Part shown: piece after piece, positions 1-64,000 of the stretch | Position numbering within the stretch: position 1 is the stretch's first letter | How the letters are laid out: each line of letters starts with the position of its first letter | From: Malacoraja senta | Taxonomy: Eukaryota | Direction: 5' to 3' | Assembly (NCBI GenBank): GCA_038087875.1 | Contig: CM075994.1 | Location: 3,474,001 to 3,538,000 of the forward strand | Length of the DNA stretch: 64,000 nucleotides | Translations under genes and position numbers: made by a program | The notes under the pieces: generated by a model | Seen by the model: the letters and a program-made list of their open reading frames with translations, nothing else | What the model was told of the DNA's origin: nothing | The model's database searches: none

Positions 1-827
1 AGTCACGCAGCCTCGAAACCGACACGTTGTGCGCTACCTCTCGAACTATGCTAATCTCACTTTTCAGCATCGGACTGTAACATTCTACGACATGGTTCTC
101 AGCTGTTCTTCTAAAACCATTTATAACGTTGTGTTAAACGTTAAATTTACACCACCTCCTTTGGTAATATGTTCCACATGGAAACCATCCTGTGGACGGT
201 GTATTTCTCTCGTACATCTCTTGTTCATCATCTTACACCCCGCATCACCTCTGCTAAGAAGACATTTGGCTTGCTTTCATACCTGCGTATGTCCCTTATA
301 ACTTTCTATTACACAGTCACGTTTTTCTCAGCCTTCTGTGGTCCACGGAAAACACACGCATATTGATCAACCGTACCTGAGCAGCACTTCAGACAACGTT
401 TGGGTGAATATGCTCCTACCTAAAATTAACGCCATCATATTCCTCCTATCGCGTGGTGTCGAGAAATGCACAGTGGAATATGACCTACGGCTGAACTAAT
501 GTTGTATATTCTCATAAAATACCACCTCCACCCCCTGGGATAATCATTTGGGATAATCATAAATTTTATTCCAATGCGTTCACCGGAGCTGCAGAGACAA
601 TTCAAGCTGTGGACAAACAGGAATTCTACACACTTGCGCACCGCAACTGCCTGAATCATACATCTCATAGCTTTAAAGTATGCAGTACCTTTAATTATAT
701 TAATATATTTGAATGCATCCGAAGACAATTCTACTCAGATTTCATACCGAATAGACGGCTCGCTGGCATTTGCCGCTCGTTTTAAAAGTAATATTGTAAT
801 ATTGTAATGCGATTCTCTCTGGTGCAG

Positions 828-854
828 CACTGAAACTGAAGCGAAAGATTTTTG
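828..854 (+). CDS. Microexon 1 (27 nt, phase 1-1) of unnamed coiled-coil host gene; xLKLKRKIF
   Basis: ttctctctggtgcAG|CACTGAAACTGAAGCGAAAGATTTTTG|GTgaga; open frame. Confidence 0.75.
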
Positions 855-1459
855 GTGAGAGCTCGAATTAGTTTACGTATACATTTGCATGGACAAATGT
901 AAAATATTTACACATTCAGTTCTAATTTGAAATGATGAAAATGATAAAAGAGAAGATGTAAATAACCCGAGGCAGGTTAAAATATTGCTGTTGGCTTCGT
1001 GACTTGGGTTCCTCGTCGTAATGAAAGTGAAAAGTCCAATGAAATCTCTCTCTGATTGAGAAAGGTCACGAATTAATCTGATGATTGACCAAACCAGCAG
1101 AATAGACATTTCTCTCGACGTCACGTGAAGAGTAAAGCGCAAATGGTTATTATTCCCATTATTGACCATATAATTTTGCACCCATTGATTTTCATATCAA
1201 TGAGCATCACATCCTAACTTGATGCCGACGAGATACAAGTAAGTTATTAAAAGCAGAATCTCACCGGCTGATCATTTAAGGTTAATATGCCTCACGCTCA
1301 ATCACCAATTATTTTCTATTTTGTGACCCGACAACATTTAAGGATATCATCCATGCTAGTAGCTGAGACACGGGCTATGTGTTATATACCTGTTTGGTTT
1401 GATATTCAACTTTCTTGATTTATCATAGAGCAAATAAATATCAGAAATAGATGTAAAAC

Positions 1460-2300
1460 CTCCACGTTTGCGGATGACACAACGATGGGCGGCAGTGTGA
1501 GCTGCGAGTAGGATGCTATGAGGCCGCAGGGTGAGTTGGATAGGTTGGGTGAGTGGGCAGATGCATGGCGGGTGCAGTATAAAGTGGATAAATGTGAGGT
1601 TATCCACATTGGTGGAGAGAACAAGAAGGCAAATTATGTCAGATGGTGCCAGATTAGGAAAAGGGAAGGTGCATCGATACCTGGGTGTTGTACATCAGTC
1701 GTTGAAAGTAGGCATGCAGGTACAGCAGGCAGTGAAGTAAGCTCATGGCACGTTGGTCTTCATAACAAGAGGAATTGAGTACAGGAACAAAGAGTTCCTT
1801 CTGTAGTTGTACAGGGCCCTAGTGAGCCTACATCTGGAGTATTGTGTGCAGTTTTGGTCTCCTAAATTGGGGAAGGAGATTCTTGCCATTGGTAGTAGGT
1901 TCACCAGGTTAATTCCGGTATTGCGGGACTCACATGTGATGGAAGAATTAATCAACTGGGCTTATATTCACTGGAATCTAACAGGATGAGAGGGAATCTT
2001 ATAGAAACATAGACAATTCTTAAGGGATTGGGTAGGCTAGATACAGGAACAATGTTACCGATTAAGAATAAGGGTTAGGCCATTTAGGACTGAGATGAGA
2101 AAAAACACAGTTTTCAGCCAGAGAGTTGTGAATCTGTACAATTCTCCTGCACAGCGGAGGCCAATAAACTGGATGTATTCGAGAGAGAGTTAGATACACC
2201 TCTTAGGGCTAACGGAATCAAGGGACATGGGGAGAAAGCAGGAACAGGGTATTGATTTTGGACGACCAGCATTTATCACATTAAATGGCGGTGCTGGCTT
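1460..2300 (+). mobile_element. CR1 (HER1-like) LINE, degenerate 3' fragment
   Basis: [22 protein letters not shown] peptides; typical 3' tail (…ggcggtgctggct). Confidence 0.9.
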
Positions 2301-2378
2301 GTTTGCAACTAGATCAGCGGATGTTGATAGTAATGGCCATGAAAAATTAATTTGGATCCTGTTGATTTCTGTTTTCAG

Positions 2379-2414
2379 AGGTAGATACCCTGACTACCCA
2401 GCTCCAAGAATGTG
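2379..2414 (+). CDS. Microexon 2 (36 nt); EVDTLTTQLQEC
   Basis: gatttctgttttcAG|AGGTAG…GAATGTG|GTaaga. Confidence 0.85.
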
Positions 2415-2980
2415 GTAAGAATATTGTTGAGAAATTACCACTATATTAATGCACCGATAGAAGGGAACGCGCCTGGAATATCAAAGAATGGCTGTAATTT
2501 ATGTAGTGATATGTTCTTGTACTTTGAAATTAACGTTACCCTCTCTCAATTAAAATGTCGCAAACTTTTTCCAACGAGTTGCAAACTTCATAGAGGGAGT
2601 ACCCAAAAATCAACTTAAAATTCAATGAGAAGTATCGATATCCCGCGATAGAAAATCGCAGAACCTCGTAACAGTATTACGCTTCAACATATATTCATCG
2701 TGGGCTACAATTGTTGCTTATCACTTTAAGTCTGTTTGAATCCATGTAATAATTGGACTATCGTCCAACACCGCAAAGAACTGCACGCACGTTAGAATCC
2801 TTCCAGTGCACTTTTTTCTCTCTCCGGGAATATCGAATGATCGATTGCAAGTAATATTGTAATGGTCAATAACAATAATATTCAAATAGTCATCAATAGT
2901 ATTCTTCATTAATCGTACGCCAGTGTCATTGCGTCGTCTTTTCTTTCCTTTAAGGATATTCAATATTCAACCTGATATTG

Positions 2981-2999
2981 TGACGCCATCTGGTGGTCG
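2981..2999 (-). promoter_or_regulatory. CTCF-like motif
   Basis: Minus strand CGACCACCAGATGGCGTCA resembles the CTCF core consensus; motif match only. Confidence 0.35.
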
Positions 3000-3470
3000 G
3001 GTCACTGGTTAATCGAACCCTCGTTCATTATGTGATAAGAGGCACGTGACCGAGGAGCGGTGGTTAGGAAGGATGGTCAGCTATTCTGCTATTGTTTTGG
3101 AATTATTTTTGTTTAATAAGGCTTGTCCATGAGTTCACAACGTGTGACTCGCTTTATTGCACTTTAATATCTAGAAAACGGGATTCCTTTGAATATATTT
3201 CCATCTAATCACCGATCATCAAAACCGCATTTTCACGCGCACACAAAACCACCGTACGGCCAAACCTTCCCTTATTTAAAAATATACAATATACGTCTAT
3301 TAAAATGTGCATATATCAAAAATATTTCATGGCAACTGAACTCAAACAGCATGTAATATTACAAGTGAAAGAAATAATGAACATGTAATTCAGGAATTTG
3401 TCATTGACACAAGTAATATTTTCATAATTATTAAAATATGTATCATTTTATAAATGTTTTTGCTTTACAG

Positions 3471-3497
3471 AGCGAAAGCTAAAACAAAAAGAGAAAG
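3471..3497 (+). CDS. Microexon 3 (27 nt); ERKLKQKEK
   Basis: gtttttgctttacAG|AGCGAAAG…GAGAAAG|GTaagt. Confidence 0.9.
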
Positions 3498-3637
3498 GTA
3501 AGTCGTTCATGAGCCAATACCTCAAATTTGTTGTGCTTTCGACCTACTTCCATCGCAAGTGCCACATGTAGCTAATTATTTCTAAATAATGATGGTAAGA
3601 ATGTACCAGTATAAATATATATTTAATATATTTGTAG

Positions 3638-3664
3638 ATATTGACACGCACGTAAAGGATGACG
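3638..3664 (+). CDS. Microexon 4 (27 nt); DIDTHVKDD
   Basis: atatttgtAG|ATATTGAC…GATGACG|GTgagt. Confidence 0.85.
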
Positions 3665-3974
3665 GTGAGTAGCCTGGCGAACAGAGAAGATAGATTATTT
3701 TCAGAGCCCCATAATATACTCTGAGGAAAATAAATCTTTAAAAAATTCCCAATTACTTTCAGACCACGGCATTTTATATTTTCGTACTTATCATTTGATT
3801 AAGAAATTCAATTGTTCCCATCGTTAACCAACCTCAGTCACTGTTGTGGATATGTTTATTCTTCCATGTCTCCTATAAAAATTCAATTTTCACCTTAAAC
3901 TTACACTGTCTCGTATTTGCACTGTCCACCCTGTGATTATGACTTACTTCTTATCTTATCTGTAATATATTTTT

Positions 3975-4868
3975 AGTAGACAAAAAATACTGGAGAAACT
4001 CAGCGGGTGAGGCAGCATCTATGGAGAAAAGGAGTAGGCGACGTTTCGGGTCGAGACCCTTCTTCAGACTGATGCTGGGGCGCGGGAAAAAGAAAGCAAG
4101 ACCCAGAGGCAGTAGGCTATGTGGGAGAGCTCGGAAGGGGGGGGTGCGGGAGGGAGCAAGGACTGCGTGAAAATAGAGAAGTCAATGTACATACCGCTCG
4201 GTTGTAAACAACCCAAGCGAAATTTGAGGTTTCTCCAATTTATGCTGGGCCTCAATCTGGCAATGGAGGAGGCCCAGGACAGAAAGGTCAGATTCAGAAT
4301 AGGAGGGGGGTTGAAGTCCTGGGCAACCGGGAGATCAGGTTGATTAGTAGGGACTGAGCGGAAGTGTTGGGCGAAGCGGTCGCCGAGCCCACGCTTGGTC
4401 ACCGATGTAGAGCTGGGCGACCGCTTCGCCCAACACCTCCGCTCAGTCCGTACTAACCAAACTGATCTCCCGGTTGCCCAGCACTTCAACTTCCCCTTCC
4501 ATTCTGAATCTGACCTTTCTGCCCTGGGCCTCCTCCAGTGCCAGGGTGAGGCCTAGCGTAATTTGGAGGAACAACACCTCATATTTCGCTTGGCTAGTTT
4601 ACACCCCAGCGGTATGAACATTGACTTCTCTAATTTCAGGTCGTCCTTGCTTTCTACCTTCTTCCCCTCCCCCTGTACAGCTCTCCCATAGCCTTCTGTC
4701 TCCGCTTCTTCCTTTCTTTTTTCCGCACCCCACCACATCAGTCTGAAGAAGGGTCTCGACCCGAAACGGCGCCTACTCCTTTTCTCCATAGATCCTGCCT
4801 CACCCGCTGAGTTTCTCCAGCATATTTTGTCTACTTTCGATTTTTCCAGCATCTGCAGTTCCTTCTTA

Positions 4869-4870
<2 letters not shown>
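3975..4870. mobile_element. Penelope-like element 3' ends in inverted (fold-back) arrangement
   Basis: 3975-4405 is the reverse complement of about 4410-4835; GIY-YIG C-terminal remnants (TKRGLGDRFAQH…PVAQ.FN); shared terminal repeat. Confidence 0.8.
4040..4067 (-). ncRNA. Minimal hammerhead ribozyme-like core in Penelope terminal repeat
   Basis: Minus strand CTGAAGA-A-GGGTC-TC-GACCC-GAAA-CGTC: CUGAnGA box, stem II, GAAA, GUC. Confidence 0.55.

Positions 4871-4871
<1 letters not shown>

Positions 4872-4947
<76 letters not shown>
4872..4947. repeat. (TA)n microsatellite
   Basis: Direct reading. Confidence 0.98.
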
Positions 4948-4950
<3 letters not shown>

Positions 4951-5584
4951 CATCGTTTATACAGTTCATCAGTTCCCCCCTTGGCCACCGACGAGAAAAC
5001 AATCAACGTTTCTCTAACAGCTCTTTACAGCTAAAAGTACCAATCTATTCCACACTCCAATGATCCTCTTCTGTCCGTTCACCACACCAACGACATCATT
5101 ACTATCGTGCGGCGACCATCAGTCCCGGTGGTGCTTAAACTTCGATGATATATATTTTTTGGATACCACATTAGTTAAACGACTTGTTTAATATTTCCTA
5201 TACCCTTATACTTCAAGCTGGAATTTTTCAGTCCCTCATTGAACGTGTTTCAGTGTATTTTTACTTTCAATAGAACGCAAATAAATGTATATTTTCGAAT
5301 TTATTGACCTCTCAGTTGCTTAGACGTCTGCTCGATGTAAATTTACATTACCATGGTAATGACGGTCTGAGGTGCATTGCAGCTAATTATTTTCGACCAT
5401 CTACCAGTTTCAATTGATTTTTTGGGGGATTCTGAATAATTGGTTCTTTTTCAGATACACTCCTGCGCCACACAAGGAACTTGGAATCGTTTTGTTTCAC
5501 ATCCAGGATATTACCATCTAAAATAATTAACCTCAGCAGTCAAATGTGTGCTGGAAATGAACACCTGAACAATAAACTGTCACT

Positions 5585-5682
5585 CAAGGGATACTGAGTT
5601 GGATGATCAGCCATGATCATATTGAATGGCGGTGCAGGCTCGAAGGGCCGAATGGCCTACTCCTGCACCTGTTTTCTATGTT
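5585..5682 (+). mobile_element. CR1/HER1 3' tail fragment
   Basis: gatcagccatgatcatattgaatggcggtgcaggctcgaagggccgaatggcctactcc, shared with other CR1 copies here. Confidence 0.8.
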
Positions 5683-5791
5683 TTTATTCCAAGTTTACAA
5701 TACGATTTACATATATCTGCCATTGCGAAATATATATTTGAAATTAATTCAAACTTTTGGTCGATTAATTGTTGTTTGATTAATCCTGCAG

Positions 5792-5818
5792 ACGCAATGA
5801 TAAATGAAGCCAAGTCAG
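5792..5818 (+). CDS. Microexon 5 (27 nt); DAMINEAKS
   Basis: tttgattaatcctgcAG|ACGCAATG…AAGTCAG|GTgata. Confidence 0.7.
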
Positions 5819-5844
5819 GTGATATATATAATGGTTGTACTATT

Positions 5845-6020
5845 TGCTAAAAATAACAAGTGCTCAACGGGACAGACAGCATCTATGGACAGCAGGATTG
5901 GGTGGCGTTTCGGGTCGAGAAGCGTCCGATGAACGGTCTCGACTCGAAACGTCACGCATTCCTCTCTCCAGAGATGATGCCTGTCCCGTTGAGTTACTCC
6001 AGCTTTTTGTGTCTATAATT
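5845..6020. mobile_element. Short Penelope-derived inverted repeat remnant
   Basis: Two opposed copies of the gggtcgaga / gagttactccagc terminal motif. Confidence 0.65.
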
Positions 6021-6475
6021 ACTTATTATATACCGGCGGTGGTATCCTGATTCCTTTACATAAGCACTTACATTTGAAACGCACTGAATGTCTAAGACTA
6101 AACATTGTAAAGTAATCGCTAAGTAATACCGGGATTTTAGCATAATTTAATGAATTATCCCTTGTAAACATGAATATGCTTTGTCAGTAGGAAGAAGACA
6201 AAGACGTATTACTTTGCCTTCTAAGACAGCGCTGATCCCATTCGTATAATAGTAAGGAGATGCGCTAGGGAAGATAGCAAAGATATGAGACATATCAGCA
6301 AAAAGTCCCAATTCAGACCCTCCCCCGCCCCACCCCTCACGATCCCCACCCCCATAGTGTGTATTCATTACGGAAGCTAAGCTCTCAGTACATCTGAACG
6401 CCAGTGCGACCCCGAGTTCCAGTTACGGCGCTTGTCTTCCGACGGTGGAGGATTCCATTACTCTTTATGAGATAC

Positions 6476-9400
6476 CGGGAGCTGGAGTAGCCGCTGCCGT
6501 ACAGGGCGCCGCATACAAAATGGCGGCGCCCTGTGCGGCAGCGGCTACTCCAGCTCCCGATAGCGATGTGCGTTTTATGTTTAATATGTTGTCTGTACCG
6601 TCACAGTCTAGTGCGAGAGTAGTCTATAACAGAACTACACTACTTGGACTAAGAAACGTCGACTTTTCCGAAAACCGTTTTGGAGTTACACTGGCTTTGG
6701 AACCCGAGGCACTCTGCGAGCTAGGCATCCTACACCGGCAAGACCCAAGGGTCTGCAAGGCAGCGGACTCTCCTCCCATCACAGGCCGACACTGGAGGCG
6801 ACACTGGAGGCGGTGCGCGCGGCGTGTGAGACCTAGCTTGCTGCGCAGCCGAGCGGGTATCAGCGCCAGGCTAAAAGCTAACCCCTACAGACCTGCACCC
6901 CTTCTATTCTGCTATCCAACGTTCGTTCGCTGGAAAACAAAATGGACTAACTTAGACTGGATTTAACTACACAAAGAAAGGTCAGAGACTGCACCGCCAT
7001 CATCCTCACAGAGACGTGGCTCAACAACTCCGTTTCGGACAACGCCATTCAGCTGGACGGACTAACATCATTCCGGGCGGACAGGAGTCATGCTCTCAGT
7101 GGTAAATCTCGGGGGGGTGGTGTATGCATTTTCATCAATAACAACTGGTGTACAAACGCCGAAACTGTGTCAAGCCACTGTTCTGAGGATATAGAATTTC
7201 TGACAATTAAATGCCGACCATTCTACATGCCAAGGGAATTCACAGCCATTAACATCACAGCTGTGTACATTCCACCCAGTGCGAACACAAAGGATGCACT
7301 GTCTACATTGTATCAGTCTATCAGCTCAATGCAGAACTCTAACCCGGACTCTGTCTACATAATCGCTGGCAATTTCAATCAGGCCAAACTGAAGACAGTA
7401 CTACCACATTATTACAAACATGTGAACTTTGCAACCAGGGGAAATAACATACTCGACCAGGTCTACACCAACATCAGACAGGCATTCAGAGCTGCTCCCC
7501 ATCCCCACCTGGGGAACTCAGACCACCTCTCTGTTATGCTAATTCCAGCTTACAGACCTCTATTGACCAGGAACAAGCCGTCTGTGAAGCAGATCAGAGC
7601 ATGGCCAGAGGGAGCCACCTCAGCTCGCAAAGACTGTTTCGACTGCACAGATTGGACCGTTTTTAGGGAGGCTGCCACTACCAACCATCATGTCAACTTG
7701 ACGGAATACACTGAATCTGTGACTGGATATATATTCAAATGCATGGAAGATGTGACCGTCATCAAAAACATCACCACGAGGGCAAACAACAAACCCTGGT
7801 TCACCAGGGCGGTACGTGAGCTCCTGAGAGCACGGAATGCTGCTTTCAAGTCCGGGGACAACGACGCCCTTAGTACTGCTAGGGCCAACTTGAACCGGGG
7901 CGTGAGAACAGCCAAGCGTGTCTATGGACAGAAAATTCAAGCACACTTCACAGACACTAAGGACCCCAAGCGCCTGTGGCAAGGCGTCCAGTCTGTCACC
8001 GGCTACAGGCCAACCGTGCGAGGACGACACAGACTTCCTCAACACACTTAACACCTTCTTCAACCGGTTTGAGGAAGACAACACCACCACACCAACAAAA
8101 GCCCCTCCCTACCCAGATCATGAAACACTTCACCTGGACCCAGCTGATGTGCGGAGGACCCTACTCAAGGTGAACCCCAGAAAAGCTGCAGGTCCTGACA
8201 ACATACCGGGGCGTGTACTCAGAGACTGTGCTGACCAACTCACAGATGATCTCACGGACATCTACAACACCTCTCTGAGCCAAGCCATCATACCAGCATG
8301 CTTCAAAGCCACCACCATCATACCGCTACCCAAGAAATCCCCAGCCACAACACTGAACGACTACCGGCCCATAGCACTCACGTCCATCATGATGAAGTGC
8401 TTTGAAAGGTTGGTCAAGGCCCACATAACATCCAGCCTCCCCTCTACACTTGACCCATTCCAGTTTGCATACCGTCCCAACCGTTCCACTGATGATGCCA
8501 TAGCAACAGCACTCCACCTAAGCCTGGTTCATCTGGAAAACAATAACAGTTACGTGCGGTTGCTGTTCATCGATTTCAGCTCCGCCTTCAACACACTCAT
8601 CCCCCAACACCTGGTGAATAAACTCGGCGAAATAGGCATCAGCACCCCACTATGCAACTGGTTACTGGACTTCCTCACCGACAGACCACAGACAGTAAGA
8701 GTTGGCAAAAACTCATCAGAGACCACCATCGTGAACACCGGGGTCCCACGGGGATGTGTGCTGAGCCCTCTGTTGTTCACGCTGATGACACATGACTGTT
8801 GTGCCAAACACAATTCGAACCACATCATCAAGTTCGCAGATGACACAACAGTGGTGGGCCTCATCAGCCACGTTGACGACTCAGCCTACAGAGAGGAGGT
8901 ACAACAACTCATCAATTGGTGTGACATCAATAACCTTCAACTCAATGTCAATAAAACAAAATAAATAACTGTGGACTTTCAGGAAGAAACAGACAGCACA
9001 CACCCCACTCACCATAAATGGCAGTGCAGTGGAGTCTGTGAAAAGCACCAAGTTCCTGGGAGTGCACATCACAGATGATCAGACATGGTCCATCAACACC
9101 ATCTCCCAAGTCAAGAAAGCACAGCAACGCCTCCACTTCCTTCGACGGATGAGGAGAGCCGACCTCCACCCTTCTGCTCTCACCACTTTTGACAGGGGTG
9201 CCATTAAGAGCATTCTTACCAGCAGTCTCTCTGTCTGGTATGGCAGTTGCTCTGCTGCTGACCAGAAGGCCGTACAGAGAGTGGTGAGGACAGCGGAGAA
9301 GATCACTAGATCACCCCAACCAGCAATCCAGGACTTATACCCATCTCGCTGTCGCAAGAGAGCAACCAATATCCTCAAAGACACCACCCACCCAGCACAC

Positions 9401-9849
9401 AAACTGTTCACCCTCCTACCATCCGGCAAGCGCTACCGCAGCATGCGGAGCAAAACCACCAGATTCAAAAACAGCTTTTTCCCTCAGGCCATCAGACTAC
9501 TCAACACACTCAAGAAAATTCCATGAACATTACACAAACAAAGACCAACTGACTGTCAAATTAACTTTAACTGAATGTCTGCAGTATGCTATTTGCACTT
9601 TTCTATATTGCACCTTTTATTATTGCACCTTAATAACATACCTCAACATTTTACTATACTCTGGCACACTGTGAATATTTTATATAATGTATATGTCCAT
9701 TGTCTATCTTTATTGGTATATTGTCTGTCTGTGTTATAAATATTACTTGCACATTGGAGTATGGGGAAACGCAATTTCAATCCTCTGTGTAACTACTTGT
9801 TGCAGTATTTGAATTGACAATAAAGTTTACTTTTACTTTTACTTTTTAC
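6476..9849 (+). mobile_element. Rex1/Babar-clade LINE, near full length, frameshifted
   Basis: APE endonuclease (VYIPP, GNFNQ, SDH) in 7167-8051; RT ([23 protein letters not shown]) in 7918-8964; C-terminus 9029-9526; AATAAA plus (TTTTAC)n tail. Confidence 0.92.
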
Positions 9850-9925
9850 ATTAATTATTTCTACAAATGTAAATACATTGATATTGGTATCCACGTACAG
9901 GGTAATGTGATGTTGTATCTTACAG

Positions 9926-9961
9926 AGCTTGCGAAACTGACAATCATCCAGAAAGATGTTG
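9926..9961 (+). CDS. Microexon 6 (36 nt); ELAKLTIIQKDV
   Basis: tgttgtatcttacAG|AGCTTGCG…GATGTTG|GTaatg. Confidence 0.85.
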
Positions 9962-10164
9962 GTAATGATTCATTTGAACGTTTTACAAAATGATTGCACT
10001 GCTACAGAAAAGTCAAATTTCATCTTCACGTTAATGTTGTTAATCTTCACGAGGAAACAATATAATATCTTGTTGTTGGAACTACACTGAACACTGAAAT
10101 ACACGGAACATATCTTAAATCCAGTGACAAAATATTTATCCGATTTATGCTTATTTTCCCACAG

Positions 10165-10191
10165 CTGAACTAGTTAGATTAAAGAACGAAG
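10165..10191 (+). CDS. Microexon 7 (27 nt); AELVRLKNE
   Basis: ttattttcccacAG|CTGAACTA…AACGAAG|GTaaaa. Confidence 0.88.
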
Positions 10192-10899
10192 GTAAAATAT
10201 CTTTCAACACGCTTCGATATTTTCACAATTTGTAAACGTTAAAGAAGATGCACGTATTTAGACGGACCTTTCTTTACGATAAAACATATATTCCTTATTT
10301 GTCCTATGGGGGAAATCGTTTAAACAATAGAGCGAATATTTATAGGATTACATACATTCTGCACCTCGCTGCTGCAGGCCAAGGCGTTGAGACGTGAATC
10401 TCAATTACAGCATCTAACTAGTTATCATTTTATTTGCTTCCTATTTCTCCTGTTAAAATAATATTGCATTAACTTTGATAGAAGTATTTTTTCAGCAAAA
10501 TCCGCCCGCTTCCTAAATACGATGCTTCAATGTATTTAATGTCCTGCATTTTCTAAAAAATATATATGATTTGGCTTAAACACGTTTCGCAATCTCTGAT
10601 GGTGGCAAAGTTTAAACGAGCGCCAGGAAGGTTATCTGAGTTCAAACATTGTAATCCATACTCCAAAGCCCTGAATGCTTTGGCGCATTCCATCTTTGCG
10701 GTAAGAGCATACCTTTACCTTCTGTAAGTTTGATTTTAACGAAGAACAAAGATTTGTACAATTGCTACGATTTTAACATGTCGCCTTTACATATTTGAAG
10801 AAATACGAGCACTTAGCTAAATATACTGTACGCGCCAAAACACCAATGTAATAGCATTCCTTTGTTTCACAACACATTGACATTCTAAAACTTTTCTAG

Positions 10900-10926
10900 A
10901 AATTAAAAGACTTCGCGAGAAATGCG
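10900..10926 (+). CDS. Microexon 8 (27 nt); EIKRLREKC
   Basis: cttttctAG|AAATTAAA…AAATGCG|GTaagt. Confidence 0.9.
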
Positions 10927-11189
10927 GTAAGTACTGAACTGCACAAACAGATAGAGCAACGTGACACATATTACAATTGGCCTGCTTAGTGGCCAAGGAG
11001 CTGAAATTACTCTCGCATTGACTAGATAACGTAATTTGCAGGCTCTCCATAGTCACCACGGTTTTATCCTGTCAAAAATATAACCTTCTCCAAACTTGCC
11101 TGGAGTTTTACATGCTCATCTTTGACTTATTATCAGTTCGAACAACGGTACCAACCACATTGTTTGACTGGGTCTTCCCATATATTATT

Positions 11190-12890
11190 TGTTTTATTTA
11201 TTTAACCTTTATTTAACCAGGAGAAGTCTCATTGAGATTAAAAATCTATTTTACAAGAGAGTCCTGGCCAAGACAGGCAGCAGCACAGTTCCACAGTTAC
11301 AGACAATAATTTAAAAACAACAGAGAACATATAAATAGAGTCACAGTCAGAATATCATCAAACAAAGCATGTACAGACAGAAGAGCCCGCTTCAACATCA
11401 TTAAGAAGGGATTTAAATCTGTTTATAGAAACCAGCTCCTTAAGTTTCAGTTCATTCTGCAGCTGGTTCCATGCGAAGGGAGCAGCATAACTAAATGCCC
11501 TTTTCCCCAGTTCAGTACGGACTTTAGGTACAGTTAGTAAGAACAAGTCCTCAGAGCGGAGCTGATAAGTTCCTGTGCTTTTTCGAATTACATACTTCTG
11601 CAGGTATGAAGGAAGAACACCGAGGATGGTCTTATAAATAAGAATATGCCAATGATGGAGTCTGCGGGTGGACAGGGCAAACCATCCAGCTTGAGCATAC
11701 AAAGAGCAGTGGTGCGTGGGGGTTTTAAAATTAGTAACAAATCTCAGTGCTCCGTGGCAGATCGTGTCCAAAGACTGTAGGCATTTTGAAGATGCATTCA
11801 TATATAAAACATCACCATAGTCCAACACAGACATAAACGTTGCAGCAACAAGTCTTTTTTTGGCTTCAAAAGAAAAAACAAGATTTGTTTCTAAAGTAAA
11901 AACCTAATTTTATCTTTAGTTTTTTCACAAGTTGCTGAATATGAGGTTTAAAAGAGAGAGAATCGTCAATTATAATTCCCAGATATTTATATTGAGACAC
12001 AGATTCAACCACAGAGCCCTGCAAAGTGGTGATAGGATGGAGATCCGAGGGCTTTGATTTAGCTTTAGTGAACAGCATGAGCTTTGTCTTGTCAGCATTT
12101 AAAACAAGTTTTAATCACACAGGTTACGTTGCACAGTGTTAAAAGCAGTTTGGAGCTGACAGAGAGCCTGATTTGGGGTAGATGCAGTGCAATATATCAC
12201 TGTGTCGTCAGCATAAAAGTGAAAATTTGCGTTCGGAGCTTTATGATCTAGACCATTAATATAAATAGTAAATAATAAAGGTCCTAGAACCGATCCCTGT
12301 GGCACACCCTTGGATACATTAAGAGAGCTAGAAGTAATACCTTCTGCTCGCACACACTGGGATCTGCCTGATAGATACTTTTTAAACCAACAGACAGCTT
12401 GATCAGACAAACCGATGCTGCATAGTGTTTTTAACAATAAGGCATGATCTACAGTATCGAAAGCCCTTGATATGTGAACGAAAAGGGCTGCACAGTGTTG
12501 CTTATTGTCTAAAAATTCTATAAAATAATTTACTACTTTTAAAGCAGCTGTTGACGTACTATATTTTTTCCTAAAACCAGATTGAAATTCAGATAAAATA
12601 CTGTTAGTTGATAAAAAAAAAAGTCCTTCAGTTGCTGGTTTACAATGGATTCCAGCACCTTAATTAAAACAGACAGTTTGGAGATGGGCCTATAGTTGTT
12701 TAGCACAGTGGGAGAACAAAGGCAGATTTCCAAATAAGGGGAATTTCGTTTGTCTCCAGGGATAGATTAAAAAGATAAGTCAGAGGCAATGCAATAAAAT
12801 CAGCGGCTAACTTTAGGAAGTAGGGCTCAAGGTTGTCTGGACCTGCCGATTTTTTTGTGTCTAAACATCTCAGGGCCTTATGCACCTCTT
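11190..12890 (-). mobile_element. L2-clade LINE, 5'-truncated RT portion
   Basis: GVPQGSVLGP, YADD, LDYGD, GKRAFSYAAP..WN.L peptides on minus strand; (TAAA)n-type tail near 11190. Confidence 0.9.
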
Positions 12891-13154
12891 AAAGTGTAAC
12901 AGATACGGCCTAACGTGCTGGTTACTTTCAGTAATTTCTGTCTTTTGTTCCAATATTCATCTTCATGGAAATGTCCAATCTTTCCAAAATTGGCAGATTG
13001 AAAAATGCCTCAGACGGATTCTATTTCATTTGCAGCCGATTTATCCATTCCCACTCGGATATTATCAAGCAGATATATAAAACAAACTGTAAAGAGTAAA
13101 GAATTAACTGCGTGCAAGGAACAACTACAACTGGTGTATCTGTGCAAAACATCC

Positions 13155-15408
13155 AGCTATATGCTGCGTGGTGCTCCGCTTGGAGGTAGTGATCATAATA
13201 TGATTAGTTTTAATCTGCAATTTGAGAAGGAGATGGTTAATTCGGAAGTGGCAGTGATGCACCTGAACAAAGGGGATTATGAAGGCATGAGAGAGGAGCT
13301 GGCCAATGTAGACAGGAAAGGGATACTAGCAGGAATGACGGTGGAAAAGCAATGGCAGGAATATCTGGGCATAATCCGGAAGACACAGGATCATTTCATT
13401 CCAAAAAGGAGGAAAGATTCTAAGGGGAGTATGGGGCAACCGTGGCTGACAAGAGAAGTTAGGGATAGAATAAAATTAAAAGAAACGATTTATAACGCAG
13501 CAAAGAGTAGTCGGAAGCCAGAAGATTGGGAAACTTTCATAGGACAACAGAAGGAAACAAAACGGGCAATACGGGCTGAAAAGATGAAGTACGAAGGGAA
13601 GCTGGAAAGGAATATAAAGAAGGACAGTAAACGCTTATTTAGATATGTTAAGGGAAAAGAGTAGCAAAGTCAAATGTGGGTCCCTTGAAGGCAGACACGG
13701 GTGAAATTATTATGGGGAACAAGGAAATGGCAGAAGAGTTGAATAGGTACTTCGGATCTGTCTTCACTAAGGAAGACACAAACAATCTCACAGAAGTACT
13801 GGAGGACAGAGGATTTAAGGGGGTCGAGAAACTGAAGGAAATTTTTATTAGGCGAGAAATAGTACTGGGTAGGCTAATGGGACTGAAGGATGATAAATCC
13901 CCGGGGCCTGATGGACGGCATCCCATGGTCCTCTGGAGGTGGCTCTAGAAATAGTGGACGCATTGTTGATCATTTTCCAATGTTCAATAGATTCAGGATC
14001 AGTTAATGTTATCCCAGGTTTCAAGAAACGAGCGAGAGAGAAAACAGGGAATTACAGATCAGTTAGCCTGACTTCGGTGGTGGGAAAGATGTTGGACTCA
14101 ATTATTAAAGAGGTAATAATGGGGCATTTGGATAGAAGTAAATGGATTAGTCCAAGTCAGCATGGACTTTTGAAAGGAAATCATGCTTGACTAATCTTCT
14201 GGAATTTTTTGAGGATGTGACTAGTAAAATGGATGAAGGGGAGCCAGTGGATGTAGTGTATCTAGACTTTCAGAAAGCCTTTGATGAGGTCCCGCACGAG
14301 AGACTATTGACTAAAAGTAGAGCGCATTGTATTGGTGGTAGCGTGTTGACGTGGATAGAAAATTATTTGGCAGATAGGAAGCAAAGAGTAGGAGTGAACG
14401 GGTCCTTTTCAGAATGGCAGGCATTGGCGAGTGGAGTGCCGCAACGCTCGGTGTTGGGGCCGCAACTGTTTACCATATATATTAGTGATATGGAAGAGGT
14501 AATTATGAGCAACATTATCAAGTTTGCGGATGACACAAAGCTGGGTGGCAGTGTGAACTGTGAAGAGGATGTTAGGAGGTTGCAGTGTGAACTGGACAGC
14601 TTGAGAGAGTGGGTAGATGCGTGGCAGATGCAGTATAATATAGACAAACGTGACGTTATCCACTTTGGGGGCAAAAACAAGGGGGCAGATTATTATCTCA
14701 ATGGGGTTAGGTTAGGTAAGGGGGGAGGTACAGAGAGATCTGGGAGTCCTTGTACACCGGTCACTGAAAGTGCAGGTACAGCAGGCAGTGAAGAAAGCTA
14801 ATGGACTGTTGGCCTTCATAACAAGAGGATTTCAGTATAGGAGTAGAGAGGTTCTTCTGCAGTTATATGGGGCTCTGGTCCGACAACATCTGGAGTATTG
14901 CGTACAGTTTTGCTCTCCTAGGTTCACCAGATTGATCCCTGCGATGGCGGGACTGTCATATGAAGAAAGATTGAAAAGAATAGGCTTGTATTCACTGTAG
15001 TTTAGAAGGATGAGGGGGTGTCTTATAGAAACAGATACAATTATAAAAGGACTGGACAAGCTAGATGCAGGAAAAATGTTCCCAATGTTGGGCGAGTCCA
15101 GAACCAGGGGGCCACAGTCTTAGCATAAAGGGGAGGCCATTTAAGACTGAGGTGGGCACAAACGTTTTCACCCAGAGAGTTGTGAATTTGAGGAATTCCC
15201 TGCCACAGAGGGCAGTGGAGGCCAAATCACTGGATGGGTTTAAGAGAGAGTTAGATAGAGCTCTTGGGGCTAGTGGAATCAAGGGATATGGGGAGAAGGC
15301 AGGCACGGGTTATTGATTGGGGACGATCAGCCATGATCGCAATGAATGGCGGTGCTGGCTCGAAGGGCCGAATGGCCTCCTCCTTCACCTATTTTCTATG
15401 TTTCTATG
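13155..15408 (+). mobile_element. CR1 (HER1-like) LINE, 5'-truncated ORF2
   Basis: LGGSDHN, KSPGPDG, YLDFQKAFD, KFADDTKL; tail (TTTCTATG)n. Confidence 0.93.
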
Positions 15409-16415
15409 AAAATTGCAGGCTCAGTTACTGATTCATTAATGCATTTCACATGGACAAATTACTATTCGTTAATTATCACCTTCCCTCAAGTTCTGGTACA
15501 GTTTCGGAACTTCGTCTTCTTCTTTTTCAAGAAGGCTAAATCATGTTCAAAGAGTTTAAATCATGAACGAGGTCAAAGAAGTTTTCCGGCACTAAGTCCT
15601 GAGCTCATGGTAGATTGTGGATAGAATACAATTGTTTTCATTCGAGCGTATGTAAATGAACGATGACATTTCACAGATGCACATAATCATGAAATGATGT
15701 AGATATGGTGGATGCTCACAGCCATATCCCCAGAATAGGCGGATGTCAAACGAGAGGGCACAGATTCAATCTGCAGTTCTTTATGCCTCCACTCCAGCAC
15801 GGATTCAAGGTAAGGGGAGGAAGATTAAAAATGAAAAGTAGGGAGAACATTTTCACATTGAAAATAGAAGTAAGCTGCCACATGAATCTGTAAAGGATGA
15901 TACAATTGCAACATTTAAAATAAATTTAAACATGTAAATGGATGAGAATAATTGAGAAGGATATCGGCCAAACTGTGGAAAAGAAAAACACTAGCTCAGA
16001 GATATATCTCGACATGCATTGAGGATAATTCGCAGGTAATTGATCCACTCATGTTCATAAGAATTATATTGTCTATTTACTGAAACAAAAGAAGGGCCGC
16101 TTGTATAATTGTTAAACATGGTGCTCCAGCAGAAATGAGGATGCACTTATTTGTGAACATTTGAAATATTTTAGTTATTTTTGTGAAACAAGATACCGAA
16201 TGGGCTACGTTAATTTATATGAACTTGCTATTAGATGAAGATATTTTAGAAAAAGAATCAAACATTTGTATTTAACTTTATTTTAGTATTGATCCGTTTT
16301 TAAACAAAAAAATACATTGTATTCTCCTGAATGAAGTCAGTGTATCAAATATAACACCTTGAGGACAATCCAACAATAGCAAATATTTAAATTGTCTGTA
16401 CTTTCAATTATTCAG

Positions 16416-16442
16416 ACGAACAGACGAAAGAGAAGGATGCAG
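16416..16442 (+). CDS. Microexon 9 (27 nt); DEQTKEKDA
   Basis: ctttcaattattcAG|ACGAACAG…GATGCAG|GTgact. Confidence 0.85.
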
Positions 16443-16865
16443 GTGACTGAAAATTTCAGCAAGATATGTAGATATTGTATTATTGAGAGATTATTTCAAG
16501 GTTTCTATTTGCGTGGGATTTGTTAGATGATATTACTCACAAATATGTGAGTAGAATAGAAGGTATTTGCCATCCGAATATATTACTAAGACCTCGGATA
16601 TTTTCTGTAACATTCCTGTGATAAAGTCCAACAAAAAATCCCAATCTCCCCCTAAATGGCTTCTGGAGACCAAGGAATGACGACAACGCCTTAGGTTGTG
16701 GAGCGTGGTGCATTCGAAGAATATTCACCGCCCCAAATCTTGCGACATATATGCAAAGAATATGTAATTTTAATCCCTTTAAACCAGCTGAGAATATAAT
16801 AATAACAAGCAGACGGGATTGTTTGAAGCTATCTCGAAAGCATGAAATAAAATAAATTATATAGA

Positions 16866-17062
16866 GATGGGGGGATGGAGTGAGGTAGGGAGGAAGGGAG
16901 GGAGGGGGAAGTGAGGGAGGAGGGACGGAGGGAGGGAGGGAGGGAGGGAGGGAGGGAGGGAGGGAGGGAGGGAGGGAGGGAGGGAGGGTGGGAGGGAGGG
17001 AGGGAGGGAGGGTGGGGGGAAGGAACGAACGAGGGAAAGAGGGAAAGAGGGAAGGAGGGAAG
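16866..17062. repeat. (GGGA)n polypurine tract
   Basis: Direct reading. Confidence 0.95.
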
Positions 17063-18680
17063 GACTGAAGTCTGATAAATCCCCAGGGCCTGATGGTCTG
17101 CATCCCGGGGTACTTAAGGATGCCTCTAGAGATTTCCAGAGCATCCCCGGGTGGCTCGAGAAATCGTGGGCTCATTGGTGATCATTTTCAAATGTTCTAC
17201 AGATTCAGGATCAGTTCCTGTGCATTGGAGGGTAGCTAATGTTATCCCACTTTTTTAAGAAAGGCGGAAGAAAGAAAACAGGGAGTTATAGACCAGTTAC
17301 CCTGACATCGGTTGTGGAGAAGATGCTAGAGTCAATCATAAAAGATGAAATAGCGGCATATTTGGATAGCAGTAACAGGATCGGTCCGAGTCAGCATGGA
17401 TTTACGAAGGGGGAAATCATGCTTGACTAATCTTCTGGAGTTTTTTGAGGATGTAACTAGGAAAATGGACGGGCGATCCAGTAGATGGACTTTAAGAAAA
17501 CATTTGTTATGGTCCCACATAGGAGATTATTGGACAATTATAGGGCACATGGTAATGGGGGTAGAGTGCCTGATATGGGTAGAAAATTGGTTGGTAGAGA
17601 GGAAACAAAGAGTAGGGAATAACTTGCCCCTTTCAGAATGGCAGGCAGTGACTAGTGGGGTACCGCAAGGCTCGGTGCTGGGACTGCAGCTATTTACAAT
17701 ATGTATTATGATTTAGATGAAAGAATTACAAGTAACATTAGCAAATTTGCAGCTAAAAAAAATCTGGGTGGCAGTGTGAACTGAGAGGGGGGTGCTATGA
17801 GAATCCAGGTTGACTTGGACAGGTTGGGTGAGTGGGCAGATGCATGGCAGATGCAGTTTAATGTGGATCAATGTGATGTTATCCACTTCGGTAGCAAAAA
17901 CAGGAAGGCAGAGTATTATCTAAATGGTGCCAAGTTGGGAAAAGGGGAAGTACACGGGATCTGGGGATCCTTGTTCATCAGTCAATGAAAGTAAGCATGC
18001 AGGTACACCAGTTAGTAAAGAAAGCGAATGGCATGTTGGCCTTTATAACAAGAGTAGTTGAGTATAAGAGCAAAGAGGTTCTACTGCAGTTTTACAGGGC
18101 CCCAAGTGAGACCCACACACCTGGAGGTTTGTGTGCAGTTTTGGTCTCCAAATTTGAGGAAGGACATTCTTGCTATTGAGGGAGTGCAGCGCAGGTTCAC
18201 GAGGTTAATCCCCGGGATGCGGGACTGTCACGTGTTGATAGAATGGAGCGGCTGGGCTTAAATCCCGTGGAATTTAGAAGGATGAGAGGGGATCTTATTG
18301 AAACGTATAACATTATTAAGGCTTTGGACACGCTAGAGGCAGGAAACATGTTCCCGATGTTGGGGGGTCCAATACCAGGGGCCACAATTTAAGAATAAGG
18401 GGTAAGCCATTTTGAACGGAGATGAGGAAACACTGTTTCACACAGAGAGTTGTGAGTCTGTGGAATTCTCTGCCTCATAGGGCGGTGGAGGCCGGTTCTC
18501 TGGAAACTTTCAAGAGAGAGCTAGATAGGGCTCTTGAAGATAGCGGAGTCAGGGGATATGGAGAGAAGGCAGGAATGGGGTCCTGATTGTGGATCATCTG
18601 CCATGATCACATTGAATGGCGGTGCTGGCTTGAAGGGCCCTATGGCCTACTCCTGCACCTATTGTCAATTGCCTATTATC
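17063..18680 (+). mobile_element. CR1 (HER1-like) LINE, 5'-truncated
   Basis: KSPGPDG, SCLTNLLEFFEDVT, GVPQGSVLG, CVQFWSP; 3' tail. Confidence 0.92.
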
Positions 18681-19004
18681 ACATTGCTGCTCTGCAGCAT
18701 CAGCAGGGTACCTGTGGTCTGAAAACATCGGGTCGTGTCCTTGTTCCTTTCCTGAAATAAGACACTCTAACCTGTTCGTTGAAATATTCAATTTTGTTGC
18801 ACTCCATCAGACTTTAGAAGAAGCCGTGCCACACGTAGTAAGTAGTTGGGTGTTTTGCACTCATTGCTTTTCAATATGACGAAATAAGAAGACGTGTCTC
18901 TGTTTTTTTCTCACTATTCCACACACATATCAAGTACGCCTCGTGTACTGAACATGAAGGGTATAATTCATTCCAATTGACCGATTTTTATTTTTGATTT
19001 GCAG

Positions 19005-19028
19005 AAGAATCAGGATCATCATCTGAAG
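19005..19028 (+). CDS. Microexon 10 (24 nt); EESGSSSE
   Basis: tttatttttgatttgcAG|AAGAATCA…TCTGAAG|GTaaaa. Confidence 0.85.
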
Positions 19029-19639
19029 GTAAAAATATGCATTTAGTTTTCTCAATTTTATAATGTATATGGTATGGTATTAATTTATCGTTTAAAAACG
19101 CGCCCCAATACACTTCCACCAAAATCTCAGCGAAAATGGCAAACATTTACACACCTTAAAAGCGCTGGGATGATTTCCACAAATTGAAAAATATGAAACG
19201 AAAGAAACACAGAGTTTATTAGCATGCTGACATGGTAACAACCATCCTTTCAATGTCAGCTAAGCAAAGTAGTTGGCCAACGACTTACGAAAGTGGATGG
19301 AAAATATGCCTGGACTGCAGTCGTGGAACTAAAGTGCGCCTGTAAACAGTACATATCAACAAAATATTATCCTGGCCTAACCATATTGAAGCTGTGGCCA
19401 AAAGGCACAACCACGGCTCTACTTTTTGAGATGAATATTCGGCATGTCTCCAACCACTTACCAATTTCTACATAAACCCCATGAAATGCTTGATATGGTA
19501 ACTCCTTTGCCCAAAACCGCAAGCAATTGCAGAGATACCGGAAATTGCAGATGCTTGAAATCAAGCAAAATACCTCCCGGAAGAACGCAGTGGGTCATCT
19601 GAGCTAGGAATGAACAAATGGCATGAGGGAGGGAACGAA

Positions 19640-20070
19640 GCTTGTCACTTCGTGAAATTGCAGAGAACTGTGGAAATGAACCTGTCCATCACTACCCGCA
19701 AACTGCCCGCTCTACCCTTCACACATTTATCGACCCAATCTTTACTTCACATTGCCTAGCGAAAGCACTCGATATAATCAAGGACCAGTGGCACCCTGTG
19801 CATTATTTCGTCTTCAAACGCTTGACAGCATGTACCACTAGATTCAAAACAGCTTCATCAGAGCGCTCACCTCACATGCTAATGACGAATGCCTTATCTC
19901 CCAATCTCCTAGTTGCCCTTTCACACTTTCTCTGTCTGCATTTGCTATGCAGCTGTAATGTTTTATTCGACACCCCATTTATTTTCACTTTTCTATTACC
20001 AGTGGTATTCGTGTGAGATATGATTGCACTCATCCATTGTATCTCAGTGGAGCGTGACAGTAACAAGCCA
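19640..20070 (+). mobile_element. Old Rex1/Babar-like LINE 3' remnant
   Basis: CLAKALDIIKDQWHP…TTRFK resembles the Rex1 C-terminus at 9029-9526. Confidence 0.55.
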
Positions 20071-20224
20071 ATACCATTTTTTCAATCTGATCTTCCACTA
20101 TTAGGTGTAAAGGGTAGGAATGATGGGTGTGGGTAAGAGCGGGCAATGCAGACAAAATATCTATCTCTATTAATTTTTGGATTCATCCGCGTGAGCGTCA
20201 GATTTAGCTGAATTGCAAATTACC

Positions 20225-20600
20225 CAAAGATAGATACAAAATGCTGGAGTAATTCAGCGGGGCAGGCAGCATCTCTGGAGTAAATTGCGACCTTTCGGGT
20301 CGGGACCCTTCTTCAGACGCGTTGTGGAGAGGGGAGGGGAGAAACTGGAGGTGAGATAAAAACACAGGACAAATCGGGCACCGCAACAGATGACTGCAGG
20401 TAAGTTGGTTCCCTGATAGGCCGATCTTAGGCTAAAACGATGTGATTCCAAGACGGATACGTTGTTGCGTACTGTTAAATGTTACTCGACAGTTAGTGGA
20501 GGAGGCCGAGGAAATTCTGGGGTTGGGGGAGGGGGAATAAGCTGTAGAAGTGAACAAATTGAGAGAACAACCCAAGCGAAGTATGAGGCGCTGTTAATTT
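20225..20600 (-). mobile_element. Penelope-derived repeat fragment
   Basis: atgctggagtaattcagcggggcaggcagcatctctggag…cgggtcgggacccttcttcagac. Confidence 0.7.
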
Positions 20601-20756
20601 AAGTTCTCCTACTTACGTTTCATTCAGCATACTGTCCAACAGTGTGCATACCTTCAGAAAATACACGAAAAGGCGTCTAAACTTAAAAATCTCTGATAAA
20701 AAAATATGAAGATGAAAGTGTAACGTTCATGTCCATTCCATCTTTTTTAATTATAG

Positions 20757-20780
20757 AAGACATAGGCGTAACAGATGAAG
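20757..20780 (+). CDS. Microexon 11 (24 nt); EDIGVTDE
   Basis: tcttttttaattatAG|AAGACATA…GATGAAG|GTaaag. Confidence 0.85.
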
Positions 20781-21109
20781 GTAAAGTGTTTAGCGTTGCG
20801 TGTTTTATAATGTTTTCAGGTGGAAATTATATTGTCCGTGCTATTATTCTTAACATACGCTGAACGGGTTTCGCGCTCTAAATTTCGCCAGATATCGGCG
20901 AAATTTTGAACTAAGATGCCTAAGAGTTTGGCGAATGCAGGTTTTAGGTACATTTACAATATTCCACCGTGAATTTCCATGATTTACAGCCACTATTCCT
21001 AGGAACCGTCACATTTAAGTGGCTCCTTATTCGTAGACCCTTTTTTTTCTGCGGACAAATTAAAGTGGAACGATATGAGGGATGTAAAACCGAAATGAAC
21101 ATCGTTCTG

Positions 21110-21245
21110 CGTAGGAAAGAAATGCAGATTCTGGTTTAAACCGAAGATAGACACAAAATGCTGAAGTAACTCAGCGGGACAGGCGGCATCTGTGGAGAGA
21201 AGGAATAGGTGACGTTTCGGGTCGAGACCCATCTGCAGACTGAAA
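21110..21245 (-). mobile_element. Penelope-derived terminal repeat fragment
   Basis: Same terminal motif as at 3975-4075. Confidence 0.7.
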
Positions 21246-22036
21246 GTCAAGGGAAATGAGAGATTTCGACGATGATGTAGAGAGATGCATATCTTGTATT
21301 CCTTTGTTCTATATCTCTTGAACACCATTTTTATCCTCAGGCGGATTGTTCGACAATTTAGTCAAAAATCAACATTTGCTATGATCGGAGAGCCCAGACA
21401 ACCGGGAAAATATGACGAACCTGTCCCTCGAGTCAAATTAATGCTTGAGGACGTGGCAAACAAAATCAACTGCACTCCACAATATGTAAATATAATATAG
21501 AACTTATTTGCAAATCTAATGCATTAAATTGGGCCATAACTGATAGCGAGGAAGCTATGAATTATCCCTCCGCAATAATCCACACCAGTCAATGTTCAGC
21601 ATTTAATATGCAACCAGTGGCCTGGAATCCCTCCAATGATAAAGGGACTCCCAGTAAAACAATACGTGCATTTCTGTTACTCTAGCTGTCCGCCACTTTT
21701 ATCTGAACTTATTGTACCTCTCTTCCAGTTCATCTGAAGCTTTACGACTGCTGAATCACGGATGTCTGATTAGTTCTACATCTTGCAGATAACTGCATGA
21801 TATTATGTATCAGCGTTTAAGAGCCGTTTAGATAGGCGCATGAATATGCAAGGAGTGGAGGTATTTGGATCATTTGCAGGCAGATGATATTAGATTGTCG
21901 TCATCATGTTCGGCAGCAGCGTCTTGGGCTGAGTGAGGTAATCCCTTGCTGTACTGTCCTGTGCTGTATGTTCTATCATTAGTTTGCTGCGTGGAGATCA
22001 TGTTCTCGGGTTATAATGAACATGTTTCAACTATAG

Positions 22037-22063
22037 AGGAAAGAATATCTCGTCAAGAAAATG
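22037..22063 (+). CDS. Microexon 12 (27 nt); EERISRQEN
   Basis: catgtttcaactatAG|AGGAAAGA…GAAAATG|GTgagc. Confidence 0.78.
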
Positions 22064-23836
22064 GTGAGCAAGACTAACATTCGAAAATTATCGTAGTGAT
22101 AAATTGGAACTTATTTAATGAAGGCTACCGAGAATGAACATTATTCAACGTTATGTTTCAATTTAACAATTATCAAACCCTGTTCCGATGAATTTGCTCA
22201 CGTTGCTGTACATATAACCATTGTTATGGTACGTAGCTTGTTCTTTTGCATAGTAACTTATATTTTGCAGTCCACGATGACACGTCCAAGCGGCAAACTT
22301 CGGCGTTCATGATATATCTTTACACACAATGTTTCTCGGTATCCATGACTAAAATGTAATTTTGCTTCATTTGTGCACATCATAAGCTGTAAGAAATACT
22401 ATTATCTTCCTCCGAAATAAACGAAACCGAGAAATTTGCTCTGTAGTGTAGAACTGATGGGAGCAGATAATTAACATGTGGAATAATATTAAGGATTGTA
22501 CAAATCCGATTTATCAAAAGACAGTACGGCATCTAACAAAATCCAGTCTACACATTTGACTGCACATCTTGTATGTGTATGTGACAAATAAAGTTGACTT
22601 GACTTACTCATTATTAGGTGTCACCAAGTCACTTCCCTTGATATGTCCGTTTTTTCCATCTTAATCCACCGTTTGTCTTACATCACAAGAGGAGATTTGG
22701 CAATATTGGTGGATTACTACCTACCAGTAAGTTCTACTTGCAATGTTCTCAGCAATTCAGTCTTGGGCGGTACTTGAGTTTGACCTTCACAGTAACACAT
22801 CTCAATAGAAAAGTCAAATAATTTAACAAAGGCTCTACTTGCAAACTTCTTCTTACATTAAGGGCATTAACATTCCAGGGTGCCCATAATATTCAGGGAT
22901 GTACACAGACTAAAAAAATCTACTCGGAAACAATTTCGGCAGTCGGAGGCAAATTGTGTTGCAGGGAGTGAATAAACCTCAGTTGATTTTTGAGTTTTAA
23001 ACTTTAAATTAAAAAAAAAAATGATGATACGTGCGAGGTATGCGCATCCCCCGTACCACCTCCATGTACGCGCACGTGTTTCCTCCCAAATTTGATTTGA
23101 TTGATTAAAGAACCAAAACAGAGTTAGGATACCCTCCGAAGGTAAACTTGCCAAATTCTATGTTCTGTCTCAATGGATGTGCAGAGATATCATTGTCCCG
23201 ATATAATCAAAAAGGATAATAGGCACAATTAATTTATTAGTATAGGCTGAGAGCCACACAGTTTAAATCGTTCCCTTACTTATTCCATGGTCTTCTGCAG
23301 AAATCAGTAAGATTTTGAACAATGTGATGCGCTGATCATGCGATCCAATGTATTGAAAATCGCGTTTAACCTGACATATGCAAGATGTCGACTTAGTTCC
23401 TTGCCGCACAAACCGGCCATGGCACAATATAGGAGTAAATTACACTACCATGTTTTGGTTTTAGTAACTGTGTTTAGAAAGGGGTTCCAGTTGATAATTA
23501 ACATCAAGAGCTGTTTATTTATAGTAAGCGCACCCTAATCGGAAGATAATAGCCACAGCGTGCTCTGCCGCATAGGCATTAGAACAACAGGTGGGTGAGC
23601 CTGCGACTGCAAATCGAATTTTAAAAATATATGGACCAGAGTTTTACGTGCCATGAGTTTAAAAAGCTGAAAGGCGCAATTTCCTTTTGCGGTATACGCA
23701 GGTTTATTGCGGAAAGCTGTAAACTTTGTTTCGAAGTCGACTTTCGCACAAAGAAGAAGCAGCAATCATGACGAAAAAGATGCAAGTAAAATCATACCGT
23801 TGCATAAAATTAATTCACTTGCTACGTGTATTTTAG

Positions 23837-23863
23837 AAGAAGAACTGCGATTGAAAGACGCAG
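23837..23863 (+). CDS. Microexon 13 (27 nt); EEELRLKDA
   Basis: gtgtattttAG|AAGAAGAA…GACGCAG|GTaacc. Confidence 0.88.
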
Positions 23864-24624
23864 GTAACCGTATAGACGTTTTACAAACAGAAATGCACAG
23901 TATCGCATAACCACTTACGTAGGATTTTTTTTTTCACATACGGCATGGGTTTATCAAAGCGCCCCACGGGTTCAGCCATTTTGAAAAGCTTAGATATTTC
24001 GAAGACACATAGTGTATTTTGAGAAAAAGGTGGCAGAAGGGAATAATGGCGGCATGTGAGGCTGGCCCTCCCTGTCCGCGCAGCTGCATTGAGCGGACGC
24101 AGCTGCAATGCTGGATGGATATTGAAAGCTTCTCTGTGCAAAATCTAAGTAAAGCAGGGACAAATCTCAAAAAGAAAATTCGCGAGACGCTGCGGATTCA
24201 ATGTGATCCGTCCTGTTGCGCCTTGCAGCTTCTACCTGGTTACATTTATTGATATGAGCAGATGGCAAAGTAACAATAGGATTGCTCATTGCATTGGCAT
24301 TCATAAGGAAGTTAACAGCGATATGAACAATGCTTTCAGGATGTAGAAAGGGATAGAATCGAAGATGAGAAACTACACGTGGTTGTTGAGTTATGCGAGA
24401 AATTAAGACCACCAGGTCAAAATGTAAAATGAACTAAACTGAAATATATGTATTTAAAAGAAATATTTCCATTTTAGCAGCTAAATTCTCTCTCTCGCGC
24501 GCACGCCAGCTCTCGCTCGCTCTCCCGCTCTCTCGCTCTCTCCCGCTCTCTTCCGCTCTCTCTCTCTCATTTCCGTTGCTGCCATTCTCTCTCACTAATG
24601 ATATATTTTTCTCAACAATTCCAG

Positions 24625-24660
24625 AAATAAAACGATTGGGGAGACTTTTAATTGATGCAG
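24625..24660 (+). CDS. Microexon 14 (36 nt); EIKRLGRLLIDA
   Basis: tttttctcaacaattccAG|AAATAAAA…GATGCAG|GTcaga. Confidence 0.85.
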
Positions 24661-25729
24661 GTCAGAAAACACAAACATTATTTGATTCGTAAATAATTTT
24701 AATAAACAGATGTTGGCAGTGTTTTTACTTGAGTATTATTTAAAATTAGTTATCATCAGGGTTAATTGAGCATTCGTGAGAGAATATCTGAATATGCCTA
24801 GAGCTTTGGCATAATACTGTCTTCACAGATGGTGCGCTAGATTTACATTTTAATTGTGTCACGTAAGTCCTGGAGTTGTGCGTGCGTTCTCTCGATTCTC
24901 TACTGTCGTAAAATGAAATTTCGAACTGATACGAGCTGTGCATTAAGCAAACACTGCGAGAAACAGAACCATTCTTCGGAGAAATTAAACCTCTCTTCAG
25001 AGGTAATGCTTTTATGAAAATCAGATGACTGTGATTTGCATGTTGGACAAAGAGCAAAAAGGTAAGGGTAATGGTTTCACCGGGACATCCCAGCGAGCGA
25101 GGAATGCCATTTTGACAGTTACACATTAAGAAATTGCAGTGTATAATGTTATTCCACATTTTTAATATACATTTAAATGTATATTAAAAAAGAGGGAATA
25201 CTGTATTATGAAAAAAAATCACTATCGGCAACACCATTTATATATATACCTTTCAAACGCTATAAAGATGGCGTCAGATATATGTAGGCGCTTATACTGT
25301 GCTGCCACCTAATAGTCTCTGATTTGTAACGAATAGCCTGTTAGTCCAACCCGGATGAGGCTATAAAGGATCGTTGATGGCCACTAGATTAATTTTTGTT
25401 TCTTTCCACAGTTGATCAAACCAGCTCAAAAATGTACTGAAAGGAGCAACTAATTGAAGTATATGTATTCTAAAGGATCCTGCTTGTCTGATCAATAATC
25501 ATTATACTGAAATATTTCAGACAGGACCAAGGCTAGCCCTTCTAAATCTTACTGACATGTAATTACTTTACGTGAGAGATCTCCTGGCAAGAATATCTGA
25601 TTCGTATGGGTTTCGTATATGCAAAGAATTACGGCAGCGGTGAGCGGTGGTGAGAGGATTATCCGAGGTTAGACCTTGGCTTTCATTGAAAAACTGAGTA
25701 GCTGGAGTTTACCTGAGTAGCTGGTGACC

Positions 25730-26447
25730 ATGCCTCCGAAGAAGGTAATAACAACGGAGGATAGCGACGAAATAAAAAGAGCGCTGGAGTTCTTGTCGGA
25801 GGAGATTTCTGCTGTCAAAAAACAGCAGAAAGCCATCCTCGACCTCGTGGCGGAGGTAAGGGATCTTCGGATCCAGAGCGCCGAAAAGGACCGGAGACTG
25901 GTGTTCCTGGAGAGCAGAGTTGCAGATCTGGAGCAGTACACCAGAGAGAACAACATCATCATTACCGGGCTCAGTATAAAGCCCCGGTCATACGCACGGG
26001 CGGTGACTGACGAAAACGGGGGGGGAGCCCGGGGAAATGGACACAAGCTCCACGGAGCAACAGGTGGCGGCCTTCCTGCAGTCGAAAGGTATACAAGTAG
26101 ACTGCGATAACATCGAGGCTTGTCACCCACTGCCCAGGAAAAAATCGAAAGATGTTAAAAATAGTGATGACAAACCTGCCATCATAATAAGGTTTGTAAG
26201 CAGGAAATATAAAGTCAGTCTCCTAAAACAAGGAAGAAAGCTGAAGGGAACAAAAGTATACATGAATGAGCACCTAACAAAACGAAATGCCGATATAGCC
26301 CGACAAGCACGATACCTTAAGAAACAAAAAAATATATTAAATACCTGGACTGCAAACTGTAAAATCTTTATTAAATTAAATGGAACACCAGAGGAAGCCA
26401 AAGTGCTGGTCATCAGAGATAATGCAGACCTGGACACATACCAATGA
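25730..26447 (+). pseudogene. LINE ORF1, one frameshift in a G-run near 26020
   Basis: Track ORFs 25724-26110 and 26037-26447 join if the G8 run is G7. Confidence 0.8.
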
Positions 26448-29400
26448 TCATAAAACGGGAAAACACTGAAGGAATTCAGCCATTAACATCTGGAAATGGA
26501 AGTCAAGTAACTAAAATAATAAGCGAAAAGGAACAACCGAAGTTACAACCATTCGAATATACAGAACACAATTTACAGGATTTGGAATACGATATAGACC
26601 CGGACAATAATTTTTACTTTAATTCTAACGACAAAAATATCTGCTGCTACTACACAGAGGAGCAGTATAATCAGAATATTAATACAAAAGGCAAATTATC
26701 TATTATCCACTTTAATAGCAGGAGCCTCTATACGAATTTCAATAGTATTAAAGAGTATTTACAAAAAATTTCACAACCATTCAATGTCATCGCAATATCT
26801 GAAACATGGATTAATCAAGAAAAGGGAATTGATTTTGAGATGGACGGATATGACTTCAATTACATCAATAGAAAAAATAAGGGGGGAGGAGGGGTAGCAC
26901 TATATGTGGATACAACTCTGAATTATAAGGTAGTAGATAATATGACAACTGTGGTTGACAATCTGCATGAATGTATAACTATAGAAATAAGTAATGGTGG
27001 AAATAAAAATGTAATCATTAGCTGTATATATAGGGCACCGGGGTCAAGTATTGAAATCTTCAGGGGCTGGATGGAGAGTATGTTTTCAACAACAGGTAGT
27101 AAATCCGTGTTTTTATGTGGAGATTTCAATATTGACCTACTAAATCCTAATCAACACAACCTTACAGAAGATTTTATTAATACTATGTACAGCATGAGTC
27201 TATTTCCGAAAATCACTAGACCGAGTAGAATTACTTCCCATTGCGCTACACTCATTGACAATATATTTAACAGTGATTTGGAAAATAAAATAGTAAGTGG
27301 ATTATTAATTAATGATATAAGTGACCATCTGCCAGTTTTTGTAGTTTATGATGGTGTCCACAGGAACAACAAACCAAGCGGATTAATAGAATATAGAAGA
27401 GTGAGATCGGAGGAAGCTATCAATGCACTAAAAAAGGATCTATTGGCACAAAACTGGAATATAATATACCAAAAAAGAGACATTGATAGTGCTTATGAAA
27501 CATTTATTGATATGTTTAAATTATTATATGATACAAATTGTCCAATTAAAGAATATAATAGAAAATCAAAATATACTAAATGTCCATGGATTACAAAGGG
27601 ATTACAAAATGCTTGTAAAAAAAAAATGGCCTATACAGAGATTTTATAAGAGAGAGAACTAAAGATACAGAAAATAAATATAAAAAGTATAAAAATAAAT
27701 TAACTTACATCATAAGAGAAAGCAAGAAAGATTATTATAAGAAGAAATTAGATGACAATAAAGACAATATAAAAAGAATATGGAGCATACTTAATAGCAT
27801 TATCCGAAATGGTCCGGGGAGAACAAATTACCCGAAGTATTTTATTGATAAGGATAAGGAAATTTACAATATGGAAGATATAGCTAATAGCTTTAATAAT
27901 TTTTTTGTTAATATTGGACCAGACCTGGCTAAACAAATCCCTGATTCAGGGACATCTGGAGAAACACCTGAGAAATTAGTGGAAAGAAATCCCTGCTCTA
28001 TGTTTCTTACGGCAGTAGAAGAGAAAGAACTGCTGGATATTGTCAAAACATGTAAAAATAAGAAGTCTACCGATTTCAATGACATTGACATGTCGCTAGT
28101 TAAGATGGTCATTGAGGGGATCTCCAAACCTTTAACATTCATCTGTAATTTATCCTTCCAGACCGGCACTTTTCCAATTAAAATGAAAATAGCAAAAATA
28201 ATACCAATATACAAAACAGGGAACAAGCATCATTTTACAAACTATAGACCTGTTTCCTTACTCCCACAATTTTCCAAAACATTAGAAAAAATGTTTAATA
28301 ATAGACTAGACAAATTTGTAGAAAATAATAAATTATTAACAGAAAGTCAATATGGATTCAGAACAAATAGATCAACATCACTTGCAATACTAGAATTAAT
28401 TGAAGACATCACAAACGCCATTGATAAGAAATTATATGCAGCTGGGATATTCATTGACATAAAAAAAGCATTTGATACAATTAATCATGATATTTTATTA
28501 AAAAAATTGGAGAGGTATGGAATTAGAGGAATAGTACTGGACTGGATTAAAAGTTACTTAAGTAACAGGCAACAGTTTGTAAATCTGGGTAGTCATAATT
28601 CTACATGTTTGGACATTGTGTGTGGTGTACCACAGGGGTCAGTGCTGGGCCCATATTATTTATCATGTACATAAATGATATTTGTAATGTGTCCAATGTC
28701 TTGAGGCTGGTTTTGTTTGCAGATGATACAAATATTTTTTGCTCTGGGGAAAATTTAAAAAGGCTATTGGATAAAATAATAAAAGAAATGGGTAAATTGA
28801 AAATATGGTTTGATAGTAATAAAATTTCATTAAATCTGAGTAAAACTAAAATAATGTTATTTGGTAATTGTAGAATAAGTCCCCTAGTAAGTATAAAGAT
28901 AAATGGGGTGGAAGTTGAAAGAGTGCATGAAAATAAATTTCTTGGGGTTATAATTGACGATAAAATAAGCTGGAAATCACATATTAAACATGTAAAATTA
29001 AAATTATCAAAAAGTATCTCTGTATTATACAAAGCCAAGCAAGCTCTGGATTACAAATCACTCCGTATTCTTTATTGTACATTAATTTTACCCTACTTAA
29101 ATTATTGTACAGAAGTCTGGGGAAATAATTATAAAAATTCGATACACTCATTAACCATGATGCAAAAAAGAGCAATTCGTATTATCCATAATGCTAAGTA
29201 TCTGGGTCATACGAATCCATTATTTTTAGAGTCAAAATTATTAAAATTAGAAGATTTGGTCACATTCAAAACAGCTCAGATAATGTTTAGGGCCAAAAAT
29301 AAAAATTTACCTGGAAACATTCAAAAATTATTTAACGAGCGTGTGGGGGGTTACAACTTAAGAGGAATATTTAACTTTAAGAAACAACAAGTCCGTACGA

Positions 29401-29549
29401 CTAGAAAATCCTTTTGTATTTCGGTTTGTGGAGTAGGAGTGTGGAATAAATTGAACGGGGAATTGAAGCAATGCACAAACATGAATCATTTTAAAATGAT
29501 ATATAAAAAAATAATGCTCAAGGGGTACAGGGATGGAGGGGATGGTTGA
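26444..29549 (+). pseudogene. LINE ORF2 (APE plus RT), two homopolymer frameshifts
   Basis: Track ORFs 26444-27649, 27871-28674 and 28605-29549 join by adding one A at about 27620 and one C at about 28650; ATGA overlap with the ORF1 stop. Confidence 0.85.
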
Positions 29550-30099
29550 CAAGTGGGGGTTGATGTTTATCTTGTTTACAATCGTTGATGATTATCTTGT
29601 TAATATTGTTGATGTTTATCTTGTTTACTATTGTTCACTGATGTTGGGTACTTCAAATATGAAGATTGTATGTACATAATAGTTGAATGTATATAAGTGT
29701 CTGTATGTATTATGGGAAATTGCCTAGGGCAGTACTATTATTAGTAAGGAATTGATTTTTAAATACGATAGAAGTGTTGGGGAAAAGGGGTGAGATTTAA
29801 TAAGTTATTCTTCTTCTCACTCCTTTTCGAGCTTGTACAGACTCTGAGTTGGACATTGGAACCTTGATTTTGTTCTTCTCAATTGTAAATGTTGATTGCA
29901 ATGTTCAATTGTTTGATAATTTCGATTTTGTTAATATCAATGTCTTTAATGTCTTTACTTGTTCGGAATAAATAAATAAATAAATAAATAAATAAAATTA
30001 CTCAAATCAAATTGTGTACAAGTCCCAATTACCTCAATAATTAAGAGAGTAGTTTTCATATACATTCTTTGTAGGATAGAATAACATTTGCCTTTTATT

Positions 30100-30842
30100 T
30101 AAATCCAAGACCAAGTGGGACCGGCTGGGTCCCTGTCACACGGGAGGGCTGGTCCCCGAACGCAATATTCCACCACTCACCCATTGCCCCCAACTGCGCA
30201 GGCGTGGCTGACGGGTTCCCGTTGTGTCACCAGAGATCCCCGTTGTGACGCGAGTGACGCAACCCCCCCCAACTGCGCCTCGCCATCCCTCTTCCTACCC
30301 CTATCCTCCTCTATTCCCCCTCATCCCCAGCACTCCCTCCCCCTCCTCTTGACCCTCCATCTTATTTCCCCTCTCTTCCTCCGCTCCCCCACTTCTCCCT
30401 CCCACTCTCTTCCCCTAACCTCAGTCACTCCTTCCCTCCCACTATAACCCCTCTCCCAACCCTACCCCTCCTATCCCCCACTTCACCGCCCCCATCCGAC
30501 CCCCCACTCTCTCTCCTCACCTCCCCCACTGCTCTCTTCTCCCTCTTTCCCCCACTCCATACCGCCTCCACTGCCCCCGTTCTCTCCCTCCATTCCTCCT
30601 GCGACCCCACTCTTCCTCCTAACCTCCCCCACGTTCCCCCCTCTCCCTCCCTAACCCCTCCGCTCCCTCAATGCCCCCACTCTCCCTCCTCACCTCCCCA
30701 GGATCTCGAGAGTCCCGCTCCTCTCCCTCCTAGCTGGCCCGAAGCAGCAGCGCAGCCGCCCCCAGAGCCAGCCTCAGCGCCCAGGCCCCGGATCCTCGGC
30801 GCGGCCTCTCCCAGCCCCCGGACTCCTGGTCCGGGGGCTGGT
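30100..30842. repeat. Unclassified interspersed repeat with C/T-rich low-complexity core
   Basis: Abrupt GC-rich block; CT-rich tract about 30285-30740. Confidence 0.55.
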
Positions 30843-31118
30843 TCTGTATATGGTTCTGTTTGTGACGTGGAAGATTTCATGAACGCAGCTTACTGAATCT
30901 TATGTTCTGACGTATAGAAGATTTGGTGTCCAACCTGTGAACGATGCGTCAGTGTAACTATTTTCAGCAATTTGAATCAGCGATCCACAGACACAAAGGA
31001 ACATTTGTCGCTAATATATCCCGTGCGTTGCCCTCATGAAGAACCTAAAAGCATCAATTTATTTAGTGACCGCCAAGATGAAATATGCCGCCTTCCAAAC
31101 GTTTTTTTCGCATATATC

Positions 31119-33405
31119 TGTAAAGATTCTATAACGAGGCATCGTTACTTTACTATCTTTATTCATACTGGAGCATTACATATTGCACTAGCTGTACGTG
31201 GTCTGTCACAGGAACTAGAGAGCGATCTGTGGGTGGGGAGGTTGTAGTTATACTTGTGATATGGGGAGTGGTTAGTAGGTATGAGGTCACTATGTTAAAG
31301 GCACATGCATATATCATCTACATCCTTCCCCTTCGAAACGACAGGCAAATACAATGGTGACAGGGCGACCACAGCTCATGCGCTAGGACAGTTAAACAAA
31401 ATCGCCATAGCGGACAGGCGGTTTGACAAGACGTCCCGACCGGGTTCGGGTCTCGCCATCCTCCCTTCCGGCAGGAGGAAGAGGCACCGATGGGGGCAGA
31501 CGAACCTGAAAGGGGGAAACGGGAGGAGACGGAGGAGACCGCGGCACCAAACCCGGAGGTGACGCGGGATCAGGAGCGGGCAGAGCGCGGGCAGGCGAGC
31601 GAGGACTAGTCGGAGCAGGGTGGGACGGAAGGAGTTGAGGAGGTGGAGAACGTTGCATGTTAGGAAGGACGGGCAGATCAACGCCCGGACGCGAAGCCGG
31701 CAGTGGGGGAGCAAAGGGATCCGCGGCAGGAGGACGCGGCTCGTTGACGAGCCGAAGGTGCTGGCGGGACCGACGGTAAATGGCTCCCGCATGGTCGACG
31801 AGATAGGACCTGGGCGACCCAGCTGAGCCGACGACAGTAGCGAGCTTGGAGTGACCGGAAGTGGTCTGCATACGGACAACTTGACGGGGAAGAGGCGCGG
31901 CAGCGGGTGGCAGGACCTGTCATGGGAACGCTTTTGGACATCGTGCCTGAAGGCAATGCGTTTCTGAACCGCCGCAGGTGGGAGGACGGAGGGTATGAGG
32001 GAGCGCTGGGCCACCGGGAGCGGGAGCCTGGTAGCGCGAGACATGAGCCGCTGAGCAGGGGAACCCATGGCAGAGTCGCGGGAAATGTTGCGGAGGTTGA
32101 GGAGGGCCAGATTGAAGTCGGAGTTAATGCCACCACACTGTTCCAGCAGGTGCTTCGCGCTGCGGACGGCACGCTCGGCCAGACCGTTGCTTTGCGGGTA
32201 CTCCGGGCTGCTGGTGAAATGGCGGAAGTTCCATCTGGAAGCGAACGCTTTAAACTCGGAGCTCGTGAACTGGCTGCCATTGTCCGACTGCAGGCTTGCC
32301 GGGGGGGGGGCAAAAGTGCCAAAATGAGGGTATAACCTGTCGATGATGGCCGAAGAGGTTAGGGAGTGCAGCCGGTCGACCACAAACCAGCTGGAGTAGG
32401 AGTCAACGAGAACCAGGAAGTGTTTGCCTCGCCACTCGAAAATGTCGGCGGCAAGCGCCATCCAGGGCAGTTCGGGCGCGGGCTGCTGCAGAAGCGGCTG
32501 ACGCTGCTGGTGGGGGAACCATGCCCAGGACGTGTCCTTTTTTTATCAAGTCCCTCAGGGGAGCGCTGAGCTCGCTGAGGTCGGGGATGAACTTCCCCAG
32601 GTAGTTTACCATGCCCAGGAAGCGTTGTAGGCCTGCCACATTAGTAGGAGAAGGCATCCCTGAAATGGCAGCCGTTTTTTGCGGGTCTGGCTTTAACCCC
32701 TCGGCGGTGAATACATGTCCAACATAGGTGACCTCGGGGACGCGGAATCGGCACTTCTTGGGGTTCAGTTTCAAGTTGATTTGCCGGGCCCGGTCCAGGA
32801 CCTGGCGGAGGTTGACATCGTGTTCGGCAACGTCCTTACCGTAAACGAGGATGTCGTCAACAATGATGGCGCATGGTAGACCTGAAAACAACTGCTCCAT
32901 TGTCTGTTGGAATACCTCGCTGGCAGAGTTGATTCCGAATGGCATTCGGAGAAACCGAAACCTTCCGTAGGGGGTGGCGGAAGTTGTCAAAATGGACGAC
33001 TGCTCGTCCAGTGGTATCTGCCAGAAGGAGCTTTTGGCATCGAGGACAAAAAAACCGTTGCCGGACCAACCTGTGCAGCGACTTCTTCTACCGTTCTCAT
33101 AGGGTAGTGCGGGCGTCTAATGGCCAGGTTGAGGTCTTTGGGGTTGATGCAGAGCGTCCAGGTTGATGGAGGCGTGAGTTCGAATCCCACTTCTGACACC
33201 ATGTAAAGATTCTATAACGAGGCATCGTTACTTTACTATCTTTATTCATACTGGAGCATTACATATTGCACTAGCTGTACGTGGTCTGTCACAGGAACTA
33301 GAGAGCGATCTGTGGGTGGGGAGGTTGTAGTTATATTTGTGATATGGGGAGTGGTTAGTAGGTATGAGGTCACTATGTTAAAGGCACATGCATATATCAT
33401 CTACA
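31119..33405 (-). mobile_element. Gypsy LTR retrotransposon, internally deleted, recent insertion
   Basis: 204-bp TG…CA LTRs at 31119-31322 and 33202-33405 with one mismatch; 5-bp TSD ATATC; tRNA-Leu PBS; PPT; RT (RMPFG, IVDDIL) and integrase (SDNGSQF, PQSNGLAER). Confidence 0.96.
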
Positions 33406-33615
33406 ATATCCCACAGCTCTCTCCTTTCCAATTATTCAATAAAAGTTAACGGAACATAAACTGTAATTTAAATTTATTACTAGCTGACAGGAAGGCAAAT
33501 AATTTATAAATCTATTTATTCTGTTACCATTCGTTATATTGTCAAAAAACTGCTCTGATATTGCATAAGTATAACATTAATTTATTTAACTCTTATATTA
33601 TTATTGTTTGGTTAG

Positions 33616-33642
33616 AAACGAGAGCAACTCGCGCACAATTAG
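33616..33642 (+). CDS. Microexon 15 (27 nt); ETRATRAQL
   Basis: ttattgtttggttAG|AAACGAGA…CAATTAG|GTgagc. Confidence 0.83.
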   Translation, partial: KREQLAHN

Positions 33643-33954
33643 GTGAGCACTCATACATATGTGTAATTGCATTACCATCTTAGTTCCAGAAATATGCAAA
33701 AGGCGGAAAACTGGAATAAAAACAAAAAGTGCTAAATGACCTCAGGTGAATAGCGCCTGCAGAAAGGCAAACAGTAAATCCTGCGGGACCGTCACCCTTT
33801 GTTAGATTGAATAGACAGAAGTACAAGTTACTTTCTCAGTAGGAGAGGTAACGGTTGGGTGATGTGTGGAACAAAGGAAGCAACCCTGCTAGGATGAATC
33901 AAAGTAGCTTAATTTACCAATATTTAAGATTCTAAGGCTGTTTAATGCGTTGAT

Positions 33955-35066
33955 TTGTTTCGTTTGGAAATACAGCGTGGAAACAGGCCTTTCTGCCCAC
34001 AGCGTGCTCGCCGACCAAAGATCGCTAGTACACTAGTACCAGCATCAGAAAATACCCACTAGACAATAGGTGCAGGAGTAAGCCATTTGGCCCTTCGAGC
34101 CAGCAACGCCATTCACTGGGATCATGGCTGATCATTTACATTCAGTACCCCGTTTCTGACTTCTCTCCATGTCCCCTTACTCCGCTATCTTTAAGAGCTC
34201 TATCTAACTCTCTCTTGAAAGCATCCAGAGATGTGGACTCCACTGCCTTCTGAGGCAGAGAATTCCACAGATTCACAACTCTCTGGATGAAAACGTTTTT
34301 CCTCATCTCCGTTCTATATGGCCTACCCCTTATTCTTAAACTGTGGCTCTTGGTTCCGGACTCCCCCAACACCTGGAACATGTTTCCTGCCTCTAACGTG
34401 TCCAATCCATTGATAATCTTATATGTTTCAATAATATCCCCTCTCACCTTCTATATTCCAGAGTATACAAGCCCACCCGCTCCATTCTCTCAACATATGA
34501 CAGATCGCCATCCTGGGAATTAAACTCGTGAACCTCCGCTGCACTCCCTCAATAGCAAGAATGTCCTTCCTCAAATTTGTGTAACAAAACTGCTCACAAT
34601 TCTCCAGGTGTGACCTCACTAGCACTGTACAACTGCAGAAGGATATATTTTCTGCAATACTCAAGTACTCTTGTTATGAAGGCCAACATGCCATTAGGTT
34701 TATTCACTGCCTGCTGTACCTGCATGCTTACTTTCAGTGACTGATGAACAAGGACTCTCAGATCTTTGTGCTTCCCCTTTTCCCAACTTGACGCCTTTCA
34801 GATAATAATCTGCCTTCCTGGTTTTGCCACCAAAGTGGATAACCTCACATTTATCCACATTATCCTACAGAAGGGACAATATACCGAAGCCAATTAATTT
34901 ACAAATGTGCACATTTTTGGAATGAGGGAGGAAACCGGTTCACCCAGAGAGAACGCACGAGGTCAGGGGGGAACTTACAAGCTCCATTCAGGCAGCACCG
35001 GTAGTCAGGATCGTACCCGAGTATCTGGCGCTGTGAGGCAGGAACTCATCGCCTCTGCCACTGTGG
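33955..35066 (-). mobile_element. HE1-like V-SINE interrupted by a CR1 fragment (about 34060-34862, minus strand)
   Basis: SINE 3' part at 33955-34040, 5' tRNA-like/V part at 34865-35066; CR1 RT C-terminus and tail between them. Confidence 0.75.
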
Positions 35067-35629
35067 CGCATTGTTTATGGCAAACGGAACGTGGAAACCT
35101 CGAAGTTATTGGCCACATTTAATTGTTCCTTTTCAGAACATCATCCTGTATGAACAGATACTGATACTTATGAACTGCGCAATCGATGGAAGTCCTCAAA
35201 CAATACTCAATGGAAATTGTGTGCAGAATTTCTGCCTGGATTAATTTGAGAGAGGGGGTTACAACGGAAAGAAACAATCGCGATATTCTAAAATATCCAG
35301 CCGACAAAGAAAACATATTCATTTTACGTTATAAAAGCGATGTAATCGGTGGACGTTGTAAGTGTTTGAAGATCTTAATTTTCATCTAGGTTAACGTTTT
35401 CAACAATGATTAGTTAACGGGTCATTTTCTGTTATTTTTTGCCTCTGTGCACGCTTCTGAAGGATGCCTGGCCATGTACAATTTTGTGTCAGGTTCAAAT
35501 GAGTCCAAGATAAGCAGCAGGTGTTTGGCAAATGATTCTTTAACAACTATTTCATAGACGGAGATGCTTGGTTAAGAGTATTCGGCGCGTGATTTTTTTT
35601 TAAATCTGCATACGATGGGAATCTAAAAT

Positions 35630-35915
35630 GCAAACAGAAATTGCTGGAAATGATCAGCATTGTCGCTTCTGAGAGGAAATAAACATAATTTCGTTTTCAA
35701 GGCCAAGATCCTTCGTCAGAACTGCAAAGGAGGGAAAATAATCTCGTTAATGTGGAAGGACGGTGATGGAGGAGGTAGACAGTCTGAAGTCTGAAAGGAC
35801 TCGACCCGAAACTTCATCTATTCCTTCGATCCAGAGATGCTGCATGTCCCGCTGAGTTACTCCAGCATTTTGTGTCCATCTGCGGTTTGAACCAGCATCT
35901 GCAGTTCCTTCCTAT
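35630..35915. mobile_element. Penelope-derived inverted remnant
   Basis: Degenerate opposed terminal motifs (tcgacccgaaac…gagttactccagcatttt). Confidence 0.6.
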
Positions 35916-36967
35916 ACGCGATAGAGTAGATATCGCAAATAGGATACAAAACCGAGTGACCACGATGATAAACTCTCAACTGAGAAGACGGCGACACCGT
36001 CCCATGCTTGAACGTTCGCCTGCCCATGGACAGAGTGGATACCTGCAGCTAATTGAGTAAAGATTTAACTGCAAAGTAAACCTCAGAACCTGATTTCAAT
36101 ATCTGCTGCCCCTTTTTTTTCAAGAGACATTATTAAATTGGCTATTTCCCGAACAACCATAGATACTGTAATTTGGCTGGCGGGCGGGGGTGGTCTATGC
36201 CGATGGTCGCTTGCACTGTGAAAGATTCAAAATTGCTTAGGGTGGTGCTTGGTTAATATTAGTGGCAACATAAAACATGAATGTATTGAACATTACATAG
36301 AACATCAAATATGGAAGTACTTACAGACCACAAACGCCACAAAGCAGGAATGAGGATCTGACCTGATTGTGGTGAGGTATATCTGTAACCACTGGATGGC
36401 GCTGTTGGCAGGAAACGCGATGTTATTCCCGATCGCAATGTTTTCTCGCCACCTTTGCTGGCGCTCCAACTGCAGAGTCAAATATACCACAGTCGCGTAT
36501 ATAGACTAATTCAGTCTAAAGTAGTTTCCGAACTGAAACGTCACCTGTCCATTCCCTCCCCAAATGCTGCCTGACACGCACAGTTCTTCAGGTACTTTGT
36601 GTTTCGATTGATTCGAAGGCTTCTTTACGTATTTTGTAAACGAAATTGGACATCTAATACTTATACAGCAAATGTTAAATGGGACGACCAAGGGGGCCAG
36701 TCACCTGTGAGTAAAGAATTTATCCCATATTTTATGGCGGTTAACCACTTTTTTTGGTGATGCACATTAAAACCTAAATCCCACAACCTATGCTCCTCTA
36801 ATACAAGGTTCCCTCAGAATTCTATTCCCAGTGATTTCAAATTTAAACCAGAAAACAGTTAGGAATTATATAATTCTTAGGTAGACTCTGTTATTCTTGT
36901 TTGGTTACTTTATTAAAAGAAGGTTCAGGAACTACTCTTTATAAATGCTTTATTTCTACCTTAATAG

Positions 36968-36994
36968 ATCTTAAAAGGTTTCGCGACAAAGCTA
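36968..36994 (+). CDS. Microexon 16 (27 nt); DLKRFRDKA
   Basis: tttctaccttaatAG|ATCTTAAA…AAAGCTA|GTaagt. Confidence 0.87.
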
Positions 36995-37204
36995 GTAAGT
37001 AATGTTTTGTTTTGTTCGTGTTAGAAGCAAACTCTTTCAATTTCATCACCTGAACGTGCAATAAATTTGGTAGAGAAGTATTGCATCTTATACTCCTGAT
37101 GAATTATGAAGAAATGACCATTTCCAATCCCTAACAAAGCATCCGATTAGTTGGGCGCAATGACCAATGGGCGATTGCATATGAGTAGCCTGTGAACGGT
37201 GTAG

Positions 37205-37410
37205 TTTAGTTTAGAGATACAGCACGGAAACAGGCACTTCGGCCCACCAAGTCCACACCGACCAGCGATCCCCGGACATTGACACTCTTCTACACACACT
37301 AGGGACAATTTACACTTATACCAAGCCAATTTACCTTCATACCTGTACGTATTTTGAGTAAGGTGCTCGGGTGCTTTAAGTGCTGTAAGGCAGCAGCTCT
37401 AATGCCGTGG
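37205..37410 (-). mobile_element. HE1-like V-SINE fragment
   Basis: tttagtttagagatacagcacggaaacagg…agggacaattt…ccaagccaat. Confidence 0.7.
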
Positions 37411-37868
37411 TATTCTATGCTATGAACGAACACAGACTTATTTATCTCTTACGCAATGGCAAGGAATAGCAACAGCTGAACGATATTACGCGCATAAATA
37501 ATGGACGCCTTATATTGATTGACCATGTTTCTTTTGCGACTGTAGTTTAATACTAAGTTCCTCTCACTCCATTGCCTGTCACTCATTCGGCTTCTGCCAG
37601 GATTGGTTAGATATCCATTATTGATATTTCTCTAATACATTCTCCAGCGAATGCCGAAATATCTTCATTCGTAGTCATGGTGTGAGATGCAATCCTAATA
37701 CTAATACCATTGGTATTTCTGGGTAACCTGCAAAGTTGGATGGGTCCAGTTGATTTCCCTTTGGAAACCACTTTGCAGGCAATAAGTAACGTAAAAAAGG
37801 ATGGATGGAGACGGCACATGTCCAACTTTTACTTTATAAACATTCTTGACTATCTTTTTTGTGTGCAG

Positions 37869-37892
37869 GAGACGCAGGAGCGTTAGATGAAG
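37869..37892 (+). CDS. Microexon 17 (24 nt); RDAGALDE
   Basis: tcttttttgtgtgcAG|GAGACGCA…GATGAAG|GTaaaa; resembles exon 11. Confidence 0.85.
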
Positions 37893-38212
37893 GTAAAAAA
37901 AATCATTTTTTCGAAGTATATATTACATAGTAGAAATGCAATATTCAGATTTTTCCTATAAATTTCCCATCGATTGTTCCAATACTACCACACAAGATGA
38001 GTTCACATTTCAAGAGTCAAGCGTGTTTTATTGTAATATGTCCTAGATAGAACAATTACATTCTTACTTGCTGCAGCACAACAGAATATGTACAGATAGT
38101 ATGTAAATAGTATGATAAACGAGAGAGAGAGAAAAAAGTCCTGTGTGTATTTCTACCCATACTCACATATATCTATATTATATTATGGAGTATCTATATA
38201 CTTTTCAAACTC

Positions 38213-38231
38213 TGTGTGTGTGTGTGTGTGT

Positions 38232-38276
<45 letters not shown>

Positions 38277-38318
38277 TGTGTGTGTGTGGCTGTGTGTGGC
38301 CGTGTGTGTGTATGTGTT
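38213..38318. repeat. (TG)n microsatellite
   Basis: Direct reading. Confidence 0.97.
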
Positions 38319-39284
38319 GGTGGGTGTCATTTTGCCTTTGAAAAGTATTTCCTCGAATACCAGACGCAAAAACGCAGAGCTTTTTACATATTTCGGTAGC
38401 GATTTAACATGATTTCAGAAATGCACTCCTCTGAAGATATGGTCAAATATTGCCGAAGATTTTGAATAAAATTGTTCACAAAACATTTCAAAAAAATTAA
38501 AATCAAACTGCTGCATGAGTCACAATGCCACCTCACAGATGTCCGATCACAATGGATCTCCTGTACATATGATATGACATCACAATGGGACAGGGGTGGG
38601 AGATTGGAACCTTCACGTGGTCCCACTAAAATCGTAGTCCCACTAAAATGAAACTGCTGCATGAGTCACAGTGCCATCTCACGCCACTGCTGCCCAGCTG
38701 CTGACGTTAAAATAACAGTTAATTGTTTACATCTTCTGGTAGAAATTTTACTTATGATTTCAAAAATCCAATCCTCTATACAGTTGGTCAATTATTTCCC
38801 GAGATATTTACTAAAATTTATAACCAAACTGACATTTGTTTTAAATATTAAGGTTGCCCAGCTGCTGACCTCACAGTGCCTTTGCACCTGGCTCAGCCTG
38901 CCTCCTGGCCCAGCCCCGCTGACCTCACAATGCCTTTTCACCTGGCCCAACTGACTCCTGGCCCCGCCCGGCCCCGCCCTCCCAGCCTGCCAGTTTGTTG
39001 ATTTCATTGTTTTTCATTGAATTTAATTTAATTATTTCTCACTTTACATTTCTCACTAATTCTTAACATTAACTTTTAATTTCAAAGAGTTAAAAAAAAA
39101 ATTGATGACTTCATTGACAGCTTGGATCGGACCCTCTATGCGTGTGGGGGTGGAGGGATTAGTGTGCGTGTGACGCGGCAGGCTTCTCGCCTGAATTCCA
39201 TAGAGCTGCCGACAGCTTTCGTGCATGAGACGCGCACGCTTCATTTGCAGAACATTCTGAACGCGTGACGCACGGTTGCATTTC

Positions 39285-39580
39285 GCTCTGTCACTCCTCC
39301 TCTCTCTCTCTCTCCCCATCTCTCTCTCCCCTCTCTCTCTCTCTATCTCCCCGTCTCTCTCTCTCCCTCTCTTTCTCTCCCCCTCTCCCATCCCTCTCTC
39401 TCTCCCCCACCCTCCCTCCCCTAAACCCCCTTCCCCCCTCCCATCACCTACCCCCTTCCTTCCACCACCTCCCCGCCCTCCTCCCTCTTCCTCCTCGCTT
39501 CCCCCCACCTCCCTTCCCCCCTCAGCCCCCCTCTCGCCCTCTCTCTCCTCCCATCTCTCTCACCCACCCTCCCCCCTTTG
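39285..39580. repeat. CT-rich low-complexity tract
   Basis: Direct reading. Confidence 0.9.
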
Positions 39581-39810
39581 GTCAATCGGTCAATCTCACT
39601 TCTATACACTGACTCATCACCATTTGCAATTCGTCCCACAATGGTGGTTCGTCGGCGAACTTAAAGATGGTCTTCGCATTGTGTCCGGCTACACAGTCAT
39701 GCATATAGAGTGAGTAGAACAGGTGGCTAGGCACACAACCTTGAGGTGCTCCCGTACTGATTGTTAATGTGGAAGAAGTATTTTTGCCAATTCGCAGACT
39801 GTGGTCCACT
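39580..39810 (-). mobile_element. Rex1-like RT fragment
   Basis: STGAPQGCV…HDCVA.HN..TIFKFAD. Confidence 0.75.
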
Positions 39811-40184
39811 CCAAGTGAAGTTTAGGATGCAAAGGTGGAACTAAAGGCTGACATTATTTTCAAGTAACGTAACGTGTTCTTTTAACGTCGCATTGAAGTG
39901 TGTTCAACGACCTCTATTCCTGTCCCTGGTTCCTTGCAATTTTACCAAATAAATAACATTACACAAATTGCACGAGGCAACGAAAAAAAGTCTCTCGTTG
40001 AAAGACAGAAAGGGCTAGAGTTCGAAAAATTGAAACATGTTCCAATATGCACCAGTTGGTGCTTATAAGGTACGTGAAGACATTTTAGTCTGCCCAATGA
40101 ACGTTTATATTTCCTTTGCTTATGCTTGATTTGCTTACCTGTGGTACAGAAAAGACACCTGTCATAGGAAATATGTTGTCAAGG

Positions 40185-40665
40185 AGGAAAGTGTACAGAG
40201 ATGATTTACGAGGATGTTGCCAGGCCGAGAGTGTCTAAGCTATTGGGAGAGGTTGAGTAGCCTGATACCGTTCCCTGGAACGCAGGAGGATGAGGGATGA
40301 TAAGAAAGAGGTGTATAAAATCATGAGAGGAATAGTTCGGGTAGTTGCAAAGAGTCCCTTGACCAGAGGAGGTTAATCGAGGACCAGAGCACATAGGATT
40401 AAGGTGAAGGGGAAAGGATTTAACAGGAATCTGAGGGGTGGCTTTTTCACAAAAAGGTGTATGGAACAAGCTGCCAGAGGAGGTGGTTGAGGCTGGGACT
40501 ATCCCAACTTTCAGGAAAGTTAGACAGGTACATGAATAGGACAGGTTTGGAGAGATGTGGAACAAATGCAGGCAGCTGGGACAGGTGTGGCTGGGACATG
40601 ATGGCCGGTGTGGGCAAGATGGGCCGAAGGGCCTTTTTCCACACTATATCACTCTATGACTCTAA
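40185..40665 (+). mobile_element. CR1 3' fragment
   Basis: RT C-terminal remnant and tail (…ctctatgactct). Confidence 0.75.
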
Positions 40666-40851
40666 AAGCTTTCAGATGCAAACGTTTAAGAAAATGCGGC
40701 CGATTCACCACTACAGTTCAACATTCTTGCTGATAACGTTCGATCTCTCCTGTGAATTTTCTCAGGTTACCGTCGAGCTTTCTGAGATCAGAATTTATTG
40801 TTCATATAGTTATGATTAAAACAAAACTATATTTCAGTGTTTATCTTCTAG

Positions 40852-40878
40852 ATACCAGATTTTCTTTGGAGAAATGTG
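40852..40878 (+). CDS. Microexon 18 (27 nt); DTRFSLEKC
   Basis: gtttatcttctAG|ATACCAGA…AAATGTG|GTgagc. Confidence 0.87.
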
Positions 40879-41261
40879 GTGAGCAATAACACGCGGAGCA
40901 TGCACGACGGAATTGCGAACTATTAGTTGATATTGTAGATTTATTTGTTTTAAATATTTATGTTCAACTATCACTTCTCAAATTCTCCTTACCAACGTGA
41001 TTCATTTTGCCTATTAAATGTTGTAGCTGTCGCCAGACAATAAATCAAGATGTCCTCTGATGTAGCCTAACATCATTTGGAAGATCAAGGAGAAATAGCA
41101 AACCGATTGCATTGCTCATAATTGAATGACAAGAGGCTGCTCGAAATTAACGAAATAATGTTTTGATATTGATTTATTATTGCCACATATACCGAAATGC
41201 AGGGGGAAAATTCGTTTATCTGCTATCCATCCAGTCGTATTATACTTTACATGGATATAAG

Positions 41262-41790
41262 GACACGGCCATCGTAGAGTCTATTCTCACCTTCTCCACC
41301 ATGGTCTGGTTTGGCTCAGCCACCTAGCACGACACCTGGAGGCTGCAGCGAATCATCCGATCAGCAGAGGTTATTGGCTGCAACATTCCCTCCATTGATG
41401 AACTGTACACTGCAAGGGCCAGAAAGCGAGCAGGCAAGATCATCTCTGACCCCGCTCACCCTGGCCACAAACTCTTTGAATCACTTACCCCTGGAAGGCG
41501 ACTCCGGACTGTCAAAGCTGCCACAGCCAGACATAAAAAGTTTTTATCCACGAGTAGTTGCTCTACTCAACAGCCAAAAATCTGTAGCCTCCCTTTGATC
41601 TGGTATTTTGTTAGTTCACATGCTTGATCAATGGTGTTTTATCATTAGTGTTTTATTATTATTAACGTTTAGTGTTTTCTGAATCATTCCTAACTGTCAC
41701 TGCATGTCATGTTGTTACTTGTGGGCGGAGCACCACGGCAAATTCATTGTCTGTGAATACTTGGCCAATAAAATTACTTACTTAAACTAA
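41262..41790 (+). mobile_element. Rex1/Babar-like LINE 3' fragment
   Basis: AIVESILT…DPAHPGHKLFE.LP; AATAAA tail. Confidence 0.75.
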
Positions 41791-43626
41791 CACATGTACG
41801 ACAGAGACCGTAAGGAAAATTAACAGTACTCAATAGGTACAATATTTACAGGTGCAGGGAAACATTCCATAATGAAATAGCACAAAGGCCACCATGAGTT
41901 GGTTGGGAGATTAGAGCTATACCTTTAGCTAGGACCCTTCATCAGACAAAATCAGTCTGGAGAAAGTGGGGAGACGGGGCGGAACAAATGCTGCCTACCC
42001 AAATGCCAGTAACTGCCTCACTCGCCTGCATCCAAAATAAGGAACTTACAAAGTTTAATTAATGAATTACTGAACATGGATAGGAACGATTTCAAAGGAT
42101 ATATGCTAATCACAGACAAGACAAGCTGAGATGGAATATCTTGGTCGGCATTCAGAGGGTGAGCCGAAGGTCCTCCTGTCGTGCTGTACGAATCTATCAC
42201 TCTACTCATCGAGGGTTGTGTGGGAGTGGGATGTAGGGTGAAGTTCGCGTGTGTATATTTATTACTCGACAGCAACGTGCACAAACAATATAACTTCCCA
42301 TTATTTGCGTGCAGAGTTTCACATTTAAGTTGTTTCTTATTACCTGTTTCGTGATTGTCAGAAACACTGGCATTAACTCCTACCTTTGTGGATGGACTCT
42401 GTGCCATGGCTGCAAACGTGATCAAAATTAGATGATAATAGCTGGAAATCTACAAATTAGAACTTGAGGATGTTTATATATGCAAACAAACATAAGGAAT
42501 TTCCTTCATTAAAAATGTTGTCTAATAAAGCAACAATTGCAATTGGCGCTCTTTATTTTGTAATAGAGACATACAAACACCCAAGAATACAATCCTGTAA
42601 TTAAATCGCCTACTGCCCTGTCCAATTCCGTTTCCAATCGATGTTTTAATTTGTATCCAAGTCCAATATCACCGACGTATGCCCAAAATGTTCTTCTGCT
42701 TATTACCCATATACCTCTCACTTTAATGTTGTATACATTTAAATCAAGATATTAATTTTAATCATTTAATTGTTTGCATTCATTGTTCATTCGGCTTTTT
42801 GGGCATGGTCCCTGATTATCACGAGACGTACACATAATGGCAATAGGTCGCCTGACCTCAGAAACTTCCATAAAACCGAGAAAGTCGTCTTTCTGTGGAT
42901 ATTTTAATCATGGTGATAGTTTTAATTGTTCAATATGTTTCGTGTTCACTTTGAGGATATGGGCATCATCATTAACAGTGGCAGTCTTTAGTCTAATAAA
43001 TAGTTTTCCGGCAGCGTAGAAGGAATCCATGTGCAAACTTTCAGCGCTTGGCAAAAGAATGCTAAAATTTCGAGGCAAAATCATATGCATTTAATATGAT
43101 ATATACTAGGAGTATCCTGTACTCTGTCAATCGTTAACTTCAAAAAGTACATGAAACGTACTTACAGAGCTAAAAATTAAATCGTCGTCGAAAACAGATT
43201 TAATCTGTACTACTCACACACTCTGGAATATATTTCTCGCCGCTTCCTAAATGGGTCTTAGTTCGGAAAAGCAATGGGTAAGAAACAACTCTTGAATGCA
43301 CTGCCAGATGAGCAGAGAGATGGCCTATACAGTAGCATAGGGGACAGCATATCATAGCGATGAAAACATTACAATGCAAGGATCAATCGGAAGGCAAATT
43401 TGAGACAGTCTGATCTATCTCAGACCACCCTTATACGATTACATCATCACTTATATTCCGTTGTGGACTGTAACGTCTCATTTATACTTCCATTTCATGC
43501 GTGGACATACTTCAAATCGTCGAAGCAAATAATCCCTTATCAACAAAATTTGAACCTGCCCAGTAAGAAACAATTTACTACTTTGCTCCATTATCGTTAA
43601 TTCGCAGCTAACTTTCTATCTTTCAG

Positions 43627-43653
43627 AAGAAAAACTGAAGGACAAAGAAAAAC
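43627..43653 (+). CDS. Microexon 19 (27 nt); EEKLKDKEK
   Basis: ctttctatctttcAG|AAGAAAAA…GAAAAAC|GTgagc; paralogous to exon 3. Confidence 0.9.
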
Positions 43654-44768
43654 GTGAGCGGCAGCAACATATCAATCAAAGAATACACACATTCCTTTTT
43701 ACCACTATGTGCCAGAAATCCTTTAAGCCAGGTGTCACTATGCGGATGTCGGAAAGATGTAAGCAGACTTCATAGGCACTCTTCACGTTGAGAATCTGGA
43801 AGATAGAATGGAGTGTGCAAAATATACCGCCATTCAATTTGGTTATGAACACAAAACTCTGACATCCTGTGAGCGGCGAATGGTTGAAAGCTATTATTGA
43901 TTGCATACTGCAATTATTGAAAGTTTCGGAAGTAATGTGCAGAATATCTTAGTCTTCAGCAGTGATTACCGCATCCTATTAACTCTATAATCATGAGTAT
44001 CATGTATGTAAGATTCGCATGTCAGCGTTAGATAGACCTTTCTGAATTCGCCATCTGGCTTGTGTTACTTTTTTGGACTCGATGATGCAAGCGACAAATC
44101 AAATCAAAGGTTGCACCGAACGATCTGTCTGTTTTATTGGCAATTCTGCTGCTGAAAACAATCGATATCCTCTGGTAATTAATTTAAAATAGTGCAAACA
44201 TGGGAATATGTAAACCTCTGTCTGTGACACACATAGATTTCAGTAAATGGGTACGAAAGCATCTTAACGCATGGATGAAATGTAGGCATGAAAATCCACT
44301 AGAATCCAGAGGAATCAGTTTAGGGAGAGATAGAGACAATCACAACATTTAAAGGACTTTTGAACATGAATATCTATAGGCAAGGTTTAGAAAGCTATGG
44401 GCCAAACGAAGGAAGTGGGACTATTGTAGATGGGGGTATCGTGGATGGCATGGACAATTTGGGCCGAAGGGTTTGTTTCCATGCTGTATGGCTCTATGGC
44501 TCTAATCGTATCCAGCGGTAATGTCGACAGGAAAAACCTTCGGCATCCAAAGGGCAATGGGCAATTAACAAATGGGCAGATTTGCTTGACCACATTGCCT
44601 CCTTTAATTATGCATATGTCTTTGACTCCAAAGGAAATTTCATGCAATATTGATCAAAATGCTAAGATCCTTTTTTGTTACCTTTGTCGATTAATTTGGT
44701 CTGGAGTAATATTAAATGGTTTAGTCATTACGTCTTCTTAATTCTCGTCTTCTCTGTGTATTTTACAG

Positions 44769-44795
44769 AAATTGATGACCATCGTGAGCTCTGCA
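44769..44795 (+). CDS. Microexon 20 (27 nt); QIDDHRELC
   Basis: ctgtgtattttacAG|AAATTGAT…CTCTGCA|GTgagt; paralogous to exon 4. Confidence 0.88.
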
Positions 44796-45774
44796 GTGAG
44801 TAAAACCAATCAGATAAAACGCAGCGAAAGTGTGGCAAATATTATTGACACAAATTACACGTTACACACACCTGTGACACATACTGTATCGTGTGCAAAT
44901 TGAATGCTGGGTTTGGCGTAACTTGGCTGTAACGTAGGCTCTTTGCACAAACCACCCCCAGAAAGAGAGAAGCGTGTATTCCTTATTCACGTTTTGTAAA
45001 CTCCTGTTGAAAACATCGATGTGTATCCTCTTCAGGCGTACCATCCGTGCATAACATACCATATATAAGTACAATCAAACCATACACAAGCACCACAGAT
45101 AATTCCAATGATAAAATAATAAAGAAAAGTGTAGAGACAATACTTCAATTACCACCATGAGGCAGATTTGGAAACGGGGAGTAGTATTTGAGTGGTATTT
45201 TCAAGAGTCTGGTGACAGCGGGGAAGAAACTATTTTTAAATCTGGTCGTATGTGATTCCAGGCTTTTAGATCTTATACCAAACAGGGGAAAGGAGTATGG
45301 GGAATGAGCTGTTTGTAAATGGTTCTTGATGATATTGTCTGCATTCTCGAGTCAGCGTGAAACGTAAATTAGGTTGACGGGGCTCAGGTTGGTTTGCGTG
45401 ATTTACCGGGCTGCATCCATAACTATTTACAATTTTACTTCGGAGTCACGTGAGTGACTACGTGAAGAACCCCGTACAGCCGCACGTGCGTCATTACGTC
45501 AGACGCATTGGTGCAGGCGGCCGGTTGGAGCAGCAAAGCTCCTCCAGCGCGGTAAATTTAAACTTCAGGTAAGGTTGTATTTCTTACCTGTTTTTGTTTC
45601 CTTGCAGGAACCTCTTGTTCCAGAGGCTTTCTGCCGGGTGATTCGCGAGGACCGACGAGGGAACCAGCTATGGCTATGGGGCAACCCAGGTCCGACCGCG
45701 GAAGCGGGTAGCTGGCGAATGTCGGGTTTCGCGATCGCAATCACTGATAACACCGTCAGTGACTGCCGGACGCT

Positions 45775-46137
45775 GTGGTTCCCGGGAAGGGGACATGTAG
45801 CATACCGGTCGGGAGGTTTTCTCTCCGATATAAATATACATGCTGGGGTTCCCGGGGAGGGGACATGCAGCAGACCGGTCGGGAGGTTTCCCTCCGATAT
45901 AAATATACATGCTGGGGTTCCCGGGGAGGGGACATGCAGCAGACAGGTCGGGAGGTTTCCCTCCGATATAAATATACATGCTGGGGTTCCCGGGGAGGGG
46001 ACATGCAGGAGACCGGTCGGGAGATTTTTCCTCCGATATAAATATACATGCTGGGGTTCCCAGGGAGGGGGCATGCAGCAGACAGGTCGGGAGGTTTCCC
46101 TCCGATATAAATATACACGCTGGGGTTCCCGGGGAGG
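45775..46137. repeat. 69-bp minisatellite, about 5 copies, inside DIRS
   Basis: ATATAAATATAC recurs at 45828, 45897, 45966, 46036 and 46105. Confidence 0.93.
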
Positions 46138-46427
46138 TGAAATCCAGTAGTATGTGGCTCCCAGACGAAACGGTCCGCAGGATAGGGGTTAAACAGACGA
46201 GAACGGTCAGCTCTAGTGCCAGGAGGTTTTCCCTCCGGCAAGGCATATAGACGCTGGGATTCCCGGGGAGGGGTAATTCAGCAGTAATGAGGTACCCAGA
46301 CCGCAGTGGTCCCCAGGATATGGGGTAAACGGACCAAAATGGTCAGCCCTGGTGCCGGGAGGGTTCCCTTCCGGTAATAAGAAAATTTGGAGGTTGGCCA
46401 GGAGAGAATCCATCTAGATACACTCCA

Positions 46428-46832
46428 ACAGCAGGAGTTGGACAGGGCTGCTTAATGGGGATACCGAGTCTGCGGCAGTGTTGGGCATATGGGAGAGCCC
46501 GCACTAGCAGCGCCTTGGACAGGGCTGCTTAATGGGGATGCCAAATCTATGGCAGGGCCGGCCTATTGGAAAGGCCGCGCCAGCAGCGCCTTGTAACAGG
46601 GCTGCTTAATGGGGATGCCGAATCTATGGCAGTGCCGGCCTATGGGAGAGTCCGCGCCAGCAGCGCCTTGTAATAGGGCTACATAATGTATGGCAGCAGC
46701 ACCCGTAGTAGAGCTGCATAATGTCTCCCTCAATGGAGGAGGTGAGCTTACCGGGGCAGTTCTGTTCTGACCCTGAAGGGTGGGCCTATTGCAGAGGCCG
46801 CGCCAGCAGCGCCTTGTAACAGGGCTGCCTAA
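46428..46832. repeat. Degenerate tandem repeat of about 75-77 bp inside DIRS
   Basis: cagcagcgccttg.aacagggctgcttaatggggat recurs. Confidence 0.8.
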
Positions 46833-47799
46833 TGTCTCCCTTATGGAGGAGGACAGCATGCCGGGTCAGTGTAAATCTGACGCCGAGTCTGAGGGTTTAA
46901 CCATGGAGCATACCCCAAGGGATGTGGGGCACGTGTCAGAGGTACCATTCCTGGCAGCAAGGTTGCCATCCCAACACAATGCAGTGAACACCGCTATCAG
47001 AGGCGTTAGAGCCAGCTGCCGAATCTTCTATTCAGGGAAGACCTATTCAACAGGCAAAACCTGGAGGACAAAGCACAAGCTGTTGGACCAATTAAGGCCA
47101 ACGACCAGCAAGGCTTCATAGTTTCGGTGAAAACGCACCTCACGTCTTCATGGGCAGTAAGCGGTTCACTGAAGCTGGTGGCAGCATGAAAGTTAGCCAG
47201 AGGGTCCACGCACTCTACCAGTTCTACTCTAAGGTACAACTAAGGTACCACTTACAAGTTGTTAAGATTTACACTTGGTTGTACAATACACAAATGATTA
47301 AGACATTGTCATCTACTCAGAGGCATTTAACCATGTAAAACTGGACATTACTAGCATTGGAATTGGGCCAGAATTGTGTTGAGGCAGGCTCAGTATTTTA
47401 GCCAAGATTTCCTTCGAGACAGGCTCGGAAATATGACAAGAATTGTCTTTTGAGTCATGCTCAGAATTATGGGACAGGCTCTGGAAACGGGCCAGAGTTG
47501 CCATTCAGGGCAGACATGTAATGATGGCAGGAGTGGCCTGTTCATTATGAAAGATGTCTGATTAACAACTGATGTCATAGGGTGTTCCCATTTACAGTGA
47601 TCATCGGAGATATTTGGAAGCATTGCTATGATGAGGCAATATAACAGTATGAAGACAATAAATCATTCAAAGAGGACTACAGAGTTCAAAACACTTGTTA
47701 TGTATTGGCTGGATGAAATTTAATGCTGTATTTTGCTAAATCCACTGTTTCAGTCTCAAACTATATTTGAGAAATTGGGCTCCTCTATCCAGTTAAAAT

Positions 47800-48358
47800 G
47801 AAGTTGTACAGGGTCTTGGTGAGACCACACCTGGAGTATTGCGTACAGTTTTGGTCACCAAATCTGAGGAAGGACATTATAGCCATAGAGGGAGTGCAGA
47901 GAAGGTTCACCAGACTTATTCCTGGGATGTCAGGACTTTCATATGAAGAAAGACTGGATGGACTTGGCTTATACTCGCTAGAATTTAGGAGATTGAGAGG
48001 GGATCTTATAGAAACGTACAAAATTCTTATGGGGTTGGACAGGCTAGATGCAGGAAGATTGTTCCCGATGTTGGGGAAGTCGAGGACAAGGGGTCACAGC
48101 TTAAGGAGAAAAAACGTTTTCACACAGAGTGGTGAATCTCTGGAACTCTCTGCCACAGAGGGTAGTTGAGGCCAGTTCATTGGCTATATTTAAGAGGGAG
48201 TTAGATGTGGCCCTTGTGGCTAAAGGGATCAGGGGGTATGGAGAGAAGGCAGGTACGGGATACTGAGTTGGATGATCAGCCATGATCATATTGAATGGCG
48301 GTGCAGGCTCGAAGGGCCGAATGGCCTACTCCTGCACCTATTTTCTATGTATCTATGT
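47800..48358 (+). mobile_element. Young CR1 3' fragment nested in DIRS
   Basis: [19 protein letters not shown]…; intact tail. Confidence 0.92.
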
Positions 48359-49760
48359 TACATTTAAAATGGTACAGATTTCTGAACTCTTGGGAGTTCA
48401 ATTTTAATGGTCTTTGACAATATTGAGTTATAGGGTCATTAACGGTGCCAAGGTGCTTTCCATCAGATTTGCTGCAGCAAACGAGATCCACTTTGTTGAG
48501 TTCACCCCGGATATCGAGTTAGTAAAGGATATTCTTAACACAAGTTTCCCAGGACAAGTACAATGCAGTATGGGAGGTTGACATTGTGTTAACACTATTT
48601 TCACCAGGCGATTTCTAGCTACATTCTTAGCTTTGGCAGATCTCATTAGGTAGTTATCCTCCTGGCGCTGGTTTAGCGCAACAGGTCAGTCGCTACATAA
48701 TTGTGACGGGACAGGATGATTACATCTGTAAATAATATGTATAGTGTTTTATGTTTATAATTTACTTAAGCAGAGCAGAAGGGGTGTCAGGTCTCAAAAT
48801 AGGTTAAGGCGTATCCAGGGACCTTTAGTTATGTGAGTGCTCACATATACAACAAGAAGTAAAGGTCACTAAGAGCCAAGACTATGATTGTTAGTTACAA
48901 AAAACAAACAAAAAACAAATTTATAAGAACGTATCAGTTCCAGGTGATAAAACAGAGTTGAGTTATGCAGCAGTAGATACTGATTCCAGATCTCACTCTA
49001 CCAGGGCTGCTGCAACAGCAGCAGCAACGGTTAATTATGTCTCGCTGGGCCACATCCTAACGGCTGAAGCATAGTCAAAAGAACGAATTTCCAAACATTT
49101 GATAATAACCGTTGCTAGACCAGGGTATTTCTCAATCTCATTTTATGTTCTGTTTATAGGTTCCATCCAGATGAGAGATGGGACTATTATGATTACTTCA
49201 TTTAACAGCATCAGCATGTTTTCAATCTATGTCATGACTGTATGCATTATGAATGTTTTCCCTCATTTGTCAATGAAGCAGTTGTGGTTGTGTAGACTTG
49301 TTTCTCGCGGCAGAGCTTTGAAATCTTCACGTGGTCACTCACGTGACTCCGAAGTAAAATAGTAAGATTAAATGAGAACTTACCAGTTTGAAGTTTGATC
49401 TTTATTTTATGAGGAGTTACGATGAGGGACTACGTGCCCTCCGCTCCCAACCCTCATAAACATCATCTGGTAGTTCTAGTCTTCTCTCGTCTTACTATTA
49501 TACTTCAGTCACTATTATCTGTGATTTCACACCGCAGCTTTGAAGATTGACGCACGTGCGGCTGTACGGAGTTCTTCACGTAGTCCCTCATCGTAACTCC
49601 TCATAAAATAAAGATCAAATTTCAAACTGGTAAGTTCTCGTTTAATCTTACTATTACATAAGGGTCAGATAAGAACCAAAACAATGAACATGTTCATTTT
49701 GCCTGCGGAAAAGATGTCCTATTGAATACATGCTTTGCCAGTGCATTATTTTCATTCCAG

Positions 49761-49787
49761 AAAAACAAGCCCGCGAAAAAGAGGCAG
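49761..49787 (+). CDS. Microexon 21 (27 nt); KKQAREKEA
   Basis: attattttcattccAG|AAAAACAA…GAGGCAG|GTaaat. Confidence 0.9.
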
Positions 49788-50072
49788 GTAAATACTACAT
49801 GGAGGGAGACAATAGAAACCTGCCGTATGTCCCACCGCGTCTACATCTGCCACCAAGCACCCACCCATCTGCATCCATCACTCCCTCAATTCCCCATTGT
49901 CCTACCACTCACCCAGAAGAAATTGAACTCTCTAACCAGCATGCCTTTGGTAAGCTGTCACCGAGAATTTGCAAACTCCACACAGGCAGCTGTCAAACTC
50001 AGGATCGACTGGCACTGCTTAGCCGGAGATTTTAACTATTGTAAAACTGCTAAACCCTAAAGAAATATCCCA

Positions 50073-50320
50073 TTAGTTTAGCTTAGTTTAGAGATACAGT
50101 GCGGAAAAAGGCCCTTCGGCCCACCATGTTGTTAACACTACCCGACACACACACACACAAGGGACAATTTACTATTTATACCAAGCCAATCTGCATCCAC
50201 TGTATGTGTTTGGAGTGAGGGAGGAAACCGAAGATCTTGCAATACCGTCACGGGCAGAACATGCCGACTACAATGGGAACAGGACCGGAGGTAAGGATTA
50301 CGCTTGGGTATCTGAAGTAA
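50073..50320 (-). mobile_element. HE1-like V-SINE fragment
   Basis: Same motifs as 37205-37410. Confidence 0.65.
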
Positions 50321-50802
50321 TGCGGTCCAACCAGTAGGTCGTCTAAGATTCTCAGTGATATTTACAAACTGCATAAATGCCGTTGGTGGTCCTAATTTGT
50401 TACAGTGCCATCATGGTGGTCCAAAGGAATGTCTAAAAGATACGCCATCCAAAATATAGTCACTATATGTATTACGCAGCAGCTTCTAGCCACTTCGTAC
50501 TATCCAACAACCATCGCTCTCTTTGGTCCCTGAAGCACAAACAATAAGTGTAACGATGAAAACACTCATCAGAACTTCTACGGAGGTGAGGTTTCCAACT
50601 TCGTTCCTCAGTTTTTTTAATGACAACAGTAGAAAAAATTGCATGGGTTCGCAGATGCATTGAATAAAAATGGAAGCCAGCTCAGAATCATATTCAAAGT
50701 TATGTTCTCTATCCTTCATTTTGAACTGAACATATATTGATACCAGTTGTGCAAATACTGTTATTTACACTGAGCTGGAATCTGATTCATATCTGCTTTC
50801 AG

Positions 50803-50838
50803 AAATTCTAGCGCTTAATATGATTTTGCAAGAAAATG
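50803..50838 (+). CDS. Microexon 22 (36 nt); EILALNMILQEN
   Basis: atatctgctttcAG|AAATTCTA…GAAAATG|GTaaga. Confidence 0.87.
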
Positions 50839-51139
50839 GTAAGATAAATTATTGCTCAGATGATAGACCCACCAATTATGTTTGTGCCAGAAGCTTGTAA
50901 AATATGAGAGGTGGAAAACAAACGCTGGAGATGTGACAGTAGTTACTTTAATGGACGTGAAATCGAGGGCCATGCAGTAGTTCAGTGGGAACATGGAATA
51001 AAGGACCATCAAGAGCATTTGATAACATGCACTTGTGTTATTCTTTCTCGGTGTGAAACTATTCGATTCAAATAAATCATCCTTCATTTCATCAGTACCA
51101 ATTGGGAAAGAATATCTGGCAACCATCAATGGCCAGAAG

Positions 51140-51280
51140 GTCATAAGTAATAGGAGCAGAATTAGGCCATTCAGCCCATCAAGTCTACTCCGCCATTCAA
51201 TCATGGCTGATCTATCTCTCCCTCCTAATCCCATTCTTCCACCTTGTCCCAGTAACCCCTGATACCTGTACTACTCAACA
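51140..51280 (-). mobile_element. CR1 3' tail fragment
   Basis: ggccattcagcccatcaagtctactccgccattcaatcatggctgatc. Confidence 0.7.
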
Positions 51281-54118
51281 ATGGACTAGTTCATCTCCTT
51301 ATCTAGATTCACACTCATAAATATCATTGACTCTTAACTAACCGTGGCCGGACCGCACTGACTCCGGGGGGAGGGTGGGGGTTGTCCGGAGGGATCTGTT
51401 CCTTTGGGCGCTTACACCTTGGTGCTGCCTTGTGCTCTGGAAGGCTTGAGCTACCCCGTGCGTCACGCCCTTTGACCTTACGACCTTACGTGCACCCCCC
51501 CCTATTGAAAATTTGCCTCATTTGGATGAATACAAAAAAGATCCTTATACATTCAGACTACAAAAACAAACCAGCTCAGACAAAAATGTAATTAGCTTCA
51601 TCCACGATGCCCCATCAAATATCCCAGTAATTCCAATGAATAATGGATACTATGTGCCATTTTGGTATCGAACTCTCACGTGGACCGGGTGTGATCTGGG
51701 CCGACCATTCACGCGGTCAGGGGGCGGGCCGTCGTGTGGTTGGAGAACAAAGGTTTTGGCAGCGGTGTGCTCATGAGCGACGGCAAGTTAGTAGTTAAAT
51801 ATTAACTTGATGCGCGCTTGAGAGACACGGCTGTCTCGGTCAATTATTAAACTGAGTGTTTACACAACGCGTGAACCTCAACAACTATGACTATAAAAAA
51901 ACATACATAAAATCTATCCAAAAAAAGTCTCCATTGACACTTGAGGATGGTGAGATGACCCAGCAAATTAATGCAACAATCGGGACACCTCGGTCCCATA
52001 ATTCTAGCTGATTATACTTGACGGTGACTTTTCCGAATGTCATGGCAGACGTGGCAAATGTGTAATTTTAATTTTCGTGAATGTTTAATGTATTTAGAAT
52101 GAAGTACTAATATTAGCATTAGTAATGTATTAATGTATGATGGCCAACCACTGTTAATTATTCCGACTGAAATATTTCTCGTTGTGATGTCAGAAATACC
52201 AAGACCTGCTAATTAATACGTTTTACTTGACTAGAAGATGATTGAATAAATCAAAATTCATGTCATTGGGAAAGAAAACATCAAGAAAATAAAACGGAAT
52301 TTAATTTGCGCTTGACATTTAATGATCATAATATAAATGTTCTCAGTTTTAGCACCAATGACCAACTCGACTGCTGTCAGTTGCAATTATTATTAAAGTC
52401 ACACAAAACTAACTGCTGTTGTGGCAGTGCCAGACAGCAACTTTTATGAATGCCTCCTCTGTCATTGCAACAAAACCAAATAGAACAGATCAATAATAAT
52501 TCCAACAACTCAAATCTGGGTATGAATTCTGTGACCCATCTGTAACAAGACAAAATTCGATCACGAACAAGATAGATCCGCAATATATCCCTTATTTCAA
52601 CATCACCAAGTACCGAATGTTTCACCGGTAGTTTATTTAAATTGCAGGGAAAAAAGTACGCAAAAACATGATCTACATTTTGTATAAGCGCAGTCTGATA
52701 CTGCAAACTACACAAGACAAATTATGAAGTAAATAAACCCAATACAGCTCAAGATTCACGCTTCACTTTGCCTTCTTCAGTCTTCATTTTGCATCTTATT
52801 GCAAAGATCATGGCAGACCCATGTTCTGTCACCCATGCGCAGACAGAATATCATAAGCGTTAATTATCATTTATTTCAGATTTCTAGCTTTGTCGTCAGA
52901 ATTACATCCATCTTTATTCGGAAATTAATAATTTGTATTATTTGTATGCCGAAACAAGATAAATTGCTGAATTGATGTTATTCTGCTCAGTCTATTACAC
53001 ATTAGTTTAATTACATTATCACGTTGACCTTGGCAAGAAGTCGGACGCTCAGAACCTGGACCACCTTGTCCCCTCTTCCGCCGGGCAAAAATACAAAAGA
53101 TACCGGATCCTAATTGCATGTTTTTAATTTACAAATTACTAGGGTGTAATATAACGTATATATTCCATTGAGTAACCATCTTCATTACAATAATTAAATG
53201 CTTGCTCTTTCTATCCTTCATCAAAACTCAACGTGACTAAGAAACGGGTAAGTGCACAGTATCTGGGTATTGGTCTAATTCCCACGCATTTGGCATGGGA
53301 TGATTAAATCTTGCATCTATGCAGAACTCACAGACTTTGCTACTCATTTCCATCCTGCACTCACCCGACATCTCCCTACCGCTTCTTGATCTCACTGTTT
53401 CCATCACAGGAGATAGACTATCGATTGACATCTAATATAAACCTAAGGACTCCCACAGATATCTAGACTACACTTCTTCCAACTTGCATCCTGCAAAAAC
53501 TATCCCCTAACTATTCTCAGACATTTTCGCCACCTCCAACAGCATCCCACCATTAGCCACATCTTCCCATCTCCACGCCTTTTCACTTTCCGCGGAGACC
53601 GTTCCATACGCACTCCCTAGTTAACTCATCCCTTCCCACCCAAACCCCAGGTACTTTCCCCAGCAACTGCAGGACATGCAACACCTGTCCCTATACCTCC
53701 TCCCACAACACCCTCCATGGACCCCGACGGTCTTTTCAGGTGAGGCACACTTCCTCCAACCTCATCTACTGTATCTGCTGTTCCAGGTGTAGAAGCCTAT
53801 AAATCGGCGAGACCAAGAGCAGGCTCGACGATCGTTTTGCAACACACCTCCGCTCAGTCCGCCTAACCTACCCAATCTCCCAGTTGCTAAACACGGTAAC
53901 CTCCCCTCCCATTCCCACACTAACCTTTCTGACCTGGGCCTCCTCCATTGTCAGAGTGGAGCCCTGCGCAAATTGGAGGAACAGATCCTCATATTTCGCT
54001 TGGGTAGCATACACCCGTGGTACGAATCTTGATTTATCTTTCATCGAGTAACCCTTGTTTCCCTCTCTCCATCTTTTCCCCTTTCCAGTTCTCTGACCAG
54101 TCTGACTGTCCTCAATTA

Positions 54119-57100
54119 CAGTGCCTTCCACAATAAGCGACTTTGAGTCCTGAAAAGCACTATATAAATAAAATCTATTATTATTAATGTTTGGGACATA
54201 ATAATAATATTATTATTATTATAATTATTAATGTTTGGGACAAAGACCCATAATTTATTTATTTACCTCTGTCCTCCACAAATTGAGATTTTGAATAGAA
54301 AAAATGACATTGTGCACATTGTAGATTTTAATAAAGGCCATTTGTATACATTTTGGTTTTACCAAATCGAAATTACAGCAGTGTTTATACATAGTCCCAC
54401 CCCCACCCCCCCCCACCTCCCCCCCCCACCCCCATTTCAGGGCACCATGTTTGGGACACAGCAATATCGTCTGAATCAAAGTAGTCATGTTTAGTATTTT
54501 GTTGCATATCCTTTGCATGCAATGACTGTTTGAAGACTGTGATTCAGGGACATCACCTGTTGCTGGGTGTCTTCTATGGTGATGCTCTGCCAGGCCTCTA
54601 TTGCAGCCATATTTAGCTTATGCTTGTTTTGGGGCTAGTCGCCTTCAGTTTTCTCTTCAGCATATAAAAGGCATGCTCAATTGGGTTCAGGTCGGGTGAT
54701 TGACTTGGCCACTCAAGAATTGACCATTTTTTAGCTTTGAAAAACTTTGTTGCTTTAGCAGTATGTTTGGGATCATTGTTTTTCGAGGATGTAACTAGGA
54801 AAATGGGCAAGTGGATGTAGTGTACCTGGACTTTCAGGCACATTTCGGTGGCAGTTACAGGATCGGTCCGAGTCAGCATGGATTTACGAAGGGGAAATCA
54901 TGCTTGACTAATCTTCTGGAATTTTTTGAGGATGTAACTAGGAAAATGGATAAGGGAGAGCCAGTGGATATATATTGTACCTGGACTTTCAGAAAGCCTT
55001 TGAGGTCCCACATTGGAGATTAGTGGGCAAAATTCGAGCACATGGCATCGGGGGTAGGGTACTGACACGGATATAAAATTGGTTGGCAGACAGGAAACAA
55101 AGAGTAGGGATTAACAGGTCCCTTTCAGATTGGCAGGCAGTAACCAGTGGGGTAATGCAAGGCTCAGTGCTGGGACCGCAGCTATTTACAATATACATTA
55201 ATGATTTAGATGAAGGGATGAAAAGTAACATTAGTAAATTTGCAGATGACACAAAGCTGGGTGACAGTGTGAACTGTGAGGTGGATGCTATGAGAATGCA
55301 GGGTGACTTGGACAGGTTGGGTGAGCAGGCAGATGCATGGCAAATACAATTTAATGTGGATACATGTGAGATTATCCACTTTGGTGGCAATTGAAGTCAG
55401 ATTATTATCTGAATGGTGTCAAGTTGGGAAAAGGGGAAGTACAAAGAGATCTGGGGGACTTTGTTCATCAGTCACTGAAAGTAAGCAAGCAGGTACAGCA
55501 GGCAGTGAAGAGAAAATGACACGTTGGCGTTCATAACAAGAGTTGAGTAAAGGAGCAAAGAGGCCCTTCTGCAGTTATACAGGGCCCTGGTGAGACCACA
55601 CCTGGAGTATTGTGTGCAGTTTTGGTCTCCAAATGTGAGGAAGGACATTCTTGCTATTGAGGGAGTGCAGCGTAGGTTCACAAGGTTAATTCCCGGGATG
55701 GCGGGGACTGTCATATGTTGATAGAATGGAGCAGCTGGCCTTGTATACACTGGAATTTAGAAGGATGAGAGGCTATCTTATTGAAACATATAAGATTATT
55801 AAAGGTTTGGACATGCCAGAGGTAGAAAACATGTTCCTGATGTTGGGGGAGTCCAGACCCAGGGGCCACTATTTAAAAATTAGGGATAAGCCATTTGAAA
55901 CCGAGATGAGGAAACACTTTTTCACACAGAGGTTTGTGAATTCGCTGCCCCCAGAAGGCTGTGGAGGCCAATTCTCTGGATGCTTTCAAGTGAGAGTTAG
56001 ATAGAGCTCTTAAAGATAGTGCAGTCAGGGGATATGGAGAGAAGGAAGGAACGGGGTGCTTATTGTGGATGATCCACCATGATCAGATTGAATGGCAGTG
56101 CTGGCTCGAAGGGCCGAATGGCCTACTCCTGCCTCCATTGTCCATTGTCATGCTGTAGAATGAACCGCCGGTCAATGAGTTTTGAGGCATTTGTTTGAAA
56201 TTGAGCAGATAGGATGTGACTATTCACTTCAGAATTCATTATGCTACTACCATCAGCAGTTGTATTATCATTGAAGATAAGTGAGCCAGTTCCTTCAGCA
56301 GACATACATGGCCAGGCCATAACACCCCCACCACCGTGTTTCACAGATGAGGTGGTATGCTTTGGATCTTGGGCAGTTCCTTCTCTCCTCCATACTTTGC
56401 TCTTGCCATCACTCTAATATAAGTTAATCTTCGTCTCATCTGTCCACAAGATCTATATCCAGAACTGTGGTTGCTCTTTTAAGTACTTGGCAAACTGTAA
56501 ACTGACCATCCCATTTTTGCGGCTAACCAGTGGTTTGCATCTTGCAGTGTAGCCCCTGTATTTCTGTTCCTTGAGTCTTCTGCGGACAGTAGTCATTGAT
56601 AAATCCACACCTGAATCCTGAAGAGCATTTCTGATCTGTTTGGGGATTTTTCTTTATTATAGAGAATTCTTCTGTCGTCAGCTGTGGAGGTCTTCCTTGG
56701 CCTGCCAGTCCCTTTGCGATTAGTAAGGTCACCAGTGCTCTTTCTTCTTAATGTTCCAAACAGTTGATTTTGGTAAGCCTAAGGTTTGGCTATCCCTAAC
56801 AGTTTTATTCTTGTTTCTCAGTCTCATAATGGCTTATTTGACTTTCATTGGCACAACTGTGGTCCTCTTGTTGATAAACAGCAATAAACGTGTCCAAAGG
56901 TGATGGAGACTGGAGGAAACACAAGGTGCTGAGAGCTCTCTTATACCTGCATTAAGGAGGCATTTAAACAAACCTGAGCAATTACAAACACCTGTGAAGC
57001 CATGTCCCAAACATTATGGTGCCCTGAAATGGGGGGACTATGTGTAAGCACAGCTGTAATTTCGACATGTTAAAACCAAAATGTATAAAAATGACCTTTA

Positions 57101-57224
57101 TTAAAATCTGGCAATGTGCACTTTAACCACATGTGATTTTTTTTCTATTACAAATCTCAAATTGTGCAGTAGAGTCCAATAAATAAATGATGGAACTTTG
57201 TCCCAAACATTATGGAGGGCACTG
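54119..57224 (-). mobile_element. Tc1/mariner DNA transposon (IR/DR-type TIRs), degenerate, interrupted by CR1
   Basis: TA|CAGTGCC… and …GGCACTG ends; about 220-bp TIRs with inner and outer ATGTTTGGGAC repeats; KHGGG.VMAW, NDPKH, WPSQSPDLNPIE. Confidence 0.92.
54780..56145 (+). mobile_element. CR1 LINE fragment inserted in the Tc1 transposase
   Basis: GSVLGP, KFADDTKL, CVQFWSP; CATTGT on both flanks. Confidence 0.92.
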
Positions 57225-57360
57225 TGCATTGTATCTGTTTGCTTCGTTGTTACCTTCTCTTAGCTATTCTAGATTATTGATCTTACCTTGATCTCCACCC
57301 TCGTTGAGGTCTCGTTCTCACACCTGGCACATCCTTATCACTGTATCTCCCTCTCTCAGT

Positions 57361-57388
57361 CTGAAGAAGGGTCTTGACCCGAAACGTC
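57361..57388 (+). ncRNA. Minimal hammerhead ribozyme-like core in Penelope 3' repeat
   Basis: CTGAAGA-A-GGGTC-TT-GACCC-GAAA-CGTC in the element's sense orientation. Confidence 0.55.
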
Positions 57389-57646
57389 ACCCATTCTTTC
57401 TGTGCTGAGATGCTGCCTGTCCCGATGAGTTACTCCAGCATTATGTGTCGATTTTAGCATGGCTTTGCATGTAAGAGATCAGCTATTGTACAACAATAAT
57501 GTGAAGGAAGCCACTTCCAATGTCACTTTCCCTGTGAACAGGGTAGAATCTGAATGTAATTAGTTTAATCAGAAAATTACTGAAACTTGCGCAAATAGAA
57601 ATGGGTAACGTGCTAGTGTATTGCAATAACAAAACTTTTTTTTCAG

Positions 57647-57682
57647 AAATGCAGAAGCTTAGGAAAGCTGTTCGTGATATGG
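57647..57682 (+). CDS. Microexon 23 (36 nt); EMQKLRKAVRDM
   Basis: cttttttttcAG|AAATGCAG…GATATGG|GTaagg. Confidence 0.9.
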
Positions 57683-58491
57683 GTAAGGCAGCATAAATTA
57701 GCACTGATATTTCCAAGTAATTACAGCAATGTTGCAATTAAGAAAACATCAGATGTATTTCTATTGCAAGACTTTTTTTATGTTAGTTTTCGTGAATATA
57801 TTGTTGACTGAAAATTACCACTTATCCATGCCACATGCTTGGTTTTCAGTTTATTGTCAGAAGAAACGATTCATGTTCCATAGTTGCCATCTATTTAGTT
57901 GCCGTCCATTCTTTAAAGTTTCAAATTATGTTGCCAACACCATGTCAATTGCTCTCATAACTTTGGTCGAAACTAACCTGATCGAAATTAACCCTTATTG
58001 ACAAAAGGAATATCAGTGCAACGTTTTAAACATTCTACACGTACATTGATCAGTAGGCATTGCTTATGAACAGGGATAAGAATTCCCAGTCCGATGAGTT
58101 TTGGAATTTAGCACCACAGAATGTTCTACAGTGGAAGTTCTGAGAATGTTTCAGAAGGAAACAGATTTCCAGTCATTAAAAGCTTAGGGCAGTATCAGAG
58201 ATAGCGATGACATAAGTTGAGAATGAATAGCAGTCGGGCAGATGCTGATCATTTTTCATTGCGAGAAAGATTGATGTTGAATAATGAATTGAACTAAGTA
58301 CAAATGTACTAAAAAGTGGATTAAGTCCTCTAATTTTCACGACAGGGAGGAAACTGCGTCAGAACGAATTTGGTACGTCCAAAAACATTTCACTGCTTTG
58401 TACCACCATGTTTGAATTTAATTGTTTAAAATGTACATCATTTGCCAGTGCTTGGTATTAGTGCTTCTATCCATGAATTTTATTGTTTCAG

Positions 58492-58515
58492 AACCAGGAG
58501 TTGATCAAAGCAACG
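58492..58515 (+). CDS. Microexon 24 (24 nt); EPGVDQSN
   Basis: ttttattgtttcAG|AACCAGGA…AGCAACG|GTgagt. Confidence 0.88.
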
Positions 58516-58559
58516 GTGAGTAGTTGCACATTCCATCTCCTTAAGATGCAGAGTTACAT

Positions 58560-58720
58560 CTTGCTCTTAGAGCTAACAGAATCAAAGGATATGGGGAGAG
58601 AGCAGGAACGGGGTATTGATTCTGGATGCTCAGCCAGGATCATATTGAATGGCAGTGCTGGCTCAAAGGGTGGAATGTCCTACTCCTGCACCTTCTTTCC
58701 ATGTTTCTGTTTCCCATGAA
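58560..58720 (+). mobile_element. CR1 3' tail fragment
   Basis: Same tail motif as other CR1 copies. Confidence 0.75.
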
Positions 58721-58930
58721 TTGGGTTACATTATGTTGATATCGATAAACATGGATCTGGATTTGCATGTCGTGTTAAGTAAAGTAACTATACGCACCAA
58801 AAAATTGTAAAAACTTTGGAACTGTAAGAAACATAATTGCCATCCTGATTCATAAATTCGCATCAGCAATTCCAAACCTCGACAGATTGCTCAGCTTGCC
58901 ATCAATGTGAATTGTGATGTATTTTTCCAG

Positions 58931-58966
58931 ATCTTAAGGAGATGGAAGATATCCGCGAAGAACTAG
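58931..58966 (+). CDS. Microexon 25 (36 nt); DLKEMEDIREEL
   Basis: gtatttttccAG|ATCTTAAG…GAACTAG|GTtaat. Confidence 0.8.
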   Translation: MLRRWKISAKN

Positions 58967-59174
58967 GTTAATTCTTTAAATTAATTCACCAAATATTTGT
59001 CATATACCACAAATAATGGTGGTGTTTATTGCACACGTTGTTGATAGAATATTGGTTTTAAAGGACTCCATAATTTGCATTTCATGTGAAAACAATCACA
59101 AATTAAAATTGTTTCAAAATTAATTGGCGTCTTGAAGGATGTAACTAAACCGATATTGATAGGATTATCAAACG

Positions 59175-59798
59175 TTCAAAGTTCAGTTTGTCACATGTAC
59201 CGATTAAGGTACAGTGAAACTCGAATTACCATGCAGCCATTCTAAAAAAAAAGCAACATGACACACAAAGTTAACATAAATATCTACCACAGCACATTCC
59301 CCACAGTGATGGAAGGAAATAGTCAAATCTTCTTCATCTTTATTCTCCCGCAGTCAGGACAATCGAACCATCTGCAATCGGGTGATTGAACCTCTGGCGT
59401 CGGCGAGGGCGAAGCTTCTGCGGCTTGGAACTCCCAAAGGGACCGCCAGCTCCACAACGATAAGTCCATAGGCTCCTGCGGTTGGAGCTCCTAAGTCGAA
59501 CCCCGACAGGGATCGCAAGCTCCACGATGTTAAGTCCGCAGGCTCTAGCGGTTGGAGCTCCCAAAGTCGGTCTCCAGCAGAGGCCGCCAGCTCCACGATG
59601 TTAGGCCGCAGTGCGGACAGATACAATATGCCAAAAAAATGGCATCTCCGTGAAGGCAAGATATTAAGAAGTTTCCCCCAAATGCACCGCTCCACATAAA
59701 ACAAGCTAAAGAACACTAAAATATACATTAAACACATTCTTAAAAAATATATAGAAGGAAGGGACAGACTGTTGGCGAGGCAGCCATTGCTGGCACCA
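59175..59798 (-). mobile_element. Non-autonomous LINE-tailed repeat, copy A
   Basis: 5' motif ggtgccagcaatggctgcctcgccaacagtctgtc on minus strand; internal 'aacatcgtggagct' sub-repeats. Confidence 0.6.
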
Positions 59799-59877
59799 GG
59801 CAAAACAGGCAAAGACATTCATTTTATATAATTCACGAAGGCAATGACAAAGCATAATTCAGAGTTGGATATTCACC

Positions 59878-60612
59878 GGGTGGCGCCGTCAGCGATGGCA
59901 GCCTTGCTAAAAGTCTGTCTGTCTTTTTGTCCTTTTTGTTATTTTTTTGTGTGTTTTAAAAGTATGTTCTCTGGTTTGTTTTATGTGGGCAGTAGGGGAG
60001 GGGGTAAGGGGAACGTTTTTTTCAATCTCTTAACTTGCTGGAGATGCGATTGTTTTCTGGATCATATCTCCGGTCGCTCTGCAGCCTAACATCATGGAGC
60101 TGGCGGCCTTGCTCGAGACTGACTTTAAGCCCCACCGCAGGAATGTGGGCTTACAATCGGAGCCTGCAATCCTATTCCTGGGACCGATGCTCCAACCGCA
60201 GCCTGCGGATTCCAACATCGAGGAGCTTGCCGTCTCGGGTAGAGGCTGATGTTGGGTTTCAATCAGCCCCGACCCAGGATAGATCGCCTGGCGCAGGGGA
60301 CCCGAGATTCCTCCCCCTCCCCGATGCAGGAGCTTGATCGCCCTGACATGGAGGGCCTGTCGCTAGTTACAGGAGTCAAGATCGTCCTGACAACGGAAGG
60401 TTCGAGGCCCCTGACAACGGGAGGACAAAGAAAGAATGGGATTAATCTTTTTTTCGTCTTCCATCCCAATGAGGAATGTGCAGGAGCCACTGTGGTGGAT
60501 GTTTATGTTAAAATGTACTTTGTGTTTTGTTGCTTTTTATTGGTATGACTGTGCGGCAAATCAAATTCCTCGTATGTTGCAAAACATACTTGGCTAATAA
60601 AGTCATTATGAT
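59878..60612 (+). mobile_element. Non-autonomous LINE-tailed repeat, copy B (head-to-head with A)
   Basis: 5' motif ggtggcgccgtcagcgatggcagcc…agtctgtc; tail ttggctaataaag similar to that at 41760. Confidence 0.6.
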
Positions 60613-61037
60613 TTTCACAAGGTGCTTGCATGCGCAACTTGATGTAGTTTGAAAATGCCCTCTTTCACCTCCACCCCATATTTTATCATTCACTCTAGAA
60701 ATGTTCAACTTAGTTTGTGCACTTTAATCACAATTAACAACCGTTTTCAATAGTTGTCCATGCAGAGCATGCAATATCCTTGTGCATAGGTTTCAACATG
60801 ACCTCATTGGAGGTAAAAAAAGGCAGACCGTAATGGAAAGAATGAAACCTATGTGGCCTAACAGTAGTGAAACACATTCATAGGTAGATGTGTTGGAGAG
60901 AAGGAAAATCAATGCATAGCTCTTAAAGGCAGAATTCTATGGTTATCTGTTAGATTACGATTTCTCAAAATCATCTTAATCATTCATAACTTTAGTTTTA
61001 TCATGTGTGGTATCATCTTCATTAACTTTCCGGTGTC

Positions 61038-61648
61038 TTGAACCTAATACACAAAGGATTATCTTTGGATCAATGGAAGATGGGAATAAGCTAAATACAT
61101 TTCAAAAATCTCTACTTAATTACGGTTTAAGAACGGCAAAAAAAACTCATACTTAAATTTTGGAAAAATGCACCAACACCAATGCTCAAAATGTGGATTT
61201 CAAATATGTCAGAAACGGCATATCTTGAAGAAATGCGACTCCTTCTAGCAGGTAAAGTAGACCAATTCTTCTTGATTTGGTCTCCTTTTATCGACTTCTT
61301 ACAAGCATATGGTGCAACACAACCATAGAAATAAAATGGTTCAGAATCAGGTGACGGGTGGCCAGGAACATTAAATAGGTATATCGCTTTCAATCTCCTT
61401 TTTCTTTTTTTCCCCCCTCTATTTCGTCTCTTTCTTCTTTCTTCCGGGCTATCTTTCTATTTCACGTAACACTCTATGTCAATCTCTCCTTTTCTATTCT
61501 TTTCTCCCTTACTCCTGCTTTATTATTAAATTAAAAATAAGAAGTTGTATATGAAATGTAATATCTCAACAAGTATTAGGTACTGTGGTACCACATTATT
61601 GTACTTACTCCTAACAAAAATAAATAAATAAATAAATAAAAGGAAAAG
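61038..61648 (+). mobile_element. L1/Tx1-type LINE 3' fragment with 12-bp TSD
   Basis: TAKKLILKFWK.APTP.LKMW…FFLIWSPFIDFL; (TAAA)n tail; TSD CTTTCCGGTGTC at 61026-61037 and 61649-61660. Confidence 0.85.
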
Positions 61649-61986
61649 CTTTCCGGTGTCATTGATTGTGCACCAGGAACAATGTTTATTCCTCATAACA
61701 CAGAGGGAACACTATTGTAACTCACATGCCAACATGTATTACTTGAGGAAACCAATTCAATAGAAGCCTTATAATGAGCAGGAGTATTGGCAGTGAATTA
61801 TATACAATATTTATCATAGGGAATTCAAATAGCTCTGAATTTGCACATTGAAAAAGTTCTATGAGAACCAAATTCCAATGACAATTTTGAACATTACAAA
61901 TAGTTGGTTTTTTATACAGTATATCAATTTTGTGCCAAATGATTTTGCAAAGCCATGCTACTAATTGACATTTAATCTTTCGCCAG

Positions 61987-62013
61987 AGGAAAAATTGCGC
62001 GAAAAGGAGTCAG
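61987..62013 (+). CDS. Microexon 26 (27 nt); EEKLREKES
   Basis: tttaatctttcgccAG|AGGAAAAA…GAGTCAG|GTaatg. Confidence 0.9.
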
Positions 62014-63334
62014 GTAATGTACAGTTAAATTATATTCTCAGTGGTAGTTTATGCATTGAAAAGAGCACTAAAATTATTTTTCAAGTGAGAATTATGTCCT
62101 GGCTTCTACACTCAATGATCTGCAAATAACATCGAAGATTTTGTGTCACTGTAAATCTAAGCAGCGCTGCATTCTTCATGATGGACGTTGGAACTGTTTG
62201 TAGGGAGAGCATAATGTATCTTTTTATTCCATCAATGTTCCGAGAGATAAGCATCAAAACCAGGATGCATGGGTTCTAATAGAGTTCATAATAAATTCAT
62301 GAATATCAAACAAAACAATTGATTGAAAACAGTTGGGATTCCGGCGGAAATATGAGAAATAGAAAAAAATACTTTTCAATATGCGAAAACTATTTGAAAT
62401 CCCAAATCTTGTACTTGCAAAATGACATGCGCAGTGGGGAGCGCTCAGTCCGTTACAGCTAAGGCATCTTGTCTTTCAAAACAAAGACGGGCTCTGTGAC
62501 CAAAACTAGTCTATACAGACCTGGATCCCACATCCAAGCTAAAGAAAAAATAAACAAACTGCACAGCATAGTGTTAGTTGCAGAGAACCTGCTAATGTCA
62601 ACATGCAAGGGCCACAATGAGGTACATTGGAAGATCGGGACCAAGCCTAAAATATCCTTGGCCTTCAAGATTCGTCTAACAGCGGGGATTATTCCCTAAT
62701 CTGCTGCTACGTGCTTTTAAACTTTGGTACCTTATGCCCGAGAGAAGGGAGATGACAGATGGTCCGGTGGCATGTCTTAATACATACATGAAGACTCGGA
62801 ATTAATGCAGATTTCCCTAAAGAATGACATTGATGAGGGAGCCTTGTTCTGTGGATAGACTGTGTAGTTGGAACTCATTGCAACAAACTTAGTGTACCAG
62901 ATTGGCAAAGCTATTTGAAATTCTCAAAGGCTGGGGGGTAGAGAGAGGATATCCTTTCTTTTGGCTGAGGGTTGAAGAGCGATTGCCAAAAGTGATACCC
63001 CTCAAATACACTGTGTAATTTATTGACTTTGGAATTCACTTTTATGTGCGAATTCAAATGCAGCGCTCAAGAAGCTGGAGTTATCTCTTAGTACATAGTT
63101 TTCAGGATAATGAAGTGGCTGAATGGGTCTAACTGTATTTTACATACGTAGAGCCAGTACGAACTCAACAAACCAAATAGCCTCCAATAACCCTGTGGTC
63201 CTCTTCATTTAGCTTAAAAATAAAAATCAGATCAACTATTACACGTTTTACATTTGCATTAGACACAGAACAAAAACATGTCACAAATTATTTGAAAAAT
63301 CTATTTCATTCATCTCTGCCATATTTATCTTTAG

Positions 63335-63361
63335 AGCTGAATTATCTTCGTGCTATTTGCA
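63335..63361 (+). CDS. Microexon 27 (27 nt); ELNYLRAIC
   Basis: atatttatctttAG|AGCTGAAT…ATTTGCA|GTaagt. Confidence 0.88.
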
Positions 63362-64000
63362 GTAAGTAACGTCTTATTTTCTGATTACATGTTTACATAT
63401 CGAAGACTAACGTTGCAATGTTCTCATTCACACCTAATTTTAGTAAAACATTAGATAGTTACACGCTGCGATCTTTTATCACTTTTCGGTTGAAATGCAA
63501 GCCCGACCTCGAAGTCCCGCATAGGTAGAATTGTAATGCATCCCAGCGGAGCCTAATGTAGAGTTTATCAGAATAACTCCAACTTCAAACAAAGGTTTGT
63601 GGAACAGAAATTTACTTTGGCTGATATGTTTGTAATAATTTGATCGGCCATCCAATAAAAGGAGGTCTCAAAATCTGAGATTAAACTGAAAGTATAAATG
63701 TGATGAAAACTGTTTGAAGGGTGTGCGAATAGTGAATATGATTTGGAAAATCTGCATGGAAAATTATTATTCCAACTGGTTGTGTTACATGCAAGTAAAA
63801 GCAGGAATATGCCAAGGATGGTCAACAAATCAGACATCACTTTGAGACAGACTCAACGTCCGACAGCCAGGTTTTATTTGTCACCAAAGATAAACTTTGC
63901 ACAGGGCTATGCAGCGAAGTGCTGGTGTAGACGACAGCTACATTGCACTCAACCAGAGTTGAACAGTACATAAGACGATCTATACACTGCCAGTCACAAG

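Follow-up and report, generated by a model that had tools for sequence, protein, structure and literature searches.

Does a 64,000-nt stretch of the Malacoraja senta genome (hereafter the window; all coordinates are counted from its first base and are negative upstream of it) hide a protein-coding gene made of exons so small that they escape notice? A preliminary description had claimed such a gene on the plus strand, built of symmetric phase-1 microexons. The claim is upheld by the specificity of the signal for one strand, one region, and one frame, by conservation in a paralogue, and by a dN/dS of 0.34. Our reading, which we give a probability of about 0.8, is that the window covers the 3′ two-fifths of a protein-coding gene of great length on the plus strand, composed here only of phase 1-1 microexons and encoding a helical rod.

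Tiny Symmetric Exons and Their Splice Signals

A de novo scan for AG...GT segments open in phase 1-1 recovered all 27 of the segments picked out earlier, in place (Table 1), and their inner peptides agree with the earlier listing when compared by eye. Seventeen are 27 nt long, six are 36 nt, and four are 24 nt. Phase 1-1, in which a codon is split into 1+2 bases, is the sole open phase in every one of them, as it is in the 57-exon model presented below. Spliced in sequence, they add up to 771 nt with 256 full codons and no stop, and they make up 1.2% of the 64 kb, as had been stated. The acceptor is CAG or TAG in 27 of 27, the first exon base is A in 24 and the last is G in 23, and the junction codon is E or D in 22 of the 26 joins. 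If the exons are spliced to one another, as we propose, the split codon G|AN would nearly always yield Glu or Asp.

The exons had been placed outside transposons. None overlaps sequence that recurs in the window or its flanks (a test limited to repeats within these regions, which hit 27% of the window), and none lies inside an ORF with a transposon domain. As to the reported lack of ordinary exons, none with a Pfam domain was seen on either strand of the window, and Pfam scans of ORFs found no other kind of coding exon between −94.6 kb and +63.4 kb.

Table 1. Microexons of the window and their status in the paralogue. Numbering follows the preliminary description; fractions are identical bases; "coordinates only" marks exons inside an aligned paralogue block that were not viewed base by base.
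Microexon	Position	Strand	Length (nt)	Remarks	Paralogue
1	828..854	+	27	phase 1-1; not the gene's first exon	18/27; AG/GT, length, frame kept
2	2379..2414	+	36		32/36; AG/GT kept
3	3471..3497	+	27		22/27; AG/GT kept
4	3638..3664	+	27		24/27; AG/GT kept
5	5792..5818	+	27		21/27; AG/GT kept
6	9926..9961	+	36		35/36; AG/GT kept
7	10165..10191	+	27		24/27; AG/GT kept
8	10900..10926	+	27		24/27; 3/3 changes synonymous
9	16416..16442	+	27		77% block; coordinates only
10	19005..19028	+	24	G/S-rich, linker type	74% block; coordinates only
11	20757..20780	+	24	linker type	74% block; coordinates only
12	22037..22063	+	27		68% block; coordinates only
13	23837..23863	+	27		exon-centred 115-nt, 78% island; coordinates only
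14	24625..24660	+	36		78% block; coordinates only
15	33616..33642	+	27		79% block; coordinates only
16	36968..36994	+	27		22/27; AG/GT kept
17	37869..37892	+	24	linker type	19/24; donor kept, acceptor AG not conserved in alignment
18	40852..40878	+	27		21/27; AG/GT kept
19	43627..43653	+	27		79% block; coordinates only
20	44769..44795	+	27		73% block; coordinates only
21	49761..49787	+	27		74% block; coordinates only
22	50803..50838	+	36		75% block; coordinates only
23	57647..57682	+	36		32/36; AG/GT kept
24	58492..58515	+	24	P/G-containing, linker type	18/24; AG/GT kept
25	58931..58966	+	36		35/36; single change synonymous
26	61987..62013	+	27		77% block; coordinates only
27	63335..63361	+	27	last recognised array member	72% block; coordinates only

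Controls for Chance

Open AG...GT segments of 24, 27, or 36 nt are plentiful in the window, with 440 on the plus strand and 410 on the minus strand, and this gives ample choice to anyone who assembles a series by eye. Against such a chance origin stands, to begin with, the asymmetry between strands. A fixed filter (length 24/27/36, open phase 1-1, pyrimidine tract, pyrimidine at −3, a donor scoring 3 or more out of 5, A as first and G as last base, and an E/D/K/R/Q share of 35% or higher) passes 18 plus-strand and no minus-strand sites in the window. The signal recurs in the 100 kb upstream, DNA that had played no part in the preliminary description, where the same filter passes 19 plus and 1 minus sites; in the 100 kb downstream it passes 2 and 0. 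Twenty Markov simulations of 164 kb gave 0–4 passes per run, versus 37 observed. The frame is specific too: on the window's plus strand the claimed frame has 28 charged open candidates, compared with 9 and 12 for the alternatives.

A held-out model of splice sites and residues, trained only on the 27 window exons and used at a score of at least 16, finds 26 plus and no minus sites in the upstream 100 kb, 5 and 0 between −130 and −100 kb, and 2 and 0 in the downstream 100 kb. Together with exon-centred conservation in the paralogue and a frame-specific dN/dS (see following), these results make a chance set extremely improbable; the strand, unseen-DNA, simulation, and paralogue controls refute it.

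Conservation in a Second Copy

The same contig carries a diverged, colinear second copy about 626 kb further downstream. All 27 exons are inside blocks alignable to it, in colinear matches of 68–79% identity, and the 4 upstream exons tested are covered by paralogue matches as well. About 10–13 of the 27 were placed in the paralogue by coordinates only, and block membership alone is weak evidence because introns also align at 68–79%. Of the 14 exons compared base by base, 13 keep AG/GT, length, and open frame without an indel. At microexon 2 the alignable island consists of the exon and only about 50 nt on each side.

With exon 17 left out, mismatches amount to 56 of 384 bases (14.6%) in 13 exons and 541 of 2193 (24.7%) in the aligned introns (Fisher p = 7.7e-6). 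For the same 13 exons, the claimed frame has dS 0.385, dN 0.129, and dN/dS 0.34 (p = 3.7e-4, 115 codons), and the other two frames have dN/dS of 1.79 and 0.78, with 13 stop codons each. The comparison indicates that purifying selection has held the exons in the phase-1 frame in both copies; the ratio of 0.34 is moderate, on a basis of only 115 codons from 13 exons. There is also an internal duplication of 13 kb, about 82% identical overall; between its copies the 36-nt exon shows a single, synonymous change in 36 bases, and a neighbouring exon an in-frame difference of 3 nt.

One might still see in the array a decaying relic, once coding in both copies and now unexpressed or unneeded. Exon 17, weaker than any other in the set, has seemingly lost its acceptor in the second copy, and a dN/dS of 0.34 averages over the whole time since duplication, such that a recent loss of constraint would not show. 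Yet all 57 modelled exons are open with splice sites kept, 13 of 14 viewed paralogue exons are intact at a dS of about 0.39, and the two wrong frames carry 13 stops each; exons of 24–36 nt free of constraint would show stops, indels, and lost splice sites far more often. A relic is hence very unlikely.

Extent and Growth of the Array

The earlier count of at least 27 exons was too low, as the array extends upstream beyond the window. An extended, non-overlapping model has about 57 exons between −94,625 and 63,361, spread over about 158 kb, and gives 1,662 nt or 553 codons without a stop. Its 30 upstream exons are model predictions, among which a few may be false or missed. The introns are 0.1–14 kb long and filled with transposons. 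Downstream of microexon 27 the array model has almost no matches. Neither end of the gene, with its start or stop codon or its promoter, was found in scans from −130 kb to +164 kb.

Seven colinear exons in a row resemble those 11 positions away, with a score of 119 that none of 300 shuffled exon orders reaches (best shuffle 109). Such order indicates a cassette of about 11 exons whose tandem duplication built the array; the whole gene was duplicated afterwards.

The Predicted Protein

The product, as proposed, looks coiled-coil-like. Among its 256 residues 49.6% are E, D, K, or R, with 1 proline and 5 glycines. The hydrophobic period of this 27-exon product is 3.4–3.5, and 2 of 1000 shuffles reach it at 3.4 and 6 of 1000 at 3.5. 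The 57-exon model has its top period at 3.46, a sharp peak to which these shuffle figures do not refer, and no excess power at exactly 3.5 or 3.6.

The three length classes differ in composition. In 36-nt exons the hydrophobic residues stand at codons 2, 5, 9, and 12, as a-d-a-d heptad spacing would place them. Charged residues dominate the 27-nt exons, in which codon 4 is the commonest place for a hydrophobic one, and G, P, and S abound in those of 24 nt. The product would thus be a long, highly charged α-helical rod, most likely a two-stranded coiled coil, in which the 24-nt exons may form short breaks between helical segments. Exons of 9 or 12 codons do not fit whole multiples of 7, so that the heptad register need not be continuous, and the product could be a single stable helix or an interrupted coil. 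As every exon is symmetric, skipping one leaves the frame intact; the length of the rod could therefore be tuned by exon choice, and also by gain and loss of cassettes.

Relation to Known Tiny-Exon Genes

Genes with tiny exons are already known as a kind, among them the tails of chicken BG proteins and the schistosome micro-exon genes (MEGs). According to PMC5938342 and PMC4046983, BG genes have 27–37 tiny exons with the first codon split into 1+2 bases. Their tail exons encode a charged heptad coiled coil and vary in number between genes; this number shifts by duplication, and exon skipping or read-through alters the length of the tail. The array shares with BG genes the long runs of tiny, symmetric, split-codon exons, and its predicted product, a charged α-helical coiled coil, would resemble theirs.

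The preliminary description had gone further and guessed at a butyrophilin/BG-like receptor, of which the array would be the cytoplasmic tail or stalk, with leader, Ig-V, and transmembrane exons further upstream. The shared exon logic favours this, and our scans stopped short of the 5′ end of the gene. In Pfam scans of plus-strand ORFs, with a minimum of 90 aa between −100 kb and +164 kb and of 60 aa between −130 kb and −90 kb (254 + 91 ORFs), the domains matched were those of transposons only. No V-set/Ig match occurs in plus-strand ORFs from −130 kb to 0, and no SPRY or PRY among the 93 downstream ORFs of this strand that reach 90 aa (+64 kb to +164 kb); the suggested check of the flanks for Ig and transmembrane exons upstream and B30.2 downstream came out negative from −130 kb to +164 kb. 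Nor is there a convincing hydrophobic leader or transmembrane exon between −130 kb and −70 kb. In BG genes, as described in those sources, leader, Ig-V, and transmembrane exons lie just upstream, with the microexons directly after the transmembrane exon, whereas here none was found within 130 kb and the array is already about 158 kb long, with about 57 exons and kilobase, transposon-filled introns. The usual length of a BG exon is 21 nt, for one heptad, with a few exons of 18 or 24 nt; those here are of 27, 36, and 24 nt. Mammalian butyrophilins (BTN/BTNL) have only a few cytoplasmic heptad exons of the split-codon kind (PMC4046983). In BTN a B30.2 (PRY-SPRY) exon follows them, and the 100 kb downstream of the array gave no SPRY or PRY match. 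The guess of a butyrophilin/BG-type Ig-superfamily receptor thus finds no support in the flanks from −130 kb to +164 kb, and we regard it as unlikely.

In schistosome MEGs, according to PMC4350168, most of the coding region likewise lies in very small symmetrical exons, and this symmetry permits protein variants by alternative splicing without frame shift; a signal peptide is present on all their products, and such genes seem to be confined to platyhelminths. The array differs in its product, a predicted rod of several hundred residues (553 codons modelled) with heptad-like periodicity, and in its setting, a genome of 1.94 Gb. No signal-peptide exon was found between −130 kb and −70 kb, the 5′ end of the gene being beyond the scans.

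As for neuronal SRRM4-dependent microexons, the likeness to the array is one of size class (3–27 nt). They are single, alternatively spliced exons within genes of ordinary exons, and we know of none forming tandem arrays that make up a whole coding sequence over tens of kilobases. TSBP1 and triadin have many small exons that encode charged, repetitive regions; a search of the literature found no exon-level description of either.

What kind of gene, then, is this one? It might represent, at this locus, a large coiled-coil gene that already has a name and annotated relatives in other species, and whose microexon structure would be familiar to annotators and perhaps never remarked on. That BG tails and MEGs exist shows the kind not to be new. 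Against this identity we can set, as weak evidence, that a literature search of partial coverage, in which wording may differ, found no account of arrays of 27- or 36-nt exons encoding a coiled coil. We consider this identity possible but rather doubtful. With similar reserve one may entertain a type of animal gene that has so far escaped description: a giant "all-microexon" gene in two copies, without an Ig/B30.2 part or relatives in named families. Its make-up, as tentatively drawn here, would be dozens of 24-, 27-, and 36-nt phase-1 exons in 11-exon cassettes, set among kilobase introns filled with transposons and encoding a modular coiled-coil rod. If true, the length and surface of the rod would be set combinatorially by the choice of exons and cassettes, and the gene would lend itself naturally to the study of exon definition by the spliceosome over a long series of isolated microexons. 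The exons are richer in purines than their flanks (fraction 0.65 versus 0.49) and have 20 GAR/AAG/AGA triplets per 100 nt versus 6 in the flanks; this GAR/AAG content probably doubles as a splicing enhancer for exons so small.

Microexons in the Window

All 27 microexons of the preliminary description are recovered, each in its place, by a mechanical scan of the window (42% GC, from an assembly of 1.94 Gb in 6,182 contigs) for open AG...GT segments in which the first two bases finish a codon and the last base opens the next one (phase 1-1). The exons have lengths of 27 nt (17 exons), 36 nt (six), and 24 nt (four), and the spliced sequence of 771 nt contains 256 complete codons and no stop. The acceptor is CAG or TAG in every case, the first base is A in 24 exons and the last base G in 23, and the codon split by the junction is Glu or Asp in 22 of the 26 joins. 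The exons are all clear of sequence repeated within the window, in its flanks, or in the unrelated loci compared, in a limited test that marks 27% of the window as repeated. Among window ORFs of 90 aa or longer, taken from both strands, Pfam identifies transposon domains only (RVT_1, Exo_endo_phos, rve, and DDE_3), and the ORFs carrying them overlap no microexon. An Rfam scan of the window finds no family. For a LINE ORF, an atlas look-up returns neighbors from both arthropods and chordates.

Two repeats of other kinds are present between the exons. In one intron, tandem repeats with units of 69/139, 136, and 77 nt form a GC-rich cluster that has several open frames on both strands. Between exons 24 and 25 lies a short interspersed repeat, about 160 nt long, that has very many copies in the genome (87-89% identity) and is missing from that spot of the paralogue considered below.

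Excess over Chance

Short open segments arise easily, and the exons might have been picked from a background of such segments. In their raw form, open AG...GT segments of 24, 27, or 36 nt are indeed common and strand-symmetric in the window (440 on the plus strand versus 410 on the minus strand), and one fixed filter was therefore applied to both strands and to flanks that had not been seen when the exons were first described. The filter demands one of the three lengths, an open reading in phase 1-1, a pyrimidine tract of 50% or more, a pyrimidine at -3, a donor that scores 3 or better out of 5, A as first base, G as last base, and at least 35% of E, D, K, R, and Q. It retains 18 segments on the plus strand and none on the minus strand of the window, 19 and one in the upstream 100 kb, and two and none in the downstream 100 kb. 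In 20 Markov simulations of the 164 kb, it retains from 0 to 4 segments, versus 37 observed. An equal density on the minus strand or in shuffled sequence, which the preliminary description had named as grounds for abandoning the gene, is thus not what is found. The frame is also specific: of the charged open candidates on the plus strand of the window, 28 are in the proposed frame, versus 9 and 12 in the alternative frames. A model of splice sites and residues, trained exclusively on the 27 window exons and used at a score of at least 16, gives 26 hits on the plus strand of the upstream 100 kb, five between -130 and -100 kb, and two downstream, with none on the minus strand of any of these regions. 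Hence, filter, frame, simulations, and trained model all indicate a signal specific to one strand, one frame, and one region, and not an artefact of picking.

Extended Array and Gene Ends

When non-overlapping hits with a score of at least 14 are assembled, the model reaches 57 exons, 1,662 nt, and 553 codons without a stop, well in excess of the "at least 27" exons first proposed. The 30 upstream exons are predictions, of which the minus-strand control suggests that about 0-2 are false. The shortest array intron has 117 nt and the longest 14.2 kb; the median is 1.45 kb. One candidate exon within the window (score 15.6) was dropped, as it falls within the reverse-transcriptase ORF of a LINE and would give a stop at the next join.

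Positions of the predicted exons, the paralogue, and other elements (L numbers are pieces of the upstream flank, except L020-L024, which are downstream; C18 is contig CM075994.1; negative window coordinates are upstream of the window)
Feature	Sequence	Position	Window coordinates
Window, plus strand	C18	3,474,001-3,538,000
Extended array, 57 exons			-94,625 to 63,361
Predicted upstream exon	L009	5375-5410
Predicted upstream exons	L010	3868-3894, 4575-4601, 7604-7639, 8341-8367
Predicted upstream exons	L012	2596-2619, 7955-7978, 8252-8287
Predicted upstream exons	L014	1028-1054, 1332-1367, 7062-7088, 7623-7649, 8159-8185, 8960-8995
Predicted upstream exons	L015	304-330, 1688-1714, 2911-2934, 3661-3696, 3848-3874, 4497-4523, 6200-6235, 9197-9223, 9341-9367
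Predicted upstream exon	L016	5603-5629
Predicted upstream exons	L017	677-712, 3253-3279, 4660-4695, 6834-6860, 8505-8540
Predicted upstream exon	L018	9615-9641
Internal tandem duplication, two copies	L012-L014		about -64,100 to -60,800; -51,400 to -47,700
Dropped candidate exon	window		28016-28051
Tandem-repeat cluster	window		45772-46688
Short interspersed repeat	window		58550-58714
Low-complexity segment open in three frames	L031	3791-5040
Inverted low-complexity arms	L031	4120-4780, 5190-5700	about -105,900 to -104,300
LINE with lipase-like stretch	L016	6474-9904	about -23,500 to -20,100
Candidate segments repeated at a fixed spacing	L020-L024		about 74,100-92,400; 102,400-120,700
Paralogue, colinear copy	C18	4,075,497-4,169,423
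Paralogue, blocks with the 27 window exons	C18	4,102,695 to about 4,168,800
Paralogue, counterparts of upstream exons	C18	4,075,497-4,079,881

The array pattern ends downstream of the last window exon at 63,361. Between 63.4 and 84 kb there are 14 acceptor candidates for a 3' terminal exon, none of them outstanding. On the 5' side, a few model hits lie beyond the array, between -128 kb and -113 kb. A segment of L031 that is open in all three frames was ruled out as an exon, being CT- and GA-rich low-complexity DNA. The same region holds a CT-rich and a GA-rich low-complexity arm in inverted orientation, each about 600 nt long and directly preceded by similar unique sequence; the region is noncoding. 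Within the array, L016 carries a LINE in whose ORFs a GDSL-lipase-like stretch stands before the endonuclease and reverse-transcriptase domains. Downstream of the array, candidate segments in L020-L024 recur every 28.3 kb or so, a sign of a large tandem duplication; no Pfam domain is found in the plus-strand ORFs of this region that reach 90 aa.

A Paralogue and the Evidence for Selection

A genome search with transposon-free pieces of the window identifies a single further copy on the same contig, colinear and about 626 kb downstream, at 68-79% identity. All 27 exons fall within blocks alignable with this paralogue, with their order kept, and each of the four upstream exons tested has a counterpart there. 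As the introns align as well, position within a block is by itself weak evidence of exon conservation. For ten exons, only coordinates link the window to the paralogue; its sequence was compared for 14, of which 13 keep AG and GT, length (no indel), and open frame. The acceptor of exon 17 is lost in the alignment. With unaligned bases counted as differences, exons are 85% identical; identity drops to 70-73% over the 25 intron bases nearest the exon and to 25-41% more than 75 bases away. With the splice consensus excluded, mismatches number 56 in 384 positions for the 13 intact exons, versus 541 in 2,193 for aligned introns (Fisher p = 7.7e-6). The Nei-Gojobori method gives dS = 0.385, dN = 0.129, and dN/dS = 0.34 over 115 codons (p = 3.7e-4); the other two frames give dN/dS of 1.79 and 0.78, with 13 stop codons each.

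Judged from sequence, the predicted coiled-coil microexon gene is real, under selection, and present in two copies. The hidden host gene of the preliminary description is in this respect borne out, both by the specificity of strand, frame, and region and by conservation in the paralogue at this dN/dS ratio. Exons 5 and 6 are separated by 4.1 kb in the window, with a LINE between them, and by 0.45 kb in the paralogue. Intron sizes thus differ between the copies while the exons are retained, which indicates that transposons continued to enter after the duplication.

Predicted Product and Exon Composition

The product of the 27 exons consists of E, D, K, and R at 49.6%, Leu at 11.7%, and Ile at 5.9%, with one Pro and five Gly. 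It has a hydrophobic period of 3.4-3.5, matched by two and six of 1,000 shuffles, and the strongest hydrophobic period of the 57-exon model is 3.46. In the 36-nt exons, L, I, V, M, or F occupies codon 2 in 13 of 16 exons, codon 5 in 16 of 16, codon 9 in 11 of 16, and codon 12 in 7 of 16, which is an a-d-a-d spacing. In the 27-nt exons, codon 4 is the one most often hydrophobic (20 of 34) and the remainder is mostly charged. G, P, and S make up 27-36% of the 24-nt exons versus 2-5% of the others. From this composition, the protein would be made of helical coiled-coil segments with short linker breaks.

Exons of 24-36 nt isolated amid kilobase-sized introns bear on how exon definition works without close neighbors. 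Purines account for 0.65 of exon bodies versus 0.49 of the flanks, and GAA, GAG, AAG, and AGA triplets for 20 per 100 nt in exons versus 6 in the flanks. Such a purine-rich, GAR/AAG-type makeup is that of exonic splicing enhancers, and a purine bias of this kind offers a possible answer to how isolated microexons are defined. Exons shorter than about 30 nt are poorly handled by gene finders and by ordinary RNA aligners. A gene with at least 57 of them over at least 158 kb is therefore a stress test for annotation, and windows that are filled with transposons and look empty can carry selected coding sequence, here at a density of about 1%.

Relation to Known Microexon Genes

Arrays of symmetric microexons are known from other genes. 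Chicken BG genes, as described in passages of two papers, have 27-37 exons of 21 nt, with a few of 18 or 24 nt, whose first codon is split into one base and two; they follow leader, Ig-V, and transmembrane exons and encode a tail of charged heptads forming a coiled coil (PMC5938342, PMC4046983). Mammalian butyrophilins, in the account of one of these papers, have a few such heptads and then B30.2 (PMC4046983). In schistosome micro-exon genes, the coding region is described as mostly very small symmetrical exons, with a signal peptide on all products and splice variants that vary by a few residues (PMC4350168). The present gene resembles all three in its symmetric microexons and modular product, but differs from them in exon lengths, scale, and kilobase-sized introns.

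The resemblance to BG and butyrophilins had led to the proposal that the array encodes the tail or stalk of such a receptor. However, unlike both, the gene lacks their defining domains in the scanned DNA. Pfam searches of 404 ORFs (110 + 144 + 91 + 59) give transposon domains and a few weak matches below the cutoffs of their families, with no V-set or other Ig, SPRY, or PRY domain. On the plus strand, they took in ORFs of 90 aa or more between -100 kb and +164 kb and, between -130 kb and -90 kb, those of 60 aa or more. A scan for hydrophobic exons between -130 kb and -70 kb gives one weak candidate for a leader or transmembrane exon and none that is convincing. With no such domain and no leader, transmembrane, or terminal exon found, the assignment to the butyrophilin/BG family is unsupported, although such 5' exons could lie farther upstream than the scanned DNA. 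If the family is unrelated to these receptors, the present gene would be a second, independent array of phase-1 microexons building coiled coils. The full-text literature, within a partial coverage that makes this weak evidence of novelty, yields no description of arrays of 27- or 36-nt exons encoding coiled coils. The search, equally partial in coverage, yields nothing relevant on the exon structure of TSBP1, and no exon-level description of triadin.

Growth by Duplication

Taken together, a cassette of 11 exons, the internal 13-kb duplication, and the paralogue of the whole gene provide a stepwise record of how a repetitive rod protein grows by duplication of symmetric exons. Exon-by-exon comparison of the 57-exon model reveals runs of similar exons that recur in the same order 11 exons farther along; such runs start at model exons 10, 21, and 32. 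The best run spans seven exons and has a BLOSUM sum of 119, whereas the best of 300 shuffled exon orders scores 109. These runs indicate that a cassette of about 11 exons was duplicated in tandem as the gene grew; window exons 2-12 amount to 309 nt, or 103 codons. At the DNA level, no similarity between exons remains within the array, and the cassette duplications are hence old. The internal tandem duplication of about 13 kb, in L012-L014, has copies that are about 80-82% identical. Its 36-nt exon has one difference between copies, which is synonymous, and the small exon beside it has 24 nt in one copy and 27 nt in the other, an in-frame difference of 3 nt.
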